Shown: positions 1-54,466 of the stretch, one piece after another
Numbering within the stretch: position 1 is the first letter of the stretch
Layout of the letters: the number at the start of each line of letters is the position of its first letter
Notes under the pieces: generated by a model
What the model was told of the DNA's origin: nothing
Seen by the model: the letters and a program-made list of their open reading frames with translations, nothing else
Database searches by the model: none
Assembly: GCA_964621385.1 (NCBI GenBank)
Contig: CAZUMF010000001.1
Span: forward strand, 1 to 54,466
DNA: 54,466 bases
From: an uncultured Desulfohalobiaceae bacterium
GTDB lineage: Bacteria > Desulfobacterota > Desulfovibrionia > Desulfovibrionales > Desulfothermaceae
Direction: 5' to 3'
Position numbers and translations under genes: made by a program

Positions 1-345
1 CATGTTCCGCATGAGCATGAGACAGGTCGGCAGGCAGTGGTCGGTGGTCGGTAGCAATTAAGATAGTGAGGAGTAAGGAGTGAGGAGTGAGAAGTGAAAA
101 ATTGTCTTGCCTTTTGGGCAGAAAGTAAAGGATACTCACTGTGCTACAATTTCTTTTATACTGATCCAATTTTGGTTTTATCGACAGAGGCACATGATTT
201 CTCGACTTCTGACCTTGTATTCACAAAAAGTCAAGTTGGATCAGTATATCAAGGTCGGGTGGGCTTTCTTGTGCCCAGGAAAGTTTTCATTACGGCAGAT
301 AAAAAGCGCAAATAATGTCAACTTCTGGTATAAAGCGAGGGTACT

Positions 346-897
346 ATGCAAAAATCCCCGGATGAATGCAGAGATATAGTCTGGCAGGGGTATGTCCAAG
401 TCTATACCGGTAATGGAAAAGGCAAGACCACGGCCGCCCTCGGGCAGGCCCTTCGGGCCGCCGGCGCGGGCTTGAAAACCTTTATCGGCCAGTTTGTCAA
501 AGAAAAACACAGCTGTGAACTTAAAAGTTTGACACGATTTTCTGACTTGATCACCATCAGGCAATATGGCCGGGGTTTTTTTATGGATAGGGAGCCGGAC
601 GAAGCTGATTCTCAATTTGCCAGAGACGGTCTTGAAGAAGTTATAAGTATTATTAATTCAAAAAAATTTAATGTTGTTATCCTAGATGAAATAAATATAG
701 CAACTTTTTATCACCTGATTCCTATAGAAAAAATTGTAAAAATGATTGTGAATAAACCAAAAAACCTAGAGCTTATTTTAACTGGGAGATATGCCGATTC
801 ACGAGTAATTGATGCTGCCGATCTCGTCACAGAAATGACGGTAGTTAAACATTATTCTGAGAAAGGAGTTAGGTCCAGGATAGGGATTGAAGAGTAA
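346..897 (+). CDS. cobO: ATP:cob(I)alamin adenosyltransferase, CobA/CobO/BtuR family
   Basis: 183-aa ORF with the YTGNGKGKTTAALG P-loop-like motif. Length is typical of CobA-type adenosyltransferases. Ends in TAA. Confidence 0.85.
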   Translation: MQKSPDECRDIVWQGYVQVYTGNGKGKTTAALGQALRAAGAGLKTFIGQFVKEKHSCELKSLTRFSDLITIRQYGRGFFMDREPDEADSQFARDGLEEVISIINSKKFNVVILDEINIATFYHLIPIEKIVKMIVNKPKNLELILTGRYADSRVIDAADLVTEMTVVKHYSEKGVRSRIGIEE

Positions 898-965
898 TTA
901 CACCTTATATTATTTTTACCTCTGTTATTCTTTGCATTGACATAATTTTATAGCCTAGACACTTT

Positions 966-1592
966 CTACTCCAGCAAGATGATGCTGAAACACTGGTATT
1001 CCTCTGTCACTTCCTTGGCTATCTCGTAAGATTTTCCAATATTCATAACTGTTTGGAAAATATCTATAGCACATGATTCAATAGAAGGCCGTCTGTCTTT
1101 TGGAAATTTACAAGGATTTGGGTAAGAACATATCTTACAGAGTGCACATGTATCCGAAACCAGACTAAAGGCTTTGTAGTACCCCTCCAAAAAAAGAAAG
1201 CGCTCTAAAGCAACCGTCCCTTTCCATGTACTGACTTGGATTCTTCTTTTTTGATTGTTGTTTCGATAAAAGTGAGTATTTTTCATTGTTCCATGAAGCA
1301 GCAAGGCTTTGTTATACTCACTCAGAATTACTTTGGTCTGTTCAGGGCTTGGAGTTTCTGGTGGACAACACCAGCTTGTGCCAAATTTGCTGCAACCGTA
1401 TTTGCATTTAAGCCGTACCCAATGAGCAATACAGATGTCATCTGTGCTCAAGGGAATAATGTCCTGTATATTGTACTTCTGACCGACTGCTATGAGTTTA
1501 TTGATTAATTCAGTTCCACTCTTTTTAACTTCAAATACAGTATCAATATCTTTTTCAGTTAAATCACACAACGTAATCAGCTTTTCATTCAT
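966..1592 (-). CDS. DUF2284-like Cys-rich metal-binding protein (copy 1)
   Basis: 208-aa ORF with Cys clusters (CKYGCSKFGTSWCCPP, CALCKICSYPNPC) typical of the predicted metal-binding proteins found beside corrinoid methyltransferase genes. A paralogue lies at 30894..31454. Ends in TAG, followed by 5 codons and then TAA. Confidence 0.6.
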   Translation of the reverse strand: MNEKLITLCDLTEKDIDTVFEVKKSGTELINKLIAVGQKYNIQDIIPLSTDDICIAHWVRLKCKYGCSKFGTSWCCPPETPSPEQTKVILSEYNKALLLHGTMKNTHFYRNNNQKRRIQVSTWKGTVALERFLFLEGYYKAFSLVSDTCALCKICSYPNPCKFPKDRRPSIESCAIDIFQTVMNIGKSYEIAKEVTEEYQCFSIILLE

Positions 1593-1905
1593 TTTCTACA
1601 AACCTTATGGTGACGTTTTTTTTCAAGGCCAGGTCCAGTTCCACTTCAACCGCCTTGATGATACCACAAGGGACAGGGCAGCTGGTATGGAGTTGACAAT
1701 GCCCTGCCTCCACATAAATAAAATTTTCATGTATCGGACTTTTGAGCACAGAAACCATGTCCAATTCTTTCAGAGTATCACCAAGTCGTTGAATTTTTTC
1801 ACAGTCACTTTCAAATGTGAGAAGAACCTTCCTTTGCTTTCCTTTGTGGACCCGTACTGTTGTCGATAGTCCGCAAATACCAGAAGCAATGTCAACAACA
1901 GTCAT
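1585..1905 (-). CDS. small Cys/His-rich hypothetical protein
   Basis: 106-aa ORF that overlaps the downstream gene by 8 nt (translational coupling). I recognise no family. Confidence 0.4.
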   Translation of the reverse strand: MTVVDIASGICGLSTTVRVHKGKQRKVLLTFESDCEKIQRLGDTLKELDMVSVLKSPIHENFIYVEAGHCQLHTSCPVPCGIIKAVEVELDLALKKNVTIRFVENE

Positions 1906-2049
1906 ACTTGTACCCGCATGCCAACTAAATCATCAATTCATGAAGACTGGGAACATCAATCATTCCCTGTTACCCTGCAAGAACCTATCAAGATTTTTTT
2001 TCCGGGCATCAGAATGTGAATAGCACTCTTCTGTAACCCCATCACTGAG

Positions 2050-2080
2050 GCCAGCGCGGCCAGTGGCCGCGCTGGCTTTT
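2050..2080 (+). terminator. GC-rich hairpin with T-run (terminator-like)
   Basis: Stem GCCAGCGCGGC / GCCGCGCTGGC followed by TTTT on the plus strand. It lies between two minus-strand genes, so the orientation is unexpected and the function uncertain. Confidence 0.3.
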
Positions 2081-2096
2081 GATAAATCCTAAGAAG

Positions 2097-3143
2097 TTAA
2101 CAGGATTCAAGTTGCCCGTACTTCTCCACAGCAGCCATCAGAGCCTGCATGTTCTCCTTTGGGGCTGTCGGAAAGATATCGCATCCGGGCCAAACAGCGT
2201 TGGCTCCGTTCTTGATGGATTGCTCAACTGATCTCTCTACATCTTCAGGAGATCCTGCGACCACGACCCCATAGGGATCAACATTGCCTAAAATCACCGC
2301 ACTCGGACCAAGCTTCTTGCGAGATTCAGCCAGGTCGTTCATTTGATCGACACTGACGGCGTCCGCCCCGCACTCGGCCATGGCTTCCACAACTGTATTC
2401 GTGTCCCCACAGATATGCAGAATTTTGGGAGAATCCAATGCAGCAAACACTTTTTGCAGCTGAGGCTGAATAAGATTCTTAAACATTCGGGGGCTCAAAA
2501 TATCCGGTCCAGCTCCCATTTCCCGAATCGTGATATAATCAGCTCCTGCATCCCGATACATTTTACTGATCTTCACTATAGCTTCACCCAGGGCTTCCAG
2601 AATCGGGTCGACCATGGCTTTTTTCTTGGTAGCCGACTTTGCCAGATCTCCGATGTCCAAGATCTGCCCAGCCAAGGTGTAAGGCCCAAGGGTCCAGGAA
2701 CCGATGGCCAGCTCATTTCCAACGTCCTTTTTCAAACGACTGATCGCTTCACAGACCATGGGGATTCGACCCGCACCGGACAGATCGGACGGCAGTGTAC
2801 CCAGATCCAAATCCGCGACCTTATCCGACACTTTTTGCGTGATGGTGGGAAAGACGACATCATCCCGATGGCTGTAAAAATTCACACCCGCTCCCAAAGC
2901 TTCCGCCTCGACCCCCATATCAAATGGCACCACTGCGCATTCCAAGCCGAATGATCTATAGGTGGTAGCCGCAGCATCAGCCATCTTGGCGGCATCCACA
3001 TGAATGTCAGCGAAACGGTATCCAAACTCCTCCAGCCCATGAACAGTCACGTTTCCGAAACCACTGAAGAGTGGTACCCGGTCGATCTCCTGTTTGTTGA
3101 AAAAACGGAGGATTCTCTCCCTGGAATTGAGTTTATCATTCAT
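2097..3143 (-). CDS. uroporphyrinogen decarboxylase (URO-D) family methyltransferase, MtaA/MtbA-like (MT2-type), copy 1
   Basis: 348-aa ORF with URO-D/MtaA-like sequence throughout (ERILRFFNKQEIDRVP, VPFDMGVEAEALG, HICGDT). Paralogues at 15035..16048 and 34705..35760. Confidence 0.8.
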   Translation of the reverse strand: MNDKLNSRERILRFFNKQEIDRVPLFSGFGNVTVHGLEEFGYRFADIHVDAAKMADAAATTYRSFGLECAVVPFDMGVEAEALGAGVNFYSHRDDVVFPTITQKVSDKVADLDLGTLPSDLSGAGRIPMVCEAISRLKKDVGNELAIGSWTLGPYTLAGQILDIGDLAKSATKKKAMVDPILEALGEAIVKISKMYRDAGADYITIREMGAGPDILSPRMFKNLIQPQLQKVFAALDSPKILHICGDTNTVVEAMAECGADAVSVDQMNDLAESRKKLGPSAVILGNVDPYGVVVAGSPEDVERSVEQSIKNGANAVWPGCDIFPTAPKENMQALMAAVEKYGQLESC

Positions 3144-3186
3144 GTTTTTTCTCCTTTATATGTTAAAACGATCTGATGAAAGCACC

Positions 3187-6100
3187 TCAAACTTTCGGAA
3201 GAAACTTCTCCAAATTTGGAAATTTGTCGTTCATATGGGGGATCCACATGGATCTGGCAAAAATCTTCTCAAACTTGGGATTCACAGTCAGCTCAATATA
3301 CTCGACCTTCCGCGCGAACTCATTGGCCTCATTTCTCTTGTCCGTGTTGAGCAGGGCCATACGAGCCCCGTCACCCGCAGCATTCCCAACGGAGACGACT
3401 TTATCGGGTTCACAGTCCAAAAACATGCCTAGCAGGGCAGCTGAAAGTCTGTCTATGTAGCTGCCGAACCCACCGGCCAAAACTACTTTATCGACTTTTT
3501 CAACACCATAGGTATCCAGCAAAATCTTGCTCCCGGCGTACATAGCTGCCTTGCCCAGCTGAATAGCTCTGATGTCGTCCTGGGAAACCACAACTGCCTC
3601 GCCGTGGGATGTTTCCTCCGATGTGGCGAGAACGAACTCTTTCGTCCCATCGACCTCTCGAAACCTTGGCGTATCTAAATCTTTCTTGAATTTTCCGGAT
3701 TTTTCGATGACTCCGGACAGGTACATTTGGGGTATGGCATCAATGATCCCGGAACCGCAGATACCTTTGGCGCCGGGATTTTCATCCATTTCAGTGCTCC
3801 AGCGATCATCGCCGATGATTTTAAAGCTGACCTCTTTGGTCTCCGGATCGATTTTTACTTTTTCGATCGCCCCAGGTGCTGCCCGCATGCCGTGTTTCAA
3901 CTCCGCACCTTCAAAAGCCGGCCCGGTGGCGCAGGAAGCCGAGATCAGCTTGTCCTTGTTGCCAAAGATCAATTCCCCATTGGTGCCGATATCGATGATA
4001 AGCTGAATTTCATCCTTCTTATACGGCTCCTCGCAGATGAGCACCCCCACATTGTCCGCCCCGACAAAACCGGCCTCTATAGGCAGGGAATGGACATAGG
4101 CCCCCTGAGATATGAGGATGCCGTTGCCCCGGACTTCCAATGTGTCCGCGGCGTCCTTCTCGGCATATATCGAGCAGTGCAGACAGCGCTTTGCTTCCTG
4201 GTTGACCATCTCCTCGTCAAAGCCCAATTCAACTTCGTCGAAAGTCATTCTCTTTGCCGGTTCGAGTATCGGCACCACCTGTCTGTTTGTTTTTTGAACC
4301 CCTTCTTTTGGTATGTCTTCCACTGCTTTGAATTGTGGAGGCCTGGCCTCCTTCATATCCATGCCAGAAAGAAGAAGCCCTATGGAAATGGCTGCTTCCT
4401 TACCGGCCGCTGTGGAGGAGACCACGTCAGTCGGACCGGTCACCACGTCCCCACCAGCGAAGACTCCAGCAACTGAGGTCTCCAAGGTCTCACTGTCCAC
4501 TTTGATCATACCGGAAGGAGTCTTTTCCAATTCAGGAAACAGATCCGCATTCGGCTTCTGCCCAATGGCCACGATCACAGTCTCGGTTTCAATGGTCGGG
4601 GCTGGGCCGTCTCCGTACCGAGGGGCGAATATCCCTTCGGAATCAAACACGGAAACACACTCGGCTGTCTCCACCGCCGAGACCCTGCCATTGCTGCTCA
4701 CAATCTGGGCCACACCCAGGGAATCGTGTACAATGACGCCTTCTTCCTTGGCCTGTTCGATTTCCAGATCCTGGGCCGGCATCCGTATTTCACATGTCAA
4801 ATCTGAGGATTCCAGGCAGATCAGATTGACTTCCTCGGCCCCCAGACGTTTGGACAGTCTGGCCGCATCAATAGCTACACTGCCTCCTCCAATGACCACC
4901 ACCCTGTCGCCCAGCTCGACTGTTTCTCCAGAGTTGGCCTGCTCCAAAAAAGCGACAGCCGGAATGACCCCCTGGGCGTCCTCGCCAGAAACGTTCAGTT
5001 TGAGGCTTGTCCAGCATCCGGACCCGATAAAAACGGCCTTGTATCCGGTATCAAAAAGTTCTTCAACGTTTTTGATTCTTGTGTTGGTCCTAATTTCTAC
5101 CCCAAACTCTTGGATAGAGGAAATTTCATTATCCAGAATATTCCGTGGCAATCGGTACTCGGGAATACCGTAACGCATCATGCCACCCGGTTTCGGAGCC
5201 GCCTCGAAAACAGTCACCGGGTGCCCTCTTCGGATCAAATCATAGGCGCAGGCAAGCCCGGAAGGTCCGGCGCCGATGATTCCAATTTTTTCCTCCTTTG
5301 AGATATCCACAGGTGTTGATTTCACTCTGCCTGACTGAAGTTCGTAATCCGCCAGGAAGCGATGTGCAGCCCGAATCGATATAGGTTCGTCGACTTGTCC
5401 CCTCTCGCAAACCTTTTCACATGCATGGGTGCAGACACGCCCCAAGATCCCTGCAAAAGGGAAGGAAATCCGGACAAGCTCCAAGGCCTCCTTGTACTTA
5501 TGCTGCGCAATCAGGTAGAGAAAGTCATCAATACTCAGTCCGGCCGGACACTCGACCCGGCATGGAGAATAACGACCCTTGTCAGTGGCTTCGGCTTCAG
5601 GTGGGATCTTGTACCCGAAATCACGGGCCTTGACATCGATGGAGTGGTGCATGCTCGGCGGGAAAGGCGACCGGCCGATGTATTTCGGATTCATGTTGAG
5701 ATAAAGATGATTCATGCAGGTATTGCCCACAATCGTCAGGTCTACGATATCCTGGCGTTTGATACCCGCCGCCGAGGCTGCCTCCTCGACCACACCGTTG
5801 AGCCCGTCCACAATGGCCCCGTTCAAGATTTCCAGGCCCTTGGGGTTGGTCATGGTGTAGCTGATCCGGGACATGACATCTTCGCCGTAGACCACCTGAG
5901 GATTCATCATCGAGGCCGTGGAGATAACCTTGCCGTTGGCCAAGTCTGTCAAGTAGCCGGCCACAGTGGATGTTCCCACATCTATGGCCATGCCGTAAGC
6001 CTTCTCATTGCGTCCCGGCTCAACCTTAATGATCTCCCTGTCCTGCCAGACAGTTACAGTGATCTTCCATTCGCCCTCGCGAATGGTGTTTTGCAACTCC

Positions 6101-6627
6101 ATGGCCACCTGATAATCAATGCCCAGATTTTTCAGGCCGTAAACCTTCTCCAAGGCACCCTGCAACCGTTCCAAGTCTCCCTGGTTTTCCTCCAAGGTTG
6201 GCTTTACAAGCTCCACATAATACTTCTTGACCGCGGGTTTTATTTCAATATCCAGTTCCTTGTGCGCCTTTCGGACTATCTGCTTGCCCATCCGGCTCTC
6301 CTCAGGAACAAAGACCACTACATTGCCCTGGACTTTCGCCTGACAGGACAAACGGTAGCCTTCCTCCTCCTGGCGGATATTGAAAAACTTTCTCTCCGAG
6401 GCTCCCATGGGAGAGAGACTGTCTCGTGAGGAATGAATGGCGTACTTTTCGAAATCCCCTTCTTCAACACGGATCTTACACGTCCCGCATATCGCCTGTT
6501 CTCCGCAAACACCTTCAAGATCGACACCAAGAGCAACAGAGGCCTCCTTGAGGGTCTTTCCCTCGCTGATATAACCGCGGGCTCCGGATGGTTGAAAAAT
6601 AACCAGATATTGATTTTTTTCTGCCAT
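3187..6627 (-). CDS. corrinoid reductive activase (2Fe-2S ferredoxin + ASKHA ATPase, COG3894-like) with an inserted GltD-like NAD(P)H:FAD/Fe-S oxidoreductase module
   Basis: 1146-aa ORF. Plant-type ferredoxin Cys motif (CGEQAICGTC...C95). ASKHA phosphate motifs AIDVGTST and IIDIGTNGE. Residues ~346-841 are a GltD/NfnB-like module (GRVCTHACEKVCER, GIIGAGPSGLACAYDL, VVVIGGGSVAIDAA, GVFAGGDVV, RCLHC). Confidence 0.8.
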   Translation of the reverse strand: MAEKNQYLVIFQPSGARGYISEGKTLKEASVALGVDLEGVCGEQAICGTCKIRVEEGDFEKYAIHSSRDSLSPMGASERKFFNIRQEEEGYRLSCQAKVQGNVVVFVPEESRMGKQIVRKAHKELDIEIKPAVKKYYVELVKPTLEENQGDLERLQGALEKVYGLKNLGIDYQVAMELQNTIREGEWKITVTVWQDREIIKVEPGRNEKAYGMAIDVGTSTVAGYLTDLANGKVISTASMMNPQVVYGEDVMSRISYTMTNPKGLEILNGAIVDGLNGVVEEAASAAGIKRQDIVDLTIVGNTCMNHLYLNMNPKYIGRSPFPPSMHHSIDVKARDFGYKIPPEAEATDKGRYSPCRVECPAGLSIDDFLYLIAQHKYKEALELVRISFPFAGILGRVCTHACEKVCERGQVDEPISIRAAHRFLADYELQSGRVKSTPVDISKEEKIGIIGAGPSGLACAYDLIRRGHPVTVFEAAPKPGGMMRYGIPEYRLPRNILDNEISSIQEFGVEIRTNTRIKNVEELFDTGYKAVFIGSGCWTSLKLNVSGEDAQGVIPAVAFLEQANSGETVELGDRVVVIGGGSVAIDAARLSKRLGAEEVNLICLESSDLTCEIRMPAQDLEIEQAKEEGVIVHDSLGVAQIVSSNGRVSAVETAECVSVFDSEGIFAPRYGDGPAPTIETETVIVAIGQKPNADLFPELEKTPSGMIKVDSETLETSVAGVFAGGDVVTGPTDVVSSTAAGKEAAISIGLLLSGMDMKEARPPQFKAVEDIPKEGVQKTNRQVVPILEPAKRMTFDEVELGFDEEMVNQEAKRCLHCSIYAEKDAADTLEVRGNGILISQGAYVHSLPIEAGFVGADNVGVLICEEPYKKDEIQLIIDIGTNGELIFGNKDKLISASCATGPAFEGAELKHGMRAAPGAIEKVKIDPETKEVSFKIIGDDRWSTEMDENPGAKGICGSGIIDAIPQMYLSGVIEKSGKFKKDLDTPRFREVDGTKEFVLATSEETSHGEAVVVSQDDIRAIQLGKAAMYAGSKILLDTYGVEKVDKVVLAGGFGSYIDRLSAALLGMFLDCEPDKVVSVGNAAGDGARMALLNTDKRNEANEFARKVEYIELTVNPKFEKIFARSMWIPHMNDKFPNLEKFLPKV

Positions 6628-6637
6628 AGCTTCTTCC

Positions 6638-7318
6638 TTATCCTTTTGTTTCCTCTTCTTTCAACATCTTGAGCAACTTGATGGCCTCATCCAACGCGGT
6701 CCCGGCACTTTCCGCATACCCGTCGGCACCGTACTTTTCAACAAGTTCCGGCGTGATGGGCGCTCCGCCCAGCATAATGCGGACATTGGGATTTTTCTCC
6801 TTTAATTTGGCGACAATCTCGGGCATAGAGATCATGCTGGTCGTCATCAAGGCGGACAGACCGACTATGTCGGAATTCGTCTTCAGTTGCTCCTCTATGA
6901 ATTTGTCAAGAGGCACATCCTTGCCCAGATCGTGTACTGTCCATCCAGCCACATCAAACATCATTTTGATCAAATTCTTGCCGATGTCGTGGACATCGCC
7001 CTCAACCACACCCAGGATGATCGAACCTTTCACGTCTGAAGCCCGGTCTGTTTCTTTGATCGCCGGCCGCAGGATATCCAACCCGGCATACAGCGCATCC
7101 GCGCAAAGCAGCAACTCCGGAACAAAGTATTCTTTTTTATTGTAGAGATCTCCGACCTCGATCATCCCTTCTGCCAATCCCTCCATAGTGGCTTCAAAGG
7201 GATCGACGCCCTCATCAAGTATTGTCTTGGCCAACTCCGCCACCCTATCCTCATCGTAATCCACTAAAGCGGCGCGGATCTCTTTCAATAATTCCTGTTT
7301 TCTCTCCTCTGTAGCCAT
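6638..7318 (-). CDS. corrinoid (B12-binding) methyltransferase-associated protein
   Basis: 226-aa ORF with an N-terminal helical cap domain and a Rossmann B12-binding domain carrying the DxHxxG signature ([10 protein letters not shown]). Confidence 0.9.
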   Translation of the reverse strand: MATEERKQELLKEIRAALVDYDEDRVAELAKTILDEGVDPFEATMEGLAEGMIEVGDLYNKKEYFVPELLLCADALYAGLDILRPAIKETDRASDVKGSIILGVVEGDVHDIGKNLIKMMFDVAGWTVHDLGKDVPLDKFIEEQLKTNSDIVGLSALMTTSMISMPEIVAKLKEKNPNVRIMLGGAPITPELVEKYGADGYAESAGTALDEAIKLLKMLKEEETKG

Positions 7319-7385
7319 GTTCCATCTCCTTTTCTTCTGTCATTTTGATATCTTGGGTCAATACGGCACTCTGAATAGGGTATGA

Positions 7386-8339
7386 TCAGCCAATAGACTT
7401 GAGCTGATCAACAAAATCTGGAAATAATTTATACAGTGGATGATTTTGATCTTTAGGCAATCTTTTGTGCGTGGAAAAGACCGCGGTGGCCAGGTAAGCC
7501 TCGGCCATGGCCACTGCCGGCATAATCCGGTCAACACCTCCCATGGGGCCGGAAAAAATCATGTCGTGGCTGAAGAAAGAACAGAGTCCTTCTAGGGTTG
7601 CATCTACTGCGGCCCAAGCCTTGAACCCCCATTTTTCTCTGGCTTCTTTCCACATGTATGAACCATTGCTTGGAGCACTGGAAACCGCAAACCCCCATTC
7701 CTCCTTTATCATCTGGTTAGCGAGGCTGCACATGGCACAGGCCGGTGCATTCATAGTGGCAGTATCCACAATAATGGTTTCGAATTGAGCCCCGACCTTT
7801 TCGATGGCCTCTAAGAGTTTCCTGGTACCGGTCACCCGGCCGCTCGGCATCTGATCGTCCTGATCAAAGGCCACGAGTAGAACATGTTTGACCCCTAGAT
7901 TCGCAATCTCACGAATCTCGGTTTCAAGGTCCTTCTCCCAAACGGTGAGACTGTTGTAGAACATGCGGTCCAAAAGGCCTTTTTCTGCACAGTAGGCTGC
8001 TCCTTCAAGCTTGGGCTTCAGGACCCAGGCGTCAATACAAAAGGGCATATTTGAAACCGAGGTGACAAAATCAATATAGGTTTTGAATTCTTTTCCGGAA
8101 TTGGCAACGATATCCGCCATCCCCGGGACTCCGGTTTCCTCTGCAAGTTTGTCCTGTTTCTTCAAAACTTCTTCGGCTCTTTGCTCATTGAACCCCTCTT
8201 TTCGCTTTCCAGAAAAAACCCTGTCACCCTTCTGAAAAATAGAAGAGCAGACAACGGTTGGGTATTCTCCAGGCTGTCCCCCAAACCTCACACTCCCAAT
8301 TTCATAAATGTTCTGTTCCTTATCAAAGTGAAACATCAA
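7386..8339 (-). CDS. MtrH-like methyltransferase (methyl-corrinoid:pterin type)
   Basis: 317-aa ORF. The N-terminus MFHFDKEQNIYEIGSVRFGGQPGEYPTVV resembles the tetrahydromethanopterin S-methyltransferase subunit H family. Confidence 0.75.
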   Translation of the reverse strand: MMFHFDKEQNIYEIGSVRFGGQPGEYPTVVCSSIFQKGDRVFSGKRKEGFNEQRAEEVLKKQDKLAEETGVPGMADIVANSGKEFKTYIDFVTSVSNMPFCIDAWVLKPKLEGAAYCAEKGLLDRMFYNSLTVWEKDLETEIREIANLGVKHVLLVAFDQDDQMPSGRVTGTRKLLEAIEKVGAQFETIIVDTATMNAPACAMCSLANQMIKEEWGFAVSSAPSNGSYMWKEAREKWGFKAWAAVDATLEGLCSFFSHDMIFSGPMGGVDRIMPAVAMAEAYLATAVFSTHKRLPKDQNHPLYKLFPDFVDQLKSIG

Positions 8340-8548
8340 ACGTCCTCCTTTGTAAGATATTGAATCGCATATCCCCCAAGCGCTGATCTCCTCCGAAATC
8401 CCCGTAAAACGTCAAAGGAAACCAACACCAAACATGTTCTCAATGAGTTTGAAAAACTATGACACAAGTCATCTTGTGAAATCTATCGTCAATTGTATGA
8501 ATTGTGCCCGGATAAGAGGTGAGATTCATTTGGGGGGAAGTCGAACAA

Positions 8549-9217
8549 TCAGGGTCGAACCTCTACGAGACCAAGTTCAATAGCAAACTTGATCAACTGG
8601 GAAAGACTGTTCATTTGCATTTTTTCCATGATTTTTGTGCGATGCGTTTTGACTGTACTCGAACTTATGAAAAGCATTTGCGATATTTCCTTTGTCGAGT
8701 ATCCTTCGGCAATGAGCTGGAATACTTCCCGTTCCCGATTGGAGAGCTTGCTGAAAAGGGTCTCCTGCAAGGATTTGTCTTGTCTCTGGGTGAGATAGTC
8801 CCGGACAACTTTCTTCGAAATGGAGGGGCTTAAAAAGATGTCACCCTGAACGACCGCCTTGACAGCCTTAATGATATCCTCCCCCGAAGATTTTTTGAGG
8901 AGATAGCCCGAAACACCTAAGCTGAATAGCTCACTGATGTAATAATCGTGGGAGTGCATGGAAAGAATGATAATCTTTGTCTCAGGGCAAAGCTTTCTTA
9001 TCTGTCGTGTGGCCTCTATCCCGTTCAACAAGGGCATGGTGATGTCCATCAGTACCACATCGGGAGTCAACTCTTCGGTTTTTTTCACGGCATCCCTGCC
9101 GTTCTCCGCCTCCCCGATGACCTTCAGCTCGGGATCATCATCCAGGATCCTGGCAAGGCCTTGGCGGATGACGGTATGGTCATCGCAGAGTAGAATAGTA
9201 TATTTTCCTTCAATCAC
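8549..9217 (-). CDS. NarL/FixJ (LuxR) family response regulator
   Basis: Receiver domain (ILLCDDH...VVLMDITMP) plus a LuxR-type HTH (LSNREREVFQLIAEGYSTKEISQMLFISSSTVKTHR). The likely GTG start at 9217 overlaps the kinase stop (GTGATTGA). The track ORF extends to 9277. Confidence 0.85.
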   Translation of the reverse strand: MIEGKYTILLCDDHTVIRQGLARILDDDPELKVIGEAENGRDAVKKTEELTPDVVLMDITMPLLNGIEATRQIRKLCPETKIIILSMHSHDYYISELFSLGVSGYLLKKSSGEDIIKAVKAVVQGDIFLSPSISKKVVRDYLTQRQDKSLQETLFSKLSNREREVFQLIAEGYSTKEISQMLFISSSTVKTHRTKIMEKMQMNSLSQLIKFAIELGLVEVRP

Positions 9218-11246
9218 TGGCAATCTCCGGCACTTGAATTTTGATGTAAACCTGAGTTCCCCCACCCGGAGAAGCATGAAGCGAAAAGCTTCCGCCCAGC
9301 ATGGCCACCCGTTCTCTCATGGAAAGCAATCCTATACTCTGTCTGTTGTTATCTGTATTCAAATAGTCCGGATCGAAGCCCACCCCGTTGTCCTCTGCTT
9401 TGAAAATAATATGGGGATAACTCTTTATGATCGATAGCCTGAAGGAGGATGCCTGTGCATGCCTCAGTACGTTTGTCAATGCTTCTTGAGCACAGCGGTA
9501 GAGAACCGTTTCGATTTTTGAGTCTATCCGTCCGGTAAAGCCGATCATCTTGAAATCTATCTCCAGATCGCTATGCTCTGAAACATTTTCCAAATGAGAT
9601 CTCAAGGCGGGTTCAAGCCCCAAATCACTAAGGATGGAAGGATGCAGCCGGTGGGAGAGAACACGCATGCCTTCATACGTGTTTGTTATCTGTTCCTTGA
9701 CCTCTGAGAGAACTTGTAAGGCTTGGCCTGAAGAATGAGCCAGTTTCCTCTCGAGTTCCTCCAGTTGAAATTTGATTCCGGTCAGACCCTGTCCGGCTTC
9801 GTCGTGGAGCTCTTGGGCAATTCTCTTACACTCTTTTTCCTGGGATTGAAAGAGCATCGCGGTCAAATTCTTAAGTTCCTCTCTGTCCTTGCAAACAGTT
9901 TCCCAAAGCTGCGCTTTTTGTATTGCCCCTCCAAGGAAGTTGCTCAGGGAACCCAGAAGGCGTACATCTTGATGAGAAAATGATTCCATACTGTGTTCCA
10001 AGGCAATAAAACCCAAGGCCTTGTCTTTCGCAGTGATTAAAAAACAGGTGAGCTCTCTGGACTTCCTGTGGTCGTGACCTGTAATAATCCCTCTGAAAGG
10101 AGGAAAGGTGGCCTCTGGAGTAAAGACAACATTTCTTTTCAGCATGGCCTCACTTAGACCATGGTCCTTGATATTAAATTGTTCAGACCTTCTATCCTCA
10201 ATGATATCAAGCCCTTGTTCAACACGAAGTTCAAGCTCAGATTTTTCATGATTCACCAAGAAGATACCGCCGGAATTGATTTGAAATACCTTCAGAATAT
10301 TCTTCAAGGCCATGATGAGGATATCATTCAAATCGAGTGACCGGTTGATGACCAGGGCTATAGAGTTTAAAAATTCCAACTCCCTGTTGCGCCGCAACTG
10401 ATTCCGGGTGGCATCGACCCGTGCAGTGATATCTTTTGCAATACCCTCATACCCGAGAATACTTCCGTCCTCATTTTTGAGCACGTTTCCGCTGAGCAAG
10501 CAATGCACCTTGGTGTGGTCCCTCTTCTTGAATTGGGCTTCGTACTCTTTGACAAACCCGTGCTTATCGAGTTGCTTTTGAAAGACCTTCCAGTGAATTG
10601 TTGTGTGAAATATTTCCTCTATGGAGGATAGGGAAACGATCTCTTGCTTGGTCCGATACTTCAGTAAATCCACACAGGCCTGATTGACCTCCTTGACTTT
10701 TCCCTCCCTGGATGTGATGAAGATCATATCTTGAGAGCCTTCGAAAATACGGCGATATTTTCTCTCGGAAATCTGGAGTTCCTTTTCAAGCACCTTTCGA
10801 CGTGTGATATCGGTTATGATTCCTTCCAGCGCCAGAACTTTATGGCCTTCAAGTACCCCATGGCCTTGTTCCCAGACCCATTTTTCCTGACCATCGGCGG
10901 TATGAATCCGGTATTCCAGTTCAAAGCCCTTCTTCTGCGTTAAGGCTTCCTGAATACCATTCCATACTCCATCGCGATCATCCGGATGGATCAAATCATT
11001 GTAAGAAGTGATCTGGTTATGAAGCAACTCTTCAGGCTTGTAGCCCGTCAAATTATAGCAGCCGCCACTGATCCACTCCATGGTCCAGTTCCGGTCATTC
11101 AGACAACGGTAGGCCATTCCGGGGAGATTGTTGATAATTGCGGACAGCTTGGCGGTTAACTTGACCCGGCTTTCCTGAAAGGCTTCCTCAGTTTTCCCAG
11201 GCAAAGATACCCCCCGGCTTGATTCGTGGAAAGGCTGTACATCCAT
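9210..11246 (-). CDS. PAS/GAF sensor histidine kinase (HisKA_3 / NarX-type)
   Basis: 678-aa ORF with PAS-like segments, a GAF-like middle region, an H-box ELHDEAGQGLTGIK and an HATPase_c region (EDNGVGFD...GIGLLSMRERV). Confidence 0.85.
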   Translation of the reverse strand: MDVQPFHESSRGVSLPGKTEEAFQESRVKLTAKLSAIINNLPGMAYRCLNDRNWTMEWISGGCYNLTGYKPEELLHNQITSYNDLIHPDDRDGVWNGIQEALTQKKGFELEYRIHTADGQEKWVWEQGHGVLEGHKVLALEGIITDITRRKVLEKELQISERKYRRIFEGSQDMIFITSREGKVKEVNQACVDLLKYRTKQEIVSLSSIEEIFHTTIHWKVFQKQLDKHGFVKEYEAQFKKRDHTKVHCLLSGNVLKNEDGSILGYEGIAKDITARVDATRNQLRRNRELEFLNSIALVINRSLDLNDILIMALKNILKVFQINSGGIFLVNHEKSELELRVEQGLDIIEDRRSEQFNIKDHGLSEAMLKRNVVFTPEATFPPFRGIITGHDHRKSRELTCFLITAKDKALGFIALEHSMESFSHQDVRLLGSLSNFLGGAIQKAQLWETVCKDREELKNLTAMLFQSQEKECKRIAQELHDEAGQGLTGIKFQLEELERKLAHSSGQALQVLSEVKEQITNTYEGMRVLSHRLHPSILSDLGLEPALRSHLENVSEHSDLEIDFKMIGFTGRIDSKIETVLYRCAQEALTNVLRHAQASSFRLSIIKSYPHIIFKAEDNGVGFDPDYLNTDNNRQSIGLLSMRERVAMLGGSFSLHASPGGGTQVYIKIQVPEIASD

Positions 11247-11378
11247 AACGTACTGGGCTCTTTTCGTAAGCTACAATGTGTCTGGCTGTGCAATGAGCCA
11301 TTGGCTCTTGGCCTGACAGGAAACCAGGGCGTTGGCACATTTTTCAAAAGCTACTGTCTACCGCTTAAAAGCCAAAGA

Positions 11379-12044
11379 CTATGAGGTTGTATTCCGTTCA
11401 TTGTTCGTGCGCCCCAGCTGAAGCCCTACCAGGATTGTGCCCACACCTTTTTCATTGACCCCTTTGAAATACTTTGTTTTCAAGAAATTGTCCGTCAGAG
11501 TGGACGGGTTGGCAAAAATAACGGCATTGAAGTTTATTAGATGGTTTTTTCCTTCCAGCCTGCACCACTCTGCGGGCAGACAGGGGGTATCAAAATAACA
11601 GGTTTTATCCATCAATTCCTTGGGAAAAGACATTCTGTCCTTATAAATGACAAAACACTCATGCATGAACCAGACGTTTTCTTGGCTTGACAACTTCGAT
11701 CGATCCTCTTCATCCCGCACCTCCTCCCCCACAACTTCATCACCTTTTTTCAATACGAGGCTCGGTAAACGGCCCCAGTCAAAATCCATATTTGTCAAGC
11801 CAACAACGATGTGTGTACACTGGAGGACTTCTCGTAAACCGCTGTTGAAGACTTTGCCCAATCCCATGAGACTTCTCTTTTCCGATTCAGTTTCAATCTC
11901 AAGTATTTTTTGGTGGTCTTCATCCAGGAGGAAAGCAGCCCCGATAATCCCCTTGCTGTTCTGCAAGGCACGAAGTAAGATATCGCTCAAAGAATCATTA
12001 TCCATCATTCCTCCAGGCAAGGTCTTCAGAGATAAAGACCTCAC
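11379..12044 (-). CDS. hypothetical protein coupled to ramA
   Basis: 221-aa ORF whose GTG start overlaps the ramA stop (GTGA). I recognise no domain. Ends in TAG. Confidence 0.4.
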   Translation of the reverse strand: MRSLSLKTLPGGMMDNDSLSDILLRALQNSKGIIGAAFLLDEDHQKILEIETESEKRSLMGLGKVFNSGLREVLQCTHIVVGLTNMDFDWGRLPSLVLKKGDEVVGEEVRDEEDRSKLSSQENVWFMHECFVIYKDRMSFPKELMDKTCYFDTPCLPAEWCRLEGKNHLINFNAVIFANPSTLTDNFLKTKYFKGVNEKGVGTILVGLQLGRTNNERNTTS

Positions 12045-13720
12045 GCCGTGATCAAACTATTCCAGCTAAAGACTTTTTCTTCACAGATCGCCTCGCATCT
12101 CTTACAGGCAATCCCATTGCACAAACCCAACTCTATGGAAATCTCGAAAAGATTCTCTCTTTCCTCCAGTTGAAGCGCCTTTTCCGGACATTCCTCAACA
12201 CAGAGGGCACATCCGATGCATCCAGAAAAAAGAATCTGTTTCTCCTGGCCAATGTCCTCAATGATTCGTAACCCATGAATTCCGGTATCGGCTATGTCTC
12301 TTTTCACCTTTTTGAAAATTTCAACACGGTTGTCTGTTTCTTTCAATCGCGGCAGGCCGAACTTTTTCAGGAAATGCTGGTACTGTCCGTAGGTCATCCC
12401 TTCAGTCCAAAAAGATAATTCCAGGATATACACTTTCTCAAAGACCTTGGATTCGGCGAACATACAATGATGTTGCCTCAGTTGATCCGAAACCCGCTGC
12501 ATGCGGAGGAGTTCATCCTCGTTTTGCAGCAAATCCCTGGCCATGGCCAGGGAGGTGTTCCCCACCTGATAGATCTTTGTTGCTCCGGCCGGAATCAGTC
12601 CCACGTCTTTGGCCTTCAGAGCATCCACATACGTTCCTGAAGCGCCTGACATATAGACTGTCCCGATCTTCTCCAAACCGATGCCCGCTTCATGACACAA
12701 GGCCATATGACCGGCGCGCACCGCCCCAAAAGCCTTTCCGGCTTCAATCACATCTTTGGAGTGAAACCTGACGCTGTTTGGCAAATAAATGTATCCATCC
12801 CTGGTGGCAATTTTTGGAAGCTGAATGAAACCATACTCCATGCCCTGGCTCATGAGGGCGATGACCCCGGTCCCTGTGATACCAACTGCCCGTTCTCCTT
12901 TGTGAAAGAGCTCACCAGTATTCGGGTCAACCGTATCGCCAGGATAGGAAAGCATGTCCTTGCCGAGAACATAGGTTTTCAGCCAACCAGAGACGGATTG
13001 ATCATCCTGATTTTTCCCTGCCGGCCGAGTCTTGGACTCCTTGGCTTCAAAGTCGACATCCGAAATGGCTCCAGGGAGCGCCAGCAGTCCGTCCCCTATC
13101 TGTTGCCCTTCCAAGGCCGGCCCGGCCGCCGTAGACCCTGAGTAGACCCTGCCGTTTGCGATCAAAGCCATTTCAGCATTGGTCCCATAATCAGTGGCAA
13201 TCGCGATTTCATCTTTTTCCAGCATGCCGGTTTGGATCATCATGGCCAAAGCGTCGGCCCCGACCTCATGCCTCACAGCAGGAGGAATCAAGACATCGGC
13301 CTTCGCCGGCAGGTCAAGTCCGCGTATCTGTGAGGTTTTGAACAATCCTCCATCCCTGTTGGGGGGGGTGACTCCCAAGGCCTGGAGTTTGCGTTTCCCG
13401 GCATAGGCCAGATCTCGTATCTCAATTTCCTGAAACAGGGACAGCTGAATGGGGTTTCCGCATACCGCCAGTTTGACAATCGACTCTTTGGCGACACCCA
13501 TGTTTTCAATTAGCTTATTAACGGCCTCCACAACAATCTCGTGGGTCCATTGCAGCCCAACTTCAACAGCGCAATGGAGATGATCCATGACATTGGCCCC
13601 CGGCAAAGGATGACGGGGGGTAACGACGGTCGAAAGGATCAATCCATCCTGCTCGAGATCGACTGCCTGCCCCCTGAATCCACTGGTTCCCAGATCCAAA
13701 GCAATACCAATCTTTGGCAT
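12041..13720 (-). CDS. ramA: methylamine methyltransferase corrinoid protein reductive activase, RamA type
   Basis: 559-aa ORF. The N-terminus IALDLGTSGFRGQ...LAVCGNPIQLSLFQEIEIRDLAYAG...TDYGTNAEMAL closely matches my recollection of Methanosarcina RamA. The C-terminus has two ferredoxin-type Cys clusters (CIGCALCVEECP, CNGIACKRCEAICE). Confidence 0.85.
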   Translation of the reverse strand: MPKIGIALDLGTSGFRGQAVDLEQDGLILSTVVTPRHPLPGANVMDHLHCAVEVGLQWTHEIVVEAVNKLIENMGVAKESIVKLAVCGNPIQLSLFQEIEIRDLAYAGKRKLQALGVTPPNRDGGLFKTSQIRGLDLPAKADVLIPPAVRHEVGADALAMMIQTGMLEKDEIAIATDYGTNAEMALIANGRVYSGSTAAGPALEGQQIGDGLLALPGAISDVDFEAKESKTRPAGKNQDDQSVSGWLKTYVLGKDMLSYPGDTVDPNTGELFHKGERAVGITGTGVIALMSQGMEYGFIQLPKIATRDGYIYLPNSVRFHSKDVIEAGKAFGAVRAGHMALCHEAGIGLEKIGTVYMSGASGTYVDALKAKDVGLIPAGATKIYQVGNTSLAMARDLLQNEDELLRMQRVSDQLRQHHCMFAESKVFEKVYILELSFWTEGMTYGQYQHFLKKFGLPRLKETDNRVEIFKKVKRDIADTGIHGLRIIEDIGQEKQILFSGCIGCALCVEECPEKALQLEERENLFEISIELGLCNGIACKRCEAICEEKVFSWNSLITA

Positions 13721-13900
13721 GTCTGACTCCGAATACTCAGACTCGATATAGCAAGGGTGATCAAATGCCCTTTATCAGCTTTCGAGATAAGTTATAAACT
13801 CAGATTCTATTTGTATTGTTTGATAAAAAAAAGTTTATGGAATGGAACAATTACTTGTAATGATGGAAAATTTGACTAGTATATGAAAAATGGACTTCAA

Positions 13901-14236
13901 CTATTTCCGATTATGCTGTAAAAGTGAACCATAATGCCGCTTGAAACTGGTGGAAGAATATTTACTCATTTTCCAGTCCGGGACTTTGCACTTTTCACAA
14001 GGTTTCGTAAACCACTTATTTCTGAGCCACCGAGCACCACGGCTGTTTTTTGAATTGTTGACCATGAATTGCATGTTGCAATGAGTGGTGATCCAGGCCT
14101 GTTCTCCTTTCTTTTCGATAGTTCTGATTCCATGAAGGACACCTTTCCGAGAAGGCCAGAGCTTGATTTTGTCAATAAGGCTGAAGAGCTCGACCCTCTT
14201 TCTGTAATACCTCTTGGCTGGTTCACATTTAACCAT
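13901..14236 (-). CDS. pylSn: PylSn, stand-alone N-terminal (tRNA-Pyl-binding) domain of pyrrolysyl-tRNA synthetase
   Basis: LWPSRKGVLHGIRTIEKKGEQAWITTHCNMQFMVNNSKNSRGARWLRNKWFTKPCEKCKVPDW aligns with the N-terminal domain of archaeal PylS (LWMSRTGTIHKIKHH...[28 protein letters not shown]). The ATG at 14236 overlaps the pylD stop (ATGGTTAA). The track ORF start at 14413 is an out-of-context extension. Ends in TAG. Confidence 0.8.
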   Translation of the reverse strand: MVKCEPAKRYYRKRVELFSLIDKIKLWPSRKGVLHGIRTIEKKGEQAWITTHCNMQFMVNNSKNSRGARWLRNKWFTKPCEKCKVPDWKMSKYSSTSFKRHYGSLLQHNRK

Positions 14237-14881
14237 TGGCAATTCTGACCAACATGGTTGCGGTTCCGATCTGCAATGGATCGTGTAAAATCCTCGATCC
14301 TGCTTCAGTGATCCCCTTTTGATCCAGACCAAGGGGCATGCCCGGAGCAGCAATGAACATCTCCCGGGAAATAACTTTGCCAGGGATGACTCCCGCCGCA
14401 TTCGTGGCTTCAAAGACCAATCGGCTCTGCTCCAAAGCTTTTTCCAAATGCTGAGTTATTGGAACCTCCTTTGAACTGATACTGCTCAGTTGTTCAGAAG
14501 CAGTTCGACTCTTGGTCCGGTCCAGATCGTACAGGGAGACATCGGCAAAATTGGGCAATCACTTTTTTTCCTGATTGCTTCCCCCAGTCCGCCAACATCT
14601 GTCTCATGGGCTACAAAAGCCGGACAACCTAAATATGCAGCGATCGAACAGACGGCTTCTGAAAAACCTGGAAGCGAACCCTGACCACTGGTTATTGGTA
14701 TAACAGCTGTGTGTAGGGTGGTCGAAAAGAATGGTGCATGCCACCTGCAAGTACGCGATTTTTCTTTACCCGGCTCTGGATTATCAGACTGATTCCTGAG
14801 CTATTTTTCAAATTGACTAATCAATCTTTTTAATAATTCCAGAATAATACAAAGAAGGTTTTTAACACTTCTTCCTTTCAT
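14229..14881 (-). pseudogene. pylD: pylD (3-methylornithyl-N6-L-lysine dehydrogenase), apparently disrupted
   Basis: The C-terminal frame (14229..14558) reads FEATNAAGVIPGK...PLQIGTATML, like the PylD C-terminus. A different frame upstream (14561..14881) reads AVIPITSGQGSLPGFSEAV...DVGGLGEAIRKK, like the PylD N-terminal domain. The two frames need a 1-nt correction near 14545..14563. An in-frame TAG lies at 14801..14803 with no start codon after it. No GxGxxG loop is visible, and the total is ~217 codons. Confidence 0.65.
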
Positions 14882-15034
14882 AATTCTTCATAATTATTGT
14901 TTAACGGTTTCGCTCTGCTTTGTCAACACGTGGCTGAGTATCTAAAGGGACTAGCTTCAATCTGAGCATTTTGTCTCATAGGACCGAACCCTTTTTGGAG
15001 TGTTCCTTCATACTTAAGAGTTAGCGAAAGTATT

Positions 15035-16048
15035 TCAGTGTTTCTGAGCCACTTGCAACATGGCCAGAAGATTTTCCATAGGTGTTCCAGGGGAGACGGC
15101 GCATCCGGGTGCAAGGATCTGGATACCTTTGGAGATGGATTCCTCGGCCTCTTTAGTGACGACATCCGGTTCTTTGAGGAACAAGGTGTTGGTGACATCC
15201 ACCCCTCCCATCAAAACCATGTCCGGGCCACATTTTTCTCTGGCGAATTGGACATCAGCCTTTGGTTCAAGGCTCAAGGCGCTTGTTCCTGTCTGGCCCA
15301 TCTGCTCAACGATAACATCAACCTTCCCACAGATATGAAGAATAGTTGGAACAGAAATGGCTGCAAACTGCTTGCTTTCATATTCCAGCACAAGATCCCC
15401 AAAGGTTTTGGGAGCCATTAGGTCTGGAGAAGCGGTCATATCTTCGCAACTGATGATATCCGCACCGGCTTCAATCAGGGCTTTGGCCAGAGCTGTGCCC
15501 GCCTTTTCTGCCACATCGAGAAAGGGCCGCAGCTTCTCCGGCTTCTTATAGGAGGTTTTCAGCAGGGGAACGGTGTCTATGAGATGGCCGGCAATCGAGA
15601 AAGGACCGACGATTCCTGCTACAATCGGAACTTCGTCGCCGAGTTCCTTCTTCAGGATTTGAACCGCCTTCAGGAGTTCGGGAATTCGCCCTCTGGACAA
15701 AAAATCATCCGGAAAGCTCGGAGTGTCCTCCAATTTATAAGGTGGCGGATGATCGATGCCCGGTATCCCCTCTCCCTGTCTGGTCTTCCCCGGTTTGACC
15801 TTACATCCGAGCGCTTCAGCCTCAAATGTTTGACAAAAAGGGAGTCTCACCGCGTCAAATCCAAGCACGGTATGGTTGGCCAGGGCCAGTTTGGCCATGG
15901 GTTCGGCTTTTTCATGCCCTTCAGGCCAGAAGGCTTGCACCTTCTCCATCTGATCATAGGTGACCAAACTATTGGCTGCGAAGCAGGGCATACGGTCCGG
16001 TTTCTCATGCTGCATGACTGCCATTACCCGTTGTTTTGCATTCATCAT
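15035..16048 (-). CDS. URO-D family methyltransferase, MtaA/MtbA-like (MT2-type), copy 2
   Basis: 337-aa ORF that is URO-D/MtbA-like throughout (RLPFCQTFEAEALGC, ILHICGK). Confidence 0.8.
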   Translation of the reverse strand: MMNAKQRVMAVMQHEKPDRMPCFAANSLVTYDQMEKVQAFWPEGHEKAEPMAKLALANHTVLGFDAVRLPFCQTFEAEALGCKVKPGKTRQGEGIPGIDHPPPYKLEDTPSFPDDFLSRGRIPELLKAVQILKKELGDEVPIVAGIVGPFSIAGHLIDTVPLLKTSYKKPEKLRPFLDVAEKAGTALAKALIEAGADIISCEDMTASPDLMAPKTFGDLVLEYESKQFAAISVPTILHICGKVDVIVEQMGQTGTSALSLEPKADVQFAREKCGPDMVLMGGVDVTNTLFLKEPDVVTKEAEESISKGIQILAPGCAVSPGTPMENLLAMLQVAQKH

Positions 16049-16099
16049 TGCCTCCTCTGTTGAAATACGTTCATATGTTCAACCCACCACGAAAAGACC

Positions 16100-17071
16100 T
16101 CAGGCATTGTCTCGGCTTTGTAAGACACACCGTTTCAGATTTCGGGTTGTCGCCTCGCTGTCAATTCCACAGCCAATGAAAACCAGACGCGTTTCATCCC
16201 TTCCTAACCAGTTTTCCCATTCTGTCTTGTTCCCGACATGATTCACAAAAACAGTTCGGTTTTCAAAGCGCACCGTTCCTTTCACTCGAAACAGCTCCCA
16301 GGGCAGATTGCGCATGAAATCATGGAAACACGTCTCATTGAGGATCTCCGGACCTTGGAAGGAAAAAGTCACAAAGAGCCGATCAGCCCTATCGAGATCT
16401 GTTTCAATGTCAGCGGTGCTTTTCAAGGCATTGATTGGCCGTGGCAGGTTCCAGGCACTGCCGGCAAACAGCGTCTGAAAGTCTACATTGCTGTATATCG
16501 TGGGAATAACCTCTGCATCAGGGACCAACTCATTGATCTCTTTCAAAAAAAAGAGAATCTGCTTTGGGTCAACAGTGTCGCTCTTGTTGAGGAGGATGAG
16601 GTCAGCCTCTTGGATTTGCTTGCTGAAAAGTGATCCAAAACAATCTCTGACCTCCCAGTTGTCGGCATCGACGATGGTGATGACCTTTTTGACGGCCATA
16701 TGGTCATGCATTGCAGCTTCATTCAAGGTTTCAACCACGGATACAGGGTTTCCCACACCGGAAAGTTCTATCAGGATCCTGGTTGGTCTCGACCTTTTCC
16801 AGAGGGCTTGCAGCGTCAGATTCAAATCGGCTTTCATTGTGCAGCAGACGCATCCGCTCGTGAGTTCAATCACATCTGAGCCACCTTGCTTGAGCATATC
16901 GCTGTCAAGGCCCACTTTTCCGAATTCGTTCACTATCACCGCGGTATTCCGCAGATCAGCGTCCCAAGCCAGTATCCTCTTGAGAAGAGTTGTCTTACCC
17001 GATCCCAGAAATCCGGCAATGACAAAGATCTCAGTTTGTTCTGTCAATAGAGATGGGCTCCCTTCCGTCAT
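16100..17071 (-). CDS. CobW/G3E-family GTPase metallochaperone (COG0523)
   Basis: 323-aa ORF with Walker A GFLGSGKTTLLKRIL, the metal-binding GCVCCTM motif and a CobW C-terminal-like domain. Confidence 0.85.
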   Translation of the reverse strand: MTEGSPSLLTEQTEIFVIAGFLGSGKTTLLKRILAWDADLRNTAVIVNEFGKVGLDSDMLKQGGSDVIELTSGCVCCTMKADLNLTLQALWKRSRPTRILIELSGVGNPVSVVETLNEAAMHDHMAVKKVITIVDADNWEVRDCFGSLFSKQIQEADLILLNKSDTVDPKQILFFLKEINELVPDAEVIPTIYSNVDFQTLFAGSAWNLPRPINALKSTADIETDLDRADRLFVTFSFQGPEILNETCFHDFMRNLPWELFRVKGTVRFENRTVFVNHVGNKTEWENWLGRDETRLVFIGCGIDSEATTRNLKRCVLQSRDNA

Positions 17072-17482
17072 GAATCACCTTCTTTTTCTACTCAAATTGA
17101 CAATATCAAAGAAATACCTTGTGAGCCTATCAGCGAATTGATGATTTTTCCTTCGATAGCGGACCAAATACATGGACTTCCGAAGATTTTTCTTATCCAA
17201 CCCTCCCCTGTGGCGACAACCATAAAAGCAGTAATTCTCATTTTGACTTTCCTATGATTATTGGACAACCAATTCTCCAAAGATATAAAAAGCTTGGGGG
17301 GAGGGTAAAAAAAACAGACCTGTGCATGTGCAAAGGCAGGCCTTGACTGAAATAAAAAGTTATAATAGGGTTTATCTTGAAATCTAGATAAAATATCTTC
17401 AAAAACCGCTTTTTCCGGGAAAAACACATAAAACCCCGAGAGACTCGCTCGAAACCGTAAACTCTAACAAAGGAGAGAATCC

Positions 17483-18592
17483 ATGAGAAAGCAACTGTTT
17501 CCCACGAATCTCAGAATTTTGCCAGTTGTGTTGTGTCTCTGTTTCCTGATTTTGACAACAGGAACCGTTTCAAGTGCTGAAAAACCTTATGCAGGAGAAA
17601 CCCTTGTTGTGGGGATCTGGTCCGGCCCCTATGCCGACCATTTCAAGGAAGCCATCGGCCAGCCCTTTGAGGAAATGACCGGCGCCAAGCTGCAGTACAA
17701 GTACTCCTGGGACTTCACCCCTGAAATCATCGCCGCTCCCGAGGACCAGCCCCCCCTCGACGTGGCCGAAACCGCCGATGCCGACTATCTTGTCGGCGTC
17801 AAGCGAAAGCTCTGGCTGCCCCTGCGCTACGAGAACATCCCGAATATCGACAACGTCTATCCTTACGTCAAAGACGAGATGTCCCCCACCATCGAATTCG
17901 GGGTCCCCTTCGACGTCGGGGTCCACGTCCTGTTGTACAGGAAAGACCTCGTCAAGCAGGCCCCGCAGTCCTGGGAGGATCTCTTCAGGGACGAATTCAA
18001 GGGCAAGATCGGGATCGAACGCTGGTTCCCCTACTGGGTCTACGTGGGCAGCTATCTCACGGACTATTCCCCCCCGGAACAGGCCATCTACAGCCAGGAA
18101 GGCCGGGACGCCATCCTGGAGCAGATGGGCAGGCTGAGCAAGCGCTGGTTCTTCTGTTACGAAAAAGGGGCTGAATTCGTCTCCGCCCTGGATGCCGGGG
18201 AAATCCTGGTGGGCAACTACTGGAACGGCTCCGGCACCACCCTGGTCCTGGAAAACCAGGATCGCTACGGCATCGTCTTCCCCGAGGAAGGCGGGGTGGC
18301 CTACCTGGATCATTTCTGCGTGGTCCGGGGCACGGAGAAACGCGACCTGGCCGAGGCCTTCATCAACTACACCGTGAGCAAGAAGGCCCAGATCGATTTC
18401 CTGAAACGCCACTACAACATCATGGTCTACAAGGATCTGGAAGGACATATTCCCGAAGTCATGAAGAAAAACGACCTGCAGCCAACCACCGTGGAAGAGT
18501 GGAAAAAGATCACCAAGATCGACGCCGAATTCCTCGAGCCCATGCGCAAGGAACTGGAAGACCACTTCCTCAAAGAAGTTCTTTCCAGGTAA
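17483..18592 (+). CDS. ABC transporter periplasmic substrate-binding protein (PotD/PotF-like family 1)
   Basis: 369-aa ORF with a Sec-type signal peptide (LPVVLCLCFLILTTGTVSSA). It precedes an ATPase and two permeases of the Pot type. SD aaaggagag lies upstream. Confidence 0.8.
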   Translation: MRKQLFPTNLRILPVVLCLCFLILTTGTVSSAEKPYAGETLVVGIWSGPYADHFKEAIGQPFEEMTGAKLQYKYSWDFTPEIIAAPEDQPPLDVAETADADYLVGVKRKLWLPLRYENIPNIDNVYPYVKDEMSPTIEFGVPFDVGVHVLLYRKDLVKQAPQSWEDLFRDEFKGKIGIERWFPYWVYVGSYLTDYSPPEQAIYSQEGRDAILEQMGRLSKRWFFCYEKGAEFVSALDAGEILVGNYWNGSGTTLVLENQDRYGIVFPEEGGVAYLDHFCVVRGTEKRDLAEAFINYTVSKKAQIDFLKRHYNIMVYKDLEGHIPEVMKKNDLQPTTVEEWKKITKIDAEFLEPMRKELEDHFLKEVLSR

Positions 18593-18703
18593 GCCAGCTG
18601 CGAAAAATGTCCGGGCCCCCTCCTCGAGGGGGCCTTCCGGCCGGGACCCTGCCCTGCCGGCCCGTGTTCACCGAGTCGACGTCCAGCAAAAAAGGGTTGC
18701 CCT

Positions 18704-19771
18704 ATGAACACCGCTGTCAGTCTTCAGAACCTCACGAAAAAATTCAACGAAGTCACGGCCCTACACGACATCTCCCTGGACATTTACGCCCGGGACTTCT
18801 TTTTCCTGCTCGGCCCCAGCGGCTGCGGCAAAACCACCTTGTTGAAAATTATCGGCGGCCTGGAATTTCCCACCACGGGCACCATTAAGATCCTGGATAA
18901 AGATGTGACCCGGGTCCGGGCCAACAAGCGGAACACCTCCATGGTCTTTCAGGAATGGGCCCTGTTTCCGCACATGAGTGTCTACGAGAACATCGCCTTC
19001 GGCCTGAAGAAACGGAAAATCGACAAAAAGACCATCACCCGCAAGGTGGACGAACTCCTGGAGCTTTTGCATATGTCCGGGTACCAGAACCGGATGCCGT
19101 TCGAACTCAGCGGCGGCCAGCAGCAACGGGTGGCCATCGCCCGCTCCCTGGCCATCGAACCGGACGTCCTCCTCCTGGACGAGCCCCTGTCCAACCTGGA
19201 CCTGGCCCTGCGCCAGCAGATGCGGGTGGAACTGGTCAGACTGCACAAGGAGATCGACAAGACCTTTGTCTACGTCACCCACGACCAGACCGAAGCCCTG
19301 AGCATGGCCAACAGGATCGCGGTGATGAACATGGGGGTCGTGGTCCAACTGGATTCCCCGGAGACCATCTACAAGCGACCCAAGAACGAGTACGTCGCCA
19401 AATTTATCGGGGAAGCCAACGAGGTCAAAGGGACCATCGTCTCACCGACGATGTTTGTCTCCGATTCCGGACTCCAGGTCAAAATCCCCCAGCAGGACCT
19501 CCCCACGGACAGCCGGGTGCTTTTCGTGGTCCGGCCCGAGGAGATCCACCTTTTGGACCCGGAGGCCGAGCTCCCGGAGAATCATTTCCGGGCCCGGGTG
19601 GACACGGTGAGTTATTTCGGCCGGCAGCTGCGTTTTTATGTCAAACTCATCGAGAGCGGGGAGATCTTTTTCATCGATATCTTCTCGACCCAGCTGAATG
19701 CCGATTTCTACCCGAACCAGGAGATCCTGATCGGCTGGGAACGGAGCCAAACCTTTTGCTTTCAAGGCTAA
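18704..19771 (+). CDS. ABC transporter ATP-binding protein (PotA-like)
   Basis: 355-aa ORF with Walker A GPSGCGKTT, signature LSGGQQQRVAIAR, Walker B LLLDEP and a C-terminal TOBE-like region. Confidence 0.9.
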   Translation: MNTAVSLQNLTKKFNEVTALHDISLDIYARDFFFLLGPSGCGKTTLLKIIGGLEFPTTGTIKILDKDVTRVRANKRNTSMVFQEWALFPHMSVYENIAFGLKKRKIDKKTITRKVDELLELLHMSGYQNRMPFELSGGQQQRVAIARSLAIEPDVLLLDEPLSNLDLALRQQMRVELVRLHKEIDKTFVYVTHDQTEALSMANRIAVMNMGVVVQLDSPETIYKRPKNEYVAKFIGEANEVKGTIVSPTMFVSDSGLQVKIPQQDLPTDSRVLFVVRPEEIHLLDPEAELPENHFRARVDTVSYFGRQLRFYVKLIESGEIFFIDIFSTQLNADFYPNQEILIGWERSQTFCFQG

Positions 19772-19789
19772 GCCCGGAGGTATGCCCCG

Positions 19790-20662
19790 ATGAGTACCCT
19801 GACCACCTATAAACCGTCCCTGAAGTACCTCATACCGGCCATCCCCTTATTACTGTTCACGCTCTGCTTCTTTCTGTTTCCCATCCTGCTGATGGTCAAA
19901 TACAGCCTGCACCATTCCCTTCCCTATGGTGAAATTGAACCGATCTTCACCCTTGAGAATTACATCAAATTCTTCACGGACATCTTCTATGTCAAGGTTC
20001 TGATCAAAAGTTTCCTCCTGGGTCTGGCCGTCAGTGTGGTGACCATTCCCCTGGGCTATGTGGTGGCCTACGCCCTCTGGCAGTCCACCGGCCTGAAGCG
20101 CAAGATCCTCTACATCTGCATTCTGTTCCCGCTGTTCACCAACCTGGTGGTCCGGCTCTACGGCTGGCGGATCATTCTCTCCCCGGCCGGCCCCATCAGC
20201 AATTTCCTGCAACGGATCGGGCTGGTCGAGGAAAGCGTGAACATGCTCTTCACCTGGCCGACCATCGTCCTCGGCCTGTTTTCGGAATGCGCCCCCTATT
20301 ATATCCTGATCCTCTTCAGCGTGCTGACCCTCATCAACCCGCGGTACATCGACGCGGCCTTCGATCTCGGGGCCACCCGCATCGAGACCTTTTTTAAGGT
20401 CATCTGGCCCTTGAGCCTTTCCGGGGTCATCTCCGGAGGCCTCATCGTCTACATCTGGGCTTTCGGGGCCTTCGCCACCCCGACCATCCTGGGCAACGCC
20501 AAGCACTGGACCCTGGCGGTCCATGCGGAACGGCAGATCCTCAGCCTTCGGGACTGGCCTTACGGGTCCGCATTCGGGATCATCATCCTCTTTTTCACCT
20601 TGCTCATCGTCTATCTGCAGACCAAGATCCTCAAACGGAAACAGATGTACAGGGAACTCTGA
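19790..20662 (+). CDS. ABC transporter permease (PotB-like)
   Basis: 290-aa hydrophobic ORF with multiple TM segments and a binding-protein-dependent transport permease pattern. Confidence 0.85.
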   Translation: MSTLTTYKPSLKYLIPAIPLLLFTLCFFLFPILLMVKYSLHHSLPYGEIEPIFTLENYIKFFTDIFYVKVLIKSFLLGLAVSVVTIPLGYVVAYALWQSTGLKRKILYICILFPLFTNLVVRLYGWRIILSPAGPISNFLQRIGLVEESVNMLFTWPTIVLGLFSECAPYYILILFSVLTLINPRYIDAAFDLGATRIETFFKVIWPLSLSGVISGGLIVYIWAFGAFATPTILGNAKHWTLAVHAERQILSLRDWPYGSAFGIIILFFTLLIVYLQTKILKRKQMYREL

Positions 20663-20747
20663 CCAGGCGGACTTCATTCGGCCGGGGGACATAGACCCCT
20701 ATCGACATCGCCGCATGTCTGAACCTTATCGAACTTGGGGAGAAACC

Positions 20748-21557
20748 ATGAAACAGGACTGGGATTTCAAAAGCATCGCCTTCAACTGTCTGTTGGCCGT
20801 GGTCCTGATCATCCTGCTGGCGCCGCTGCTCATCGTCTTCATCAGTTCGTTCCTGGACAAGGCCCACTTGAGCTGGCCCTTCAATGACTTCACCTTCAGG
20901 TGGTACCTGGAGGTCTTCAAACGGGATATCTGGGTCAAGGCCCTGATGAACAGCCTGATCGTCGCCGGATTGACCACCCTGTTCACCCTGCTCCTCTGCA
21001 CCCCGGCCGCCTACGCCATCACCCGCAGGACCAACCGCTTCACCGAGTTCCTGCGGACCTTTTTCATGAGCCCCATCATGATTCCCCCGGTGATGATCGG
21101 GATCTCCCTGCTCATCTTTCTCAGCAACTTCGGGATTCGCGGCTCCTATCTCGATCTCGCCCTGGGGCACACCCTCTGGGCCGGTCCCATCGTGTTCATC
21201 ACCATGATCGCGGTCTTTGAACGCTTCAATCCGATTTACGCTTACGCCGCCCAGGATCTCGGGGCCAACTCCCTGGAGATCTTCTGGCAGATCACCCTGC
21301 CCATGGTCAAACCCGGACTCATCGCCTCCATTTTCCTCTCCTTTGTGCTCTCCACCCAGGAGTTCATCATCGGGCTCTTTCTCTACACCCCGAAAACCAT
21401 CATTCTCCCGGTGGAGATCTATACCGCGATCCGCTATGAGCTCAGTCCCGCGATTTCCGCCATCTCGGTCTATCTGGTGGGTATCGTGATCATCGGCCTG
21501 TTTGTCATCGACCGAATGATCGGCATTGAAAACGTTTCCTTTTCCGGCAAGGGATGA
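20748..21557 (+). CDS. ABC transporter permease (PotC-like)
   Basis: Hydrophobic ORF. The ATG at 20748 is preceded by ggggaga. The track ORF start at 20523 overlaps the previous gene and reads as low-complexity sequence. Confidence 0.85.
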   Translation: MKQDWDFKSIAFNCLLAVVLIILLAPLLIVFISSFLDKAHLSWPFNDFTFRWYLEVFKRDIWVKALMNSLIVAGLTTLFTLLLCTPAAYAITRRTNRFTEFLRTFFMSPIMIPPVMIGISLLIFLSNFGIRGSYLDLALGHTLWAGPIVFITMIAVFERFNPIYAYAAQDLGANSLEIFWQITLPMVKPGLIASIFLSFVLSTQEFIIGLFLYTPKTIILPVEIYTAIRYELSPAISAISVYLVGIVIIGLFVIDRMIGIENVSFSGKG

Positions 21558-21603
21558 ACCCGCCCTGGCCGAACCCAGCAACAGGGGCTGAACGAGGCAG
21601 ACC

Positions 21604-23049
21604 ATGATGAACATCGAAAACCTGGCAGACAGCCTGTCCTGGCAAGAAACCGTGGACGTCGTTGTCGTGGGCAGCGGTTTCGCCGGGCTGGCCGCGGCCA
21701 TCGAGGCCAGGACCGCCGGCTGTTCCGTGCTCATCCTGGAAAAAATGAAAGGATACGGGGGCAACTCGGTCATCAGCGACGGCGCGGTGGCCGCGGCGGG
21801 AACGGCTATGCAGCAGCGCCAGGGCATTACCGATTCGAAAGAACAGATGCTCCGGGACATGCTCCGGGCCGGGCTGTCTCTGAATCATCCCGAACTGGCC
21901 CGGACCGTGGCCGAACACTCCAAGGACGCCCTGGAATGGAGCATCGCCTTAGGGGCCAGATACCAGGGCCGCGTCCAGGCCTTCGGGGGACACAGCCAGC
22001 CCAGGAGCCATCTCGCCCACCGCACCAGCGGATTTTCCATCATCAAGCCCATGCTCTCCACCTGCCGGGATCTCGGCCTGGACATCGCCACCCAGCATAA
22101 ACTTCAGCGCCTGATCCGCAATGAACAGGGGCGCGTCTGCGGGGTCCGGATTCGGGAGGGCTACACCTATCCGGACCGCAACAGCGGGGTCCCCAAAAAC
22201 ATCAAGGCCAGGCTGGGCGTGATGCTGGCCGCCGGCGGCTTTGGCAACGACCTCCCTCTCCGCCGGACCCAGGTTCCGGATCTGAACGAAGCCGTGGACA
22301 GCACCAACAAGCCCTCCACCACCGGCGAGGTCCTGCGTCAGGCCATGGCCGTCGGGGCCATGCCGGTCCATCTTTCCTGGATCCAGCTCGGCCCCTGGGG
22401 CTGCCCTGATGAAAAAGGTTACGGGCTAGGTCCGGGCTTCGCCTCCTACATTGCCATGCTCTATGGAATCACCGTGAACCCGGCCACTGGCCGGCGTTTC
22501 ATGAGCGAAACAGCGGATCGCAAGACTCGAACAGAGGCCCTTTTCCAGATCGGCCGGCCCTGTGTCTGCATCGCGGACAGCATGGGAGTCAGACAATCCG
22601 GCTTCAGCCTCGACAAATGCCTGGACAAAGGGGTGGTCCGGGAGTTTACAGACCTGCCCGCACTGGCGGCGGCCTTTGATATCCCGGAATCCCAGCTGAA
22701 GGAAAGCATCCAGGCCTACAACAGCGCAGTCTCCCAGGGGACGCCAGACCCCCTGGGCAAGACCATTCACCCCAGGAGTGCTCCCCTGGAGCACCCGCCA
22801 TATTTTGCCATGCGGATCTGGCCCAAGGTGCACCACACCATGGGTGGGGTGCAGATCGACACCCTGGCCCAGGTCCTGGACACCAAGCAACGGGTCATCC
22901 CAGGACTGTTCGCCGCCGGGGAAATCACCGGGGGGATCCACGGGGCCTGCCGCCTGGGCAGCTGCGCCATCACCGACTGCCTGGTGTTCGGGCGAATCGC
23001 CGGAAAAACCGCAGCCCGGACTAAACAAGACACCCTCCGGACAGCCTGA
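21604..23049 (+). CDS. FAD-dependent oxidoreductase, soluble fumarate reductase / flavocytochrome c flavoprotein family
   Basis: 481-aa ORF with an N-terminal dinucleotide fold (VDVVVVGSGFAGLAAAIEA), the HHTMGG motif and C-terminal GLFAAGEITGGIHGACRLG. Confidence 0.8.
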   Translation: MMNIENLADSLSWQETVDVVVVGSGFAGLAAAIEARTAGCSVLILEKMKGYGGNSVISDGAVAAAGTAMQQRQGITDSKEQMLRDMLRAGLSLNHPELARTVAEHSKDALEWSIALGARYQGRVQAFGGHSQPRSHLAHRTSGFSIIKPMLSTCRDLGLDIATQHKLQRLIRNEQGRVCGVRIREGYTYPDRNSGVPKNIKARLGVMLAAGGFGNDLPLRRTQVPDLNEAVDSTNKPSTTGEVLRQAMAVGAMPVHLSWIQLGPWGCPDEKGYGLGPGFASYIAMLYGITVNPATGRRFMSETADRKTRTEALFQIGRPCVCIADSMGVRQSGFSLDKCLDKGVVREFTDLPALAAAFDIPESQLKESIQAYNSAVSQGTPDPLGKTIHPRSAPLEHPPYFAMRIWPKVHHTMGGVQIDTLAQVLDTKQRVIPGLFAAGEITGGIHGACRLGSCAITDCLVFGRIAGKTAARTKQDTLRTA

Positions 23050-23109
23050 AACGATTTTTTCACTGTATCCAAAACATAGCTCATCTTTCAATTGTACAAG
23101 GAGGCTCAG

Positions 23110-23383
23110 ATGACTGCCTACACCGCTTTGCTGGAACGACGGGCCAGAAGCATTCCCCAGGGGCCTATTGTGTGACTCCCGGCTACATCAAGAAAGCCGA
23201 AGGCGCGGTGATGACCGATGTCGACGGTTGGGAACTCATTGTTCTTGCCGGGGGCATCGGGGTGAACAATGTCAGACACTGACCTGGCCCGCCCCGGCTG
23301 ATGCCCAGGCGGCCGCTGAAAACCCGACCCCCATGGCCGAGGTGGGCAGCCGACTGAAGCCCTTTCTGCCATGGCCAAATTAA
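23110..23383 (+). pseudogene. remnant of a class-III (GABA-type) aminotransferase N-terminus
   Basis: An SD (aaggagg) precedes ATG 23110, which reads MTAYTALLERRARSIPQGPIV and then TGA. Two nt later, a second frame continues VTPGYIKKAEGAVMTDVDGWELIVLAGGIGVNNVRH and then TGA (23280..23282). The rest of the gene is absent. Confidence 0.5.
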
Positions 23384-23444
23384 GGGGGGACTGTTGAGTT
23401 CAACGCCATGTTTGACAACTGTAAATGAAAACAGGAGGAAGTGT

Positions 23445-24917
23445 ATGCGACGCAATCTGCACGCCGGGAAACGACCCAACAGGGGGCTGCGCTTTGAGGT
23501 TTTCAGTGCTGACGACCTTGAAGACATCCACTTCGCCACCCTGGAAATCCTTGAAAAGACAGGGTTGTATTTTGCGGATGACCAAGCTCTGGAGATCCTG
23601 CATGGAGCCGGGGCTGTGATCGACAAAACCAGGAAGGTGGCCAAAATTCCCCCTTACGTGGTGGAAGAGGCCATCAGGTCGGCCCCTTCAAAGCTGGTTC
23701 TGGCCGGGCGCAATCCTGAAAACGACTTTGTCATGGAGGGCGGCCGGGTCGGTTTCACCAATTTCGGGGAAGGGGTCTTCATCAATGATCCCTATAGCGG
23801 CGAACACCGCAAAACCACCAAGGCAGACGTGGCTTCTTCCGCCCTGCTGGCGGATTACCTGTCTGAAATCGATGTCTATGAACGGGCCGTGGGCGCTGAA
23901 GACACCCCGGCTGCATCCGTTCAGTTGCACAATGCCGAAGCCTGGATGCCCAATACCTCCAAACACGGGTTTATGGGGCCTGGCAACGGCTACCTGCTGC
24001 ACAAGATCGTGGACATGGCCGCGGCAGCTGCTGGGGGGAAGGACAAACTGCAAGAGCGGCCCCTGGTCAGCTTTATCACCTGCCCGGTCAGCCCCCTGAA
24101 ACTGGAAAAGGACACCTGCGAGATCATCATGGAGGCGGCCCGTTCCGGGATGGCGGTCAACATCCTGTCCATGGCCATGGCCGGTGGTTCCTCACCCGTG
24201 ACCCTGGCCGGGACCCTGGTGGACCACAACGCCGAAATCCTGGGCGGCATCGTCCTCAGCCAAGCCACCCGCAAAGGGGCCAAAGTCGTTTACGGCAGTT
24301 CGACCACAGCCATGGATCTGCGTTTTGCCGCGGCCATGGTCGGCTGCCCGGAATGCGGGGTCATCAACGCCGGCGTGGCCCAGCTGGCCCGCTACTATCT
24401 TTTGCCCAGCTGGGTCGCGGGCGGGTAGGGCGACAGCAAGGTTTGCGATGCCCAGTCCGGTCATGAAAAAACCATCACTGGCCTGTTACCGGCGTTGGCA
24501 GGTGCCAACCTGATTTACGGCCTGGGAATGATCGAAATGGGCATGACCATCGATTACGGCCAACTGGTCATGGACAATGAATTCGCCAGAATGATCAAAC
24601 ATGCGGTCCAGGGGGTCCCGGTGAGTGACGAGACCCTGGCCGTAGAGGTCATGCGGGAGATCGGCATTGGCAAGGACTACCTCAGCCATGAACACACGTA
24701 CCGCCACATGAGGTCCCAGTCCCAGTCCCAGTTGATCGATCGCAGAACCCGGGAATACTGGGAAACCAATGGGGGCATGGATATTTTCCAGCGCTCCATG
24801 GAGCAGGCCAGATACATCCTGGAACATCACCGACCCGAGCCCATTGCAGACAGCGCTTTGGCTGAAATACGCCTGATTGTCGAGGAGGCTGAAAAAGAAC
24901 TGGGGGTTGGGCAGTGA
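23445..24917 (+). CDS. mttB: trimethylamine:corrinoid methyltransferase MttB with an in-frame UAG (pyrrolysine) at 24426..24428
   Basis: Track ORFs 23394..24428 and 24495..24917 share a frame and are separated only by TAG. The joined product is 490 aa, MttB-like throughout. SD aggagga lies before ATG 23445. Terminates in TGA. Confidence 0.9.
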
Positions 24918-25042
24918 TCGTTGATCTGATTGAGATCAAGCCCTATCTTGTAGACTCTAAGTGCTCTGATTCGTAAGTTCGGTGGCGTATTCTCTATCAG
25001 TCCAATCGAACGAAGGAGGTGGGTTCTGACTTTGTAAATCCG

Positions 25043-25063
25043 AAATCCGAATATCGGATTTTT
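25043..25063 (+). terminator. weak AT-rich hairpin with T-run downstream of mttB
   Basis: AAATCCGA / TCGGATTT stem with a 3-nt loop, followed by extra T residues. The stem is short and AT-rich. Confidence 0.3.
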
Positions 25064-25194
25064 CAGCGTCGCTTCCGATTCCAATAGCGAACATGCTCTT
25101 GGCATTGCAATGTCATAGTATTTACGACTGCGTGTACTAAGTTTCAGCACAAAACAGCATTCAGGTATCAAAATCCAGGTCTTAGGAGGATAGC

Positions 25195-26589
25195 ATGGGA
25201 AAGATCCGAACCCGTTTTGGTGACGGTTTTCCGCTTGAGCTCAGCTCAAAGGAACTCCGTCAGGATTTGGAGGAAGGCACTGCCGAGGCTGCGGACAGGG
25301 GGTCCATCGCCACGCTGGCAGAAGATGAGCTGCGCCATCTCGAGGATATTTTCACCTCAGCCCACCGTTTTATCGGCGTCGAGCCTGGAAAGGAAATCAT
25401 CCTGAGCTATGACGGGGCCCCTTTGAAGATGAAACGGGCCCAGGTCAATGTGGACCGGGTTCAGGCCCTGCAGATCTATGAAAAACTTCTGGGGGCGGAC
25501 ACTCTGGAATTGGCGCATGTCGATTACAGCTATAAGCCGGTCAAGCCGATTGTCACCTTTGAACAGCCACTGCTGGAACAGGTCTTTTCCGTGACCACGG
25601 CCCCGGTTTTTTACGGAGCCATGCCCAACTTAGGCCTTTACAGCCAACCGGACGGACCCTTCCCCAATCCGGCTGAACTCCTGCCTCTGGGCAAAATCAA
25701 GGAAGCCCGGGAAGCATCCGAGGCTGCGGTGGAGAATGCGGTCAAGGATATCGTCTATATTGGCAGACGCATGATTGAATCCGGGGCTGACGGGATCAAT
25801 CTCGACACGACCGGTGCTGCTGGTGACGCGGATTTTCAGGCCGCTCTTCTGGCCACTGAACAACTCAGGGCCAAATATCCCACGGTCTGCATTGAACTGG
25901 GCATGTCCGGGGAGTTTGTCCTTGGCATGCACGGTGGGTTGACCTATAAAGGGGAGCGTCTGGCCCTGATGTATCCCCACCAGCAGGTTAAAATGGCCGA
26001 AGCGGCCGGGGCGACCATCTTCGGCCCGGTCGCCAACACTAAGCCCAGCCGGTCGGTTCCCTGGAATCTGGCCAGGACAACGACCTACATGAAGGCCTGC
26101 TGCGAAGTGGCCACGATCCCTGTTCATCCGAATATGGGCATGGGGGTCGGCGGCATGCCCCTCACCGATCATCCGCCGCTTGATGTGGCCTCCAGAGCTT
26201 CCAAGGCGATGGTGGAGATCTGCCGGCTGGATGGGTTGTAGGTAGGGGTCGGCGATCCCATGGGTATGGCCATCACACATGCCGTTGCTTCGGGAATGGG
26301 CGGAATGAGGACAGCCGGAGATCTGGTTGCCCGCATGCAGATGACCCGGGGCATGAAAATCAAGGAAGCCAAAGCGCATGTGGCCGGAAAACTGAAGTGC
26401 TCGGTCTCTGATCTGACCGACCCGATCCTCATGCAAGAGGCCAGGGACGAACTCAAACTCGGGGTTCTCCATCCCTACGCCGGTTCTCCCAAGTGCATGG
26501 AGGCCAAGTTCAACATCGCAGCCCTTTTAGATATCGACATCAATTGCGTGAACCGTTTCCGCAACAATCTCAACCCAGGCTCGCTGTAA
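25195..26589 (+). CDS. mtbB: dimethylamine:corrinoid methyltransferase MtbB with an in-frame UAG (pyrrolysine) at 26239..26241
   Basis: Track ORFs 25195..26241 and 26260..26589 share a frame and are separated only by TAG. The joined product is 464 aa. The context [20 protein letters not shown] is as in MtbB. Terminates in TAA. Confidence 0.9.
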
Positions 26590-26614
26590 CCCGCGTTATT
26601 TCAAAGGAAGAATC

Positions 26615-28051
26615 ATGCAGCCGAATCATTACGACATGCTCTCCCTTGAGGATGTGCAGCAAATCCATGATGCGTCCCTTCAGGTCCTGCAACAAACTGG
26701 ACTGGCAGTGGACCATACGGGCGCCAGACAGATTCTGGCTGATGCGGGCGCTGCGATCGAAGCCAGGGGCAATCGGGTCTTCATTCCTGCGGATCTGGTC
26801 GAATCAGCCCTAGCCAAGGCCCCGAAAAATTTCATTTGCGCCGGGCGAAGTGCGGAATACGACATGTTGGTCAGCAGCGACCAGTCCCATGCGCCTGTTG
26901 CCCGGAGCGTGGGAGGGCCTTTGAATTGTTTCGATTTTTCAAGTCATCAATCCCGCCAACTCACGATCCATGACTGTGCTGATCTGGCCCGCATGGTCGA
27001 TGCCCTGCCCAATCTGAATATCTGCGGCGGGCTATCTCCTCAGGATATTCCACAACAAACCTATGACATTGAGACCTTAAAGGTTTTATTGGAATATGGA
27101 AGAAAACACATCTGGGCCTTGACCACAGGATCCGCGAATCTCAAATATCAGCTGGAAATGATGGAAGTGGTCAGCGGCGGCAAGTTCGAACTGCAGCAAA
27201 GGCCTATCTGCAGCGGCATCGTCTGTCTCATCGAGCCCCTCCGCTTTCCCAGAGACGAAATCGAGAGGCTCCTGCTCTATGGTCGCTACAACCTCCCGGT
27301 GCGCGTTCCGCTCGTACCCATGGTCGGGGCCAATTCGCCCTACACCCTGGCTGGGACCATGGTCCAGACCAATGCCGAAGCCTTGGGAAGTCTGACTATC
27401 CTGCAAACCCTCTGTCCCGGCATTCCAACCTGGTACTACGTGATTATGGAGACCATGGAGATGCGCAAAGGATCCATGCAGTTGTTCAACCCTGAAGTCC
27501 TGCTGATTCTCAATGGCTTGTACCAGATGGCCCGCTATTATCAGCTTCCTGCGGTTGCTTCAGCCTTGATCGGCTCCAACTGCCAACCCCAGCAGATCAT
27601 GTTCGAACGCGGCACGAGCCTGTTCTTAACCGCATTGGCAGGGGTGAGCGAGATAGGCGGCGTGGGTGGTGTGGGCAATGGCATGATGATCAGTCCCCAG
27701 CTCCTGGCCATAGATAATGAAATGATCGCCTTTGTGAAACGTTTTCTCGAAGGATTTGAAATCAGTACTGACACCTTGGCTGTAGATGTCATCAATCGAG
27801 TTGGACACAGCGGGAAGTTTCTGGAAGACATACATACCCTGACCCATTTACGCAAAGAGATTCGTTTCAGGCCGAATCTGTTTGACTGGCGACCCTTTGT
27901 GGAACAGGGGACAGATGAAAAAACCATCTATCAACGCGCCCAGGAAACAATCGAGGCCATCCGTAAGGACCATGAGGTGGAGCCTCTGGAAGCGGAACAG
28001 CAAAGAGAACTCCACACCATCCTCTCAGCAGCTCAGCGAGATCTATTGTGA
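26615..28051 (+). CDS. MttB-superfamily methyltransferase without pyrrolysine (quaternary-amine-type paralogue)
   Basis: Uninterrupted 478-aa ORF that is MttB-like from the N-terminus (LSLEDVQQIHDASLQVLQQTGL) to the C-terminus, with no in-frame TAG. Confidence 0.85.
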   Translation: MQPNHYDMLSLEDVQQIHDASLQVLQQTGLAVDHTGARQILADAGAAIEARGNRVFIPADLVESALAKAPKNFICAGRSAEYDMLVSSDQSHAPVARSVGGPLNCFDFSSHQSRQLTIHDCADLARMVDALPNLNICGGLSPQDIPQQTYDIETLKVLLEYGRKHIWALTTGSANLKYQLEMMEVVSGGKFELQQRPICSGIVCLIEPLRFPRDEIERLLLYGRYNLPVRVPLVPMVGANSPYTLAGTMVQTNAEALGSLTILQTLCPGIPTWYYVIMETMEMRKGSMQLFNPEVLLILNGLYQMARYYQLPAVASALIGSNCQPQQIMFERGTSLFLTALAGVSEIGGVGGVGNGMMISPQLLAIDNEMIAFVKRFLEGFEISTDTLAVDVINRVGHSGKFLEDIHTLTHLRKEIRFRPNLFDWRPFVEQGTDEKTIYQRAQETIEAIRKDHEVEPLEAEQQRELHTILSAAQRDLL

Positions 28052-28511
28052 ATCCCTCGTATGAAACTTCATGTTAAATGACTCAAACTGGAGTTTCTTT
28101 TTGATCAAACTGGCAGTTGTGGACTTCAACCCAATAGATCAACAGCTTAGCCGTATATGACGATATATATAAACAATTATATGTCAGGCCTGCCAGAGGC
28201 AGGGCTGACACCTGATGCTGACTGCGAGTGTTCTCATGTTCAGTGTCCGCCGCCGGATTCTTCGCTCGAAGGTTGATACCGAACGTAAGATCCCTTCGTG
28301 ACTGCATCTGAAATCCCCAGTCATATTTCAACTCACGATGCTTTCGTCGTCTGAAATACGATTTTACGAGTGTAAGGGGACTATTTTTTTTTTCTCCCTT
28401 GACTCCATTGATATTTTTTGAGAATACTCAAGTAAGAGTACAATGATCAAAAGCTGTCCCTTTATGGATACATTCTCAAAAAAATGAATACCTTATCAAG
28501 GAGGTGAAACA

Positions 28512-29156
28512 ATGGACAAGAACGAGTATTTGGAGAAGGCCTCAAAAGCGATTCTAGAAGCTGATGAGGAAGAGGCCGTGAAATTAGCAGAAGCGTATTT
28601 GGAGGAGGGACTTGATCCAACGGAAATGATCGAGAACGGTCTTTCCGCCGGGATCATGAAGCTGGGAGATCTCTTTGACCGGGGAGAAGTCGTGCTTCCT
28701 CATGTCATTATTGCCTCCGAGGCTATGACAGCTGCGGTAAAAATTCTTGAAAAGGGTATGCCTGCTGAAGAAAAAGGGAAAAAAAAGGCAAAGGTCGTTT
28801 TGGGCACTGTGGAAGGGGACGTGCACGATATCGGCAAAGGCATTGTATCAACCATGTTAAAAGTCTATGGGTATGAGATTTTTGATCTGGGACGGGACGT
28901 CCCCATCGAGGAGTTTGTGGAAAAAGCCAAAGAAGTCAAGGCCGATGTGGTTGGTTCCTCGGCCTTGATGACGACCACTCAGGCCGGACAAAAAATCCTG
29001 GAAAAATCATTGAAGGAGGCTGGGATTCGAGAAAACATCAAAACCATGGTCGGTGGAGCGGCCACCACGGATCACTGGGCCGAAAAGATCGGAGCTGATT
29101 TTTGGGCTGAGAACGCAAGTGATACAGTGATGAAGCTGAATGAAATTTTTGACTAA
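28512..29156 (+). CDS. mtbC: corrinoid protein (MtbC-like by position)
   Basis: 214-aa ORF with a cap domain and a B12-binding domain carrying [10 protein letters not shown]. It lies 14 nt upstream of mtbB copy 2. The symbol is assigned from adjacency only. Confidence 0.85.
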
Positions 29157-29170
29157 CAGGAGGTGAAACT

Positions 29171-30571
29171 ATGGCCAAACACCTGACCAGACGGGGTGAC
29201 GGGGCATTCATTGAGATGAGCGCCGGCGAAATCATGAGAGACTTGGAGGAAGGGACTGCAGACGCTGCAGACAGGGGGAAAATCCCCCCTCTTTCTAAAG
29301 AAGAACTGGAAAAACTTCGAGATATCTTTTGCGATCCGGCCAAGTTTGTCAGCGTGGAACCGGGCAAAGAAGTGCCGCTGACTCATGATATCGGCACCTT
29401 GCGAGTGATGGGCGACCAGGGAAACAGTGGCGTTGGAATCCCCTTGAGCCGTGTTCAAGGCATCCAGGTGCACGAAAGGGCACTGTGCGCCGATACCATG
29501 GAGTTGGGGCATATCGACTACAGCTTCAAGCCTGTCAAACCGGTCATTGCCATGGAACAACAGGAGTTGGAAAACGCTTTGTTGTCTACGGTTCTGCCGC
29601 TCTTTTACGGAGCCATGCCCAATCTCGGGACGTACTATGAGCCCGACGGACCTTTCGGAAATCCTTCGGATTTGCTGCCAGCAGGCAAAATCAAGGAGGC
29701 TTACGCAGCTCAAGAAGGAGCAGTGGAACACGCAACACGAGACATGATCTTTGTCAGCGAAAAACTTGCAGAAGTCGGTTGCGATGGGATCAACATCGAC
29801 ACGACAGGGGCTGCCGGCGACACAGACTTTAAAGCCACCCTGCACGCTGTTGAACATCTCAAAAAGCATACGAAAATGTGCATTGAGGTTGGTATGGCGG
29901 GCGAATTTGTCCTGGGGATGCATGGAGGCCTCGAATATGACGGGAAAAAGCTCCATGGACTGTATTGCCATCAACAGGTAGAATTGGTTGAGAAATCAGG
30001 TGCGGATATTTTTGGGCCAGTGGTGAATACGAAACCGAGCAGATCCATGCCTTGGAATCTGGCCAGGGCGGTCACATTCATCAAAAAAACTGTGGAAACA
30101 TCCAATATCCCCATCCATGTGAATATGGGTATGGGGGTCGGCGGTTCACCTGTATTTGAGACCCCTCCCATTGACTCTGTGAGCAGGGCCTCCAAGGCGA
30201 TGGTGGAAATAGCCGGCGTAGACGGGTTGTAGGTAGGTGTGGGAGACCCCATGGGGATGTCTATAGCTCATGCAGTGGCAGCGGGAATGGGTGGAATCAG
30301 GACCGCCGGAGACCTGGTGGCCCGCATGCAGATGACCCGCAAGATGCGGATCAATGATGCAAAAGCCTACGTTGCCGAAAAGCTTCAGTTGTCCCCATTT
30401 GACCTGTCAGACGTCCACGTAATGAGAGAGGTCCGCGAGGAGCGAGACATCGGAATCATTACTTCAGTCCCAGGTTGTGCCAAGGGAATCGAGGCCAAGG
30501 CTCGCATCGCCGAGTTGCTCGATATCGAGATTGCAGGGGTAACGCGTCTCAAGGAAAAAATGAAACTGTAA
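29171..30571 (+). CDS. mtbB: dimethylamine:corrinoid methyltransferase MtbB (copy 2) with an in-frame UAG (pyrrolysine) at 30230..30232
   Basis: Track ORFs 29171..30232 and 30239..30571 share a frame and are separated only by TAG. The joined product is 466 aa. [45 protein letters not shown] matches my recollection of Methanosarcina MtbB. Terminates in TAA. Confidence 0.9.
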
Positions 30572-30595
30572 ACAAAACAAGACAACCCAAGTGAC

Positions 30596-30692
30596 ATACC
30601 AGCAGTTGGCACCGACAGCGCTTTTGCATGAGTCTTCACCGCAGGCTTCAACGGAGATGTATGACCTGTTGGTTTGGGCCAACTGCTGGTAT
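30596..30692. repeat. 15-bp perfect inverted repeat with a 67-nt spacer
   Basis: ATACCAGCAGTTGGC (30596..30610) and GCCAACTGCTGGTAT (30678..30692), in the noncoding gap after mtbB copy 2. Confidence 0.6.
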
Positions 30693-30893
30693 TGAATAAA
30701 ACGCCTGGGAGCGAGAGCACATTCTTCTACCTCGGTTTCTCTGAGCCTTTGTGCAGGCTCATCTTAAGCAAATCTTTCAGAAAAAATAGAGAGCGAGCCG
30801 TTGACACATTGCATCACTCCCTGAACGGACAAGATCTACTCCTTGAACTTATAAAGAGGCGCAACCACACTTCATGACGATGAACCCTACCCT

Positions 30894-31454
30894 ATGAGAA
30901 ACGATAGCTCCGAAAAAGAATTGACACACGCTCTCAAAGAGATGGCCAGCAAACACAATGTAAAGCTTTTTTCCTATGATGTGCAGCAAATAAAGCCTTC
31001 TGAGAGTATCCGGCTCAAATGTCAAGTGCCGCTTTGCGAGTACTACGGGGTCTGCAAAGTCTGTCCTCCACATATCCCGAGTGTGGAAGAATTCAGAAAA
31101 ATACTGAAAGATTACACGCAATGTTTTCTGGTTGTCTTTCAGGAAGATATAGATAATATTGCCCTCTACCGCCACGACTACCGGGCAGAATTGAAACTGG
31201 CAGAAGCAGTGTCTGAGTTGGAGAATACTGCCTTTGTGCACGGAGAATACATGGCCTTGGGTTTGACAGTTGGCGGCTGCAAATTATGCAGCGATTGCAC
31301 CGCTGCCGGTGAACCGTGCCGGCATCCTTTCAAGGCCCGTCCCAGCCCAGAAGGATTTGGCATTGACATTACCAGGATGGCACGGGAAGTTGGCGTGCCT
31401 GTGGAATGGCCCCCTCGGAAAACGGTCAATTTCATAGGTCTTGTTCTCATATGA
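30894..31454 (+). CDS. DUF2284-like Cys-rich metal-binding protein (copy 2)
   Basis: 186-aa ORF with CQVPLCEYYGVCKVCPP and CKLCSDCTAAGEPC motifs. Paralogous to 966..1592. Confidence 0.6.
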   Translation: MRNDSSEKELTHALKEMASKHNVKLFSYDVQQIKPSESIRLKCQVPLCEYYGVCKVCPPHIPSVEEFRKILKDYTQCFLVVFQEDIDNIALYRHDYRAELKLAEAVSELENTAFVHGEYMALGLTVGGCKLCSDCTAAGEPCRHPFKARPSPEGFGIDITRMAREVGVPVEWPPRKTVNFIGLVLI

Positions 31455-31584
31455 TCAATCTCTCAGATCATTTACCCCACAACTGATATCAGCAATTCAC
31501 TCAGATATGATCCCTGTTTATTGTTTCAGCAGAACCTTATCATCTCCCCTCTGAAGTGGGAAGTTCCTGAAAGGAGACCCATAC

Positions 31585-32568
31585 ATGGCTCGGCATTCAG
31601 CTTTTTCATCAGATATGAACACGATACACAGCAACGTGTCTCAGGAGGTTGTTGGCAGAAAAACTGAAATTCAATTGATACTGACTGCTCTGCACGCTGG
31701 AAAACACATCCTGCTTGAAGGGCCTCCAGGCACATCCAAATCTACTTTACTCCGGGCAATCGCCAAGGAAACAGGCATGCCTTTCTATATCGTAGAGGGG
31801 AATATCGATCTGACACCCGCCAAAGTTGTTGGTCATTTCAACCCATCAGGGGTCTTGAAAGACAGCTACCAAATGGAACACTTTGAACAGGGCCCCCTGA
31901 CCAAAGCCATGCTGGAAGGGGGAATCCTTTACATTGAAGAGTTCAACCGTATGCCGGCTGATGTTTCCAACGTGCTCATTTCACCCATGGAAGAAGGAGA
32001 AATTTCCATCCCCAGATATGGAAGCATCACAGCGGTTCCTTCATTCACCGTTATTGCAGCTCAAAACCCCTATGATGACGTTGGAACCGTCAGGGTCAGC
32101 AAAGCCTTCATGGACCGAGTTTGCTTAATCAAAATGGAATACCAGAACAAGGAGGAGGAACAGGAGATTGTTAAACGCCGAACCGGGGTGCTGCATCCTG
32201 ATATCACTGGTTTGGCCGTTGACATGGTCCGCAGGACAAGAGAGCATTCTGATCTTAAGGTCGGCGCATCAGTTCGGGGAGCCATTGACATGGTTGATCT
32301 CCTGACCGGCCTCCTGCAAATGGACAACCGGATCGAGCACAACCTTCTCCTGGCGGCCCGTATGGCTTTATCCAATAAGATTTGGCTGAGTGAAATGACC
32401 GAAAAAAATACAGACGAGATCGTTGAGGAAATCCTCGAAAGTCTCAAGCTTCAATTTACTGATTTGATCAAAAGCAATGAACCACTTCCCCCTGAATCAC
32501 TCCAAACGGACACCGATGATGACCTCCCTTCTGAAACAGGACAGGCAAAAAAAAAAGCAGCCATGTAG
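31585..32568 (+). CDS. MoxR-like AAA+ ATPase
   Basis: 327-aa ORF with Walker A LLEGPPGTSKST, Walker B-like ILYIEEFNR and MoxR/CbbQ/CobS-like architecture. Ends in TAG immediately after an A10 run. Confidence 0.8.
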   Translation: MARHSAFSSDMNTIHSNVSQEVVGRKTEIQLILTALHAGKHILLEGPPGTSKSTLLRAIAKETGMPFYIVEGNIDLTPAKVVGHFNPSGVLKDSYQMEHFEQGPLTKAMLEGGILYIEEFNRMPADVSNVLISPMEEGEISIPRYGSITAVPSFTVIAAQNPYDDVGTVRVSKAFMDRVCLIKMEYQNKEEEQEIVKRRTGVLHPDITGLAVDMVRRTREHSDLKVGASVRGAIDMVDLLTGLLQMDNRIEHNLLLAARMALSNKIWLSEMTEKNTDEIVEEILESLKLQFTDLIKSNEPLPPESLQTDTDDDLPSETGQAKKKAAM

Positions 32569-32621
32569 GAGAACAATTTCTTGATCCCAAACAGGACACC
32601 CAGTACTCTTACTTCTACCGT

Positions 32622-33425
32622 ATGGCCTCCTACCTGAATGCTCATCCTGAAAAGCTCCCGGATTTTTTTGAGCAGCAAGATGCTCTTGAGATGTTCGCAA
32701 ATGTGTATGGCATGCTGAAACAGAATGTCCGGAATCTTGCTGTCAAACTTGCCAGTCGGCTCATCATCAAAATTGCAAAGCAGATTGCTGATACTGGATA
32801 CCGTTCCGGCAAACTGAAACTGGTCAAGGGTTGTGCAGATGGAGCCGAATTGGAATTGGACAGGAGTCTGGAACGATATACTGAGGAACCGGAAATGGGT
32901 ATTGCTGACTGTTTAATGTCACTTACCAGGTATAAGGAACGTGAAGCTTTTGTCATGATATTTGACCGCAGCTATTCAATGAGAGGTATGAAAATCATCC
33001 TTGCCGCTATTACCGCAGCCTCAATTGCCAGACATTTCAGAAGAAATTATGCGATCCTTGCCTTCAGCAATGATGTCTCCGTTATCAAGGGGATCGATTC
33101 CACAGACGGACCCGAGACCATTCTTGAACGATTGTTTGCCTTGACGCTACAAGGAGATACGGACATTCACCAGGCTCTGGAAAAAGGCCTGGCCCATATC
33201 AGAAAATTTGAACGAAAACGTGGTCTTATCCTCACGGATGGGGCTTGGAACCGAGGAAAGAACCCTCTCTCAGTCGCTGGTCGCTTTGACAAGCTCAGTG
33301 TGATCGGTTTTCCACCGGCCAACATGGATAAAATCAGACCATTAGCCTTGAAAGGTCAGGGTGAACTCTCCTTTGTTGAAGATGAAACCACAATCGGCGG
33401 AGCCATCCTCAAGTCACTAAATTAA
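32622..33425 (+). CDS. von Willebrand factor A (VWA) domain protein, partner of the MoxR ATPase
   Basis: 267-aa ORF with a MIDAS-like DRSYSMRG motif. There is no SD before ATG 32622, and its frame stays open for 29 codons upstream, into the end of the ATPase gene. Confidence 0.7.
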   Translation: MASYLNAHPEKLPDFFEQQDALEMFANVYGMLKQNVRNLAVKLASRLIIKIAKQIADTGYRSGKLKLVKGCADGAELELDRSLERYTEEPEMGIADCLMSLTRYKEREAFVMIFDRSYSMRGMKIILAAITAASIARHFRRNYAILAFSNDVSVIKGIDSTDGPETILERLFALTLQGDTDIHQALEKGLAHIRKFERKRGLILTDGAWNRGKNPLSVAGRFDKLSVIGFPPANMDKIRPLALKGQGELSFVEDETTIGGAILKSLN

Positions 33426-33460
33426 CGTATCACACGATAGTTCGAATCGCAGGGGGAACG

Positions 33461-34555
33461 ATGCACACAACCTCAACATATCTTTCTACCATTCTTGAAA
33501 AGGCAACAAAAGGTTCAAGAATTTCCCGTAAGGAGACGACGTATCTGTTGTCGCTGAGAGACCCCGAAGCCATCCAACGAGTGATATCGACCGCCCGTGA
33601 CGTTTGCCGGCAGAACTTTGGGAACAGTGTTTTTTTATACGGGTTCATCTATTTTTCAACATATTGCCGCAATCAATGTGCTTTTTGCTTTTATCGGCAA
33701 TCCAATACCCGCAGTCCGCGGTATCGGAAAAACCTGGACGAAGTGGTGCGTACAGCCTGTTATCTGGTTGATTCCGGGGTTCATCTGGTTGACCTGACCA
33801 TGGGTGAAGATCCCCTGCTTCATGAATCGGGTTTTCAAAGGCTTCTCCAGATTATAGCCCGGATAAAACAGAAAACAGGCATTCCCATCATGGTTTCCCC
33901 GGGTGTCGTGCCCGACGATCTGTTCAAGGAGTTTACGAAGCTTGAGGTTGACTGGTATGCATTGTATCAGGAGACGCACAACCCGACACTTTTTCAGAAG
34001 CTGCGGATCAATCAGGACTATGAGATCCGGAACAAGAAAAGAATCACAGCTCAGCAGGCCGGCATGCTCGTCGAAGACGGGATACTGATAGGAATCGGGG
34101 AGAGTGTTGCTGATCGAGCAGATTCAATCATGACCATGAAACGCAGCCTTTTGGATCAGGTTCGAGTCATGAGCTTTGTGCCCCAACCTGAAACTCCCTT
34201 GGCCAGAACACATACCTTACCCAGAATCAATGAAATCTTGTGTATAGCCGCGATGCGTCTGGCTATGCCGGATCAACTGATCCCAGCTTCCTTAGATGTA
34301 GACGGATTGGAAGGACTCAAGATGCGCTTGGAAGCAGGAGCGAACGTGGTCACTTCGATCATTCCTCCCAGCAATACGTTAGCCGGTGTCGCCCAAACTT
34401 CTCTGGATGTGGAAGAAGGCCGACGCTCGGTGCGTGAAGTGACGAAAATTCTGTCTCAGATGGATCTGGTCCCTGCCAGCAGAGAGGACTATGAATACTG
34501 GATCAAAGAGAGGAAAAAAACACAGCCCACGTCCTTGGAGGTGATCATGACCTAA
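33461..34555 (+). CDS. pylB: PylB, radical-SAM 3-methylornithine synthase
   Basis: 364-aa ORF. FGNSVFLYGFIYFSTYCRNQCAFCFY, VDLTMGEDP, ALYQETHNPTLFQKLR, VEDGILIGIGES, VRVMSFVPQPETPL and LIPASLDVDGLEGLKMRLEAGANVVTSIIPP track my recollection of Methanosarcina PylB block by block. Confidence 0.85.
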   Translation: MHTTSTYLSTILEKATKGSRISRKETTYLLSLRDPEAIQRVISTARDVCRQNFGNSVFLYGFIYFSTYCRNQCAFCFYRQSNTRSPRYRKNLDEVVRTACYLVDSGVHLVDLTMGEDPLLHESGFQRLLQIIARIKQKTGIPIMVSPGVVPDDLFKEFTKLEVDWYALYQETHNPTLFQKLRINQDYEIRNKKRITAQQAGMLVEDGILIGIGESVADRADSIMTMKRSLLDQVRVMSFVPQPETPLARTHTLPRINEILCIAAMRLAMPDQLIPASLDVDGLEGLKMRLEAGANVVTSIIPPSNTLAGVAQTSLDVEEGRRSVREVTKILSQMDLVPASREDYEYWIKERKKTQPTSLEVIMT

Positions 34556-34704
34556 AACAGAACATGAGCCATATAGATATAGCAGCCCTGCTTGAGGAAC
34601 CAATGTCAGGACTGGAGGAGGTACCTTCCCGGAACCAGGATCACCCTGCTGAAAAAGAGATCTCCTTGAGGATCTTATCCTCTGCATAGGCGAAATTAAT
34701 GACT

Positions 34705-35760
34705 TCAAGCCGAACGGCTTCTTTCATGATCGTATTCTCGAACCGCCTCGACCATGGCTCGAATGTTGACCGTGGGAGTCTCCGGTGGAACACCGCAGCT
34801 TGGCTCGATGAAATCAGCGCCATCTTCGATCGATTTTTTAACTTCTGCCTTGACTTCTTCCAGAGATCCCGAGACGAGTGTTCTTTTGGAACTGATGGTT
34901 CCCAATATTTTGACATCACCGACGATGGGCTTTATCCTGCGGATATTGACCGATTCGTCAACGCTGATGGCATCATAGCCGCAACTTACTAAAAACGGAA
35001 CCATCGACTCAACTTTTCCCCCGATATACAACATGCGCAGACCACCAAGGCTCTCTGATATTGTTATAAGAGCCGGTTTTATAATCTCATTCAAAGATTC
35101 TTTCGTTGTCAACACAGGTGTTAAGGCACCATCAGCGACCGTCACGATGTCTGAGCCGCTTCTATATTGCGCTTTTGCGAATTGAATGATAATAGAAGTT
35201 GCAAAGTCGATGAGTTTCTTGAAGGCTGCGGGATCCTTCAAGGTCATCATGGACAGGGACTCAAGACCGATCAATTCGCCAGCCAGGGTGAAAGGCCCGA
35301 CGACGTGGCTCGAAATTGGCAGATAGTCACCCACCTCATCTCTCGCCCTTCTAATCGCTTCGAGTACAACAGGAACACGGCCCATCTTCAAAAAGCCTTC
35401 CGGTTCTTTCATTTCCCCTGGGTCTTTATAAGGATGCTCGATGACTACCGGATAGAAATGCATCTTTTCCTGATAATGGACAGGGCATCCCAGGGCCTCG
35501 GCCTCGATCACGTTGTCAAAGGGAATCTTGACGTTCTCAATCCCTCCGATTTCGTAGGCCGCGATGGCTAGCTTGGCCATCTGCCGAGTATCCCTGAGAG
35601 CATCCGGCCAGGTTAACCCTGTCTCACGCTGCATCTCGACATTCACAGCCCCGCAGCAGCCAGTCAGGGAGGTAACCGGGGGAGTCTTTCTCTGTTTTCC
35701 CAACAACGCTTGAAAAACTCTCTGTTTTGGGCTCAATTCCATAATCTGTTCCGGGTGCAT
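34705..35760 (-). CDS. URO-D family methyltransferase, MtaA/MtbA-like (MT2-type), copy 3
   Basis: 351-aa ORF that is URO-D/MtbA-like (IPFDNVIEAEALGC, MLYIGGK). Confidence 0.8.
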   Translation of the reverse strand: MHPEQIMELSPKQRVFQALLGKQRKTPPVTSLTGCCGAVNVEMQRETGLTWPDALRDTRQMAKLAIAAYEIGGIENVKIPFDNVIEAEALGCPVHYQEKMHFYPVVIEHPYKDPGEMKEPEGFLKMGRVPVVLEAIRRARDEVGDYLPISSHVVGPFTLAGELIGLESLSMMTLKDPAAFKKLIDFATSIIIQFAKAQYRSGSDIVTVADGALTPVLTTKESLNEIIKPALITISESLGGLRMLYIGGKVESMVPFLVSCGYDAISVDESVNIRRIKPIVGDVKILGTISSKRTLVSGSLEEVKAEVKKSIEDGADFIEPSCGVPPETPTVNIRAMVEAVREYDHERSRSA

Positions 35761-36034
35761 CTAAACATTATACTGCCCGACTGGATCTATCGCGTCTCTC
35801 TGTTTGCCAGGGTCGAGACAAGTCATCATGTCCTCAGGGTGGACATCACTCCCGTTATGGCCTTCGGATCCATTCTGAAAACAAGAGCCCAGACAAGCAC
35901 AAGAATACCACAATGATCTTCTGATGCAGGAGGAGCGCCTCAGGTATTTCCGGAATCATGCGGCGTTATGCCTCCAGTGGGAATAAAACAACAAAGTCAA
36001 ACTTCTCTGATCCTACGAACCGGACATGAAAACG

Positions 36035-36769
36035 TTAGATTGGGGAATGCCCATTTCCATTCTTCTTGGCAATCACCAGGGTCCAATAGTCCGGAGGCAT
36101 CATCTCCAGATCACGAACATTGGTGATAATTTGCTCCTTGTCTCGACCGCACCTGGATATGGCCATGCTGTATTCCAAAAATCCGGTTTCCTCCATGGCA
36201 TCATTGATATCTTTGGTGTTCCGATAGGCTTTGAACAACACCACATTCTCGACACACTGCGAAATATTTCGCAATCTCTCTCCACCAAGAGCCCCGGAGG
36301 TGATGACGAGGGACTCCTCGTCCTCAACCAGAACCGTATTCAAACGTGCCGCCACCGCCTGTGGAGTACAAATTCCCGGAATGGTTCTGATCCTGGCTAA
36401 TGGATCCAAGTCCTGCAACTGCTTCAATATATACCCATAGGTAGAATACGTCATTGGGTCCCCTAAGGTCAAGAAGGCGACATCCAGGCCTTGGTCCATT
36501 TCGCGCTTCAAGGCCCTGGCATTTTCCCGCCAGGCTGGGTACGTCACTCGCTTGTCTTTGGTCATGGGAAAATCAAGGAGTCTGACTTCAGTGTCTCCAT
36601 CAATGTATGGTTTGGCAATGGTCACCGCCAGGCTGTGCTGATTTTTACTCGAAGAAGCCGCGAAAATGACGTGAACGATCTCTAACGCCTTGACGGCCTT
36701 CAAGGTGATCAGCTCAGGATCACCCGGCCCCACCCCTATGCCGTAAAGGGTGCCCTTTTTCATGTTCAT
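36035..36769 (-). CDS. cbiL: precorrin-2 / cobalt-factor II C20-methyltransferase
   Basis: Tetrapyrrole methylase signature GTLYGIGVGPGDPELITLKA and FLTLGDPMTYSTY. The start is taken at the MNMKKG ATG after gaggtga. The track ORF extension to 36943 runs into the terminator and riboswitch. Confidence 0.85.
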   Translation of the reverse strand: MNMKKGTLYGIGVGPGDPELITLKAVKALEIVHVIFAASSSKNQHSLAVTIAKPYIDGDTEVRLLDFPMTKDKRVTYPAWRENARALKREMDQGLDVAFLTLGDPMTYSTYGYILKQLQDLDPLARIRTIPGICTPQAVAARLNTVLVEDEESLVITSGALGGERLRNISQCVENVVLFKAYRNTKDINDAMEETGFLEYSMAISRCGRDKEQIITNVRDLEMMPPDYWTLVIAKKNGNGHSPI

Positions 36770-36842
36770 AATCACCTCGTCCTGAATTAAACATTGACCG
36801 CAGTTACGACAATATTTGATCTTCCCTTTTCCTATCACCCCC

Positions 36843-36880
36843 AAAAAAAAACCGGATCGAATAGCGCTTATTCGATCCGG
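36843..36880 (-). terminator. intrinsic terminator (riboswitch expression platform)
   Basis: On the minus strand, CCGGATCGAATA-loop-TATTCGATCCGG (12-bp perfect stem) is followed by T9. It lies between the riboswitch and cbiL. Confidence 0.75.
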
Positions 36881-36944
36881 GGATTTCCCTTTTTTATCCA
36901 CCATGATCAAATGAGTTTCCAACCTCGGGAAACCATCATCCATG

Positions 36945-37140
36945 TTCAGGCAGGTCTTCTGACTTACGGATCGCCCTACTTGCCCGGTTGAAAAGATTCT
37001 TCAGAGAAATATCAACCAGGCTCACCGCCCCTTCCCATCGGATGTTTTCCAACAGTGGTTCTTTGCGGTTTTCGTCACCGATTACAGCCGCGGGCCGGTC
37101 CCTGAGTCGCACAGGGTTCCCTTTTTCGCTCCTATCGAGC
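36945..37140 (-). promoter_or_regulatory. cobalamin (B12) riboswitch
   Basis: The minus strand reads AAAAGGGAACCCTGTGCGACTCAGGGACCGGCCCGCGGCTGTAATCGG ... GAACCACTGTTGG ... GATGGGAAGG ... AGAAGACCTGCC. This parallels the E. coli btuB leader blocks (AGGGAA-UCCAGUGCGAAUCUGGA-GC..CGCAGCGGUAAGG, B12 box CACUG, GGGAAG, GAAGACCUGCC). Confidence 0.8.
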
Positions 37141-37187
37141 ACCTGAACACATCACATATCAATGAATCGCCTTATTCCTCCAAAGAT

Positions 37188-37961
37188 TCAACCCGGAAAA
37201 CATCCGACACACGTATGACCATCAACAAGACAGGTCAACAGGATAGCGGACATGAGTCTTCCAACATCGGTAAATCGTGGTGGAAGATCAATCACCCAGC
37301 CTTTTTGCCGGGCCAGAAGACTGAATGGCTTGGCAACTCGAGAATCATTCCTGTCCTTCGCTCTCTGGCTATCGCTGAGAGGCTTCTTAAAAATATGACT
37401 CGAAATATCTCTCTGAAAGGGGTTGCGGTCCGAATCATCATCGCTTAGGGCCTGCAAACGATTTTGCCGAGATTCCTCATACAGTCCACTCGCCTCGTTC
37501 TTGCGTCCACTCACCTGGCAAACTTCGGCCAGGTTGGCCATGGTCCCTGCATAGCCCACCCTTAAAATCTTTTGATACTGCAACCTTGCAAAATGATCAT
37601 ACTGTACCCTGTGCTTCTGTTCCAGGCGGAGATGAAACAAGGAACTCCTGGCCCGCCGTTGCACCTCCATATCGGCAATCCAATCCACCGCTTTACTCCA
37701 GAGATGCTTTGCCCTGCGATACCCTTGCTCAGCTTTTTTCAATTCTTCGATGAAACGAAATCCTACAGAACGGTTGTTGAGACTGCAGGCCAGTCTGGGA
37801 TCGTCATGCTCAAAGTTTCTAGTCAAGGCATGGGCCTTGTCCCAGAGTTCAATGGCCATCACATGGCGGCCCTGGAAAAAAGCAGACAGAGCCTCTTCAT
37901 TGTAAGAGACCCACAATGCATCCAAATCACTGCTGGCCGTCGGAGAATCTTGTCCACTCAT
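37188..37961 (-). CDS. hypothetical protein (possibly TPR-like helical repeats)
   Basis: 257-aa ORF with no confidently recognised family. Confidence 0.4.
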   Translation of the reverse strand: MSGQDSPTASSDLDALWVSYNEEALSAFFQGRHVMAIELWDKAHALTRNFEHDDPRLACSLNNRSVGFRFIEELKKAEQGYRRAKHLWSKAVDWIADMEVQRRARSSLFHLRLEQKHRVQYDHFARLQYQKILRVGYAGTMANLAEVCQVSGRKNEASGLYEESRQNRLQALSDDDSDRNPFQRDISSHIFKKPLSDSQRAKDRNDSRVAKPFSLLARQKGWVIDLPPRFTDVGRLMSAILLTCLVDGHTCVGCFPG

Positions 37962-38018
37962 GCCCTATCCCTTCACACCATAGCAGGACGAATTCTACAC
38001 ATTGCAAGACCAATGCCA

Positions 38019-38729
38019 TCAGATACCCAAATAGGCTTTCCGGACATGTTGATTATCCATTAGGCCATGCGTTTCACCCTCAAGCGCCATCTTCCCAACT
38101 TCCAACACATACCCATATTCAGCCAATTGAAGAGCCAATTCAGCATTTTGTTCCACAAGAATAATCGACACACCTCTTTTGTTTATCTCAACAAGAATAT
38201 CCGCTATTTCTTTGACCACAAGCGGGGCCAGACCCAGAGAGGGCTCATCCAGCATGAGGAGTTGTGGATCTGACATTAAAGCCCGCCCAATGGCCAGCAT
38301 CTGCTGCTCACCGCCACTCATGGTGTGGGCCACCTGGCTGGTTCGTTCGGCAAGTCTTGGAAAATGATGAAACACTTTCTCCATATCCCGTTGCACGCCT
38401 TTTTTCTCTGATCGGGTGAAAGCGCCGAGTAAGAGATTCTCCCTTACAGTAAGCTCCGGGAAAACCCGTCTGCCCTCTGGGACATGGGCGATGCCAAGCT
38501 TGAGAACCCTGTCAGGAGATAAGCCTGTTATCGGTTGGCCCTTATAGACAATTTTCCCATGACTGGGACGAACCAGACCGGAAATAGCACGCAATGTCGT
38601 GCTCTTGCCGGCCCCGTTCGATCCGATGATTGTGATCATTTGCCTGTCTTTCAGCTGCAAGGAAATTCCCTGAAGCGCTGCAACCATCTGATAATGGACA
38701 ACAATGTCCTGAAGTTCTAGTAGTGGCAT
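38019..38729 (-). CDS. livF: branched-chain-amino-acid-type ABC transporter ATP-binding protein (LivF-like)
   Basis: 236-aa ORF with Walker A GSNGAGKSTT, signature MSGGEQQMLAIGRAL and Walker B LLMLDEPS. Confidence 0.9.
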   Translation of the reverse strand: MPLLELQDIVVHYQMVAALQGISLQLKDRQMITIIGSNGAGKSTTLRAISGLVRPSHGKIVYKGQPITGLSPDRVLKLGIAHVPEGRRVFPELTVRENLLLGAFTRSEKKGVQRDMEKVFHHFPRLAERTSQVAHTMSGGEQQMLAIGRALMSDPQLLMLDEPSLGLAPLVVKEIADILVEINKRGVSIILVEQNAELALQLAEYGYVLEVGKMALEGETHGLMDNQHVRKAYLGI

Positions 38730-38730
38730 G

Positions 38731-39483
38731 TCATTTTACCCCGAGATACGCTTCAATGACCTGATCATTGGCCTGAATCTCCTCAGGCGATCCATTTGCC
38801 AGGAGCTTGCCGAAATTGAGCACGAAAATTTTCTCGCACAGTCCCATGACTGCCTTCATGTCATGTTCGACAAGAAAAATGGTCGTCCCATTGTTCTGAA
38901 TTTTCTTGACCAAATCCATCATGTGAGAGGTCTCCTCCGGATTCATCCCGGCAAAAGGCTCATCCAAGAGAAGTAGCTCTGGTTCTGCAGCCAGAGCTAC
39001 GGCTACAGCCAGTGTCCGTTGCGATCCCAAGGGCAGATTGAGGGCCAACTGGTCCTTTCTCTTGGTTAAGCCCATAAATTCTATAATATCTAAGGTTTTG
39101 GCCTCGGCTTCCTCTTGTTTTTTTCTATCCGTTCGAAACAAGGCTGAAAAAAAATTCGATCTGGCTTTGATATGGCAACCCATCAAGACATTTTCAAATA
39201 CAGTGAATTCTTGAAACAATGTCGTTTCCTGAAATGTTCGAACCAATCGTTTTTCAGCTATGGCGCTGGGCCCTAAACCGGTGATTTCCTCGCCGAGGAA
39301 CAAAATCTTTCCCTGATTGGGACTATGAAAACCAGTGATCGTCTTGAACAATACACTTTTCCCTGCTCCGTTCGGTCCGATCAGTCCCTGTATCATTCCT
39401 TGATCTACAGAAAAATTCACATCATGAACAGCAATCAATCCTCCAAATCGTTTGAACAATCCCTGAACTTGCAGTAAGGTCAT
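38731..39483 (-). CDS. livG: ABC transporter ATP-binding protein (LivG-like)
   Basis: 250-aa ORF with Walker A GPNGAGKS, KRFGGLIAVHDVNF and LLLLDEPFAGMNPEE. Confidence 0.9.
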   Translation of the reverse strand: MTLLQVQGLFKRFGGLIAVHDVNFSVDQGMIQGLIGPNGAGKSVLFKTITGFHSPNQGKILFLGEEITGLGPSAIAEKRLVRTFQETTLFQEFTVFENVLMGCHIKARSNFFSALFRTDRKKQEEAEAKTLDIIEFMGLTKRKDQLALNLPLGSQRTLAVAVALAAEPELLLLDEPFAGMNPEETSHMMDLVKKIQNNGTTIFLVEHDMKAVMGLCEKIFVLNFGKLLANGSPEEIQANDQVIEAYLGVK

Positions 39484-39546
39484 CCCTCGCTCCTCAATGT
39501 AGGCAATATCTCATCAACAATGTCCCGCGTTTCGAATACCTGGGAC

Positions 39547-40530
39547 TCATGTTCCTTCCTTTTCCTCAACTTCGGACGGACGGTGCAGAAGGCTGGATAT
39601 CTTAGCGGGCAGGCTTTCCAGTCCGTTGGGCAGGAACATGATGGTCATGATTAAAATGACTCCGTAGATGAGGGGTCGGAGTTCCTCGAATCCCCGGAAC
39701 CAGGTATTAAGCAAGGACAGGACAACGACTCCGATGATCGGTCCCTGAAAGGTCTGTATGCCACCGACGATCACCCAGATTAGTACGTAAATCATAATCC
39801 CCACGCCGAATTGGTGCGGATTGAGCGATCCCAGATAGTGAACGAACAGGACCCCGGCTATCCCGACGAAAAAAGAAGCCAGCACAAAAGCTGTTGTCTT
39901 GTAGCGCCAGGTATTGACACCTATCGATTCAGCCAGGACATCATTCCAATGAATCGAATGCAGGGTCAGCCCGATTCGCGAATTTTCTATCCGGTACAGG
40001 ATGCACAAGGAGATGGTCACAATGACAATGGTTAGAAAATAATAGGGAATCGGCTCCCAGATCTCAATGTTTCCCAGAATCGGCAGCGTGATATGGGGGG
40101 ATGGGATCAGGCTGATACCCTTGGGGCCTCCAAGGTCTTTAAAATAGACCCAGCACAAGCGAATAGCCTCACCGGCTGCAAATGAACCGATCAAGAAATA
40201 GAATCCCTTCATCCGAAACAATGAAAAACTGAGAAGAAAGGCCAAAAAACCCGTCAGCATCCCAGCTAAAGGCATGCTCAGCCAGAACGAGATTCCCAGT
40301 TCTTTGGTGATCAGGCCGCTTGCATAGGCACCCACTCCCATCAGAACGACGTGGATCAGCGAGAACTCACCGGTCAGGGTCATAAGCCTGTAGCTGACCA
40401 CGACCAGAATATTGATCAAAAGAAAAATCATGAAATCCTGGTATTGGTATGGCAGGAAAAAAGGTAGGGCCGAAAGAAATGCAAAGAGGCCCAACAACCC
40501 CAGTATGTATGAGAATCGATTCATAAACAT
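39547..40530 (-). CDS. livM: ABC transporter permease (LivM-like)
   Basis: 327-aa polytopic membrane ORF within the Liv-type operon. Confidence 0.85.
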   Translation of the reverse strand: MFMNRFSYILGLLGLFAFLSALPFFLPYQYQDFMIFLLINILVVVSYRLMTLTGEFSLIHVVLMGVGAYASGLITKELGISFWLSMPLAGMLTGFLAFLLSFSLFRMKGFYFLIGSFAAGEAIRLCWVYFKDLGGPKGISLIPSPHITLPILGNIEIWEPIPYYFLTIVIVTISLCILYRIENSRIGLTLHSIHWNDVLAESIGVNTWRYKTTAFVLASFFVGIAGVLFVHYLGSLNPHQFGVGIMIYVLIWVIVGGIQTFQGPIIGVVVLSLLNTWFRGFEELRPLIYGVILIMTIMFLPNGLESLPAKISSLLHRPSEVEEKEGT

Positions 40531-41417
40531 TATTCCGTCTTCCTGGCTCCTAAAATTCCTGTTGGTTTGGCCACTAAAACCAGCAGCATAATCACAAGGC
40601 CCAAGATTGTGGCCAAACTGCCGGAGAAATAGGTACTTATAAACGTGTAGAAAAAGGCGTACAGCACTGCGGCCATAACCGCTCCTGTCAGACTGCCCAG
40701 CCCGCCCACCAAAGTCACGATCAAGGCGGTGATAATGACAGCGTGGCCCATATAGGGCTCCACCCGGGTCAGGGGTGCCATCATGGCCCCGGCTGCTCCG
40801 GCTGAAAAGGCACTGATGATCATGGCCAGGATGGAAATCTGGTTGATATTGATTCCTTGAAGCTCTGCTGCCTCTCGATCCTGGGCTACGGCCCTGAGGG
40901 CCCAGCCCAGTTTGGTCTTGGTCAGTAAAAAACCGATCAGAAAAAGCAAGACAGCTGACACCACAAGGGCCAGGAGGCGTTGGGCCGATACGGTCACTCC
41001 GCTCACGATCTCTATCGTCCCCCGAACCGATGGGGGGATATGCTTCATAAGACCAAGCCCCCCGATTTCCACGGCCAGAACCTGGAGTATAAACAAGGCC
41101 CCGATGGAATTGATCAGACCTCCAAGCGGATTGTCACGCATGGGGCGGAACAGTCCCAGTTCCATGATCAAGCCGATAAGAGTGACGATGAGGCAGGCCG
41201 CTATTCCAGCCAGGAAAAACGGCCAGCCGGATACGGAATACAGGTACCAAACCCCGTAAGCCCCAGCCATGTATAATTCTCCATGGGCCAGGTTGATGAC
41301 GCCCATAACCCCGAAGATGAGCACCAAGCCCACGGCTACCAGGGCAAAAAAACTACTGGCAACTAAGCTGTTGACGCAGGTCTGCAAAAAGACTTCCACG
41401 GTCCAGATCCTCCTCAA
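40530..41417 (-). CDS. livH: ABC transporter permease (LivH-like)
   Basis: 295-aa polytopic membrane ORF with VINLAHGELYMAGAY typical of LivH. The exact start is uncertain. Confidence 0.85.
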   Translation of the reverse strand: MRRIWTVEVFLQTCVNSLVASSFFALVAVGLVLIFGVMGVINLAHGELYMAGAYGVWYLYSVSGWPFFLAGIAACLIVTLIGLIMELGLFRPMRDNPLGGLINSIGALFILQVLAVEIGGLGLMKHIPPSVRGTIEIVSGVTVSAQRLLALVVSAVLLFLIGFLLTKTKLGWALRAVAQDREAAELQGININQISILAMIISAFSAGAAGAMMAPLTRVEPYMGHAVIITALIVTLVGGLGSLTGAVMAAVLYAFFYTFISTYFSGSLATILGLVIMLLVLVAKPTGILGARKTE

Positions 41418-41462
41418 AAAGAGACCAGGAGTTCCTCCTCCCGGTCTCTTGTCTTGTCAAGG

Positions 41463-42740
41463 CTATTTCTGATAGTACATGAGGTTCATTTTTTCCTGAT
41501 GCTTGATGTAGACATCCTTGTGCTTGGCCCACCAATCCGGGATGCTTCTGTATTCCATGATCTTGGCCTTCCCGTCGTTGATGACCACAACCGGCCAGTT
41601 GCCCACCAGGGCATTGTCGATCCCCCAGAGTTCCTTACCCCACCATTTTGCCTTTCCAAAGGCGTGAGGGGCTTTACCACCGGCTTTCATGGCCTTGAAG
41701 ACATCCATGGATTCGATGCTGCCTGCCTGTTGTGCACCCGCCATCCAGAGGTCCATGATAGATGCGTACTCCCAGGCCACAGCCGACCATGTTCCTGGGT
41801 GCCGCTTGACGAACTCGGCATAAAACTTATTGGGATTTCTGAAGTTGATCTGAGGTTCATTGAGGGCCGGGTCATCGAAGTCCGGAAACTGAAAGATCGT
41901 GCCTTCCATGAATTCCTTGCTCGTTTTTTCAATGATCTCGGGATAATTGTCATAGGTGCAGGAAATGATCTTACCCTTGAAACCCTTATGATAGGCCTGA
42001 ACCGAAATCAAATTGACGAAATCGGCATAGGCGGTGTCTAAGCAGAGAATATCAGGGTCTTTGGCCAGTAGTGAGGTCACCACCGGGGCAAAGTCCGTCG
42101 TGGAGATATCGAAAATGTTCTCCTTGATGACTTCCATCCCGGACACTTCGAAGGCGGCCCGATAGGTGGCGATTGAAGGGTTGCCCAGGGCATCGTCCTG
42201 GGCACACATGGCCACGGTCTTCAAGTTTGGAAAATTCTCCGACAACCACTCTACTCCGGTGACGTTGTAAATCGGGTGCACCTCGCAAGGAGCCACATGG
42301 TAGGGAGCATCCGGATTCAAATCACTGGGCAGCAAGGTGGTGGTCAGCATCCGACTCTTTGTGGCGAAACGCTGCACTGCCGGCCAGGTGCTTCCCCCCA
42401 GCATCATGATCATCTTGACATCGTTTTCCATGACCAGCTTCTTGGCACCACGAAGCGCCTTATCCGGCTGGTATTCATTGTCATAGGAGACAAATTCGAC
42501 TAAGTAATTGGTGTCACCCACCTTGATGCCGCCTTTAGCGTTGATCCATTCCGCCCAGATCTCACAGCCGTACAATCCGGGCAGACCCCAGGCCGCCACC
42601 TCACCGGTCAGCGGAGCCAGAAAACCGATCTTGACTGTTTCTGTTTTTCCACTGCCAAAAGAGACACCCGGCAGCCCAATCCCGGCTAGGGCCGCCCCAG
42701 CGGCACTCGCCTGCAAAAATTGTCTTCGTGTAATACCCAT
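41463..42740 (-). CDS. Liv/AmiC-type periplasmic substrate-binding protein with a twin-arginine signal
   Basis: 425-aa ORF. The N-terminus MGITRRQFLQASAAGAALAGIG is a Tat-type motif. Type-I periplasmic binding fold pattern (VKIGFLAPLTGEVAAWG). Ends in TAG, followed by 1 codon and then TGA. Confidence 0.85.
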   Translation of the reverse strand: MGITRRQFLQASAAGAALAGIGLPGVSFGSGKTETVKIGFLAPLTGEVAAWGLPGLYGCEIWAEWINAKGGIKVGDTNYLVEFVSYDNEYQPDKALRGAKKLVMENDVKMIMMLGGSTWPAVQRFATKSRMLTTTLLPSDLNPDAPYHVAPCEVHPIYNVTGVEWLSENFPNLKTVAMCAQDDALGNPSIATYRAAFEVSGMEVIKENIFDISTTDFAPVVTSLLAKDPDILCLDTAYADFVNLISVQAYHKGFKGKIISCTYDNYPEIIEKTSKEFMEGTIFQFPDFDDPALNEPQINFRNPNKFYAEFVKRHPGTWSAVAWEYASIMDLWMAGAQQAGSIESMDVFKAMKAGGKAPHAFGKAKWWGKELWGIDNALVGNWPVVVINDGKAKIMEYRSIPDWWAKHKDVYIKHQEKMNLMYYQK

Positions 42741-42971
42741 AATACCCCCCGAATAAAGATTTGTTCTTCCATTTTGTTGGGGAATGCTCAGGAAAATGTT
42801 CGTTTCCAGAAGTCAGCGCAACTCTGATCAACCGAAACAAAAACAGTGCATCCGACGGTGGGGGAGCGGAACCAAGCGCAGCAAACCGCTCCCTTCACAG
42901 CTCCAATACTCAAAACACCTCCTCAGCGCTTTGATTCAAGGAACCGTTCCACCGCCTAAAAACCATCAGCC

Positions 42972-44450
42972 TCAAGCCGCTGCCTCCCGTTCTTTGGCCT
43001 CGGCCTCCTCGACAATCGACCTCAATTTCGACAGGACTTCAGCCGGCAGTTCAGTGACCTTGTGTTTTTCCAGAATCTCTCGGGCCCTCTCACCGGCCAC
43101 CTCGGCCAGATCCTTGCCTCCGCGTTTCTGCCACGCACCCCGCATCCTGCGGTCAATCAACTTCACTTTTGACTGCTCCGTTCCCATATACTGTCTGGTG
43201 TGTTTCTGGGCCAGAAAGTCCTTACCCGAGCCTACCTTCTTGATCAGTTCAACCGCCAAGGTGTCATCTGACACATTGACTCCTTGAACCACTCGCTTGA
43301 CCATGGCGGCAATCTCATTATCCATGACGAGCTGGGCAAAACTGAAGGTCACCCCCAGTTCCAGCATGCCCATCCCATAGATCAGATTCGCCCCGGCCAA
43401 GGCAGGCAACAGGGAAGTGATGGTTTTTTCGTGTCCGGCCTGAGCATCGGACACTTTGCTGTCTGCCTAATTCCCCGCCACATAACTTGGCAACCGGTAG
43501 TAACGGGCCAGTCCCGCCACACCCGCACTGAGCATGCCCAGCTCCGGAGCGCCGACTGGAGCCGTGGCATAGGTCAGGTCAAAGGTTGTTGTGGAACTGC
43601 CGTAAATCAGCGGGGCCCCTTTGGCCGTCAGCTGACTCAAGACGACACCAGCCAAGACCTCAGCATTGTGCGTGACCAGAGTACCGGCCACAGAAACCGG
43701 TGAGGAACCCCCTGACATGGCCATGGACAATACATTGCAAGGCATCCCGGCCCGGGCGCATTCGATGATGATCTCCGCATTGGCAGCGTGGAGCTCCAAG
43801 GGACTTGTCGGACAGATAAGGGCCGAAACGAGCGGTCTTTCCCTGAGCTTATCAGGGCCTCCCACAATCTCGGCCGCCATTTCAAAGAACTTTTTCGCCC
43901 CTTCACCGCCCGAGAGATCGATGTGCTGGCAATGCTTGCAGGTGTTGGTCAAGAAAGCCTCGGCCTCATTGAGGTCCGTGGCCAAATCCTTATCCCTGGC
44001 CACGACAGCACTGGAATACACATCAACATGTTCCAGGGCATCACAGGCCAGGGCTGTCCAGCCCACGTCCTTTTTGTTGGATTCTCGAAGTTCACCGTTA
44101 TACGGGTCCACCATCATTACTCCGGCCCCGAAGCTGGTAAAGCCCACCCGGCCCCCTTGCAGGGTCACGTCGTATTCAGGGGTTCTGCCTGCCATCAAAA
44201 TAGTGCTGGGGGCTGAAGAAATGGCATCCTCCACCAGGTAAGACGGAATCTTCACATGTTTGTTCTCCCAGTCAACAATCGCTCCACCACCATCGAATAT
44301 TTTCAGGGCTTCTTCACTATAAACCCCGACCCCGTAATTCTGAAGAACATCCAGGGTCGCCAGATGGATTTCGTTGAGCTGGTCGTCCGTGAACATGCTC
44401 AGACCCCAACCTTCCTGAGTGCTTATGCCAGGTTGAAGTCCTCGAATCAT
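42972..44450 (-). CDS. mttB: trimethylamine:corrinoid methyltransferase MttB (copy 2) with an in-frame UAG (pyrrolysine) at 43467..43469
   Basis: Track ORFs 43467..44528 and 42972..43454 share a frame and are separated only by TAG. The start is taken at MIRGLQ (44450), preceded by aaaggaggtg-N5. The joined product is 492 aa. Terminates in TGA. Confidence 0.9.
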
Positions 44451-44585
44451 TTTCACACCTCCTTTTCTTTTGAGATTGACTGTTTTGTCTTGTAATGTTT
44501 GTTCCTGATCTGTCATCACCTCCTTCATGAGTCAGGTTGTGCCAGCATACAGCCAAGCAAGAGACTCAGGAATCGAATGTTCCTT

Positions 44586-45230
44586 TTACTTGATGAGTTC
44601 TTTGGCCTTGGGCACCGCATCATTTGCATCTTCTGCATAGCAGTCCGCGCCGATCTTGTCGGCCCAGTCCTGAGTTGCTGCCGCACCGCCGATCATGGTT
44701 TTGACTTTGTCTCGTATCCCGGCCTTTTTCAGTTCTTCCTCAACCTGTTTCTGACCAATCATGGTCGTGGTCATCAGAGCCGAGGAGCCGACAATGTCGG
44801 CGTTTAACTCCTTGGCCTTCTCCACAAAGACATTGATCGGCACATCCCTGCCGAGATCCGTCACTTCGAAACCATAGACCCGAAGGATGGTGCACAGAAT
44901 CCGCTTGCCGATATCGTGTATGTCTCCTTCGACCGTTCCGATCACGGCTCTGGCAAGGGGTTCGACAACCTCGTCCTTGGGTATGTGGGGCTCTAAGATC
45001 TCGATGGCCTTGGTCATGGCCTCTGCTGCCACCAGAACCCCGGGAAGTGGAATTTCTTCGTTGGCAAAACCTTCCCCGACTTCCGTCATCCCTGCAGAAA
45101 AGCCTTCATTGATGATTTCAAGTGGGCTTATGCCTTCTGCAAGGACCTGGTTGGCCACTGCTGCAGCCATGTCTTCGTCACCATCCAACAAAGCCTGTTT
45201 GCTTTTTTTCAACAAATCTTCTTTGCTCAC
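44586..45230 (-). CDS. mttC: corrinoid protein (MttC-like by position)
   Basis: 214-aa ORF with a cap domain and a B12-binding domain carrying GDIHDIGKRI. It lies directly upstream of mttB copy 2. The symbol is assigned from adjacency only. Confidence 0.85.
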   Translation of the reverse strand: MSKEDLLKKSKQALLDGDEDMAAAVANQVLAEGISPLEIINEGFSAGMTEVGEGFANEEIPLPGVLVAAEAMTKAIEILEPHIPKDEVVEPLARAVIGTVEGDIHDIGKRILCTILRVYGFEVTDLGRDVPINVFVEKAKELNADIVGSSALMTTTMIGQKQVEEELKKAGIRDKVKTMIGGAAATQDWADKIGADCYAEDANDAVPKAKELIK

Positions 45231-45342
45231 GTCGTCACCTCCTTTCTTTCCAGTATTCTCATCAGCAAATTCAATGAAATATCCAAATAATGAAACTCGA
45301 CCACCTCCTTTTGTATTAACCCCAAGAGTTAGATCAGGACTT

Positions 45343-45783
45343 TCAAAAAACTGTTTTTTCCGGTTCTACGAAACATTTCCGGATGACGTCCGGAACTTCC
45401 CATAATAACGAGGGCCAGGTATGCCGGGTTGGCTGCATGAGATGAAGAGCCTGCGTTAGAGGTTCAATCCGATCAAGAACTCGTTTAGCAAAGAAATATC
45501 CTTTTTTTCCAAAAATGACCGTCTCTGTGCTCTGCCCTGTGAGAGAGGGATCAAGAATTTTCAAGGCATTATTCATGGCTGTAACGGCCATCAGGACCGT
45601 TGGAAGAGCCGTTTTTTCCTGGGCAAACAAGTCAATGATCTCCAACATACCCGGGACAAGCCCGCGGTCGATGAACTGTACTGGATCAAGTCCATGTTCG
45701 ATGGTCATTCTGGCTGCGACAACCGCCTTATCGGTATCTCCTTCATAAACAGCCGCTGCTGCCTTCTCCACAAGTCTTTCCAT
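45343..45783 (-). CDS. corrinoid-protein cap (B12-binding_2) domain only; truncated or degenerate corrinoid protein
   Basis: 146-aa ORF. The first ~90 aa resemble the helical cap of the neighbouring corrinoid proteins (GLDPVQFIDRGLVPGMLEIIDLF...LPTVLMAVTAM). No DxHxxG or Rossmann part follows in any frame. Confidence 0.5.
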   Translation of the reverse strand: MERLVEKAAAAVYEGDTDKAVVAARMTIEHGLDPVQFIDRGLVPGMLEIIDLFAQEKTALPTVLMAVTAMNNALKILDPSLTGQSTETVIFGKKGYFFAKRVLDRIEPLTQALHLMQPTRHTWPSLLWEVPDVIRKCFVEPEKTVF

Positions 45784-45842
45784 ACCTGATTGTTATCCCG
45801 TCTGAGCCTTTGGATATCTGGTCCAAAGGCCCAGACAAAATA

Positions 45843-47240
45843 TTAGAGTTTGAATTCAAAGCCGATGCCTTCCATGGTCTTAATAGCCTGATCCAAAACA
45901 TCGAAGTGTTCTTTCGTGGGCATCAATGACTTCACGTCATAACACTCCTGAAAGGTCTTGCCCTTGGGGGCCTCTCTGAACTTGGTCTCGTAGAGGCTGA
46001 CCAGTTTGTCCAGCATGGAGTTTACTTTATCTGTTTCAACCCCGGCCACTGCTCTGGCGGCATAAGCCATAAAACGGGCTTCAATGGCTGTCGTCTTGTC
46101 GCGGGCAACACCCTTGGCTGAGGCACAGCCGCTCATTATTTCCATGCCGCTGGCCGTATCCGTGATGGCCTGGGCTGCTGCCTCCAAAAGGCACATCTCA
46201 GTGCAGGGTCCGGCAGAAGTGTAGTACTGATTTCCTAAAAGCAGATGTGTATGCTTATCAACGGCCCGGCAGGCATGTCCGGCGACCATCAACGGCTCCC
46301 TGGCCGTTGTATTGCCCCAGCGCACATGAATAGGACCGTCCAGATGCCAGTCGGCGCCGACCATGATGAATGCGGCGAGGTGGGTGGCCACGTTCACGAT
46401 TGAGGTCTCCTCGACCCCACCGGCCCAGCCACCGATAATCGGCATCTGTTCGCTCATGATGATGTTGCCTGCCAGTTTGTAATGGGCCGTAAAAGCGAGC
46501 GCGTTGATGTCAATCTTGAGTTCATTCAACTGGCTCACCTCGTGGCTGTCACACGGTCTCATGCCCTCTGGGAAATCGGCGGCGATCACTCCTGCGGCAG
46601 TCAGAGAAGTTTCGCTCCCCTACATGGCCATGCCGGGCCGACCGGCCCGGGTCATTGCAGCCCGAATCTGGGAGACCTCGCCTTTGACAGCGGCTATTTC
46701 CCATGGAGATCCGGGTTTGGGCTCTCTCCCGTTGATGGTGGCCAAGACCCCGTTAACGATGGTATCCACCAGGGGCTCCCGGGCAAAAGCTTCATGCATG
46801 GCGATGAAGCAGTCCTCGGAAACAGGCGCTCCGGTGGGTCCACCTTGGCACAGGGGTGGTATTGGGCTGTCGAACCTTCTGGGCGCCAACCGCCGTGCAT
46901 CACGACCCTCACCAAGGGTCAATTCTTTGGGGGCGCCGGCAACGGCCAGCAGGACCTCCTCTTCGGTGTACTTGATGATCCTGCCTGTATCCATGCAGTA
47001 GACACCCATCTCTACAAGCATCTCCAGACCGGCCTGAAACAGGCGATCAAGCATGTCCTCATCAGTGGGGATGATCTTGGTCCGGTCGAATTGCAGTTTG
47101 TACTTCTTTTTCAACTTGTTGGCGGTTTGGAACGTCACCTTTTGATCCCATTCCTTTTCGTCCATCCGTGGTCCGGTGCGTGCTCGATCATAGGTCTCGA
47201 ACACGCCCACTTTGTCTCTGAAGCGAGTAAAGCCCATCAT
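45843..47240 (-). CDS. mtmB: monomethylamine:corrinoid methyltransferase MtmB with an in-frame UAG (pyrrolysine) at 46620..46622
   Basis: Track ORFs 46620..47240 and 45843..46589 share a frame and are separated only by TAG. RAGRPGMAM-O-GSETSLTAAG and DSHEVSQLNELKID, HLDGPIHVRWG, GPCTEMCLLEAAAQAITDTASG and GKTFQECYDVK match my recollection of Methanosarcina MtmB. The joined product is 465 aa. Terminates in TAA. Confidence 0.9.
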
Positions 47241-47250
47241 TCACCTCCTT

Positions 47251-47892
47251 TTATTTACTGATCAATTCCGTAATGAGTTCCACTCCGGCGGCGGCGTTTT
47301 CTCCCCAGCCATCCCCGCCGATCATGTCCACCCAGTCCTGAGTTGTCGGGGCCCCGCCAAAGACGCACTTGAATCTGTCCCGCAGACCGCGTTCCTTCAG
47401 GGCATCGATGATGTCCCTCTGTCCCGGCATGGTCGTCGTCATCAGGGCCGATCCTGTGATACAATCCACATCGTTGTCCACGGCCGCATCGATCACTTGA
47501 TCCGCAGGCACATCCCGCCCCAGATCGATGGCATCGTATCCATTGGCCTGCAGGAGAATGGTGAAAATACCCTTGCCGATATCGTGGATATCACCCTCCA
47601 CCGTATGGACCACGACCTTGCCTTTGGCTGAATATCCACCCTTGATTTGCGCCGCCAGGACATCCACCGCCGCTGTGAAGGCTTCGGCCGACAGGACAAT
47701 CTGCGGCACATAGATCTCGGCCCGGTCGAATCGGTCGCTGATTTCCTTCATGGCCGCGGAAAGTCCGTTTTCTATGCACTCAAGGGGATCAAGTCCTTGG
47801 GCCAGTGCCTCGTTCGCCGCCGCAACGGCTGCATCTGTGTCCATATCCAAGACACAACTCTTCAAACGCTCGAACATTTCTTGTGAACTCAT
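47251..47892 (-). CDS. mtmC: corrinoid protein (MtmC-like by position)
   Basis: 213-aa ORF with a cap domain and a B12-binding domain carrying GDIHDIGKGI. It lies 10 nt upstream of mtmB. The symbol is assigned from adjacency only. Confidence 0.85.
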   Translation of the reverse strand: MSSQEMFERLKSCVLDMDTDAAVAAANEALAQGLDPLECIENGLSAAMKEISDRFDRAEIYVPQIVLSAEAFTAAVDVLAAQIKGGYSAKGKVVVHTVEGDIHDIGKGIFTILLQANGYDAIDLGRDVPADQVIDAAVDNDVDCITGSALMTTTMPGQRDIIDALKERGLRDRFKCVFGGAPTTQDWVDMIGGDGWGENAAAGVELITELISK

Positions 47893-47947
47893 TTCCCTCT
47901 CACCTCCTTATAGAATTCGAGATGTTGTTGAAACAAATACTTCCATT

Positions 47948-48655
47948 TCAAGCACCCAGGTACGCTTTCTTGACCTCCTCATTTTCTCTCAAGTCCTTGG
48001 CTTCACCTTCCAAGACAATGCTGCCAGTCTCAAAAACATAGCCTTTCTCAGCCAAAGCCAAAGCGAGACGGGCATTTTGCTCCACCAGGACAATGGTCCT
48101 GCCCTCTGCATGGATGCTTCTGATGATTTTCGCTATTTCAAAGCACAAAAGTGGCGACAATCCCAGTGATGGTTCATCCAGGATAAGTAATTTCGGGTTG
48201 GACATCAGAGCCCGACCCATGGCCAGCATCTGCTGCTCGCCACCGCTCATGGTCCCGGCTGGTTGCTTCGTTCGATCTTTCAAGACCGGAAAATGATGAA
48301 AGACATTCTCGTAGTCACGGCTCAAGTTCTGAGCCCCTTTTCGCAGGAAGGCGCCCATCTCCAAATTTTCCATGACGGTCATCTCAGGAAACACCCTTCT
48401 GTTTTCAGGAACTTGAGCGATACCAATCTTGTTGATTTTTTCAGGCGGATGTTTGTCGATCCTCGTGCCTTCAAACCAGATTTCCCCTGAAGAGGGGTGA
48501 TTCAGTCCTGAAATGGCCCGTAAAGTTGTAGATTTTCCTGCGCCGTTGGAACCGATAAGTGTGACGATCTGTCCTTCTTCAACGTCGATGGTGATGTTTC
48601 CAATCGCCTGTACTTTCTGATAACAGACTGTAATCTCTTTCAGTTGGAGCATCAT
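47948..48655 (-). CDS. livF: ABC transporter ATP-binding protein (LivF-like, second system)
   Basis: 235-aa ORF with GSNGAGKSTT, MSGGEQQMLAMGRAL and LLILDEPS. Confidence 0.9.
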   Translation of the reverse strand: MMLQLKEITVCYQKVQAIGNITIDVEEGQIVTLIGSNGAGKSTTLRAISGLNHPSSGEIWFEGTRIDKHPPEKINKIGIAQVPENRRVFPEMTVMENLEMGAFLRKGAQNLSRDYENVFHHFPVLKDRTKQPAGTMSGGEQQMLAMGRALMSNPKLLILDEPSLGLSPLLCFEIAKIIRSIHAEGRTIVLVEQNARLALALAEKGYVFETGSIVLEGEAKDLRENEEVKKAYLGA

Positions 48656-48739
48656 GGCGGTGTCCTTATTCTTGATGGTTCAAATCCAACCTTCAGCGCA
48701 GAAGCAAGCAGGAAGCATTGCAGCAATGAGGATCGTGCA

Positions 48740-49561
48740 TCACCTCGCCTGTTCGCCGATGAAGCCTTCTTCCCCGCTCAACAAAGCCACAACCTCTTCC
48801 CCGCCCAAGTAAGCTTCAATCACCTCAGGATTATTTTGAACCGCCTCAGGCACCCCTTCAGCCAGTTTTTTGCCAAAGCTCAGCACGCTGACGTTATCAC
48901 AAAGCCCCATAACCACTTTCATATCATGTTCCACCAACAAGATCGTGACCTGCCATTCATCCCGCACCCGATTGATCAGATCCGTCATGTGTCTGGTCTC
49001 AATTGGATTCATTCCTGCTGTTGGCTCATCAATCATGAGCAGTTTTGGTTTCGTAGCCAGAGCAACGGCCAGACCCAAGGATCTTTGATGCCCGTGTGGA
49101 AGGTTAATCGAAAGTTCGTCCTTGTATTGATTCAGTCCCAGGAGGTCGATGATTTGATGGACACTCTCCTCTTCGTCTTTTCTGTGCCACTGGTCTATTC
49201 CAAAGAGTATCTGAAGAAAATTTTTGTCAACATGAAGATGCTGGGCCAGTTGAATATTTTTAAAGACAGAGAACTCTTGAAACAGAGCATTTCTCTGAAA
49301 CGTCCTGATAACCCGTTTTTTGGCAATCTTGCTTGTCGAAAGACCCGATATGAGCTCGTCTTGAAACCTTATTTCCCCGCTTGTCGGGGCGTAAAAACCG
49401 CTGATGAGATTGAACAGCGTTGTCTTTCCAGAACCATTCGGGCCGATGATGCCCCGAATTTCACCTTCGTCGATTTCCAGATCCAGATCCTTGATAGCGG
49501 CGAGTCCTCCGAAATACTTCGTCAGGGATTTGACGGCAAAGAAATTCATTTTCCTCTCCAT
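48740..49561 (-). CDS. livG: ABC transporter ATP-binding protein (LivG-like, second system)
   Basis: GPNGSGKTT, TKYFGGLAAIKDLD and LLMIDEPTAGMNPIE. The start is taken at MERKMNFF (49561; an alternative is 49549). The track start at 49651 overlaps the usp gene. Confidence 0.85.
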   Translation of the reverse strand: MERKMNFFAVKSLTKYFGGLAAIKDLDLEIDEGEIRGIIGPNGSGKTTLFNLISGFYAPTSGEIRFQDELISGLSTSKIAKKRVIRTFQRNALFQEFSVFKNIQLAQHLHVDKNFLQILFGIDQWHRKDEEESVHQIIDLLGLNQYKDELSINLPHGHQRSLGLAVALATKPKLLMIDEPTAGMNPIETRHMTDLINRVRDEWQVTILLVEHDMKVVMGLCDNVSVLSFGKKLAEGVPEAVQNNPEVIEAYLGGEEVVALLSGEEGFIGEQAR

Positions 49562-49575
49562 TGTAACTGTAAGAA

Positions 49576-50025
49576 CTAAACGTCCATGGAAGTACTTCCT
49601 AAAAAGACATCTGGGGCCTCTTCTGCCGCCTTGACAGCAAGGACCGGGCACTGGGCTTGGAGAATCACATCCTGGGCCAAGGAGCCAAGCAGCAATTTGC
49701 CAAGCTTCGATTTTTTCTCAATACCAACGATGATCTCGTCAATATCCTTTTCTCGGGCGAAGAGGACAATATCCTCCCCTGGCGGGTATCCCCTGATGAG
49801 CAAGTGGGAAGAACAGGGAATGCCCTCCTCTTCAAACTCTTGGACCACTTCAGACAGGGCCTTCTCCGCATCTTCCTTGGATGGCACATCCTTCTCGCTG
49901 ATCGTCGTATCGGCCGAGGTCGCAACCAGCACCTCCGCCTTGAAAGCCCTGGCGTGGACCCTGGCCAGTTCGAGGGCTTTCCTGGATGACTTGGAGCGGT
50001 GGTTGAAAGCCACAAGAATCTTCAT
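49576..50025 (-). CDS. universal stress protein (UspA family)
   Basis: 149-aa ORF with a USP pattern (MKILVAFNHRSKSS...IIVGIEKKSKLGKLLLGSLAQDVILQAQCPVLAV). Ends in TAG. Confidence 0.8.
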   Translation of the reverse strand: MKILVAFNHRSKSSRKALELARVHARAFKAEVLVATSADTTISEKDVPSKEDAEKALSEVVQEFEEEGIPCSSHLLIRGYPPGEDIVLFAREKDIDEIIVGIEKKSKLGKLLLGSLAQDVILQAQCPVLAVKAAEEAPDVFLGSTSMDV

Positions 50026-50057
50026 ACTTGTGTCCCTTGCTGTTATGGCTTATGATT

Positions 50058-51026
50058 TTATTCAGAGCCTGCCGGTTTCAAGAGGGTTCTGACATTTTTC
50101 CTGAATTTTAGGATCAGGCTCTCCAACCCACCTGGCATGAAGATCAAAGTCAGGATTAATATGACGCCAAAGAGCAAAGGACGCCATTCCTGCAGGGGCC
50201 TGGAGACCTCAAAGACAACCGTCATGACGGTGACCCCCAGAATCGGACCCCAAAAGGTGGCCGATCCCCCGACCACCACCCAGATGATGAGATAGACCAT
50301 GGTGTTGACCTCGAAATTATGGGGATCTATAGCTTGAAGCCTGTGCGCTAGCAAGGAGCCGGCTATTCCGGCAAAGAAAGCTCCGATGACCACGGCGTAA
50401 ATCCTGTAATTGGTTACGTTGATGCCGATGCTTTTGGCCAGATCTTCATCATCATGGATGCCTTTGAAGGCGTCGCCTATGCGCGACCGGTCGACTCGAA
50501 ACATGACATACAGGCAGATCAAGGTCACACACAGTGTTAAAAAGTAGTAGGGCATGGCAAAAAAGAAATCTATCTCGTACATCTCGGGCAGAGGAATTCC
50601 GATCATCCCCCTGGCCCCACCAAAAGGGTACCGGACCTTGACCCAGGTAAGACGCAAAAACTCACCGATGGCAAAGGAGCCGATCAAAAAGCCGAAGACT
50701 TTTGTCCGATGCAGTGGAATCATGAAAACAAACCCGACCACTCCTGCTGTGATACCGGAAACAGGCAGGCATAACCAAAAAGGCCAGCCCAGGAATTTGG
50801 CCGCTAAGGCGCTGGCATAGGCGCCTGATCCCATAAAGACGACATGGAAGAGTGACCAGTCCCCGGTTGTGGCCACCAGGCGGTAGCTGACCACCAGAAT
50901 GACATTGATCAAATAAAGGATGACGATTTCCAAATGATATTCATGGATGAGAAAGGGCAGTACACCCAGCAAAGCCAGTAAAACGAACACCCCAGTCCCA
51001 TTGAAGAATGAATCTCTTTTAAGCAC
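50058..51026 (-). CDS. livM: ABC transporter permease (LivM-like, second system)
   Basis: 322-aa polytopic membrane ORF. Overlaps the upstream livH-like gene by 8 nt. Confidence 0.85.
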   Translation of the reverse strand: MLKRDSFFNGTGVFVLLALLGVLPFLIHEYHLEIVILYLINVILVVSYRLVATTGDWSLFHVVFMGSGAYASALAAKFLGWPFWLCLPVSGITAGVVGFVFMIPLHRTKVFGFLIGSFAIGEFLRLTWVKVRYPFGGARGMIGIPLPEMYEIDFFFAMPYYFLTLCVTLICLYVMFRVDRSRIGDAFKGIHDDEDLAKSIGINVTNYRIYAVVIGAFFAGIAGSLLAHRLQAIDPHNFEVNTMVYLIIWVVVGGSATFWGPILGVTVMTVVFEVSRPLQEWRPLLFGVILILTLIFMPGGLESLILKFRKNVRTLLKPAGSE

Positions 51027-51882
51027 GGCCCATCAGCCCCTTTGGTTTAAGGACTAAGACGATGACCATGACCCCGACCCCGGCCATGGTGCCAATGACG
51101 GCATCAAAAAAGGTGGTCGCAAATGTGTGAATAAAACCGAGAATAACGGCAGCCAGCATCGCCCCTTCAATACTCTCCATCCCCCCGACAATGACCACAA
51201 TAAAGGCTGTGATGATCACTGAATGCCCCATGTAGGGAGTCACGGCATGAATCGGAGACATGAGAGCCCCGGCCACACCGGCGAAACCACCGGCTATGGC
51301 CATGGCCAGGATGGTCATCTTGTCGATGCTGATTCCCTGCAAAGAGGCGGCTTCCGGGTCCTGGGCGCAGGCCCGCAGGGCCTTCCCCAATCTGGCTTTT
51401 CGAAGGAAGATCCAGAGGGCAGCGACCATGGCGAACGCACCCGGAATGACCAGGATTCTTTGCAAACCGATCTTCGCTCCCATGATGTTGGCTGTTTCCA
51501 TGAACGGCGTGGGGATGTACCGCATCAACCCCACGCCCCAGATCTGTCCCACGAGGACTTGCAAAACCAGGGTCAATCCGGCTGTGGCCATAAATCCGGC
51601 CAGGACGTTTCCCCGGGTGGGTTTGAAAATCGTCCGCTCAGTGACGACTCCCAGGGTCCCGACAATAAAAAAGGCTGCAATCACAGCCACTGGAAAGGGC
51701 AAGCCGCCTAAGGCATACAAGACATAGACCACATAGGCTCCCACCATGAAAAACTCACCGTGCGCGAAATTGGCCATCTGCATCACACCGAAGCCCAGGG
51801 CGAGTCCAACGGCGACAGACGCATCAATCCCGCTGGCCACGATGGAATTGGCTATGGTTTGGACAAGTGTCGCAGTATTCAT
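51019..51882 (-). CDS. livH: ABC transporter permease (LivH-like, second system)
   Basis: 287-aa polytopic membrane ORF with MQMANFAHGEFFMVGAY. Confidence 0.85.
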   Translation of the reverse strand: MNTATLVQTIANSIVASGIDASVAVGLALGFGVMQMANFAHGEFFMVGAYVVYVLYALGGLPFPVAVIAAFFIVGTLGVVTERTIFKPTRGNVLAGFMATAGLTLVLQVLVGQIWGVGLMRYIPTPFMETANIMGAKIGLQRILVIPGAFAMVAALWIFLRKARLGKALRACAQDPEAASLQGISIDKMTILAMAIAGGFAGVAGALMSPIHAVTPYMGHSVIITAFIVVIVGGMESIEGAMLAAVILGFIHTFATTFFDAVIGTMAGVGVMVIVLVLKPKGLMGRA

Positions 51883-51952
51883 CCGGTTGACTCCTTTGGC
51901 TGAACAAGCACTAGGGGGGCAACATCACTCGCCCCCCTGGACCGCATGGATT

Positions 51953-53251
51953 CTATCTTTGATCCCAGTACTGCTTTTTGTCCCTGACCACCTTGATGAT
52001 CTCATCCTTTCTTGCTGCAAACCAATCTTCGAAGCGGACCTGGGCCTGAATCCGTTTTGTGCCCTCTACGACTTGATTGATAGGTATTGGGGGTGATACC
52101 ATGTTGTCGATTCCCCACATCTCCTTCCCGGTCATAACCGCAGGTCCGAGAATGGTGGGGAATGATTTTTGGGATCGAAGTGCTTCAAGGATTTCATCGG
52201 GATCAAAGCTTCCCGCGAGCTGTGCCCCGTAGGCCCAGACCTTCAACATGATGACGTGGTCCCAATCAATCCCGGTAATGTGCCTGTGCACATCATCCGG
52301 AGCCCCGGGCCCGTAACGTTTTAGCCATCTTTTGATGAAATTATGTTGGAAGGATGGCTCGCCCCACCAGGGATCATCAAAGAGAGGGAAGCTATCCGTG
52401 GCCCCTTCCAGGTACTCCTCGGGAACCTTCTGGAGAACAGCCTCCACGTCACAGTAGTTCATTGAGATGATACCCTGATAGTCCTGCTGATAGAGCTGGG
52501 CAATAATCTGGGCCACAAAGGTTGGATAGCTCAGATTCAGACTGACCACATCCGGATTTTTGCTCAATATTGAGGTCACGACCGGAGCAAAGTCAGTGGT
52601 CTCAATGGCGAAATGCTTATCGTACACGACATCCCAGCCCATGGACTTGGCTGCTCCCACTTCCCAGGCCTGGCAGGTCTGCCCGATCGTATCGTCCTGC
52701 GAGGTCACCGCCCACCGTTTCAAATCCGGGTTTTCGAACTTGTGGAACCATGGACGCAGCATATCGATCCTGGGAGTGACGTCACCCCCGGCTATGCAGT
52801 ACGGCCTGTCCGGCTTGATATCTGTAGCAATAAGACTGGCGTAGATCACCTTTCGCTTGGTCAGGAAAGGATGCACCGCATCAGCAGGGTTCCCGCCGAT
52901 GGCGTTGATGAACTTGACGTTGTGGCGCATCACCAGCTGCCTCGCCCCTTGGAGGGCCTTACTGGCCACAGCTTCATCGTCAAAGGTGTGCAGCTCCAGA
53001 GGATAGCGCACCCCGTCCACAAGAAGTCCGCCCTCTGCATTCACCTTGTCGATGTACATCTCGACCCCGGTCAGTCCAGGGAGACCCCATCCCGCATCAG
53101 GACCGGACAATGCGGCCAAAAACCCGACGTGTACCGTCTCTCCCTGTTTCTCAGTTGCGAAAAGCGGTGAATGCAAAATGAAAAAACAAAGAACTGTCAG
53201 TATCAGGATGGCCCTTGGCGTTGAGCCATGCTTCCGAAAATTCTTTTCCAT
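51953..53251 (-). CDS. Liv/AmiC-type periplasmic substrate-binding protein (second system, Sec-type signal)
   Basis: The start is taken at MEKNFRKHG (53251), preceded by gggaggg-N8. Signal peptide AILILTVLCFFILHSPLFA. VHVGFLAALSGPDAGWG is typical of the type-I binding fold. Ends in TAG. Confidence 0.85.
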   Translation of the reverse strand: MEKNFRKHGSTPRAILILTVLCFFILHSPLFATEKQGETVHVGFLAALSGPDAGWGLPGLTGVEMYIDKVNAEGGLLVDGVRYPLELHTFDDEAVASKALQGARQLVMRHNVKFINAIGGNPADAVHPFLTKRKVIYASLIATDIKPDRPYCIAGGDVTPRIDMLRPWFHKFENPDLKRWAVTSQDDTIGQTCQAWEVGAAKSMGWDVVYDKHFAIETTDFAPVVTSILSKNPDVVSLNLSYPTFVAQIIAQLYQQDYQGIISMNYCDVEAVLQKVPEEYLEGATDSFPLFDDPWWGEPSFQHNFIKRWLKRYGPGAPDDVHRHITGIDWDHVIMLKVWAYGAQLAGSFDPDEILEALRSQKSFPTILGPAVMTGKEMWGIDNMVSPPIPINQVVEGTKRIQAQVRFEDWFAARKDEIIKVVRDKKQYWDQR

Positions 53252-53891
53252 GCTCGTATCCCTCCCTTTTGAAAATATTCCAGAAACAAGTCTGGAGCAA
53301 AAATCAGCCTGAGAAGAGTGCCATGTGTTACGATTTCCGAGCAAAAATTCTTCATCATGTCTTTAGAGTTGTTGTCAGATTCCGATTCTTTTCCTGAATG
53401 ACTCAGAGCCACTTCCCACCCAGAGGTTCATCACCGATTCCAACCTCCCGGGCCTCATTCTGTTTTTTTATTGTCGCCCTCCTTGTGTTTACCATGTCAT
53501 ATTCCTTCAAAGACAAGAGGTTGCTCGATGCTAAATAAAGTTTATAGTTACAAATACATTTCTTTTTTTAAAATGATATCATCATCGGGTCTATTTTTTT
53601 CGCATTTCAGGTCTATTTTGACCACTCTCGAAAACTCGCATGGGTTTGCTCTGCAGGAAGGGATGCATCATTGAACGGATTCTCCCTTTAGACCCGACAC
53701 TGTTTATTTTGTATTAACAGCCGTCATTCAGATAGAAGGGTTGAAAAAAATCAGGAGGCGTGGAGGTAGAGAATGAGGGATTCCCTGAACAAGCTAGCCT
53801 TCCATGGCCTGGACCTGAGCAGACTGGCCGTGGAAAACCTTCTCAAAAGATCAGGCAGGCCATTCACTTCTTGATCTGGCGGTTTTTCTTT

Positions 53892-54466
53892 TCATTGAGA
53901 ATGAGGAACGTTTCTCAGGGCGGTCACTACCCCATGGCACCTGCAGGCCGTGCTGAGCAGCATGTTCCCTTGGGAATGGAGGACTGACGACAACAGCTGC
54001 AGCAATTGGTCTGATCTGTAACCCCCTACTCCTGGGGCCAATTGTTGGCTGCGAAGCACCAGGGATTCGAATGACGGCAAACGAATCTGAGCCAGGTACG
54101 CAAACATGCTCTGTTTCCGTTTGCATCCACTCACTGTACAGTACCCTCGTGGTTCGGGACAATCTTCAGGACACAGAAAATCTGCATAACTCACGAAAAG
54201 GTCCCCTCTGGAGCCCTGCATCGGATGAGGCACACGATATTCCAATCCAGCAGGTATGGGAATTCGAAATAAAGACTTCGTATCGCTCGAGGCCAAACAC
54301 CATTCAGCCGCAAAGTGGATCGGCAGAGCAGGGACAATCCAATCCGGTGCCCTGCCTGCTTTCATTTCCTCTCTGAGGATTTGAACCCCGTCTGCTTGCC
54401 TTTTGATTCTCTGAGGGGCTGAAACCCGATCAAGTTTCTTGGGGACAGGTTCGATCAACAGAAAGT
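53892..54466 (-). CDS. Cys-rich hypothetical protein, N-terminus beyond the window edge
   Basis: The frame stays open to the window end. It contains IVPALPIHFAAEW and a CPEDCPEPRGYCTVSGCKR motif. I cannot confidently name the family. Confidence 0.4.
   Translation of the reverse strand, partial: FLLIEPVPKKLDRVSAPQRIKRQADGVQILREEMKAGRAPDWIVPALPIHFAAEWCLASSDTKSLFRIPIPAGLEYRVPHPMQGSRGDLFVSYADFLCPEDCPEPRGYCTVSGCKRKQSMFAYLAQIRLPSFESLVLRSQQLAPGVGGYRSDQLLQLLSSVLHSQGNMLLSTACRCHGVVTALRNVPHSQ

Follow-up and report, generated by a model that had tools for sequence, protein, structure and literature searches.

The locus

The window (the entire 54,466-nt stretch of DNA that we analyzed) contains an uninterrupted open reading frame of 1146 amino acids at 3187..6627, running from ATG to TGA, as an earlier reading of the sequence alone had reported. 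That sequence-only reading left out the strand, which is minus; the permutation, the histidine at a special cluster-ligand position, and the missing NADPH 2'-phosphate motif, all described below, were also absent from it. The motifs that it quoted are all present: AIDVGTST, CRVECP, GRVCTHACEKVCER, GIIGAGPSGLACAYDL, VVVIGGGSVAIDAA, GVFAGGDVV, RCLHC, and IIDIGTNGE. The domain order is [2Fe-2S], linker, and then an ASKHA ATPase that is interrupted by a GltD/NfnB-type module. The features of the ORF and the adjacent genes are:

3187..6627, minus strand: corrinoid reductive activase of the RACE/RACo type, carrying a GltD/NfnB-type module (1146 aa and a TGA stop)
6307..6627, minus strand: N-terminal plant-type [2Fe-2S] ferredoxin domain, aa 1-107 (Pfam Fer2 at aa 21-100; RACo 3zyy residues 3-88)
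6004..6258, minus strand: RACo linker domain, aa 124-208 (Pfam RACo_linker, PF17650, 2.5e-27)
5590..5997, minus strand: part 1 of the ASKHA ATPase ("RACo middle", Pfam PF17651), aa 211-346, with the phosphate-1 motif AIDVGTST
5593..5616, minus strand: left 8-residue direct repeat, aa 338-345, GYKIPPEA (family consensus GLKIAPEA)
4123..5589, minus strand: inserted GltD/NfnB-type module, circularly permuted, aa 347-835 (489 aa; Pfam, other HMMs, PDB matches, and fold)
5332..5571, minus strand: main Fe-S subdomain of the module, aa 353-432 (Pfam Fer4_20 at aa 354-432, profile positions 30-111)
4363..5295, minus strand: FAD and NAD(P)H Rossmann domains, aa 445-755 (Pfam Pyr_redox_2 at aa 448-741)
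4261..4362, minus strand: linker from the ancestral GltD C-terminus to the ancestral N-terminus, aa 756-789 (low similarity)
4171..4260, minus strand: displaced canonical GltD/NfnB N-terminus, aa 790-819, RMTFDEVELGFDEEMVNQEAKRCLHCS (Fer4_20 profile positions 3-28)
4099..4122, minus strand: right 8-residue repeat, aa 836-843, GILISQGA (family consensus GIKIAPGA)
3190..4122, minus strand: rest of the ASKHA ATPase, aa 836-1146, with the nucleotide-binding motifs IIDIGTNGE and LAGGFG (Pfam RACo_C_ter at aa 873-1139)
6638..7318, minus strand: presumed cognate corrinoid protein, 226 aa (B12-binding_2 and B12-binding; TIGR02370, 201 bits)
7386..8339, minus strand: MtrH/MtgA-like methyl-corrinoid:pterin methyltransferase (PF02007; PRK00979, 276.9 bits)
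2097..3143, minus strand: MtaA/CmuA-family methyltransferase with the URO-D fold (PF01208; PRK06252, 269 bits, cutoff 244)

A purine-rich sequence, AAGGAAGAAGC, lies immediately 5' of the activase's ATG.

The activase

The protein was expected to begin like RACo, with a plant-type [2Fe-2S] domain followed by AIDVGTST, and it does: besides the match to Fer2, none of the four cluster ligands (C41, C47, C50, and C95) varies among the 33 members of the fusion family, and RACo aligns. (All conservation counts for the fusion family are from 33 members at 58-100% identity.) The sequence of the RACo crystal structure (3zyy) aligns in two blocks: aa 6-327 pair with RACo residues 3-323 (1e-41) and aa 842-1139 with residues 340-630 (1e-58). 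Similarly, Raco_middle matches aa 211-346 (5.3e-49) over profile positions 1-136 of 163 only, and profile positions 117-156 pick up again immediately after the insert. The remainder matches RACo_C_ter (PF14574) with an E-value of 1e-93. The phosphate-1, phosphate-2, and adenosine motifs of the ASKHA domain are all intact. Within the fusion family, D216, G218, and T221 of the phosphate-1 motif are invariant, as are D879, G881, T882, E885, G1052, and G1055 on the phosphate-2/adenosine side. The AlphaFold model of the fusion has a pLDDT of 72.8 and a pTM of 0.48, with low confidence at both junctions; Foldseek comparisons to RACo-type activases give TMt of 0.64-0.78. As judged by alignment and by the model, the protein is a complete RACE/RACo-type activase with all of its nucleotide-binding motifs.

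The inserted module

When the fusion is aligned with its closest stand-alone RACo homologues (53% identity), these proteins contribute no residues to the columns of aa 347-835. Alignment to these homologues places the insert at aa 347-835/841, or nt ~4105/4123..5589, in agreement with the boundaries originally proposed for it (4105..5592). By sequence and predicted fold, the module occupies a loop on the surface of the ASKHA domain. The two copies of the flanking repeat agree at 6 of 8 positions in several members of the family and at 3 of 8 in the window's protein, and stand-alone RACo proteins have a single copy.

The insert scores 432 bits against PRK12771 and 289 bits against TIGR01316. 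It matches StnC/NfnABC chains in PDB at 1e-86 to 1e-97 and NfnB from T. maritima at 1e-69. Its predicted fold superimposes on NfnB (4ylf_B) with a TM-score of 0.79 and an rmsd of 3.1 Å, and the model's pLDDT is ~90 over aa 440-600. Since HMMs, PDB matches, and predicted fold agree on the GltD/NfnB type, the earlier worry that the middle region might not be GltD-like can be set aside. The cofactor sites are conserved as well. The Rossmann motifs are those of GltD and NfnB (the GxGxxG/A type, with GAGPSG at 450-457 and GGGSVA at 580-585, and GGD at 725-727), and G452/G454/G457, G580/G582/A585, and G725/G726 are invariant. In the Fe-S subdomain, C356 and C360 ("CRVECP") correspond to Cys3 and Cys4 of the canonical motif, and C399, C403, and C407 lie in GRVCTHACEKVC; these five cysteines and H422 are invariant in 33/33 members. 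From the sequence and the predicted fold, we conclude that aa 347-835 is a complete module of the GltD/NfnB family with FAD, NAD(P)H, and two [4Fe-4S] sites. The description of the insert as a complete GltD/NfnB flavoprotein unit thus stands by HMM, PDB match, and fold; the collinear order does not, as the unit is permuted.

Circular permutation

In GltD and NfnB, the motifs RCx2Cx4Cx3CP and GRVC..C..C are contiguous and collinear. In the fusion, the two halves of the first motif lie far apart, with Cx3CP at aa 356-361 and RCx2C at aa 814-818, at the C-terminal end of the insert, where C815 and C818 (RCLHC) correspond to Cys1 and Cys2. Both are invariant. The displaced piece matches Fer4_20 profile positions 3-28 on its own. 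If we place aa 775-819 before aa 353-774 and rescore, then the match to Fer4_20 rises from 70.7 to 91.1 bits and extends from profile positions 30-111 to 3-111, TIGR01316 rises from 288.9 to 309.9 bits, and the match to NfnB 4ylf_B rises from 235 to 264 bits. The re-joined N-terminus aligns without gaps to residues 15-44 of 4ylf_B, and its motif, contiguous only after this artificial re-permutation, matches the published NfnB motif RCx2Cx4Cx3CPV (PMC6405883). PRK12771 and PRK12814 prefer the native order (432 and 357 bits, vs. 415 and 346 bits when re-permuted). We conclude that the insert is circularly permuted, with the chain entering at Cys3 and leaving after Cys2 of RCx2Cx4Cx3CP, and therefore the Fe-S end of the module is joined directly to the ATPase.

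The order of CxxxCP, Rossmann folds, and RCxxC inside a larger redox protein is that of the StnC/PRK12771/PRK12814-type cassettes. We aligned the insert to 41 segments with the CxxxCP/RCxxC motif pair from non-fusion relatives, and the seven cluster cysteines are kept in 41/41. In the 8 non-fusion relatives that we scanned against Pfam, Fer4_20 starts at profile position 19-30. The linker at aa 756-789 has a pLDDT of 53-69 and aligns with StnC-type chains too.

A histidine at the ligand position and a variant dinucleotide site

H422 is at the non-cysteine ligand position of the FAD-proximal cluster and aligns with the glutamate of NfnB and with K170 of StnC. (The putative assignment of individual cysteines to clusters follows ferredoxin-type motifs and the description of StnC.) The residue is histidine, rather than glutamate or lysine, in 33/33 members of the fusion family. 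Among the 41 segments from non-fusion relatives, lysine is the most frequent (32), followed by glutamate (4), histidine (3), and arginine (2). The very low potential of the proximal cluster in NfnB has been attributed to its glutamate ligand (PMC6405883).

The window's clade also lacks the YRR motif that binds the 2'-phosphate of NADPH after strand beta-2. In its place is C604-L605-E606, followed by five extra residues (aa 608-612), so that aa 604-612 reads CLESSDLTC. A sister clade of the same fusion family retains YRRS. CLE-type sites are also found in unrelated enzymes that carry the same cassette, so this is a functional subtype and not decay. Because the acidic CLE replaces the NADPH-binding YRR, the window's clade may prefer NADH, if it binds a dinucleotide at all, and the sister clade probably uses NADPH.

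Conservation of the fusion and its neighbors

The full-length fusion architecture is found in at least 120 protein clusters (at 90% identity) from NCBI, ENA, JGI, and Logan assemblies, with a spread of 58-91% identity. A survey of homologues for the same insertion had been suggested, and these clusters, together with seven independently assembled loci that share the reading frame and conserved neighbors, show that it recurs. It is therefore extremely improbable that the fusion is an artefact, either of chimeric assembly or of two neighboring genes mis-called as one. The clusters have equal length and architecture across four data sources, the interrupted ASKHA domain resumes exactly at the break point, and composition is uniform across the gene (GC content of 0.533 in the insert and 0.516 in the remainder). 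We found no points in favor of an artefact at 3187..6627, and misassembly, which had been named as a way in which the fusion might be refuted, does not explain it. The fusion appears to have a single origin: at 50% identity, it makes up just one cluster among 1.84 billion representatives, and copies of a direct repeat border the insert.

As for RACE/RACo activases, the gene is encoded with a corrinoid protein and methyltransferases. The gene for the corrinoid protein, which is presumably the activase's substrate, ends 10 nt upstream of the activase's start. This protein is 68-83% identical in 7/7 related loci and is directly upstream of the fusion in 6/7. The MtaA-like gene is 44 nt downstream of the activase. 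Homologues of the MtaA-like and MtrH-like genes are each within the covered stretch of 5/7 related loci; the MtrH-like gene was not found in L006, where the stretch ends at the contig end, or in L007. The related loci with the corrinoid protein, MtrH-like, and MtaA-like genes are from Desulfobacterota, Syntrophales, and Dehalococcoidia. No NfnA or GltB partner was found among the neighbors scanned, and there were no acs genes among the genes scanned. Ordinary activases are present in the same neighborhoods: the gene at 12041..13720 of the window is RamA, as had been stated (TIGR04270, 732 bits, cutoff 500), and L001 encodes a 667-aa RACo. So, the fusion is not simply making up for a missing activase.

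Proposed function

We propose that the fusion works self-sufficiently as an activase, with NAD(P)H and ATP driving the reduction of Co(II) to Co(I) in the adjacent corrinoid protein (probability of roughly 0.65). A built-in NAD(P)H electron source, with ATP for the uphill step, seems the most economical reading because the cofactor and ATPase motifs are invariant and the gene context fits. A hydride would pass from NAD(P)H to FAD, and single electrons would then move through the FAD-proximal [4Fe-4S] cluster (three cysteines and H422) and a second [4Fe-4S] cluster at the junction, which by analogy would be held by C815, C818, C356, and one cysteine of the second motif. From there, they would arrive at the mobile N-terminal [2Fe-2S] domain, and ATP binding and hydrolysis by the ASKHA domain, as in RACo, would drive the uphill transfer to the corrinoid Co(II). 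With Co(I) restored, the MtaA-like and MtrH-like methyltransferases could go on working. The fusion suggests that electrons for repair are drawn directly from NAD(P)H rather than from an external donor.

The module is most likely a plain non-bifurcating electron input, like the GltD domain of StnC, its closest solved relative. We think it very unlikely that the flavin instead bifurcates as in NfnB, sending one electron downhill to the [2Fe-2S] cluster or an external acceptor and the other, energized, through the [4Fe-4S] clusters to Co(II) or ferredoxin, so that bifurcation supplements or partly replaces the ATP step. In fold and motifs, the module matches NfnB, the classic example of a bifurcating subunit; R492, the equivalent of NfnB R201 and StnC R239, is kept in 32/33 members; and the fusion combines [2Fe-2S], FAD, and two [4Fe-4S] clusters, as does the NfnAB complex (PMC10482914; PMC6405883). 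However, the low-potential glutamate ligand is replaced by an invariant histidine, the nearest relatives are StnC-type domains, which are non-bifurcating (PMC10482914), and the fusion has no second flavin and no site for a high-potential two-electron acceptor. The ATPase motifs are fully conserved, so coupling to ATP has not been dispensed with. A related idea, that the flavin still bifurcates or that the ATPase cycle mechanically gates a hard-wired chain, is a long shot. If true, bifurcation and ATP hydrolysis in one polypeptide would push electrons from NAD(P)H to the ~-500 mV of Co(II)/Co(I). We know of no described enzyme that combines both biological ways of energizing an electron.

Two observations count against an NAD(P)H-dependent activase: ordinary activases coexist at the same loci, and the window's clade has no canonical YRR. 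Both would fit a module that is not the electron source for activation but a redox sensor or brake, a reverse sink (from Fe-S to FAD to NAD(P)+), or a platform where reduced ferredoxin docks near the outer [4Fe-4S] cluster, with external low-potential donors still required; in NfnB, the distal cluster is the predicted docking site of ferredoxin (PMC6405883). We consider this unlikely, as the Rossmann glycine motifs, FAD-contact residues, and cluster ligands are invariant across 58-100% identity, which argues for a dinucleotide site that is used catalytically. Also, the CLE-type site is a functional subtype, and solved relatives use the module as an NADPH input. Alternatively, the fusion might deliver an electron to the corrinoid protein at every turnover of a reductive reaction by the MtaA-like/MtrH-like system, instead of repairing it. 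Such a role would explain why an NAD(P)H input dedicated to high flux was fused to the activase. It would also fit the tight conservation of the four genes, among which the corrinoid protein is better conserved than the activase, and no substrate is assigned to the MtaA-like enzyme. But the partners are ordinary methyl-transfer components whose chemistry is redox-neutral, and a catalytic cycle that spends one ATP on every electron would be expensive, so a catalytic role strikes us as improbable.

Comparison with known systems

A literature search found no paper describing an activase with an inserted NAD(P)H flavin/Fe-S module, in keeping with the earlier remark that no characterized example was known. 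The fusion has the same domain set as RACo (the CoFeSP activator of Carboxydothermus hydrogenoformans; 3ZYY, 4C1N) and the RACE proteins (O-demethylase activators such as OdmC; RamQ), with conserved nucleotide-binding motifs and a location beside genes for a corrinoid protein and methyltransferases. In RACE activases, the electron donor is a [2Fe-2S] domain on a flexible linker, and each electron costs one ATP (PMC7317905). RACo, however, has 16 residues at the site where the fusion has about 500; it has no flavin, [4Fe-4S] clusters, or dinucleotide site, and it needs an external reductant. We rejected AcsV, the CoFeSP-specific RACo equivalog (NF040756), as an identity for the fusion, which scores 424 bits in two stretches (cutoff 800). 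RamA shares the superfamily of the ASKHA core and the task of ATP-dependent Co(II) reduction, but it has a C-terminal 2x[4Fe-4S] ferredoxin domain and no N-terminal [2Fe-2S] domain. The fusion scores 107 bits against TIGR04270 (cutoff 500) and lacks a C-terminal Fer4 domain, so we rejected this identity too.

By both sequence and fold, the insert is best matched by StnC (from StnABC of Sporomusa ovata, 8OH5) and the large subunits of NfnABC (9BOV, 9N5U). The GltD domain of StnC (aa 102-565) is an NADPH/FAD/2x[4Fe-4S] electron-input module that is inserted in another redox domain, after the 2Fe-2S domain (PMC10482914). It shares the permuted order, in which RCxxC follows CxxxCP at a distance of about 460 residues. 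In contrast to the fusion, the protein that hosts it is not an ATPase but is NuoG/FdhF-like and part of a bifurcating complex, the proximal ligand is lysine (K170), and C114 of StnC is not conserved in the fusion. NfnB (T. maritima 4YLF) and the beta subunit of glutamate synthase have the same fold as the insert and share RCx2Cx4Cx3CP, GRVC..C..C, and the FAD and NADPH Rossmann folds, but these proteins are collinear and work with NfnA or GltB, and NfnB has glutamate where the fusion has histidine.

Methionine synthase reductase/flavodoxin and the self-sufficient NADPH-dependent reductive dehalogenases also use a flavoprotein, either fused or dedicated, to wire electrons from NADPH to a corrinoid cobalt. 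This is an analogy only: these reductases are of the diflavin or PDR type, with folds unrelated to the fusion's, and in MetH the uphill step is provided by methylation with SAM, not by an ASKHA ATPase.

A corrinoid activase with an inserted flavoprotein module

The ORF at 3187..6627 (minus strand) runs from ATG to TGA through 1146 codons with no interruption, and it encodes a complete RACE activase that is joined to a complete FAD/NAD(P)H/2x[4Fe-4S] module (the insert). Its Pfam domains are:

Domains of the fusion protein (Pfam)
aa 21-100: Fer2
aa 124-208: RACo_linker
aa 211-346: Raco_middle (profile positions 1-136 of 163 only)
aa 354-432: Fer4_20
aa 448-741: Pyr_redox_2
aa 873-1139: RACo_C_ter (E = 1e-93)

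Among the NCBIfam models, PRK12771 ("NAD(P)-binding protein") matches aa 348-819 with 432 bits, and the match to AcsV is split into two separate stretches. The RACo structure 3ZYY aligns in two blocks (query 6-327 to RACo 3-323, and 842-1139 to 340-630), and in an alignment with the nearest stand-alone RACo homologues (~53% identity), the columns for aa 347-835 are empty in those homologues. The sequence-only reading had described a GltD-like insertion in an activase that would take electrons directly from NAD(P)H. Its coordinates and motifs for the insertion were right, and the domain scans that it called for place RACo domains on either side of Fer4_20 and Pyr_redox_2 at the boundaries it proposed. 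It had located the ORF correctly and had left the strand unstated.

Domain content, motifs, and context all place the fusion in the RACE/RACo family. Its [2Fe-2S] ligands and ATPase motifs are invariant in the aligned family members. It misses the equivalog cutoffs of both AcsV and RamA, so it lies outside those two equivalogs.

An AlphaFold2 model of the fusion, built with a 33-sequence alignment, was of moderate confidence (mean pLDDT 72.8, pTM 0.48). The Rossmann domains are modelled with high confidence and both junctions with low confidence, and the packing of the domains is unreliable. Foldseek matched the model to StnC/NfnABC, to NfnB (TMt 0.79, rmsd 3.1 A), and to RACo (TMt 0.64-0.78). 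Together with the PRK12771 match, the StnC/NfnABC and NfnB matches bear out the earlier description of the middle region as a GltD-like flavoprotein.

The insert is circularly permuted

The insert is a circularly permuted module of the GltD/NfnB type. Its Fer4_20 match begins only at profile position 30, while a displaced segment at aa 792-819 (RMTFDEVELGFDEEMVNQEAKRCLHCS) by itself matches Fer4_20 positions 3-28 and is followed directly by Raco_middle positions 117-156. When we placed aa 775-819 before aa 353-774, the Fer4_20 score rose from 70.7 to 91.1 bits (covering profile positions 3-111) and the TIGR01316 score rose from 288.9 to 309.9 bits (covering 7-445 of 449). NfnB from T. maritima (4YLF_B) aligned to the re-permuted insert over residues 15-461 with no gap at the artificial joint, scoring 264 bits (235 for the native order). 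At the joint, CLHC-SYSP-CRVECP in the insert aligns with CLQC-PTHP-CVSGCP in NfnB. Re-joining the ends of the insert thus restores the published NfnB motif, RCx2Cx4Cx3CPV (PMC6405883), so Cys3 (C356) is where the chain comes into the module, and it exits just past Cys2 (C818). The permutation break falls within the loop of four residues in the first cluster motif. All 33 aligned fusion members share seven invariant cysteines: C356, C360, C399, C403, C407, C815, and C818.

An 8-residue direct repeat flanks the insert (GLKIAPEA ... GIKIAPGA). In several members it is identical at 6 of 8 positions and is the unique best internal match there; in the window's fusion, 3 of 8 positions are identical (GYKIPPEA/GILISQGA). 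Stand-alone RACo proteins have one copy, such as GIKISPGAYVH. These sequences suggest that the repeat was left behind by a single insertion. As a case in protein evolution, this would be a permuted redox cassette with a flanking 8-residue duplication in an ATPase loop, apparently from a single insertion.

The architecture recurs across phyla

A search of 5.8 billion proteins found at least 120 clusters (at the 90% identity level) with the same RACo and Fer4_20/Pyr_redox architecture, so the survey of homologues that had been suggested shows that the insertion recurs. All are 1097-1188 aa long and 58-91% identical to the query, and their sources are NCBI, ENA, JGI, and Logan assemblies. The insert and the rest of the gene agree in GC content (0.533 and 0.516). 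A misassembly that joined two genes, which the sequence-only reading had named as one way to refute its claim, is contradicted by the uniform GC and by the recurrence across these independent sources, and we consider it almost inconceivable that the fusion is an artefact.

The named members are from MAGs of Deltaproteobacteria/Desulfobacterota, Chloroflexota, and "Pseudomonadota". At least four GTDB species representatives carry the insert (Syntrophales, Thermodesulfobacteriota, Desulfobacteraceae, and Dehalococcoidia MAGs). They come from a scan of GTDB contigs with RACo-specific peptide patterns, in which most of the at least 80 loci were ordinary RACo genes and at least four of the matches listed (L005-L008) bear the insert. 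In a library clustered at 50% identity, the full-length fusion has just one representative (P0089), the others being plain RACo or plain GltD-like proteins; because P0089 stands alone, the data are consistent with a single origin of the fusion and later spread across phyla. The family is frequent in MAGs from anoxic sediment and groundwater (Desulfobacterota, Syntrophales, Dehalococcoidia), which makes it relevant to how methyl groups are turned over there. Public annotations of the fusion are "DUF4445 domain-containing protein", "ASKHA domain-containing protein", or "FAD-dependent oxidoreductase".

Two other RACo fusions were seen, P0160 (911 aa) and P0157 (784 aa). At the C-terminus, one has a URO-D (methyltransferase-like) domain and the other has a cyclic-nucleotide-binding domain.

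Gene context

The fusion lies in a co-directional gene cluster on the minus strand, which runs from a DUF2284 gene to the genes of a histidine kinase and a response regulator; other genes of the window are listed with it:

Genes near the fusion and elsewhere in the window
346-897 (+): BtuR/CobO-type corrinoid adenosyltransferase
966..1592 (-): DUF2284 protein
2097..3143 (-): MtaA/CmuA-family methyltransferase
3187..6627 (-): fusion
6638..7318 (-): corrinoid protein
7386..8339 (-): MtrH/MtgA-like methyltransferase
8549-9277 and 9210-11246 (-): PAS/GAF histidine kinase and LuxR-type response regulator, directly upstream of the methyltransferase operon
12041-13720 (-): RamA, 559 aa with a C-terminal 2x[4Fe-4S] domain; conventional; 5.4 kb from the fusion
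13901-14413 (-): PylSn, small N-terminal subunit of the Pyl-tRNA ligase, as a separate gene (TIGR03912, 128 bits)
16100-17071 (-): CobW-family GTPase
23394-24428 (+), 25195-26241 (+), 29171-30232 (+), 43467-44528 (-): methylamine methyltransferases (two MttB-type, two MtbB-type)
31585-33425 (+): MoxR-type AAA ATPase and VWA-domain protein, between DUF2284 and PylB
33461-34555 (+): PylB (TIGR03910, 457 bits, above cutoff)
36035-36943 (-): CbiL (precorrin-2/cobalt-factor II C20-methyltransferase)

The corrinoid protein is kept in all 7 independent loci (68-83% identity) and is directly upstream of the fusion in 6 of them; MtrH-like and MtaA-like genes were seen in 5 of the 7. The closest stand-alone RACo (P0156) has similar neighbours, namely URO-D, a corrinoid protein, DUF6951, DUF2284, and CobW. 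In a locus that is 70% identical (L001), an ordinary 667-aa RACo-type activase (13247-15250) lies 1.7 kb downstream of the fusion; both types of activase coexist in one cluster. A scan of 800..9400 for promoters and terminators gave no excess of sites over shuffled sequence and hence no operon boundaries.

The two regulatory ORFs overlap by 68 nt as listed, so the true start of the LuxR-type regulator is probably further downstream. The neighbouring RamA is as the sequence-only reading described it (TIGR04270, 732 bits). A 221-aa ORF with a GTG start (11379-12044, minus strand) overlaps RamA by 4 nt and has no match in Pfam or NCBIfam. The cobamide-related genes (BtuR/CobO-type, CobW-family, and CbiL) are scattered across the island. 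The window has two genes for DUF2284 ("predicted metal-binding protein"; 966-1592, minus strand, and 30894-31454, plus strand), each adjoining corrinoid methyltransferase genes, and DUF2284 recurs with DUF6951 in related methyltransferase clusters (L086 7071-7667; L004 7362-7697). These two families may be accessory proteins of corrinoid methyltransferase systems.

All four methylamine methyltransferase ORFs stop at an in-frame TAG. Past it, the frame stays open for another 162, 115, 112, and 164 codons (in the order of the gene list), and the homology extends. These TAGs are pyrrolysine codons, in what is apparently a bacterial (Desulfobacterota-like) genome; of the pyrrolysine machinery, the window encodes PylSn and PylB.

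A proposed path for electrons

What donates electrons to RACE/RamA-type activases in the cell has, to our knowledge, generally not been established, and in vitro studies of activases use Ti(III) citrate or other artificial reductants. A naturally occurring activase that carries a module for oxidising NAD(P)H would give this poorly defined question a testable answer in one lineage. The full-text literature that we searched does not describe any RACE activase into which an NAD(P)H module is built, just as the sequence-only reading knew of no characterised example; a description could exist elsewhere. A preprint on mlp gene clusters mentions ordinary activases only.

In RACE activases, the mobile [2Fe-2S] domain is the donor and Co(II) is reduced at the cost of one ATP per electron (PMC7317905). 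Cassettes of the StnC type oxidise NADPH and feed a chain of Fe-S clusters (PMC10482914). We propose that the fusion passes electrons from NAD(P)H via the clusters of the insert and the [2Fe-2S] centre to Co(II), driven by ATP (a probability of roughly 0.65). NAD(P)H would reduce the FAD of the insert, and the FAD would reduce the proximal cluster (three cysteines and His422). Electrons would then pass to the junction-proximal cluster (C815, C818, C356, and one cysteine of the second motif), which is presumably the outer one of the pair, and on to the [2Fe-2S] centre and Co(II), with ATP driving the last step. Because of the permutation, the cluster with ligands from junction residues would be directly on the surface of the ATPase, and this placement on the host's surface would explain why other domains can accept the permuted cassette as an insertion. 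We expect the underlying chemistry to be the same as in modules already known. If the proposal is true, then the fusion would, with NAD(P)H and ATP, be a one-protein reagent for sustaining the activity of corrinoid methyltransferases, be it in vitro or in engineered hosts.

The non-cysteine ligand of the FAD-proximal cluster bears on whether the inserted flavin bifurcates electrons, as the similarity to NfnB might suggest. This position is His422 in all 33 fusion proteins, Glu in NfnB (PMC6405883), and Lys170 in StnC, where the FAD of the GltD-like domain is non-bifurcating (PMC10482914). We aligned 41 segments from permuted relatives that are not fusions: at this position, 32 have K, 4 have E, 3 have H, and 2 have R. 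We think bifurcation is improbable, and the E/K/H variation is a natural series for studying why this fold bifurcates in some proteins and not in others. Similarly improbable is a catalytic role in place of repair. The module might instead be a sensor, a sink, or a docking site for ferredoxin. We view this as unlikely as well, if less so than the other two roles.

Which nucleotide would feed the proposed NAD(P)H-to-Co(II) path may vary within the family. The canonical YRRS follows strand beta-2 in members that are at most 62% identical to the window's fusion, and also in P0004, whereas the window's clade has ICLESSDLTCEIR at this site, with five extra residues and the acidic E606 where the second Arg would stand. 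This CLE-type variant is present in non-fusion cassettes too, so it is a functional subtype. By the general rule for Rossmann folds, the CLE-type site plausibly favours NADH.

The same cassette in other proteins

Within the GltD family, the insert falls in the permuted branch of the StnC/PRK12771 type. PRK12771 and PRK12814 score higher on its native order than on the re-permuted order. The permuted cassette is a recurrent, insertable module, which is also found in StnC-type transhydrogenases and in ferredoxin-type subunits of molybdoenzymes. In a search of 1.84 billion representatives, we checked 29 of the non-fusion GltD-like relatives. In 27 of these, RCxxC comes ~440-490 residues after CxxxCP, and the remaining two are apparently truncated at the N-terminus. 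In eight non-fusion relatives that we scanned with Pfam, Fer4_20 starts at profile position 19-30, and the hosts vary (they include Fer4_11, DHO_dh, FlpD, and cupredoxin-containing proteins).

The closest stand-alone GltD-like relative of the insert is P0174 (L085 688-2352; 53% identity), a Fer4_11-type ferredoxin subunit that is split by the same permuted GltD cassette. Its dinucleotide site, CLESRDLSC, is of the same type as in the window's clade. It adjoins a gene fragment that, judged by eye, resembles part of a molybdopterin oxidoreductase. We considered whether P0174 was a frameshifted fragment of the fusion and rejected this, as it is a Fer4_11-type subunit that carries the cassette.

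In the PDB, the best matches to the insert are the large subunits of StnABC and NfnABC (8OH5_C, 9BOV_A, and 9N5U_A). In StnC, the GltD-like NADPH/FAD/2x[4Fe-4S] domain (aa 102-565) sits between aa 1-101 and the remainder of the NuoG-like domain, and the NADPH:methyl-viologen activity of the StnABC complex resides in StnC (PMC10482914). These three subunits have the same order as the insert: CxxxCP lies close to residue 104, and EAxRCLxC follows around residues 560-595. In contrast, collinear NfnB and GltD have a contiguous motif, the Glu ligand, and YRR; the first two are absent from the insert, and YRR is absent from the window's clade.

Follow-up and report, generated by a model that had tools for sequence, protein, structure and literature searches.

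A Putative Pyrrolysine-Type Methylamine Demethylation Island, Mostly Shared within Its Lineage, on a Contig from an Uncultured Desulfobacterota Bacterium

Does this contig encode a complete pathway for the demethylation of mono-, di-, and trimethylamine (MMA, DMA, and TMA) by pyrrolysine (Pyl)-type methyltransferases in a bacterium, and was that pathway assembled laterally, as an initial annotation had proposed? The window analyzed here is the entire 54-kb contig, and its features are listed in Table 1. A stop-to-stop ORF scan that counted TAG as a sense codon recovered five long ORFs with one in-frame TAG apiece (one mtmB, two mtbB, and two mttB), and both the scan and HMM searches confirmed this set as annotated, with each TAG at the canonical Pyl position. 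The 36-kb stretch to which the set had been assigned, 12041-47892, runs exactly from ramA to mtmC.

Table 1. Features of the contig, in order of position.
Feature	Position	Strand	Evidence and remarks
Second methyl-transfer module	2097-8339	-	Four genes
URO-D methyltransferase of module	2097-3143	-	Pfam
RACo-type activase fused to GltD-like flavoprotein module	3187-6627	-	Pfam architecture
Corrinoid protein of module	6638-7318	-	Pfam
MtgA-like (MtrH-family) methylcorrinoid:tetrahydrofolate methyltransferase	7386-8339	-	Best PDB matches include D. hafniense MtgA (6sj8)
NarL/LuxR-type response regulator	8549-9277	-	Pfam
PAS-PAS-HisKA_3 sensor kinase	9210-11246	-	Pfam
Conserved 221-aa protein, function not assigned	11379-12044	-	Homologs in other loci
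ramA, ATP-dependent reductive activase of methylamine corrinoid proteins	12041-13720	-	TIGR04270 732 bits (cutoff 500), residues 4-555, full length; C-terminal 2x[4Fe-4S] ferredoxin domain
pylSn, stand-alone N-terminal tRNA-Pyl-binding subunit of PylRS	13901-14236	-	TIGR03912 128 bits, model positions 1-89 of 89
pylD pseudogene	14244-14707	-	Two fragments in different reading frames
MtaA1, MtaA/MtbA-like URO-D-family methylcobamide methyltransferase	15035-16048	-	PRK06252 334 bits (cutoff 244)
CobW-family metallochaperone GTPase	16100-17071	-	TIGR02475 E=1e-39, below equivalog cutoff
PotD-like solute-binding protein (GC3-rich block)	17483-18592	+	Pfam
ABC ATPase (GC3-rich block)	18704-19771	+	Pfam
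Two permeases (GC3-rich block)	19790-20662, ~20715-21557	+	Pfam
FAD_binding_2 flavoprotein (GC3-rich block)	21604-23049	+	Pfam
mttB-1, Pyl-type TMA:corrinoid methyltransferase	23394-24917 (ORF)	+	TIGR02369 746 bits (cutoff 525); start ATG 23445; TAG 24426-24428
mtbB-1, divergent Pyl-type DMA:corrinoid methyltransferase	25195-26589	+	TIGR02368 484 bits (cutoff 369); TAG 26239-26241
Non-Pyl MttB-superfamily member	26615-28051	+	TIGR02369 361 bits (below cutoff 525); Leu at Pyl position, without TAG
mtbC, cognate corrinoid protein of mtbB-2	28512-29156	+	TIGR02370 246 bits (cutoff 215); MtbC NF041607 249 bits; DxHxxG motif
mtbB-2, Pyl-type DMA:corrinoid methyltransferase	29171-30571	+	TIGR02368 647 bits (cutoff 369); TAG 30230-30232
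DUF2284 metal-binding protein	30894-31454	+	Pfam
MoxR-like AAA+ ATPase	31585-32568	+	Pfam
VWA protein	32622-33425	+	Pfam
pylB, radical-SAM methylornithine synthase	33461-34555	+	TIGR03910 457 bits (cutoff 348)
MtaA2, second URO-D-family MtaA-like methyltransferase	34705-35760	-	PRK06252 294 bits; Pfam URO-D
cbiL, precorrin-2 C20-methyltransferase	36035-36943	-	TIGR01467 206 bits
Cobalamin riboswitch preceding cbiL	36932-37161	-	Rfam RF00174 98.6 bits
Liv-type ABC importer 1	38019-42740	-	Pfam: Peripla_BP_6 binding protein, two permeases, two ATPases
mttB-2, Pyl-type TMA:corrinoid methyltransferase	42972-44528	-	TIGR02369 729 bits (cutoff 525); start probably ATG 44450; TAG 43467-43469
mttC, cognate corrinoid protein of mttB-2	44586-45230	-	TIGR02370 255 bits (cutoff 215)
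Truncated corrinoid-like ORF	45343-45783	-	B12-binding_2 cap only (sole Pfam match PF02607, aa 4-76), without Rossmann DxHxxG domain
mtmB, Pyl-type MMA:corrinoid methyltransferase	45843-47240	-	Pfam MtmB 693 bits; TAG 46620-46622
mtmC, cognate corrinoid protein of mtmB	47251-47892	-	TIGR02370 235 bits (cutoff 215)
Liv-type ABC importer 2, embedded Usp gene	47948-53344	-	Pfam

The mtmB TAG aligned with residue 202 (Pyl202) of M. barkeri MtmB1 at 56% overall identity and the mttB-2 TAG with the X (Pyl334) of M. barkeri MttB (7xcl) at 50%, while the TAG of mttB-1, which has a strong AGGAGG Shine-Dalgarno motif ahead of its start, is Pyl328 when numbered from its ATG. Two Rfam models that start at the UAG, PYLIS_2 and PYLIS_3, placed their matches precisely on the TAGs of the two mtbB and two mttB genes, scoring 77-86 bits (PYLIS_3 at mttB-1; PYLIS_2 at mtbB-1 and mtbB-2, with 86 and 85.5 bits). 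Judged from these alignments, five TAGs on the exact catalytic position cannot be a product of chance. The TAG was kept in 10/10 ortholog comparisons, among them those of mtbB-2 with Desulfobacterales metagenome-assembled genomes (MAGs; 81-85% identity), of mttB-2 with loci L005, L008, and L033 (80-83%), and of mtmB with L008 (86%) and L029 (74%), and no extra stops occurred. Wherever dS was measurable, dN/dS 3' of the TAG was 0.03-0.16 (0.03 for mtmB, 0.05-0.16 for mtbB-2), and elsewhere dN 3' of the TAG was as low as dN 5' of it. This strong purifying selection indicates that UAG read-through, which all five methyltransferases would need at the catalytic codon, is functional over evolutionary time. 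Because 7/49 ORFs, pylSn among them, have TAG as their ordinary stop, read-through has to be either conditional or tolerated.

The machinery for Pyl itself is only partly present. Both pylB and pylSn appear intact; the latter is 78% identical to its counterpart in L008 and matches its model over the full length, which confirms the split pylS of the initial annotation. The pylSn ATG overlaps the stop codon of a pylD remnant, and in a tblastn search with the L029 PylD this remnant resolved into segments covering aa 57-129 (14707-14489) and aa 206-267 (14435-14244), and it lacks roughly the first 56 residues as well as the central Rossmann GxGxxG (NAD-binding) segment. Only model positions 170-265 of TIGR03911 were matched, and the score of 71 bits did not reach the cutoff of 150; pylD is a frameshifted and truncated pseudogene. 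A Logan contig (L051) is identical across the remnant down to 14428, and a search with the remnant found no intact near-identical copy. ARAGORN found no pylT on the contig, with tRNA-Pyl recovered in L029, L031, and L032 as the positive control, and neither pylSc nor pylC is on the contig. The "possibly complete" pathway of the initial annotation is thus unproven. On its gene content, the contig cannot supply Pyl alone, and a working system would require pylT, pylSc, pylC, and an intact pylD elsewhere in the genome.

Which organism carries these genes, and is the contig an assembly artifact? Logan contigs from the same run are 100% identical over 14428-17662 and 28461-39555. Three key junctions recur in these contigs, again with 100% identity, with L051 crossing the left edge of the GC3-rich block and L050 (14.4 kb) spanning the junction of pylB with the next gene; the right junction of that block (28051-28186) lies outside their coverage. 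This identity argues that the contig is not chimeric. The split pylS, the cobalamin riboswitch, the NarL-type system, and the Desulfobacterota relatives bear out the bacterial, non-methanogen style that had been noted. RamA, which had been likened to the archaeal enzyme, does fall within the RamA subfamily, but its nearest relatives are bacterial: 48 MAG loci with 52-69% identity, mostly from Desulfobacterales, Desulfobacteraceae, or Syntrophobacteraceae. Every flanking gene with a match has its best match within the Desulfobacterota MAG loci of these RamA relatives, mostly Desulfobacterales. Since Wood-Ljungdahl, dsr, and phylogenetic marker genes are all missing from the contig, only its relatives inform taxonomy and respiration; these point to an uncultured Desulfobacterota bacterium, most likely of the order Desulfobacterales, and probably of sulfate-reducer type.

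Lateral assembly holds for part of the island. In the first part of a ~10-kb block (17483-23049) GC3 is 0.77-0.82 versus 0.5-0.6 elsewhere, and mttB-1-type genes of another Desulfobacterales genome have ordinary GC3 (0.50-0.56). This block, comprising the Pot-like ABC genes, the flavoprotein, mttB-1, and mtbB-1, seems to have joined the island laterally and recently. Those mttB-1 homologs that are named at NCBI belong to MAGs of Desulfobacterales or Deltaproteobacteria, 327-aa N-terminal fragments with 72-93% identity make up more than 100 database clusters, and the best mtbB-1 loci are in Desulfobacula MAGs (L031 and L019, 67-69%). The remainder of the cluster is, by its mostly conserved synteny with other Desulfobacterales MAGs, typical of the lineage. 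The methyltransferases share only 50-56% identity with their M. barkeri counterparts versus 80-86% with those of Desulfobacterales MAGs, and L008 holds mtmCB, mttCB, mtaA, ramA, mtbCB, DUF2284-AAA-VWA, pylB, regulator plus kinase, and pylSn within 21 kb. In L053 and L055, mtmCB adjoins complete pyl operons and RamA.

The island is probably built on a backbone of MtaA, RamA, the 221-aa protein, kinase, and regulator, which serves a methanol (MtaABC) system in ~35 other Desulfobacterota MAGs. In L012 it reads MtaA-MtaC-CobW-sigma54-MtaB-RamA-unknown-kinase-regulator, with ramA, 221-aa protein, kinase, and regulator in the same order as in the window. The regulator-kinase-221-aa module (8549-12044) follows ramA in many Desulfobacterota loci, with homologs in L002, L003, L006, and L008. 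The DUF2284-AAA-VWA trio keeps its order between mtbB and pylB in L004, L005, L008, L032, and L033, and in L053 an AAA-VWA pair adjoins RamA too. Pfam confirmed the annotated NarL-type two-component system and the Liv and Pot transporters. Liv-type importer 1, a candidate amine uptake system, is co-directional with and downstream of mttCB-2, and its LivK and LivH are syntenic in L005 and L008 (70-73% identity); importer 2 lies immediately upstream of mtmCB in the same direction and is 61-70% identical to genes of a Ca. Desulfobacula maris MAG (L033).

The annotated cognate corrinoid genes were likewise upheld; there are three, all above the TIGR02370 cutoff. mtbC is syntenic in L004, L005, L008, and L033 (74-76% identity), mttC is 75-76% identical to its counterparts in L005 and L008, and mtmC is 69% identical to that in L008. 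The ORF at 45343-45783, of which only ~100-130 N-terminal residues align to intact corrinoid proteins by tblastn, is probably a corrinoid protein remnant. Corrinoid supply is represented in the window by CobW (Pfam cobW and CobW_C were recorded on the identical Logan gene), CbiL behind the B12 riboswitch, and CobO. The non-Pyl gene at 26615-28051, 30% identical to mttB-2 with L in the Pyl column and with similarly strong PDB matches to MttB and the glycine betaine enzyme MtgB, probably encodes a quaternary-amine-type methyltransferase.

For the second methyl transfer, MtaA1 is a candidate: it retains the H-x-C...C zinc motif, with LHICG and PGC conserved relative to M. mazei MtaA (4ay7), and its orthologs (70-75% identity) adjoin RamA in ~40 loci. 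It falls below the equivalog cutoffs for MtaA (325<400) and MtbA (240<600), which none of the three URO-D enzymes reaches. The methyl group could instead leave through the MtgA-like enzyme, whose module (2097-8339) recurs in L002, L003, L012, L027, L030, L044, and L049. Like CoM methylases, the URO-D enzymes carry a thiol-activating zinc motif, which weighs against the scheme proposed below at its methyl-acceptor step.

We hypothesize that TMA would lose its methyl groups one at a time, giving DMA, MMA, and finally ammonium, with the methyl groups loaded onto the Co(I) of the respective corrinoid proteins and oxidized Co(II) rescued by RamA using ATP and low-potential electrons. The methyl groups would then pass to tetrahydrofolate, via the MtgA-like enzyme or one of the three URO-D enzymes, and be oxidized in the methyl branch of the Wood-Ljungdahl pathway, with sulfate or a different compound as acceptor, by genes located off the contig. 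We put at roughly three in four the probability that this is a Desulfobacterota (most likely Desulfobacterales) methylotrophy island for stepwise Pyl-type methylamine demethylation, mostly lineage-shared with a GC3-rich block added. The initial annotation's view of a three-substrate set with RamA as the hallmark of Methanosarcinales, and of Pyl-decoding bacteria as discussed mostly for mttB, has been overtaken by the literature. Six mtbB and two mttB occur in the Olavius delta1 symbiont (PMC1976440), A. arabaticum and D. acetoxidans have Pyl-MtmB (PMC3941956), strain DCMF combines a complete set of mttB, mtbB, and mtmB and the matching corrinoid genes with mtbA and every pyl gene (PMC6778437), and marine Deltaproteobacteria have clusters of Pyl-TMA and Pyl-DMA methyltransferases, RamA, and corrinoid proteins, for which an equivalent mechanism has already been proposed (PMC8318568). 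The island is real, and bacterial examples of its kind have been published before.

The window carries five long ORFs with one in-frame TAG apiece, recovered in a stop-to-stop scan that counted TAG as a sense codon, and family models assign them to the pyrrolysine (Pyl)-type trimethylamine (mttB-1 and mttB-2), dimethylamine (mtbB-1 and mtbB-2), and monomethylamine (mtmB) methyltransferases. The four mttB and mtbB genes exceed the cutoffs of the NCBIfam equivalog models TIGR02369 and TIGR02368, and the scan, NCBIfam, and Pfam together bear out the single TAG in each of one mtmB, two mtbB, and two mttB genes that the initial annotation had reported. In alignments, the mtmB TAG falls in the column of residue 202 of Methanosarcina barkeri MtmB1 (1tv2/1l2q) and the mttB-2 TAG in that of X334, the pyrrolysine of M. 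barkeri MttB (PDB 7xcl), with mttB-1 and mttB-2 aligned column-for-column at X. The Rfam models PYLIS_2 and PYLIS_3, which start at UAG, match exactly at the four mtbB and mttB TAG codons, and the mtbB TAG is also TAG in 5 orthologs. The 327-aa N-terminal segment of mttB-1 agrees with the Pyl position (327 of 485) given in the literature on Pyl-encoding Deltaproteobacteria (PMC8318568 and PMC1976440). No further Pyl protein with homology support was found among the other TAG-containing ORFs; the TAG ending the AAA gene is a normal stop, after which the VWA gene lies out of frame. Shine-Dalgarno motifs precede most methyltransferase and corrinoid genes, but were not taken as evidence because they do not discriminate between bacteria and Methanosarcina.

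Features of the methyltransferase contig and of the sequence matched by an independent assembly, in window positions (bit scores, with model cutoffs in parentheses)
Feature	Position	Strand	Model match
URO-D-family MtaA/MtbA-like gene	2097-3143		
RACo-type activase, 1146 aa	3187-6627	-	
MtrH-family (MtgA-like) gene	7386-8339		
221-aa protein	11379-12044	-	
ramA	12041-13720	-	TIGR04270, 732 (500), full length
pylD remnant, reference residues 206-267	14435-14244		
pylD remnant, reference residues 57-129	14707-14489		
Logan contig match, first	14428-17662		
MtaA1, URO-D-family MtaA/MtbA-like gene	15035-16048		
AT-rich divergent intergenic region	17072-17482		
GC3-rich block	17483 to ~26589	+	
mttB-1	23394-24917	+	TIGR02369, 746 (525)
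mtbB-1	25195-26589	+	TIGR02368, 484 (369)
non-Pyl MttB-superfamily paralog	26615-28051	+	
Logan contig match, second	28461-39555		
mtbB-2	29171-30571	+	TIGR02368, 647 (369)
50 codons past the mtbB-2 UAG	30233-30382	+	Rfam PYLIS_2
DUF2284, AAA, and VWA genes	30894-33425	+	
pylB	33461-34555		TIGR03910, full
MtaA2, URO-D-family MtaA/MtbA-like gene	34705-35760		
cobalamin riboswitch	36932-37161	-	RF00174, 98.6
first Liv-type importer operon	38019-42740	-	
mttB-2	42972-44528	-	TIGR02369, 729 (525)
corrinoid-like ORF	45343-45783	-	B12-binding_2 cap only
mtmB	45843-47240	-	Pfam MtmB, 693
second Liv-type importer operon	47948-53344	-	

A bolder reading, with a probability of roughly 0.3, is that this Desulfobacterales lineage is a non-methanogen that fully demethylates trimethylamine (TMA) to dimethylamine (DMA), monomethylamine (MMA), and ammonium with the five Pyl enzymes. 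Methyl groups would pass onward through an MtbA-like zinc-thiolate methyltransferase of the URO-D family kept by ramA, and recent acquisition of a second mttB-mtbB pair, along with a flavoprotein and an importer of the polyamine type, would have enlarged the repertoire. This reading depends chiefly on whether the genome still decodes UAG as pyrrolysine.

Comparison with orthologs bears on translation past the UAG. The partner codon is TAG in 10 of 10 ortholog comparisons, with zero other stops, and dN/dS downstream of the TAG is 0.03-0.16 where dS is measurable; comparisons with saturated dS show a downstream dN just as low as the upstream value. Because the TAG is kept, further stops are absent, and downstream dN/dS or dN is low, we infer translation of the C-terminal parts for as long as these lineages have been diverging. 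In a set of six mtbB orthologs, 12 of 32 eligible codons in the 50-codon stretch after the UAG have an invariant synonymous third position, versus 18 of 218 upstream (Fisher p=4.6e-5), with pairwise dS of 0.8-1.5 downstream of the UAG and near or at saturation upstream. This third-position conservation fits the known PYLIS-type nucleotide conservation, and the corresponding codons of mtbB-2 coincide with Rfam PYLIS_2 matches. TAG is also the ordinary stop of 7 of the 49 ORFs on the contig (14%), pylSn among them. Pyl-decoding bacteria have been described as using TAG as an ordinary stop in this way, with decoding regarded as conditional.

The only intact pyl genes in the window are pylB and pylSn, the latter with a full-length match to TIGR03912, and the whole set for Pyl decoding and biosynthesis (pylT, pylS or pylSc plus pylSn, pylB, pylC, and pylD) is not present on the contig. 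No pylT was detected in the window by ARAGORN, by Rfam, or by blastn-short with tRNA-Pyl probes from three bacterial loci (L029, L031, and L032), in which ARAGORN, as a positive control, recovered tRNA-Pyl; neither pylSc nor pylC was found in the window. Upstream of pylSn lie two stretches of pylD in differing frames, without the Rossmann GxGxxG segment and without ~56 residues at the start of the protein; this pylD is a pseudogene. Its sequence is matched down to 14428 by a Logan contig, from an independent assembly of run SRR12088347. The stop of the remnant still overlaps the pylSn start, and the pair resembles what would remain of a bacterial operon in the canonical order pylTScBCDSn (PMC3941956) after loss of its 5' part. 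The break of the Logan contig at 14428 may or may not stem from a second, intact pylD copy: a protein-database search with the remnant found no near-identical intact pylD, returning only 6 matches at ≤61% identity (≤52% where ≥73% of the query was covered), and the one match whose context was inspected lies on an error-prone 4x contig (L056). The pyl genes of relatives are likewise scattered (L008, L031, and L032): the Desulfobacterales MAG contig JBFFCW010000001 (L008) has pylB and pylSn and no pylC or pylD within 21 kb, and L031 has pylSc-pylC elsewhere in the cluster. That a single 54-kb contig lacks some of these genes thus says little about their loss from the genome.

These gaps could instead reflect a decaying Pyl system, with pylD inactivated, the pyl operon broken up, and UAG no longer decoded; the five TAG genes would then be recent pseudogenes or give truncated products, and the real methylotrophy, on quaternary amines, methanol, or methoxylated compounds, would be carried by the non-Pyl MttB homolog and the URO-D/MtgA module. 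Besides the broken pylD and the absence of pylT, pylSc, and pylC from the contig, a truncated corrinoid-like remnant, the use of TAG as a normal stop (including that of pylSn), and the existence of both the non-Pyl paralog and a complete MtgA-corrinoid-RACo-URO-D module speak for decay. We consider it unlikely, since all five genes retain open frames of 112-258 codons past the TAG under strong purifying selection (pairwise dN/dS being blind to very recent loss), full-length HMM matches show both pylB and pylSn to be intact, and the scattering of pyl genes extends to close relatives. As to the Pyl-dependent demethylation considered here, the initial description of the pathway as possibly complete stands for the methyltransferases of all three substrates and falls short for the Pyl set, which is incomplete here; functional completeness cannot be claimed from the contig.

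Genes directly upstream of mtbB-2, mttB-2, and mtmB encode the cognate corrinoid proteins MtbC, MttC, and MtmC, which score 246, 255, and 235 bits against TIGR02370 (cutoff 215); the VEGDxHDIGK motif is seen in corrinoid-protein translations. The mttB-1 and mtbB-1 genes have no corrinoid gene of their own. The RamA translation ends in two Cys-rich ferredoxin motifs at the C-terminus. Family models thus agree with the initial annotation on its cognate-looking corrinoid genes, its RamA-type activase, and its stand-alone pylSn, and Pfam supports the NarL-type two-component system and the Liv and Pot ABC transporters that it had named. Between mtmB and mttC we also observed a corrinoid-like ORF without the cobalamin-binding Rossmann domain, probably a gene remnant. 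A cobalamin riboswitch lies upstream of cbiL within the methyltransferase island, and the two tie corrinoid supply to the methyltransferase cluster.

For the second methyl transfer, the window encodes three URO-D-family MtaA/MtbA-like genes that pass at subfamily level (334 and 294 bits against PRK06252, cutoff 244) and fall short of the equivalog cutoffs for MtbA (240 and 189 bits versus 600) and MtaA (325 and 291 bits versus 400). MtaA1 retains the H-x-C...C zinc motif of Methanosarcina mazei MtaA, and a URO-D gene of this kind with the CoM-type zinc motif is kept beside or near ramA in ~40 Desulfobacterota loci, in both methanol-type (MtaBC) and Pyl-type clusters. A separate module (2097-8339) comprises an MtrH-family protein, a corrinoid protein, a RACo-type activase, and a URO-D gene. 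PDB matches of the MtrH-family gene include the Desulfitobacterium hafniense methylcorrinoid:tetrahydrofolate methyltransferase (6sj8), ranked under the MtrH subunit H entry 8z9u. Methyl groups would ultimately reach tetrahydrofolate (THF), as proposed for marine Deltaproteobacteria (PMC8318568). The contig itself has neither Wood-Ljungdahl nor dsr genes. The RACo-type activase contains a GltD-like module (Fer4_20 plus Pyr_redox_2, aa ~353-740) between the RACo middle and C-terminal ASKHA domains, which suggests that the activase has its own NAD(P)H-linked input of electrons. It has homologs over its full length in L003 (74% identity) and L002 (69%); RACo matches elsewhere fall into two parts, suggesting proteins that lack the GltD-like insertion. 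The D. hafniense glycine betaine system MtgB-MtgC-MtgA (2qne and 6sj8) resembles the contig in that the latter has the match to 6sj8 and a non-Pyl MttB-superfamily gene that has Leu in the Pyl column and follows mttB-1 and mtbB-1 closely in the same orientation. This paralog, however, is no closer to MtgB than to Pyl-MttB in its PDB matches, and it sits within an operon of Pyl enzymes.

Several lines of evidence place the contig in a bacterium. The window, a complete NCBI contig of 54,466 bp, is reproduced in part by two Logan contigs of 100% identity: the first spans the pylD remnant, MtaA1, CobW, and the first 180 nt of a GC-rich block, and the second spans mtbC, mtbB-2, DUF2284, AAA, VWA, pylB, MtaA2, cbiL, a TPR gene, and the start of the Liv operon. 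Because these contigs are identical across the junctions of "archaeal-looking" and "bacterial-looking" genes, those junctions are no artifact of a single assembler. When one genome of each GTDB species was scanned with RamA, 48 loci were recovered, every one from a bacterial MAG (52-69% identity); the majority are labelled Desulfobacterales, Desulfobacteraceae, Desulfobacula, Syntrophobacteraceae, Desulfomonilaceae, or "delta proteobacterium," and a few are Chloroflexota. Window genes with homologs in these loci are each best matched there. Among homologs of mttB-1, those named at NCBI belong to Desulfobacterales or Deltaproteobacteria MAGs; the methyltransferases share 80-86% identity with orthologs in Desulfobacterales MAGs versus 56% (MtmB) and 50% (MttB) with M. 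barkeri; a cobalamin riboswitch lies ahead of cbiL; and pylS is split as in bacteria. The contig carries no marker genes; judging from its relatives, the source is a Desulfobacterota bacterium, probably of the order Desulfobacterales. The bacterial-type neighborhood first recognized from sequence is thus borne out by the RamA loci, synteny, the named mttB-1 homologs, and the split pylS.

One part of the contig differs in composition. The block of ~10 kb in which mttB-1 and mtbB-1 lie together with genes for an FAD_binding_2 flavoprotein and a PotD/A/B/C-like ABC transporter has a GC3 of 0.68-0.82, versus 0.5-0.66 elsewhere on the contig. Its left boundary is sharp, lies at an AT-rich divergent intergenic region, and is crossed by a Logan contig; its right edge is outside independent Logan coverage. 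No integrase, transposase, or flanking repeats are present around it. High GC3 is not intrinsic to mttB-1-type genes, as homologs in a complete Desulfobacterales genome have a GC3 of 0.50-0.56, and the skew of the block therefore reflects a different donor background. The paralogs are divergent: mttB-1 shares 54% identity with mttB-2, and mtbB-1 shares 56-57% with the L008 and L033 orthologs of the mtbB-2 type; the second mttB-mtbB pair is apparently a recent acquisition.

It could be argued from the GC3 profile, which rises from ~0.55 to 0.77-0.82 at 17483 and falls again by ~28 kb, from the right block edge that no independent contig spans, and from the first definition of these enzyme families in Methanosarcina, that the contig has an archaeal source or is a chimera, produced in assembly or binning, of methanogen methyltransferase genes and bacterial transporters and regulators. 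Such an origin is exceedingly improbable given the identical Logan sequence on both stretches, including the left block edge, the higher identity of the methyltransferases to bacterial MAG genes (80-86%) than to M. barkeri (50-56%), the Desulfobacterales or Deltaproteobacteria names of homologs of mttB-1 within the block itself, the bacterial split of pylS, and the presence of Liv genes, the kinase/regulator pair, and pylSn beside methyltransferases in other Desulfobacterales MAGs. The initial annotation had itself raised an archaeal or chimeric contig as a possible objection; the junctions with identical Logan contigs and the bacterial relatives do not bear it out.

Synteny further supports a bacterial cluster of some age. 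Within 21 kb, L008 encodes mtmC-mtmB, mttC-mttB, an mtaA-like gene, ramA, mtbC-mtbB, DUF2284, AAA, VWA, pylB, the same regulator/kinase pair, pylSn, and a RACo gene, and large portions of the gene order of L008 and the window are also found in L004, L005, L032, and L033. In L029 (Dehalococcoidales), L053, and L055, mtmCB adjoins complete pyl operons and RamA. Another ~35 loci from Desulfobacterota have this MtaA-like gene (70-75% identity) and RamA on either side of MtaC, CobW, sigma-54 regulators, and MtaB, a methanol methyltransferase system, followed as in the window by an unknown protein, a PAS kinase, and a NarL-type regulator. This shared backbone indicates that the methylamine island was built on a lineage-typical framework, of which the two-component system is a part rather than a chance neighbor.

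Some accessory genes recur in these loci. The 221-aa protein between ramA and the sensor kinase ends in a TAG stop codon, is 51-59% identical among homologs, and has no Pfam or NCBIfam match; a comparable family-less ORF occupies the same position in L012, whose context was inspected. Three genes between mtbB and pylB encode a metal-binding protein (DUF2284), an AAA+ ATPase of the MoxR-like kind, and a VWA protein. All three, or only AAA and VWA, recur by RamA and pyl genes in many bacterial loci (L004, L005, L007, L008, L017, L032, L033, L039, and L053), with AAA and VWA fused into one 615-aa ORF in L008, and the trio may act as a cofactor-insertion or maturation chaperone for corrinoid proteins. 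The mttCB and mtmCB genes are flanked, on their own strand, by two operons for Liv-type ABC importers with Peripla_BP_6 binding proteins. Other Desulfobacterales MAGs show synteny with the first operon at 70-74% identity, among them L005 and L008, where the binding protein and permease are 70-73% identical. From this placement, we regard the Liv-type importers as candidate methylamine uptake systems rather than branched-chain amino acid transporters.

A recent, piecemeal acquisition of the whole cluster directly from a methanogen by this one organism would account for the mosaic composition, the scrambled pyl genes with a pylD remnant wedged between MtaA1 and ramA, and the divergent paralog pairs. 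We find this very unlikely: the order and sequence of mtmCB, mttCB, mtaA, ramA, mtbCB, DUF2284-AAA-VWA, pylB, and Liv are common to several Desulfobacterales MAGs at 60-86% identity, so the assembly of the cluster is older than this organism; related modules in Dehalococcoidales (L029) and Chloroflexia (L007) MAGs point to spread among bacteria; and mobile-element genes and flanking repeats are absent. The suggestion that the pathway was laterally assembled therefore applies to the GC3-rich block and not to the remainder, which is syntenic with relatives.

The proposed demethylation by a Desulfobacterales bacterium can be compared with characterized and predicted systems. M. barkeri (MtmBC, MtbBC, MttBC, RamA, and MtbA, with pylTSBCD) has the same three Pyl families with UAG at Pyl202 and Pyl334, adjacent cognate corrinoid proteins, the same full-length RamA architecture, and URO-D MtaA/MtbA-like genes with the zinc motif. 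Unlike M. barkeri, the contig has a bacterial host, enzymes only 50-56% identical, a split pylS (of which pylSn alone is present), dispersed pyl genes with a broken pylD, URO-D genes below the MtbA/MtaA equivalog cutoffs, an MtgA-like methylcorrinoid:THF methyltransferase, and a cluster that embeds ABC importers and a NarL-type two-component system. Among bacteria, the Olavius algarvensis delta1 symbiont has 6 Pyl-mtbB and 2 Pyl-mttB genes, pylT, pylSn, pylSc, and pylBCD, with no mtmB (Zhang and Gladyshev 2007, PMC1976440), and cosmopolitan Deltaproteobacteria encode up to five Pyl-TMA methyltransferases, a Pyl-DMA methyltransferase, RamA, and cognate corrinoids, with MtbA reported absent and a MetH-family enzyme proposed (Kivenson et al. 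2021, PMC8318568). Methyl routing to THF and the Wood-Ljungdahl pathway is proposed or implied for both lineages. They are Desulfobacterales-related, like the source of the contig, and the contig carries the features of such Desulfobacterota-type clusters: multiple Pyl-MttB and Pyl-MtbB, ramA with nearby corrinoid genes, and split PylS. It differs in having Pyl-MtmB with its own corrinoid protein (MtmB is unmentioned in PMC8318568), in its incomplete pyl set, and, relative to PMC8318568, in the URO-D MtaA/MtbA-like genes by ramA.

Pyl-MtmB itself is known from non-methanogenic bacteria with Pyl machinery, namely, the Firmicutes Acetohalobium arabaticum and Desulfotomaculum acetoxidans (Borrel et al. 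2014, PMC3941956) and "Candidatus Formimonas warabiya" strain DCMF (Peptococcaceae), which has mttB, mtbB, mtmB, mttC, mtbC, mtmC, mtbA, and all pyl genes (Holland et al. 2019, PMC6778437). In these Firmicutes (Peptococcaceae or Halanaerobiales), however, the genes are spread genome-wide with a complete pylTScBCDSn cluster, whereas the set described here lies within 36 kb of Desulfobacterota DNA. In light of the four studies, the initial view that a full set with RamA is a hallmark of Methanosarcinales and that Pyl-decoding bacteria are discussed mostly for mttB alone is outdated. A database search with the MtmB C-terminal fragment returned 857 proteins at E≤1e-30, including dozens of metagenome 90%-identity clusters at 77-96% and Sporomusa at 66%; together with the published bacterial sets, these relatives indicate that this kind of system was already known. 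The contig makes a limited addition: a Desulfobacterota example with the MMA enzyme beside the TMA and DMA enzymes, five Pyl genes in 36 kb, MtaA/MtbA-like genes by ramA, and an apparently recent gain of a second mttB-mtbB pair.

Methylamines are classically regarded as substrates that sulfate reducers leave to methanogens. Desulfobacterales with the whole TMA/DMA/MMA enzyme series and RamA provide genomic support for a bacterial sink of methane precursors, a sink already published for TMA and DMA. The predicted system leaves that picture qualitatively unchanged; the contig adds to it a compact MtmB-containing example, the MtaA-like/RamA/two-component backbone common to methanol systems, and candidate amine importers. 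If the proposed pathway operates, its URO-D methyltransferase would imply either a thiol methyl carrier in bacteria or a new, THF-directed use of the URO-D fold, and these Desulfobacterales would compete directly with methanogens for substrates usually called "non-competitive."

Follow-up and report, generated by a model that had tools for sequence, protein, structure and literature searches.

Positions 14229 to about 14800 on the minus strand of the window, by which we mean the whole 54,466-nucleotide stretch of DNA analysed here, are in our reading a pseudogene of pylD (probability about 0.85), the gene encoding 3-methylornithyl-N6-lysine dehydrogenase, which is the last enzyme of pyrrolysine (Pyl) synthesis. 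Two lesions account for its present state: a 5' truncation, which took about 50 codons from the beginning of the gene, start codon included, and a 190-nt out-of-frame deletion, which cut out the last part of the N-terminal domain together with the first Rossmann beta-alpha-beta unit and its GxGxxG loop. That a pylD pseudogene marked by this truncation and this deletion stands at the site is highly probable and, judged from its sequence, the locus cannot encode PylD. The functional gene at the relic locus would be the downstream pylSn, which encodes the small subunit of the split bacterial PylRS, PylSn, which binds tRNA(Pyl); TIGR03912, the family to which it is assigned, is the N-terminal tRNA(Pyl)-binding domain of PylRS.

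The site was compared above all with L001, a Logan contig from SRR13694683 that carries P0001, the closest intact PylD (277 aa). In the direction of minus-strand transcription, the window reads CobW-type GTPase, MtaA/MtbA-type gene, AT-rich stretch, PylD-like sequence, pylSn, ramA, a conserved ORF, and a histidine kinase (HK) with a response regulator (RR), the individual features, together with the distant pylB, being as follows:

16100..17071, minus strand: CobW-type GTPase
15035..16048, minus strand: MtaA/MtbA-type methylcobamide methyltransferase of the URO-D fold (NF004889, 335 bits)
14882..15034, minus strand: AT-rich spacer after the mtaA-type gene, 39% GC, 5' synteny breakpoint of the relic
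14801..14881, minus strand: ATG-to-TAG mini-ORF of 26 codons, AT-rich, outside PylD
14723..14800, minus strand: coding-like stretch, 47% GC, no significant PylD match
14546..14722, minus strand: putative pylD pseudogene, N-terminal-domain fragment of about 58 codons, equivalent to P0001 residues 52-109, with no start codon of its own
14544..14548, no strand assigned: deletion junction, with a loss of about 190 nt, which equals some 63 codons and is not divisible by three
14229..14546, minus strand: putative pylD pseudogene, C-terminal fragment of about 105 codons plus TAA, equivalent to P0001 residues 173-277
13901..14236, minus strand: pylSn, 111 aa with a TAG stop (TIGR03912, 129.3 bits against a cut-off of 51.15, profile positions 1-89 of 89)
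12041..13720, minus strand: ramA, reductive activase of methylamine corrinoid proteins (TIGR04270, 732 bits; 71% identity to the RamA of L001)
11379..12044, minus strand: conserved ORF of 221 aa, the last of the block (62% identity to a 205-aa ORF of L001)
33461..34555, plus strand: pylB, methylornithine synthase, intact (TIGR03910, 457.1 bits against a cut-off of 348.2)

A preliminary description of this DNA, made from the letters alone, had called the locus a remnant with two PylD-like pieces in different frames, and tblastn and HMM searches agree with it on both counts. By tblastn, the N-terminal-domain fragment is 62-69% identical to P0001-P0004, with P0001 residues 52-109 aligning at 14719..14546, and the C-terminal fragment, at 14546..14232, is 57% identical to P0001 residues 173-277, the two segments meeting at base 14546 in different frames. 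In a 282-position profile built from 120 PylDs, the first piece (14722..14546) covers HMM positions 51-106 with 60 bits and the second (14546..14232) positions of about 170-278 with 122 bits; positions 1-50 and 107-169 find no match in any frame at the relic. The C-terminal piece, which lies within an ORF at 14229..14558 whose stop overlaps the pylSn ATG, preserves the motifs IAAPGMPLG and LHDPLQIGTATM. Significant homology (E-values of 1e-39 and 1e-20 for the two fragments), a position directly upstream of pylSn and synteny with L001 thus all speak for descent from pylD.

What the relic lacks is equally consistent across methods. TIGR03911, the PylD family model, reaches 113.6 bits in total over two stretches, below its cut-off of 150.05, and Pfam PF21455 (PylD_N) is matched over profile positions 25-91 of 112, against 3-109 for the intact homologue P0001. 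There is no GxGxxG loop and no uninterrupted reading frame: a pylD ORF that opens with a start codon and continues for about 260-320 codons is absent, the sequence being divided over two frames with no in-frame start after the inner TAG at 14801..14803. The possibility of a short or split functional PylD family was considered and rejected, as a search of 5.8 billion proteins returned 180 PylD homologues, of which the best 120 of 180 are all full-length, at 264-322 aa.

The change of frame coincides with a loss of sequence. Since the junction region measures 320 nt in L001 and 130 nt in the window (blastn), we read it as a 190-nt deletion and not as a homopolymer slip, which refutes the earlier proposal that one extra base in the short CCC/AA/TTTT runs would rejoin the frames. 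In alignment A1, a 70-column gap stands at the junction, and the missing block contains GCGPVG in close homologues. Against the solved structures of Methanosarcina barkeri PylD (pyrrolysine synthase; 4J43, 4Q39; 259 residues), the fragments align to residues of about 48-102 and about 165-257, leaving residues 1-47 and about 103-164 without a counterpart; the latter block, lost in the window, includes the VVGLGKVG loop of PDB 4J43. The check that the preliminary description had proposed, an alignment to PylD profiles or structures, therefore confirms the loss of the Rossmann segment, and the GxGxxG loop that it had found missing is absent in every frame and falls inside the deletion. Given the established requirement for a Rossmann fold, an NAD-dependent dehydrogenase should be unable to form from what is left. 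The same description had also assigned a PylD-like N-terminal sequence to 14561..14881, of which the homology stands for 14722..14546 only, 14804..14881 matching nothing.

The surroundings of the relic point to the origin of the site. In L001, the order is HK-RR-pylD-pylSn-ramA-ORF-pylT-pylSc, so that the block pylD-pylSn-ramA-ORF is common to both sequences, whereas its flanks differ: upstream, the window has cobW-mtaA where L001 has HK-RR, and downstream it has HK-RR where L001 has pylT-pylSc. The MtaA/MtbA-type gene is the URO-D-type methyltransferase gene that had been noticed directly upstream. Identity between the window and L001 amounts to 79% for PylSn, 71% for RamA, 70% for the RR, 62% for the ORF, 61% for the HK and 57-63% for the PylD pieces, with 72-73% at the DNA level, and the conserved ORF at 11379..12044 has no Pfam or NCBIfam match. 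Because pylD-pylSn-ramA-ORF is an ancestral block, the comparison indicates that the relic lies where pylD-pylSn stood ancestrally in the lineage, the intact 277-aa gene of L001 corresponding in the window to one that has lost 190 nt and its 5' end. The idea of a decaying second pyl locus is accordingly not borne out, the synteny being that of the ancestral site and the retained parts being undecayed. The 5' truncation coincides with one of the synteny breakpoints (mtaA/cobW versus HK-RR), and a rearrangement may have cut the 5' end of pylD, with the 190-nt deletion as a separate event. In the AT-rich spacer at this breakpoint, 14882..15034, blastn found no match within the window or in 167 related loci. 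Many related Desulfobacterota loci carry PylB, PylD and PylSn matches in canonical order and spacing, the order pylB-pylC-pylD-pylSn recurring among them, and pylC lies directly upstream of pylD in those related loci whose gene calls were read.

Both lesions appear to be evolutionarily recent, because the surviving pieces still have open frames without indels and match functional PylDs in conservation. Neither piece contains an internal stop. Across 120 PylDs, 36 columns reach a conservation of at least 90%, and the pieces retain 34 of them. In three-taxon comparisons, the window branch measures 0.26-0.33 and is not longer than those of intact homologues (0.28-0.41). Taken together, the conserved columns and the normal branch length suggest that pylD was under purifying selection until recently.

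The gene that follows the relic is in good order. As the preliminary description had it, pylSn is intact, a full-profile TIGR03912 match in a complete ORF, and it overlaps the stop of the pylD frame: the two frames share 8 nt (ATGGTTAA), within which lie both the ATG of pylSn at 14236..14234 and the TAA of the upstream frame at 14231..14229. The encoded PylSn is 79% identical to the PylSn of L001 and of L172, other PylSn proteins being mostly 64-79% identical. We found no Shine-Dalgarno-like run upstream of the pylSn ATG and, in a scan of 13600..15200, no consensus promoter or terminator. As the arrangement suggests, pylSn would probably be co-transcribed with ramA, and its translation would probably be coupled, through the overlap of stop and ATG, to the C-terminal pylD frame that is still open.

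This arrangement leaves room for an explanation that complements the pseudogene reading and is compatible with it, namely that selection has preserved the open C-terminal frame (ORF 14229..14558, with a TTG start) for use as a leader ORF loading ribosomes onto pylSn. The overlap, together with the pylSn ATG that no Shine-Dalgarno-like run precedes, is what such a leader would look like, and the frame runs for 105 codons without a stop or an indel; overlaps of pylD and pylSn are also found in five related locus types and measure 8-20 nt in L004, L168-L172 and L176. However, recency alone explains an open frame, the AGGA about 11 nt upstream of the TTG start is rather distant, and in L001 pylD and pylSn are 13 nt apart, so that the overlap is not universal. 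We therefore regard a selected leader as a tentative possibility, with the odds against it.

Whatever its exact state, the relic sits in a genome region built for the use of Pyl. The window is a methylamine-utilisation island with one mtmB, two mtbB and two mttB genes. In all five, exactly one TAG stands in frame, where it is canonically found (at 24426, 26239, 30230, 43467 and 46620), and the gene is full-length, with family homology, on both sides of it; Rfam PYLIS models match four of the five. Corrinoid proteins, three MtaA-type genes, ramA, a RACo-type activase and the intact pylB complete the island. That pylB stands alone, about 19 kb from the relic and beside MoxR/VWA genes. The earlier statement that neither pylC nor pylB lies upstream thus holds for pylC, which is absent from the window, and fails for pylB, which the window does contain. 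Like pylC, neither pylSc nor pylT (tRNA-Pyl) was found in these 54 kb, and the only intact pyl components in the window are pylSn and pylB.

With pylB, pylSn, ramA and the five TAG-containing mtmB/mtbB/mttB genes intact, the cell presumably still depends on pyrrolysine, and a working pylD likely lies elsewhere in the genome. If the system works, pylC, pylSc and pylT must lie elsewhere, and a functional pylD is then most likely to be found with them; PylD activity, along with the products of these three genes, would most likely be supplied from a locus outside the window. Against such a copy, the searches turned up no intact pylD from this organism, and the relic, at the ancestral site, could be the sole copy. 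In a PylD-alignment scan of GTDB-representative and JGI metagenome contigs, the organism was absent from both sets and gave no self-match, and a search for its pylSc locus with the 70-aa PylSc N-terminus of L001 returned no candidates. The closest PylD matches that were traced to their samples (P0004, P0007, P0008, P0002 and P0005) all come from samples other than SRR12088347, the run in which the window itself recurs; one of them, P0007, is encoded on L172, a pylC-pylD-pylSn contig of the sibling run SRR12088348, and is not assignable to this organism.

The alternative, that the relic is the only pylD of the organism and that Pyl synthesis cannot be completed, could take two forms. In one, the lineage has recently lost the function and its Pyl-dependent genes have not yet decayed; in the other, free pyrrolysine or PylD activity is obtained from the community, or another dehydrogenase is used. 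The relic does stand where L001 has its intact pylD, near pylSn, pylT and pylSc; no assembly appears twice, by eye, among the best 80 loci of the genome scan; and none of the matches listed from the 5.8 billion proteins, SRR12088347 included, exceeds 57% identity. Moreover, as the lesions are recent, intact Pyl client genes are expected either way. Against this, pylT, pylSc and pylC are already elsewhere if the system works, and pylC adjoins pylD in the related loci read; pylB, pylSn and the five TAG-containing methyltransferase genes are undamaged; and two separate deletions are better explained by relaxed selection on a redundant copy than by the loss of an essential gene. We consider a sole, broken pylD unlikely, and to our knowledge no natural pyrrolysine auxotrophy has been reported.

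Set beside known systems, the locus resembles them in part. The canonical bacterial pyl cluster is pylTScBCDSn, as in Desulfitobacterium hafniense, and the window shares with it a pylD directly upstream of pylSn and overlapping it, among genes for a methylamine methyltransferase, a corrinoid protein and ramA. It departs from that cluster in having only a pylD relic, in lacking pylC, pylSc and pylT close by, and in a pylB that stands by itself. Borrel et al. (2014, PMC3941956) describe the usual pyl gene orders and mention that a cluster may be interrupted. For Methanomassiliicoccus luminyensis, the same work documents two pyl clusters along with a pylT that is probably a pseudogene, which was the only case that a literature search for pylD pseudogenes brought up. 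It offers a precedent for a Pyl user in which one pyl component has a non-functional copy beside working ones; in M. luminyensis, however, it is the tRNA gene that is degenerate and a second complete cluster is documented, whereas in the window it is pylD that is degenerate and a second copy was not seen.

On the most likely reading, this is a gene relic of an ordinary kind, a modest curiosity in the evolution of the pyl cassette that calls for no new mechanism. It shows that pyl genes are dispersed in this Desulfobacterota-like lineage, with pylB alone and pylD-pylSn tied to ramA, and that the pyl cassette has been reshuffled there through rearrangement and deletion. For annotation, the locus is best labelled a pylD pseudogene and its inner TAG left out of counts of Pyl codons, and the presence of pylSn and a "pylD" at such a locus should not be taken as evidence for a complete pyl cassette. 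Only with no other pylD in the genome would the locus become important, as the first case in nature of an organism using Pyl while its synthesis of Pyl is incomplete; pylB, pylSn and the five methylamine methyltransferases that depend on Pyl would have been kept despite the missing last step of synthesis, in a natural pyrrolysine auxotroph fed by its neighbours or in a lineage losing the 22nd amino acid.

That the split is a sequencing or assembly artefact, with the true gene intact, is very improbable. The frame does change within short homopolymer runs (CCC, AA, TTTT), and the Logan contigs do break 120-230 nt downstream of the junction; a single-base fix, however, restores neither the 63 lost residues nor the N-terminus, and a second assembler gives an identical, unbranched sequence through the junction. 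Three Logan contigs from SRR12088347 are 100% identical to the window, among them L087, an unbranched contig that covers 14428..17662 and so spans junction and TAG alike. This agreement excludes an assembler-specific error; a population variant could still be at play, and the Logan reads may be the window's own. We attach no significance to the break of the Logan contigs between 14316 and 14427, inside the C-terminal fragment, because similar breaks occur elsewhere, every 3-14 kb. Exact matches to RamA, PylB and a 336-aa form of MtaA were found only in Logan SRR12088347, and exact look-ups of PylSn and of a 337-aa form of MtaA yielded no record; a literature search brought up no paper on that run.

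The inner TAG at 14801..14803 is, as the preliminary description stated, codon 27 from the ATG at 14881, with no in-frame ATG, GTG or TTG between it and the conserved part. On the sequence evidence it is the end of a chance mini-ORF in AT-rich non-coding DNA and not a Pyl codon. The 26 codons before it show no similarity to the PylD N-terminus by tblastn or HMM, although that N-terminus is well conserved (MTRL..D...I...L..YD.EL..KTG..L.GIACHA), and GC content drops from 47-51% in the pylD pieces to 23% in 14804..14881. Here the TAG has no family homology on its 5' side, unlike those of the five methyltransferase genes. The suggestion that PylD, and with it Pyl synthesis, depends on UAG read-through in its own gene is hardly credible: only the ATG at 14881 does offer an in-frame start ahead of the N-terminal fragment, with one TAG between the two, yet the product, of about 130 residues, would join a leader unrelated to PylD to PylD_N positions 25-91 of 112 only, then run out of frame to a stop at about 14489 without a Rossmann domain or its NAD-binding loop, the aligned homologues show no TAG or gap at the corresponding position, and no gene is called at the mini-ORF in the Logan contig L087.

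Upstream of the demonstrable homology, a 312-nt AT-rich stretch separates the MtaA/MtbA-type gene from the PylD-like sequence. Within it, a faint resemblance to K..R.L.G...H at 14730..14770 in one frame was noticed and is not claimed, HMM support being absent. The coding-like stretch at 14723..14800 may be a scrambled leftover of PylD residues of about 26-51, and of the searches made, the Pfam PylD_N local alignment alone reaches back into it, to about 14758 at most.

A single in-frame TAG is present in each of five methylamine methyltransferase genes of the window, all of which continue past it to full length:

23394..24917, plus strand, mttB, TAG at 24426
25195..26589, plus strand, mtbB, TAG at 26239
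29171..30571, plus strand, mtbB, TAG at 30230
42972..44528, minus strand, mttB, TAG at 43467
45843..47240, minus strand, mtmB, TAG at 46620

The Rfam models PYLIS_2 or PYLIS_3 match four of the five. TAG also terminates pylSn itself (13901..13903) and, overall, 6 of the 44 predicted genes of the window (TGA 21, TAA 17), so the amber stop is not avoided in this Pyl-using genome. Between the Pyl-type mtbB genes lies a gene of the MttB family that has no in-frame TAG (26615..28051, plus strand); it scores 360 bits on TIGR02369, below the cut-off of 525 bits, and is presumably a non-Pyl family member with a different substrate. The methylamine island also includes two genes for DUF2284, a predicted metal-binding family, one adjoining cobO/mtaA (966..1592, minus strand) and the other 3' of mtbB (30894..31454, plus strand).

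The pyl genes themselves are dispersed in this genome. An intact pylB stands alone (33461..34555, plus strand), with genes for an AAA ATPase of the MoxR type and a protein with a VWA domain (31585..32568 and 32622..33425) on its 5' side in place of pylSc, and with no pylC directly 3' of it. Comparison with L001, a relative's Logan contig, involves the following features:

window 11379..12044, minus strand, conserved ORF of 221 aa, after ramA
L001 5997..6614, conserved ORF of 205 aa, after ramA
L001 7073..7147, tRNA-Pyl, anticodon CTA
L001 7242..7451, start of pylSc

The two ORFs, which share 62% identity and their position 3' of ramA, have no match in Pfam or NCBIfam, and the gene appears to travel together with the pylD-pylSn-ramA block. 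Directly 3' of it, L001 continues with tRNA-Pyl and the start of pylSc, whereas in the window a histidine kinase/response regulator pair replaces them, marking a second synteny breakpoint. A 1450-nt Logan contig from the sibling run SRR12088348 holds the 3' end of pylC together with pylSn and an intact pylD of 277 aa; the PylSn proteins of contig and window share 79% identity, and the contig could come from another organism or represent a second pyl locus.

Two different corrinoid activases are encoded in the window, RamA and a RACo-type protein of 1146 aa with a 2Fe-2S domain (3187..6627, minus strand), in which an inserted module of Fer4_20 and pyridine-nucleotide-disulphide-oxidoreductase separates the middle domain of RACo from its C-terminal domain. 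A cobalamin riboswitch (36932..37161, minus strand, 98.6 bits) is followed directly 3' by a cbiL-type precorrin-2 C20-methyltransferase gene (36035..36943).

Follow-up and report, generated by a model that had tools for sequence, protein, structure and literature searches.

That UAG can be read as pyrrolysine (Pyl) in methylamine methyltransferases is textbook knowledge, and the Pyl-type arrangement of mttB, the gene for trimethylamine:corrinoid methyltransferase, is well known. In the enzyme of Methanosarcina barkeri, for which the structures 7XCL, 7XCM and 7XCN are available, the active-site residues are Gly110, Met249, Pyl334 and Tyr364, of which Pyl334 is the catalytic residue and Gly110 and Tyr364 are fully conserved among Pyl-MttBs (PMC9842639). 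Pyl-type mttB has been documented in Deltaproteobacteria as well, namely in the delta-1 symbiont of Olavius algarvensis (PMC1976440) and in Deltaproteobacteria of marine sediment (PMC8318568). The MttB superfamily also has members without UAG or Pyl that act on quaternary amines, for example the glycine betaine methyltransferase MtgB (PDB 2QNE/9YCE), which belongs to the same fold family as the protein described here (E 7.5e-70). The locus studied here lies in a stretch of 54,466 nucleotides from an uncultured Desulfohalobiaceae bacterium, and this whole stretch of 54 kb is referred to as the window. Like the deltaproteobacterial systems (PMC1976440, PMC8318568), it has a Desulfobacterota-type host, a conserved in-frame UAG followed by a conserved tail, and co-occurring ramA, corrinoid and pyl genes. 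It differs from them in its lineage, for which the nearest sequences are those of Desulfohalobiaceae MAGs, in that all three types of methylamine methyltransferase are found together in one 54 kb island, and in that its pyl genes are scattered and one of them is decayed. Unlike M. barkeri, the host is a bacterium, as seen from the Shine-Dalgarno site, a solute-binding protein with a TAT signal and the split pylSn, and coenzyme M is unlikely to be the downstream methyl acceptor here.

The window, with a G+C content of 51%, is a methylamine island of bacterial origin and is related to Desulfohalobiaceae MAGs; parts of it match Logan contigs of run SRR12088347 with 100% identity. It has five UAG-containing methyltransferase genes, which are two mttB, two mtbB and one mtmB, and in each of these exactly one in-frame TAG is present, located where it is expected, with a fully intact frame downstream of it. 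Four full-length corrinoid proteins are encoded in the window as well, each having a DxHxxG motif, as does the corrinoid partner of the M. barkeri enzyme. Alongside these are two activases of the RACo/RamA type, three MtaA-like genes and one MtrH-like gene, ABC transporters of which one has a binding protein with a TAT signal, genes related to cobalamin, and a cobalamin riboswitch (Rfam). The coordinates of the features are given in Table 1.

Table 1. Features of the methylamine island, with positions numbered from the first letter of the window
Feature	Position	Strand	Remarks
RamA/RACo-type corrinoid reductive activase	12041..13720	-	downstream of pylSn; Pfam RACo_C_ter, Raco_middle, Fer4
pylSn (small N-terminal, tRNA-binding subunit of bacterial pyrrolysyl-tRNA synthetase)	13901..14236	-	intact, 111 aa; TIGR03912 129 bits vs cutoff 51; TAG terminator
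pylD remnant (pseudogene)	14232..14800	-	directly upstream of pylSn; start codon absent; frameshift near 14543-14558
Shine-Dalgarno AGGAGG	23433..23438	+	6 nt 5' of ATG 23445-23447; direct sequence reading
mttB copy 1 (trimethylamine:corrinoid methyltransferase, predicted)	23445..24917	+	490 codons including UAG328; TIGR02369 746 bits; 7XCL E 1.1e-117
In-frame UAG, codon 328, predicted pyrrolysine codon	24426..24428	+	on Pyl334 of M. barkeri MttB; TAG in 25/25 relatives
Rfam PYLIS_3 (RF02510) match, copy 1	24426..24525	+	77.2 bits; coding homology at Pyl site
Post-UAG coding segment, 162 codons	24429..24914	+	carries conserved Tyr358 (= Tyr364 of M. barkeri)
mtbB copy 1 (dimethylamine methyltransferase)	25195..26589	+	UAG 26239-26241; Pfam Dimeth_Pyl, PYLIS_2
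Non-Pyl MttB paralogue, single chain	26615-28051		same operon as mttB copy 1; TIGR02369 360.6 bits, fails cutoff 525
Corrinoid protein, mtbC-like	28512..29156	+	DVHDIG motif; nearest same-strand corrinoid gene downstream of mttB copy 1
mtbB copy 2	29171..30571	+	UAG 30230-30232
pylB (methylornithine synthase)	33461..34555	+	intact; TIGR03910 457 bits vs cutoff 348; CRNQCAFC radical-SAM motif (CxxxCxxC)
mttB copy 2	42972..44450	-	UAG codon 328 (43467-43469); 492 positions; TIGR02369 729 bits; PYLIS_3 match 43370-43469
mttC-type corrinoid protein	44586..45230	-	directly upstream of mttB copy 2; Pfam B12-binding + B12-binding_2; DIHDIG cobalt-ligand motif
mtmB (monomethylamine methyltransferase)	45843..47240	-	UAG 46620-46622, codon 207, on Pyl202 of 1L2Q/1NTH
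mtmC-type corrinoid protein	47251..47892	-

The first-pass annotation had joined two open reading frames across a single in-frame TAG into a gene of 490 codons beginning at the ATG at 23445 behind a Shine-Dalgarno site, and both the sequence and its translation agree with this. The frames 23394..24428 and 24495..24917 are in the same phase, exactly 22 stop-free codons lie from the TAG to 24495, and the translation of copy 1 has 490 sense positions with codon 328 as its sole internal stop and a TGA at 24915-24917 as its end. It had further been claimed that a second mttB copy has its TAG at the same codon number, and the minus-strand translation indeed has it at codon 328; the location given for copy 2, 42972..44450, was right but its strand had been left out, and it is only on the minus strand that the gene is found, the plus-strand translation being nonsense. 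The flanks quoted for the two sites, VAGG-O-GDSKVCDAQSGHEK in copy 1 and VAGN-O-ADSKVSDAQAGHEK in copy 2, are exact. UAG328 of copy 1 is followed by G and the same is true of the other three internal TAGs that were checked. Copies 1 and 2 are 54% identical; they are old paralogues and not the outcome of a recent duplication. Copy 1 has no directly adjacent corrinoid gene, the nearest one on the same strand being 3.6 kb downstream. Exact-protein look-ups with the PylSn of the window, with MtaA-like 2 and with the 327-aa N-terminal ORF of MttB returned no record, and so the TAG is without independent confirmation from another assembly.

That this protein belongs to the family in which UAG is the pyrrolysine codon, as the first-pass annotation had it, is borne out by the NCBIfam model TIGR02369, which is the equivalog model for Pyl-type trimethylamine-corrinoid methyltransferase (the MttB family is also represented by PF06253). 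With the stop masked, copy 1 scored 746.2 bits and copy 2 scored 728.9 bits against a cutoff of 525, and the best PDB match of copy 1 was M. barkeri MttB (7XCL/7XCM), which aligned over residues 3-485. In this alignment, which the first-pass annotation had proposed as a check, the masked codon 328 falls on X334 of 7XCL and on K334 of the mutant 7XCM. The other active-site residues are kept too, since G108, M243, UAG328 and Y358 of copy 1 correspond to Gly110, Met249, Pyl334 and Tyr364 of M. barkeri MttB, and copy 2 has their equivalents. Thr111 of the M. barkeri enzyme is replaced by Glu109 in copy 1 and by Ala in copy 2, but it is only the backbone of that residue that is implicated. Because Tyr358 is located after the UAG, a truncated product would lack it. 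Judged by homology and by the placement of its active-site residues, the stretch 23445-24917 is one gene, mttB, for a predicted pyrrolysine-dependent trimethylamine:corrinoid methyltransferase, and the internal UAG is the codon of its conserved catalytic Pyl.

When one genome per GTDB species was scanned, 27 mttB loci were found, and 25 of them span the UAG site. The closest are in two Desulfohalobiaceae MAGs, JAIPDR01 (L002) and JAABTT01 (L003), which have 94% and 93% amino-acid identity, respectively, to copy 1 over codons 1-327, about 85% nucleotide identity and the same TAG; next come loci in MAGs of Desulfobacterales, Thermodesulfobacteriota and Thermoleophilia. Synteny with the window extends in both Desulfohalobiaceae MAGs to the ABC transporter genes upstream and to mtbB downstream, and in L003 also to the FAD oxidoreductase gene; with a dS of about 0.7-1.0 the two MAGs are different species from the organism studied here. 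The aligned codon is TAG in all 25 site-spanning loci, and beyond it about 162 further codons are free of stops wherever the contig allows. The dN/dS ratio after the TAG was 0.086 in comparison with L002 and 0.111 in comparison with L003, and before the TAG it was 0.05. Since the ratio after the TAG is so low against the two closest relatives, the 162 codons are maintained as protein-coding sequence under purifying selection.

These data bear on two other readings of the internal stop. One takes the TAG for an accident, either a random nonsense mutation or a mistake of sequencing or assembly, in an ordinary mttB with a sense codon at this site, which would make the gene a pseudogene or an artefact; all that speaks for it is that a stop codon is there. 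A TAG at this column is far beyond chance because it is common to the 54%-identical paralogue, to every site-spanning relative and to Pyl334 of the solved enzyme, and the tail behind it is under purifying selection, which makes this reading scarcely credible. The other is that the locus encodes a split enzyme without pyrrolysine, with one product of 327 aa and a second of 140 aa starting from a TTG at 24495, and both pieces do stand in the mechanical ORF list. For this to be so, however, the 22 codons from the TAG to 24495 (GDSKVCDAQSGHEKTITGLLPAL), which are among the most conserved of the family, would go untranslated; moreover, a ribosome-binding site is not evident before 24495, and non-Pyl members of the superfamily, such as the one encoded at 26615-28051 in the same operon, are single chains. 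A split enzyme is therefore just as hard to believe in. Taken together, the TAG in 25 of 25 loci, the open frames and the low dN/dS exclude a random nonsense mutation, an error of sequencing and a split into two polypeptides.

How the UAG of a predicted Pyl-type gene is decoded was looked at from the side of the RNA and from that of stop codon usage. The Rfam PYLIS_3 matches begin exactly at the TAG in both mttB copies and, at 77.2 and 80.8 bits, are well above the gathering threshold of 38, but the model has no more than 8 base pairs, of which 2 are non-canonical here. In the 100 nt from the UAG of copy 1 the minimum free energy was -32.6 kcal/mol compared to a shuffle mean of -31.5 kcal/mol (z = -0.30), and the RNAalifold covariation term was 0 across 17 homologues. 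Because the fold is no better than that of shuffled sequences and covariation is zero, PYLIS was rejected as a functional read-through structure, and the match reflects conserved coding sequence and not an RNA insertion structure. As for stop codon usage, TAG terminates 7 of the 46 definable genes of the window (about 15%), pylSn among them, and none of the five Pyl genes; in the TAG-terminated genes read-through would add only 1-22 codons. Since TAG still ends about 15% of the genes, the decoding of UAG is probably competitive or conditional and does not amount to a full reassignment. A parallel is found in the bacterium Acetohalobium arabaticum, which has methylamine methyltransferases of the Pyl type and where TAG stays an ordinary stop for many genes and the decoding of UAG is conditional.

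The genes for the synthesis and use of pyrrolysine are only partly represented in the window. Both pylB and pylSn are intact; pylB stands alone behind MoxR-AAA and VWA genes and shares only 48% identity with its counterpart in the closest relative MAG. Upstream of pylSn there is a remnant of pylD that matches only positions 50-101 and 170-265 of the 266 positions of TIGR03911, with 114 bits, which is below the cutoff of 150. The remnant is without the N-terminal ~55 residues and without the Rossmann GxGxxG segment, spanning residues 57-105 and 161-272 of the intact PylD of L015, and about 190 nt are missing from it compared to the pylD of L030. The stretch 14428-17662 recurs at 100% identity in an independent Logan contig, L042, and the frameshift and the deletion are thus not peculiar to the present assembly. 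No pylSc was found in the window by tblastn with the PylSc of L015 and L034, and no match to pylC was found by tblastn either. A gene for tRNA-Pyl with the anticodon CUA (pylT) was not detected in the 54 kb by ARAGORN, by a pattern scan for the CUCUAAA loop and stem, or by Rfam at the gathering threshold, and ARAGORN did detect tRNA-Pyl in 12 related loci. These missing genes, pylT, pylSc and pylC, may be encoded outside the window. A match of 41 nt to the region directly 3' of the pylT of L034 was found to be a recurrent hairpin and no tRNA. The partial Pyl machinery had been overlooked by the first-pass annotation, and it bears on the case, raised there against a pyrrolysine reading, of a strain lacking Pyl machinery.

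The absence of tRNA-Pyl from the window is also what could be said in favor of UAG328 being read as a canonical amino acid by a near-cognate or suppressor tRNA, which would give a full-length protein free of Pyl. Suppressor tRNAs of other kinds are likewise absent from the window, however, pylB and pylSn have been retained intact, and Pyl is the catalytic residue of the enzyme (PMC9842639); such read-through is very improbable, if somewhat less so than a chance nonsense codon or a split enzyme.

A more serious alternative is that the assignment to the family is right but that Pyl synthesis has been lost, so that UAG328 terminates translation and the five UAG genes are relics of a recent silencing or need Pyl from outside. 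The state of the pylD remnant, which lacks its start and its Rossmann segment, is frameshifted and is seen in an independent Logan assembly, fits with this, as do the absence of pylT, pylSc and pylC from the 54 kb and the regular use of TAG as a stop. In addition, no PylD at least 60% identical to that of the closest relative was found in a collection of 5.8 billion proteins with the PylD of L030 and L034 as seeds, and because of this an intact pylD is not demonstrated for the organism. On the other hand, all five UAG genes keep wholly intact frames downstream of the UAG, and pylB and pylSn are intact. The pyl genes of this lineage are spread over several loci (L030, L034, L004 and L015), and their absence from one window of 54 kb therefore says little. 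In L030 the order is HK-RR-pylD-pylSn-RamA-hyp-pylT, with pylD intact, and this is syntenic with the order remnant-pylSn-RamA-hyp in the window. The closest relative MAG, JAIPDR01 (94% MttB identity), has a complete set of pylSc, pylB, pylT, pylC, pylD and pylSn on a separate contig (L034, JAIPDR010000187), whereas none is visible for the organism of the window. Because the closest relative has its complete set on another contig, the decoding capacity here probably lies outside the window. The best lead to an intact pylD is a contig (L039) from the sibling run SRR12088348, which has pylC, an intact pylD and pylSn but is not assignable to the genome of the window. Logan contigs also end on either side of 112 nt inside the pylD remnant (14316-14427), as would be expected if the sample contained another pylD of similar sequence, to which this is a weak pointer. 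On balance a loss of Pyl synthesis is unlikely, and it is equally doubtful that the remnant is the only pylD of the organism, which would leave it with five intact UAG methyltransferase genes and no Pyl synthesis of its own. Were the decayed pylD indeed the only one, the bacterium would be in the midst of giving up the 22nd amino acid, or else it would depend on its neighbours for pyrrolysine or a precursor and would itself have kept pylB and pylSn, together with pylT and pylSc at other loci.

A likely explanation, and the one that we favor, is that the missing pyl genes are located beyond the window and that the UAG is decoded as Pyl. The route that we propose assumes that pylT and the genes for PylSc, PylC and a working PylD are elsewhere in the genome. 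Pyl would be made from lysine by PylB, PylC and PylD, and tRNA(Pyl), with the anticodon CUA, would be charged with it by the split bacterial synthetase formed by PylSc and PylSn. With Pyl-tRNA available the ribosome would read UAG328 as pyrrolysine, a dedicated RNA structure downstream apparently being unneeded, and this would give a TIM-barrel enzyme of 490 residues. The imine of Pyl would then bind trimethylamine, aided by Tyr358 and by the backbone of Gly108, and a methyl group would move to a corrinoid protein of the MttC type, onto its Co(I); activases of the RamA/RACo type would keep this protein active. From there the methyl would be transferred onward by the MtaA-like or MtrH-like methyltransferases of the same island.

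Standard gene callers split mttB copy 1 and the four neighbouring genes at the UAG, as is the case in the Logan and MAG gene calls, and because of this the capacity of this Desulfohalobiaceae-related lineage to use methylamines is understated. Reading these genes at full length adds one more sulfate-reducer-like lineage to the possible competitors of methanogens for trimethylamine, dimethylamine and monomethylamine. The main value of the present analysis is in the correct annotation of five split genes and in the flag that it puts on a partly decayed pyl locus; if there is a new lesson, it may be only in the scattered and partly decayed pyl genes that occur beside intact Pyl-dependent enzymes.

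Three smaller points concern the mass of the residue and other features of the window. For a proteomic search of the UAG328 site the first-pass annotation had named a lysine adduct of +237 Da, which mistakes the meaning of this mass. The 237 Da is the mass of the pyrrolysine residue itself, which is about +109 Da compared to a lysine residue. A selenocysteine extension of two DUF2284 genes, suggested by NCBIfam selenoprotein matches, was rejected as their upstream frames are full of stops. Finally, a repeat search of the whole window brought up paralogous coding similarity only.

L004-L008, L013-L015 and L025, loci of mttB in MAGs of Desulfobacterales and their relatives, carry TAG both at the pyrrolysine position of that gene and as its terminal stop, so that one codon has both roles in a single gene. 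In the window, TAG is the terminator of the intact pylSn itself. The pyl genes of the window are dispersed and in part decayed, and pylT, pylSc and pylC were not found in its 54 kb. The solitary pylB is 48% identical to that of the closest relative. Logan contigs from the same run match the window at 100% identity over 2071-14315 and 14428-17662 and leave uncovered a 112-nt piece of the pylD remnant, 14316-14427. This is the pattern that would arise if the sample holds a second, similar pylD sequence.

Features of the window and related loci (positions in the window unless a locus is named)
Feature	Position	Strand	Remarks
Fusion protein, 1146 aa	3187-6627	minus	2Fe-2S ferredoxin, RACo linker, RACo middle and RACo C-terminal ASKHA domains
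Protein without Pfam/NCBIfam match, ~205-221 aa	11379-12044; L030 5997-6614	minus in window	conserved in both
pylD remnant and pylSn	13901-14800	minus	remnant frameshifted, internally deleted, directly upstream of intact pylSn
PotD-like ABC transporter and 481-aa FAD_binding_2 oxidoreductase	17483-23049	+	binding protein, ATPase, two permeases
Intergenic element, ~105 nt	24955-25066	+	
Non-pyrrolysine MttB-superfamily paralogue	26615-28051	+	30% identical to mttB copy 1; 361 bits vs cutoff 525
GC-rich palindromic hairpin TGTCAGCCCTGCCTCTGGCAGGCCTGACA	28182-28210; L034 246, 4170; L003 11461		recurrent
pylB	33461-34555	+	intact but divergent; behind MoxR-AAA and VWA genes
Cobalamin riboswitch	36932-37161	minus	98.6 bits
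Truncated corrinoid protein, 146-aa ORF	45343-45783	minus	B12-binding_2 cap domain only; between mtmB and mttC
MtaA/MtbA-like (URO-D family) methylcobamide methyltransferase homologues, three	2097-3143, 15035-16048, 34705-35760	all minus	
MtrH-like gene	7386-8339	minus	

Two sequence elements are shared with the relatives. The ~105-nt element lies just 3' of mttB copy 1 and is 83% identical to positions 4899-5002 of L034, a contig of the closest relative MAG, where, within the pyl cluster, it follows a corrinoid gene. Its end is formed by a small hairpin with a T-run after it (TCCGA-ATA-TCGGA-TTTTT). It has no match in Rfam, and among the sequences compared no copies were found beyond these two. 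The recurrent hairpin TGTCAGCCCTGCCTCTGGCAGGCCTGACA is located in the relatives directly 3' of pylT and also after pylB and after mttB, and Logan contig L001 begins within it. In this lineage it probably acts as a terminator or represents a REP-like repeat.

The insert in the RACo-type fusion protein consists of Fer4_20 and a pyridine-nucleotide-disulphide oxidoreductase module, and the product has the appearance of a fusion between a corrinoid reductive activase and an oxidoreductase of the NAD(P)H type. The gene for the unmatched protein is immediately downstream of a RamA-like activase both in the window and in L030, a relative's locus with intact pylD and pylSn, and in L030 the next gene is pylT.

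The MttB-superfamily paralogue has mtbB copy 1 on one side and the mtbC/mtbB copy 2 pair on the other, and it probably encodes a methyltransferase that acts on a quaternary amine or another substrate. The truncated corrinoid ORF has no DxHxxG motif and is possibly another decaying gene. The MtaA/MtbA-like and MtrH-like genes occur in a bacterium in which coenzyme M is presumably absent.

On its 5' side, mttB copy 1 is immediately preceded by the PotD-like transporter and oxidoreductase genes. The transporter genes match L002 and L003, both loci of Desulfohalobiaceae MAGs, and the oxidoreductase region has a match in L003; these genes may form one operon with mttB copy 1, for example for methylamine uptake. 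Finally, within the methylamine island the cobalamin riboswitch precedes a gene for a tetrapyrrole methylase (36035-36943).

Follow-up and report, generated by a model that had tools for sequence, protein, structure and literature searches.

Positions 25195 to 26589 of the contig analyzed here hold 465 codons in a single frame on the forward strand, interrupted internally by one stop codon only, a TAG at codon 349, and closed by TAA at 26587-26589. The contig comes from an uncultured Desulfohalobiaceae bacterium, and its nearest loci point to a metagenome-assembled genome of the Desulfobacterota as the most likely origin; "the window" denotes all 54,466 nucleotides of it. The two open reading frames into which the TAG divides the sequence, 25195..26241 (348 amino acids plus the TAG) and 26260..26589, are in phase with one another (26260 - 25195 = 1065 = 355 x 3), and their joined product has 464 residues, the UAG position counted. 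A preliminary description of this DNA, made from its letters, had reported the shared frame, the TAG as sole intervening stop and the TAA end, all of which sequence and translation bear out; the 464-residue product and the peptide context around the UAG are likewise as it gave them. The gene is referred to below as mtbB copy 1.

The window is a methylamine-utilization island (Table 1). Four further genes, the two mttB, mtbB copy 2 and mtmB, each carry a single in-frame TAG at the position where their family encodes pyrrolysine (Pyl), the 22nd amino acid, and end in TAA or TGA. Genes for corrinoid proteins lie at 28512, 44586, 47251 and 6638, the last of these recognized by eye in translation. 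The corrinoid protein encoded between the two mtbB copies scores 248.8 bits against the NF041607 model of MtbC, below that model's cut-off of 350; its orthologs (61-65% identity) stand immediately after copy-1-type mtbB at related loci. At many such loci mttB is followed by an mtbB of the copy-1 type and often, next in order, by an MtbC-type gene. The MtaA/CmuA-family methyltransferase has two paralogs in the window (2097..3143 and 34705..35760), which also encodes a RACo/AcsV-like activator, CobW, a precorrin methyltransferase behind a cobalamin riboswitch, and ABC transporters. In a promoter/terminator scan of positions 21000-35000, the number of promoter-like sites fell within the range given by shuffled controls, and that of terminator-like sites fell below it.

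Table 1. Coordinates of the genes and sequence features of the window that bear on mtbB copy 1.
Feature	Position	Strand	Basis
MtrH/MtgA-like methyl-corrinoid:pterin methyltransferase, candidate second-step enzyme	7386..8339	-	NF002142 276.9 bits; NF047990 MtgA 153.9 bits
ramA, ATP-dependent reductive activase of methylamine corrinoid proteins	12041..13720	-	TIGR04270 732.1 bits (cut-off 500)
pylSn (small N-terminal subunit of pyrrolysyl-tRNA synthetase), intact	13901..14248	-	TIGR03912 127.9 bits (cut-off 51.15)
pylD remnant, immediately 5' of pylSn	14229..14725	-	profile 50-101 in one frame, 170-265 in another
MtaA/CmuA-family methyltransferase, alternative second-step enzyme	15035..16048	-	profile match
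mttB (trimethylamine methyltransferase), TAG 24426-24428, directly 5' of mtbB copy 1	23394..24917	+	in-frame TAG
Shine-Dalgarno-like AGGAGGA, 6 nt 5' of ATG 25195	25182..25188	+	sequence 'cttaggaggatagcATG'
mtbB copy 1, complete predicted CDS, 464 codons through one UAG, TAA end	25195..26589	+	sequence, PF09505, TIGR02368
In-frame TAG (codon 349), predicted pyrrolysine codon	26239..26241	+	profiles, Rfam, homologous loci
Rfam RF02509 (PYLIS_2, mtbB pyrrolysine insertion sequence) match	26239..26338	+	model 1-100, 86.4 bits (gathering score 36)
Small conserved hairpin (plausible), alignment columns 71-94, core GCCGGAGAUCUGGU	26309..26332	+	70-93 nt 3' of UAG
MttB-superfamily gene without Pyl (Leu at Pyl column), 25 nt 3' of mtbB copy 1	26615..28051	+	profile matches
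MtbC-like corrinoid protein, likely methyl acceptor	28512..29156	+	TIGR02370 246.3 bits (cut-off 215.3)
mtbB copy 2, in-frame TAG 30230-30232, 58% identical to copy 1	29171..30571	+	TIGR02368 647 bits
pylB (methylornithine synthase), intact	33461..34555	+	TIGR03910 457.1 bits (cut-off 348.2)
mttB with single in-frame TAG	42972..44528	-	family Pyl position
mtmB with single in-frame TAG	45843..47240	-	family Pyl position

Family membership and the pyrrolysine column

Both parts of copy 1 belong to the MtbB family, and the TAG falls exactly between the profile segments that they occupy. Against Pfam PF09505 (Dimeth_PyL), the N-terminal part (348 aa) matches positions 4-353 with 464.6 bits and the C-terminal part (115 aa) matches positions 355-462 with 152.8 bits (E = 1.5e-44); against TIGR02368, the NCBIfam equivalog model of MtbB, the corresponding spans are 7-355 and 357-465. 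The TAG is the sole uncovered column of each profile: position 356 in TIGR02368, position 354 in PF09505. Joined, with X at the TAG, the protein aligns to TIGR02368 in one unbroken stretch (residues 6-458 on profile positions 7-465 of 466) at 484.5 bits, above the curated cut-off of 369.1. The consensus UAG of Rfam RF02509 aligns to 26239. A PDB sequence search with the joined protein returned no match at E <= 0.01.

At least 575 stretches encoding MtbB turned up in a scan of species-representative genomes from bacteria and archaea; the best 80 of them (79 loci) were analyzed. All of these best 80 are bacterial. Their loci come mostly from Desulfobacterales, Desulfohalobiaceae and other Desulfobacterota metagenome-assembled genomes; the Olavius delta-1 symbiont, the cultured Desulforhopalus singaporensis DSM 12130, Dehalococcoidia, a spirochaete and a Hyphomicrobiales genome are also among them. 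By these numbers, and by reports in print since 2007 (PMC1976440, PMC8318568), bacterial mtbB is no rarity, which corrects the impression, given in the preliminary description, that mtbB is much less commonly reported in bacteria than mttB. The homologous column holds TAG in 78 of the best 79 loci, in the context LDGL-TAG-VGVGDP, and the stop in these 78 is never TAA or TGA; in the protein alignment, with both window copies counted, the proportion is 80 of 81. The exception is locus L005, where the codon in this column is TCG (Ser) and the motif is damaged. An apparently truncated mtbB at another locus (L082) was traced to an assembly gap, a run of N, and set aside. About 30% of the homologous mtbB genes in the best 79 loci themselves terminate in TAG.

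Protein databases record the same column as an end of translation. Among the N-part matches listed, more than 100 of 120 are exactly 348 aa long, and all 120 of the C-part matches listed are stand-alone fragments of 104-120 aa; the downstream part is matched by 2462 database proteins in all. A search of 1.84 billion protein representatives delimits a compact MtbB family with 423 members, and every N part of full size among them (353-356 aa) terminates in this column. One named cluster among these representatives is a [dimethylamine--corrinoid protein] Co-methyltransferase of a Candidatus Methanomethylophilaceae archaeon, and its N-terminal reading frame ends, on alignment, in the TAG column of copy 1. 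The archaeal comparison is made with this one named N part, the curated HMMs and Rfam.

The codons beyond the TAG have the properties of translated sequence. By our own estimate, with equal codon frequencies assumed, an open stretch of 115 codons would follow a stop by chance with a probability of about (61/64)^115, or ~0.004; on this estimate, the open extension of copy 1 exceeds chance. In comparisons with eight relatives these 115 codons differ mainly at third positions, as do the 348 codons upstream. In the comparison with one of the relatives (L003) the differences at codon positions 1, 2 and 3 number 24, 10 and 74, and 53 codon changes are synonymous against 26 that are non-synonymous. 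This pattern of substitution shows that purifying selection acts on the 115 codons after the TAG. The preliminary description had placed the TAG at the Pyl column of MtbB and had assigned the downstream codons to the same family: the single uncovered profile column, the Rfam UAG, the archaeal frame end and the aligned sequences uphold the former, and the Pfam match, the database proteins and the preponderance of third-position changes uphold the latter.

The preferred reading, to which a probability of about 0.88 is assigned, is that 25195..26589 constitutes one gene and that its predicted product is a pyrrolysine-dependent dimethylamine:corrinoid methyltransferase, MtbB. No bacterial MtbB is known to have been characterized biochemically, and it is for this reason that the dimethylamine specificity of copy 1 is inferred from its family. 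Copy 1 is 45-50% identical to archaeal-type N parts. It lies inside a large clade dominated by Desulfobacterota, in which its nearest relatives are from two Desulfohalobiaceae metagenome-assembled genomes (77% identity).

Probable UAG decoding and the RNA beyond the codon

The genes for making and charging pyrrolysine are represented on the contig in part. Intact pylB and pylSn are present, the latter encoding a product 56-62% identical to PylSn of other loci; pylD is a remnant, frameshifted and internally deleted, that lacks profile positions 1-49 and 102-169. Within the 54-kb contig there is no match to pylC or pylSc, and ARAGORN, Rfam and a custom cloverleaf scan detect no tRNA-Pyl(CUA) in it. 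Gene orders in other bacteria are pylB-pylC-pylD-pylSn-mtbB or mtbB-mtbC-pylB-pylC; the nearest metagenomic relatives have MtaA-RamA-mtbC-mtbB2-DUF2284-AAA-VWA-pylB, and their other pyl genes lie elsewhere. Since pyl genes are scattered among methyltransferase operons in related Desulfobacterota contigs, their absence from one contig is weak evidence, and the capacity of this organism to decode UAG would depend on parts of its genome that lie outside the contig. An inversion between MtaA paralogs was considered as the cause of the separation of pylB from pylD-pylSn and rejected: the paralogs are in direct, not inverted, orientation.

The scheme by which copy 1 would function is modeled on the archaeal system. 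PylB, PylC and PylD would assemble pyrrolysine from two lysine molecules, and the UAG at codon 349 would be decoded by Pyl-tRNA(CUA) charged by PylSn together with PylSc; when Pyl-tRNA is lacking, translation would terminate at the UAG and leave an inactive 348-aa fragment. Pyl349 would sit in the active site, binding and orienting dimethylamine for transfer of a methyl group to the Co(I) form of the MtbC-like corrinoid protein. From the methylated corrinoid either the MtrH/MtgA-like or the MtaA-like methyltransferase would move the methyl group to a carrier, either a pterin or a thiol, from which C1 oxidation would be supplied, and corrinoid that had become oxidized to Co(II) would be re-reduced by RamA.

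The segment that starts with the UAG matches the Rfam model of the mtbB pyrrolysine insertion sequence above its gathering score. The consensus structure of the model was examined on 87 homologous 100-nt segments of bacterial mtbB. Helix 1 holds up poorly, with 71.8% of cells paired and three pairs mostly unpaired, and because of this poor pairing across the homologs the high RF02509 score is taken to reflect mostly the conservation of coding sequence. In helix 2 (columns 73-92) pairing reaches 91%, and one pair, 75-90, covaries; in the same 87 sequences, third-codon positions 81 and 87 are invariant and the synonymous sites of GGA-GAT-CTG are invariant or almost so. On these alignments a small hairpin 70-93 nt 3' of the UAG is plausible. 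It is doubtful that the hairpin acts in bacterial and archaeal mtbB as a functional RNA element promoting pyrrolysine insertion over termination. A further possibility, likewise doubtful, is that the organism maintains its five intact UAG-containing genes in spite of the decayed local pylD, by relying on pyl genes that are dispersed or that lie in other parts of its genome.

Other readings of the locus

The listing of the two parts as separate proteins by the gene callers of public databases is what a split gene would look like: polypeptides of 348 aa and, from ATG 26260, 109 aa would assemble into the enzyme, with no recoding. The sequence around the TAG makes this exceedingly improbable. Inspection reveals no ribosome-binding site at the internal ATG 26260 comparable to the AGGAGGA that precedes the start of the gene. 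Between the TAG and the first possible start of the second ORF lie the six conserved codons VGVGDP (26242-26259), nearly invariant in 87 sequences; since they are 5' of every start codon available to the second ORF, a C-terminal protein with a start of its own would be made without them. The variable length of the C-terminal fragment calls implies that start codons after the TAG are not conserved, and a stop that is TAG without exception at 78 loci is expected for pyrrolysine and not for a simple split. A second reading accepts the single gene and takes the UAG as a stop in this organism, its Pyl machinery decaying or absent and the gene, with its truncated 348-aa product, functionally dead or dying. 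The broken pylD and the failure to find pylC, pylSc and pylT in 54 kb would fit with this, as would the ordinary use of the codon: the stops of 44 window genes are TGA in 21, TAA in 17 and TAG in 6, so that TAG still serves as a regular terminator here. Even so, the reading is very unlikely, for the five methyltransferase genes with a UAG are all intact apart from that codon, free of frameshifts and further stops, pylB and pylSn are also intact, the codons downstream of the TAG bear the marks of purifying selection, and scattered pyl genes are the habit of related Desulfobacterota contigs.

A third reading retains pyrrolysine and changes the substrate: the clade of copy 1 would be a Pyl-containing paralog that applies the same Pyl/corrinoid chemistry to a different methylated amine, with copy 2 as the genuine dimethylamine enzyme. 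Several properties of copy 1 lend themselves to this. Its identity to copy 2 is just 58%, it lacks a segment of 6-7 residues (SGVGIP) that copy 2 and archaeal-type sequences share, it scores well below copy 2 against TIGR02368, and it belongs to a large bacterial clade of its own; a non-Pyl MttB-family gene directly follows it, and many genomes carry at least two divergent mtbB copies side by side. This reading is nevertheless unlikely. The score of copy 1 still exceeds the curated equivalog cut-off, the motifs flanking Pyl are identical in the two copies, and in related loci the usual neighbors of copy-1-type genes are mttB and a gene for an MtbC-type corrinoid protein, which is the arrangement expected for the stepwise demethylation of trimethylamine.

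Place among known pyrrolysine methyltransferases

The MtbB1-3 proteins of Methanosarcina barkeri, the subject of work by Paul, Ferguson and Krzycki in 2000 that is cited in PMC8318568, are reportedly dimethylamine methyltransferases whose genes have an in-frame amber codon. Copy 1, which was compared with them via family models, resembles them in belonging to the same family (TIGR02368 and PF09505, both above cut-offs), in having its UAG on the same profile column, in its MtbC-type corrinoid and RamA partners, and in matching the Rfam mtbB PYLIS. It differs from them in its bacterial host, in the extent of its divergence from archaeal-type N parts, in the 6-7 residue deletion, located near residue 86, and in that the methyl acceptor downstream is probably a pterin, to judge from the MtrH/MtgA-like gene, and not coenzyme M. 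Pyrrolysine-containing MttB and MtmB, which act on tri- and monomethylamine respectively, are alike in kind, each a corrinoid-dependent methyltransferase with one UAG-encoded Pyl and each encoded on the contig with a UAG of its own; unlike MtbB, they belong to other Pfam families (PF06253 and PF05369) and gave no match to MtbB in the searches made here. Relatives that dispense with pyrrolysine are many for MttB; for MtbB they are rare, the two encountered having Trp (P0142) and Ser (L005) at the Pyl column.

The closest published counterparts are bacterial. Six Pyl-containing MtbB genes were described in the Olavius algarvensis delta-1 symbiont by Zhang and Gladyshev in 2007 (PMC1976440). A locus assigned to 'Olavius sp. 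associated proteobacterium Delta 1' (L012) falls in the same clade as copy 1, is 71% identical to it with TAG in the same column, and has, like the window, tandem mtbB copies beside mttB and a corrinoid gene; the window differs in carrying a UAG-containing mtmB, which was not found in delta-1 (PMC1976440). Marine Deltaproteobacteria with a dual genetic-code expansion (Sec plus Pyl) were described by Kivenson et al. in 2021, and in most of those that use Pyl, multiple copies of Pyl-mttB occur together with a dimethylamine methyltransferase that has Pyl in frame (PMC8318568); the arrangement in the window is similar and differs from theirs in nothing essential. Copy 1 is thus a further member of the published Pyl-MtbB proteins of sulfate-reducing deltaproteobacteria, known since 2007 (PMC1976440, PMC8318568).

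What the contig adds is one fairly divergent bacterial island that encodes all three Pyl-dependent methylamine methyltransferases; knowledge of pyrrolysine and of MtbB is unchanged by it. The main bearing is on annotation. Gene callers split mtbB into a 348-aa protein and an orphan fragment, and the C-terminal fragment goes uncalled or, in some database matches, is mislabeled, for example as 'urocanate hydratase'. As a consequence of this splitting and mislabeling, genome surveys underestimate how often sulfate-reducing bacteria use methylamines.

Two predicted readings of UAG in mtbB

Not all mtbB genes homologous to copy 1 (25195..26589) reserve TAG for the predicted pyrrolysine (Pyl) codon. 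The true terminator is itself TAG in approximately 24 of the 78 homologous mtbB genes from the scan of genome representatives (loci L002-L080), ~112 codons 3' of the Pyl TAG; the same codon would therefore be read in two ways in a single mRNA. Downstream of the Pyl UAG, the synonymous sites of the stretch GCC-GGA-GAT-CTG-GT (window 26309..26332, + strand) are invariant or nearly so in 87 mtbB sequences (the window and 86 others), while the remaining third positions vary freely. This stretch is able to fold into a hairpin of 6 bp whose loop is AGAU; its pair 75-90 covaries across the same 87 sequences.

Gene calling bears the marks of the internal TAG. Some stand-alone C-terminal MtbB fragments from the protein database (P0345 and P0366) carry the JGI labels "urocanate hydratase" or "hypothetical protein". 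The C-terminal ORF of the window's own mtbB copy 1 is absent among the protein-database matches listed, the best of which is 90% identical; the annotation of the source record therefore probably lacks this ORF.

MtbB homologs without the in-frame UAG

A single locus among the 79 best-matching homologous loci lacks the TAG: L005 (JAFDAT010000283.1, 2160..3527), in which the Pyl column of the alignment is occupied by TCG (Ser) and the flanking motifs are altered, LDGL to LVGL and GDP to GDL. Either this mtbB is decaying or it represents a variant without Pyl. The protein P0142 (463 aa, from a JGI metagenome) is a full-length MtbB homolog at 37% identity that is uninterrupted by a stop and has Trp at the Pyl column, in the context VDML-W-ATTGDP. 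It may belong to a branch of MtbB proteins that lack Pyl, comparable to the non-Pyl relatives of MttB.

Methylamine methyltransferase and pyl genes

Features of the contig
Feature	Position	Strand	Remarks
AcsV/RACo-like corrinoid activation protein	3187..6627	-	1146 aa
pylSn, intact	13901..14248	-	adjoins pylD remnant
pylD remnant	14229..14725	-	two pieces in different frames; ~115 profile positions missing
mttB	23394..24917	+	in-frame TAG 24426-24428; Rfam PYLIS_3 match
MttB-superfamily gene without Pyl	26615..28051	+	Leu at Pyl column; TIGR02369 360 bits, below cut-off 525
mtbC - mtbB copy 2 - DUF2284 - MoxR/GvpN-type AAA ATPase - VWA protein - pylB	28512..34555	+	
cobalamin riboswitch	36932..37161	-	98.6 bits
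mttB	42972..44528	-	in-frame TAG 43467-43469; Rfam PYLIS_3 match
mtmB (monomethylamine methyltransferase)	45843..47240	-	in-frame TAG 46620-46622; Pfam PF05369 positions 2-195 and 208-449

The two TAG-containing mttB genes are only ~52% identical to each other. The non-Pyl member of the superfamily starts 25 nt 3' of mtbB copy 1 and lies between it and a corrinoid gene that elsewhere usually follows mtbB of the copy-1 type. The mtmB gene has relatives at 85-89% identity on metagenome contigs L100 and L162, and the Rfam PYLIS_1 match from its TAG scores 53.2 bits, below the gathering score of 70. For Olavius delta-1, a 2007 study reported no Pyl-MtmB (PMC1976440).

Intact pylSn and ramA lie directly downstream of the pylD remnant; in the closest metagenomic relatives MtaA adjoins RamA, with nothing in between. 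No pylC, pylSc or pylT was found within the 54-kb contig.

The pylB block and corrinoid activation

At least five contigs from metagenomes keep the gene order from mtbC to pylB: L085, L086, L097, L100 and L116. Two more, L093 and L133, share the block up to the VWA gene, after which the available sequence either stops or has no pylB match. We know of no described link between the MoxR-VWA pair and pylB or mtbB.

Downstream of the cobalamin riboswitch is a gene resembling precorrin-2 C20-methyltransferase (36035..36943). The AcsV/RACo-like protein is interrupted, at roughly residues 347-824, by a GltD-like module of the NAD(P)/FAD oxidoreductase type, and is a candidate that could couple corrinoid reduction to the oxidation of pyridine nucleotides.
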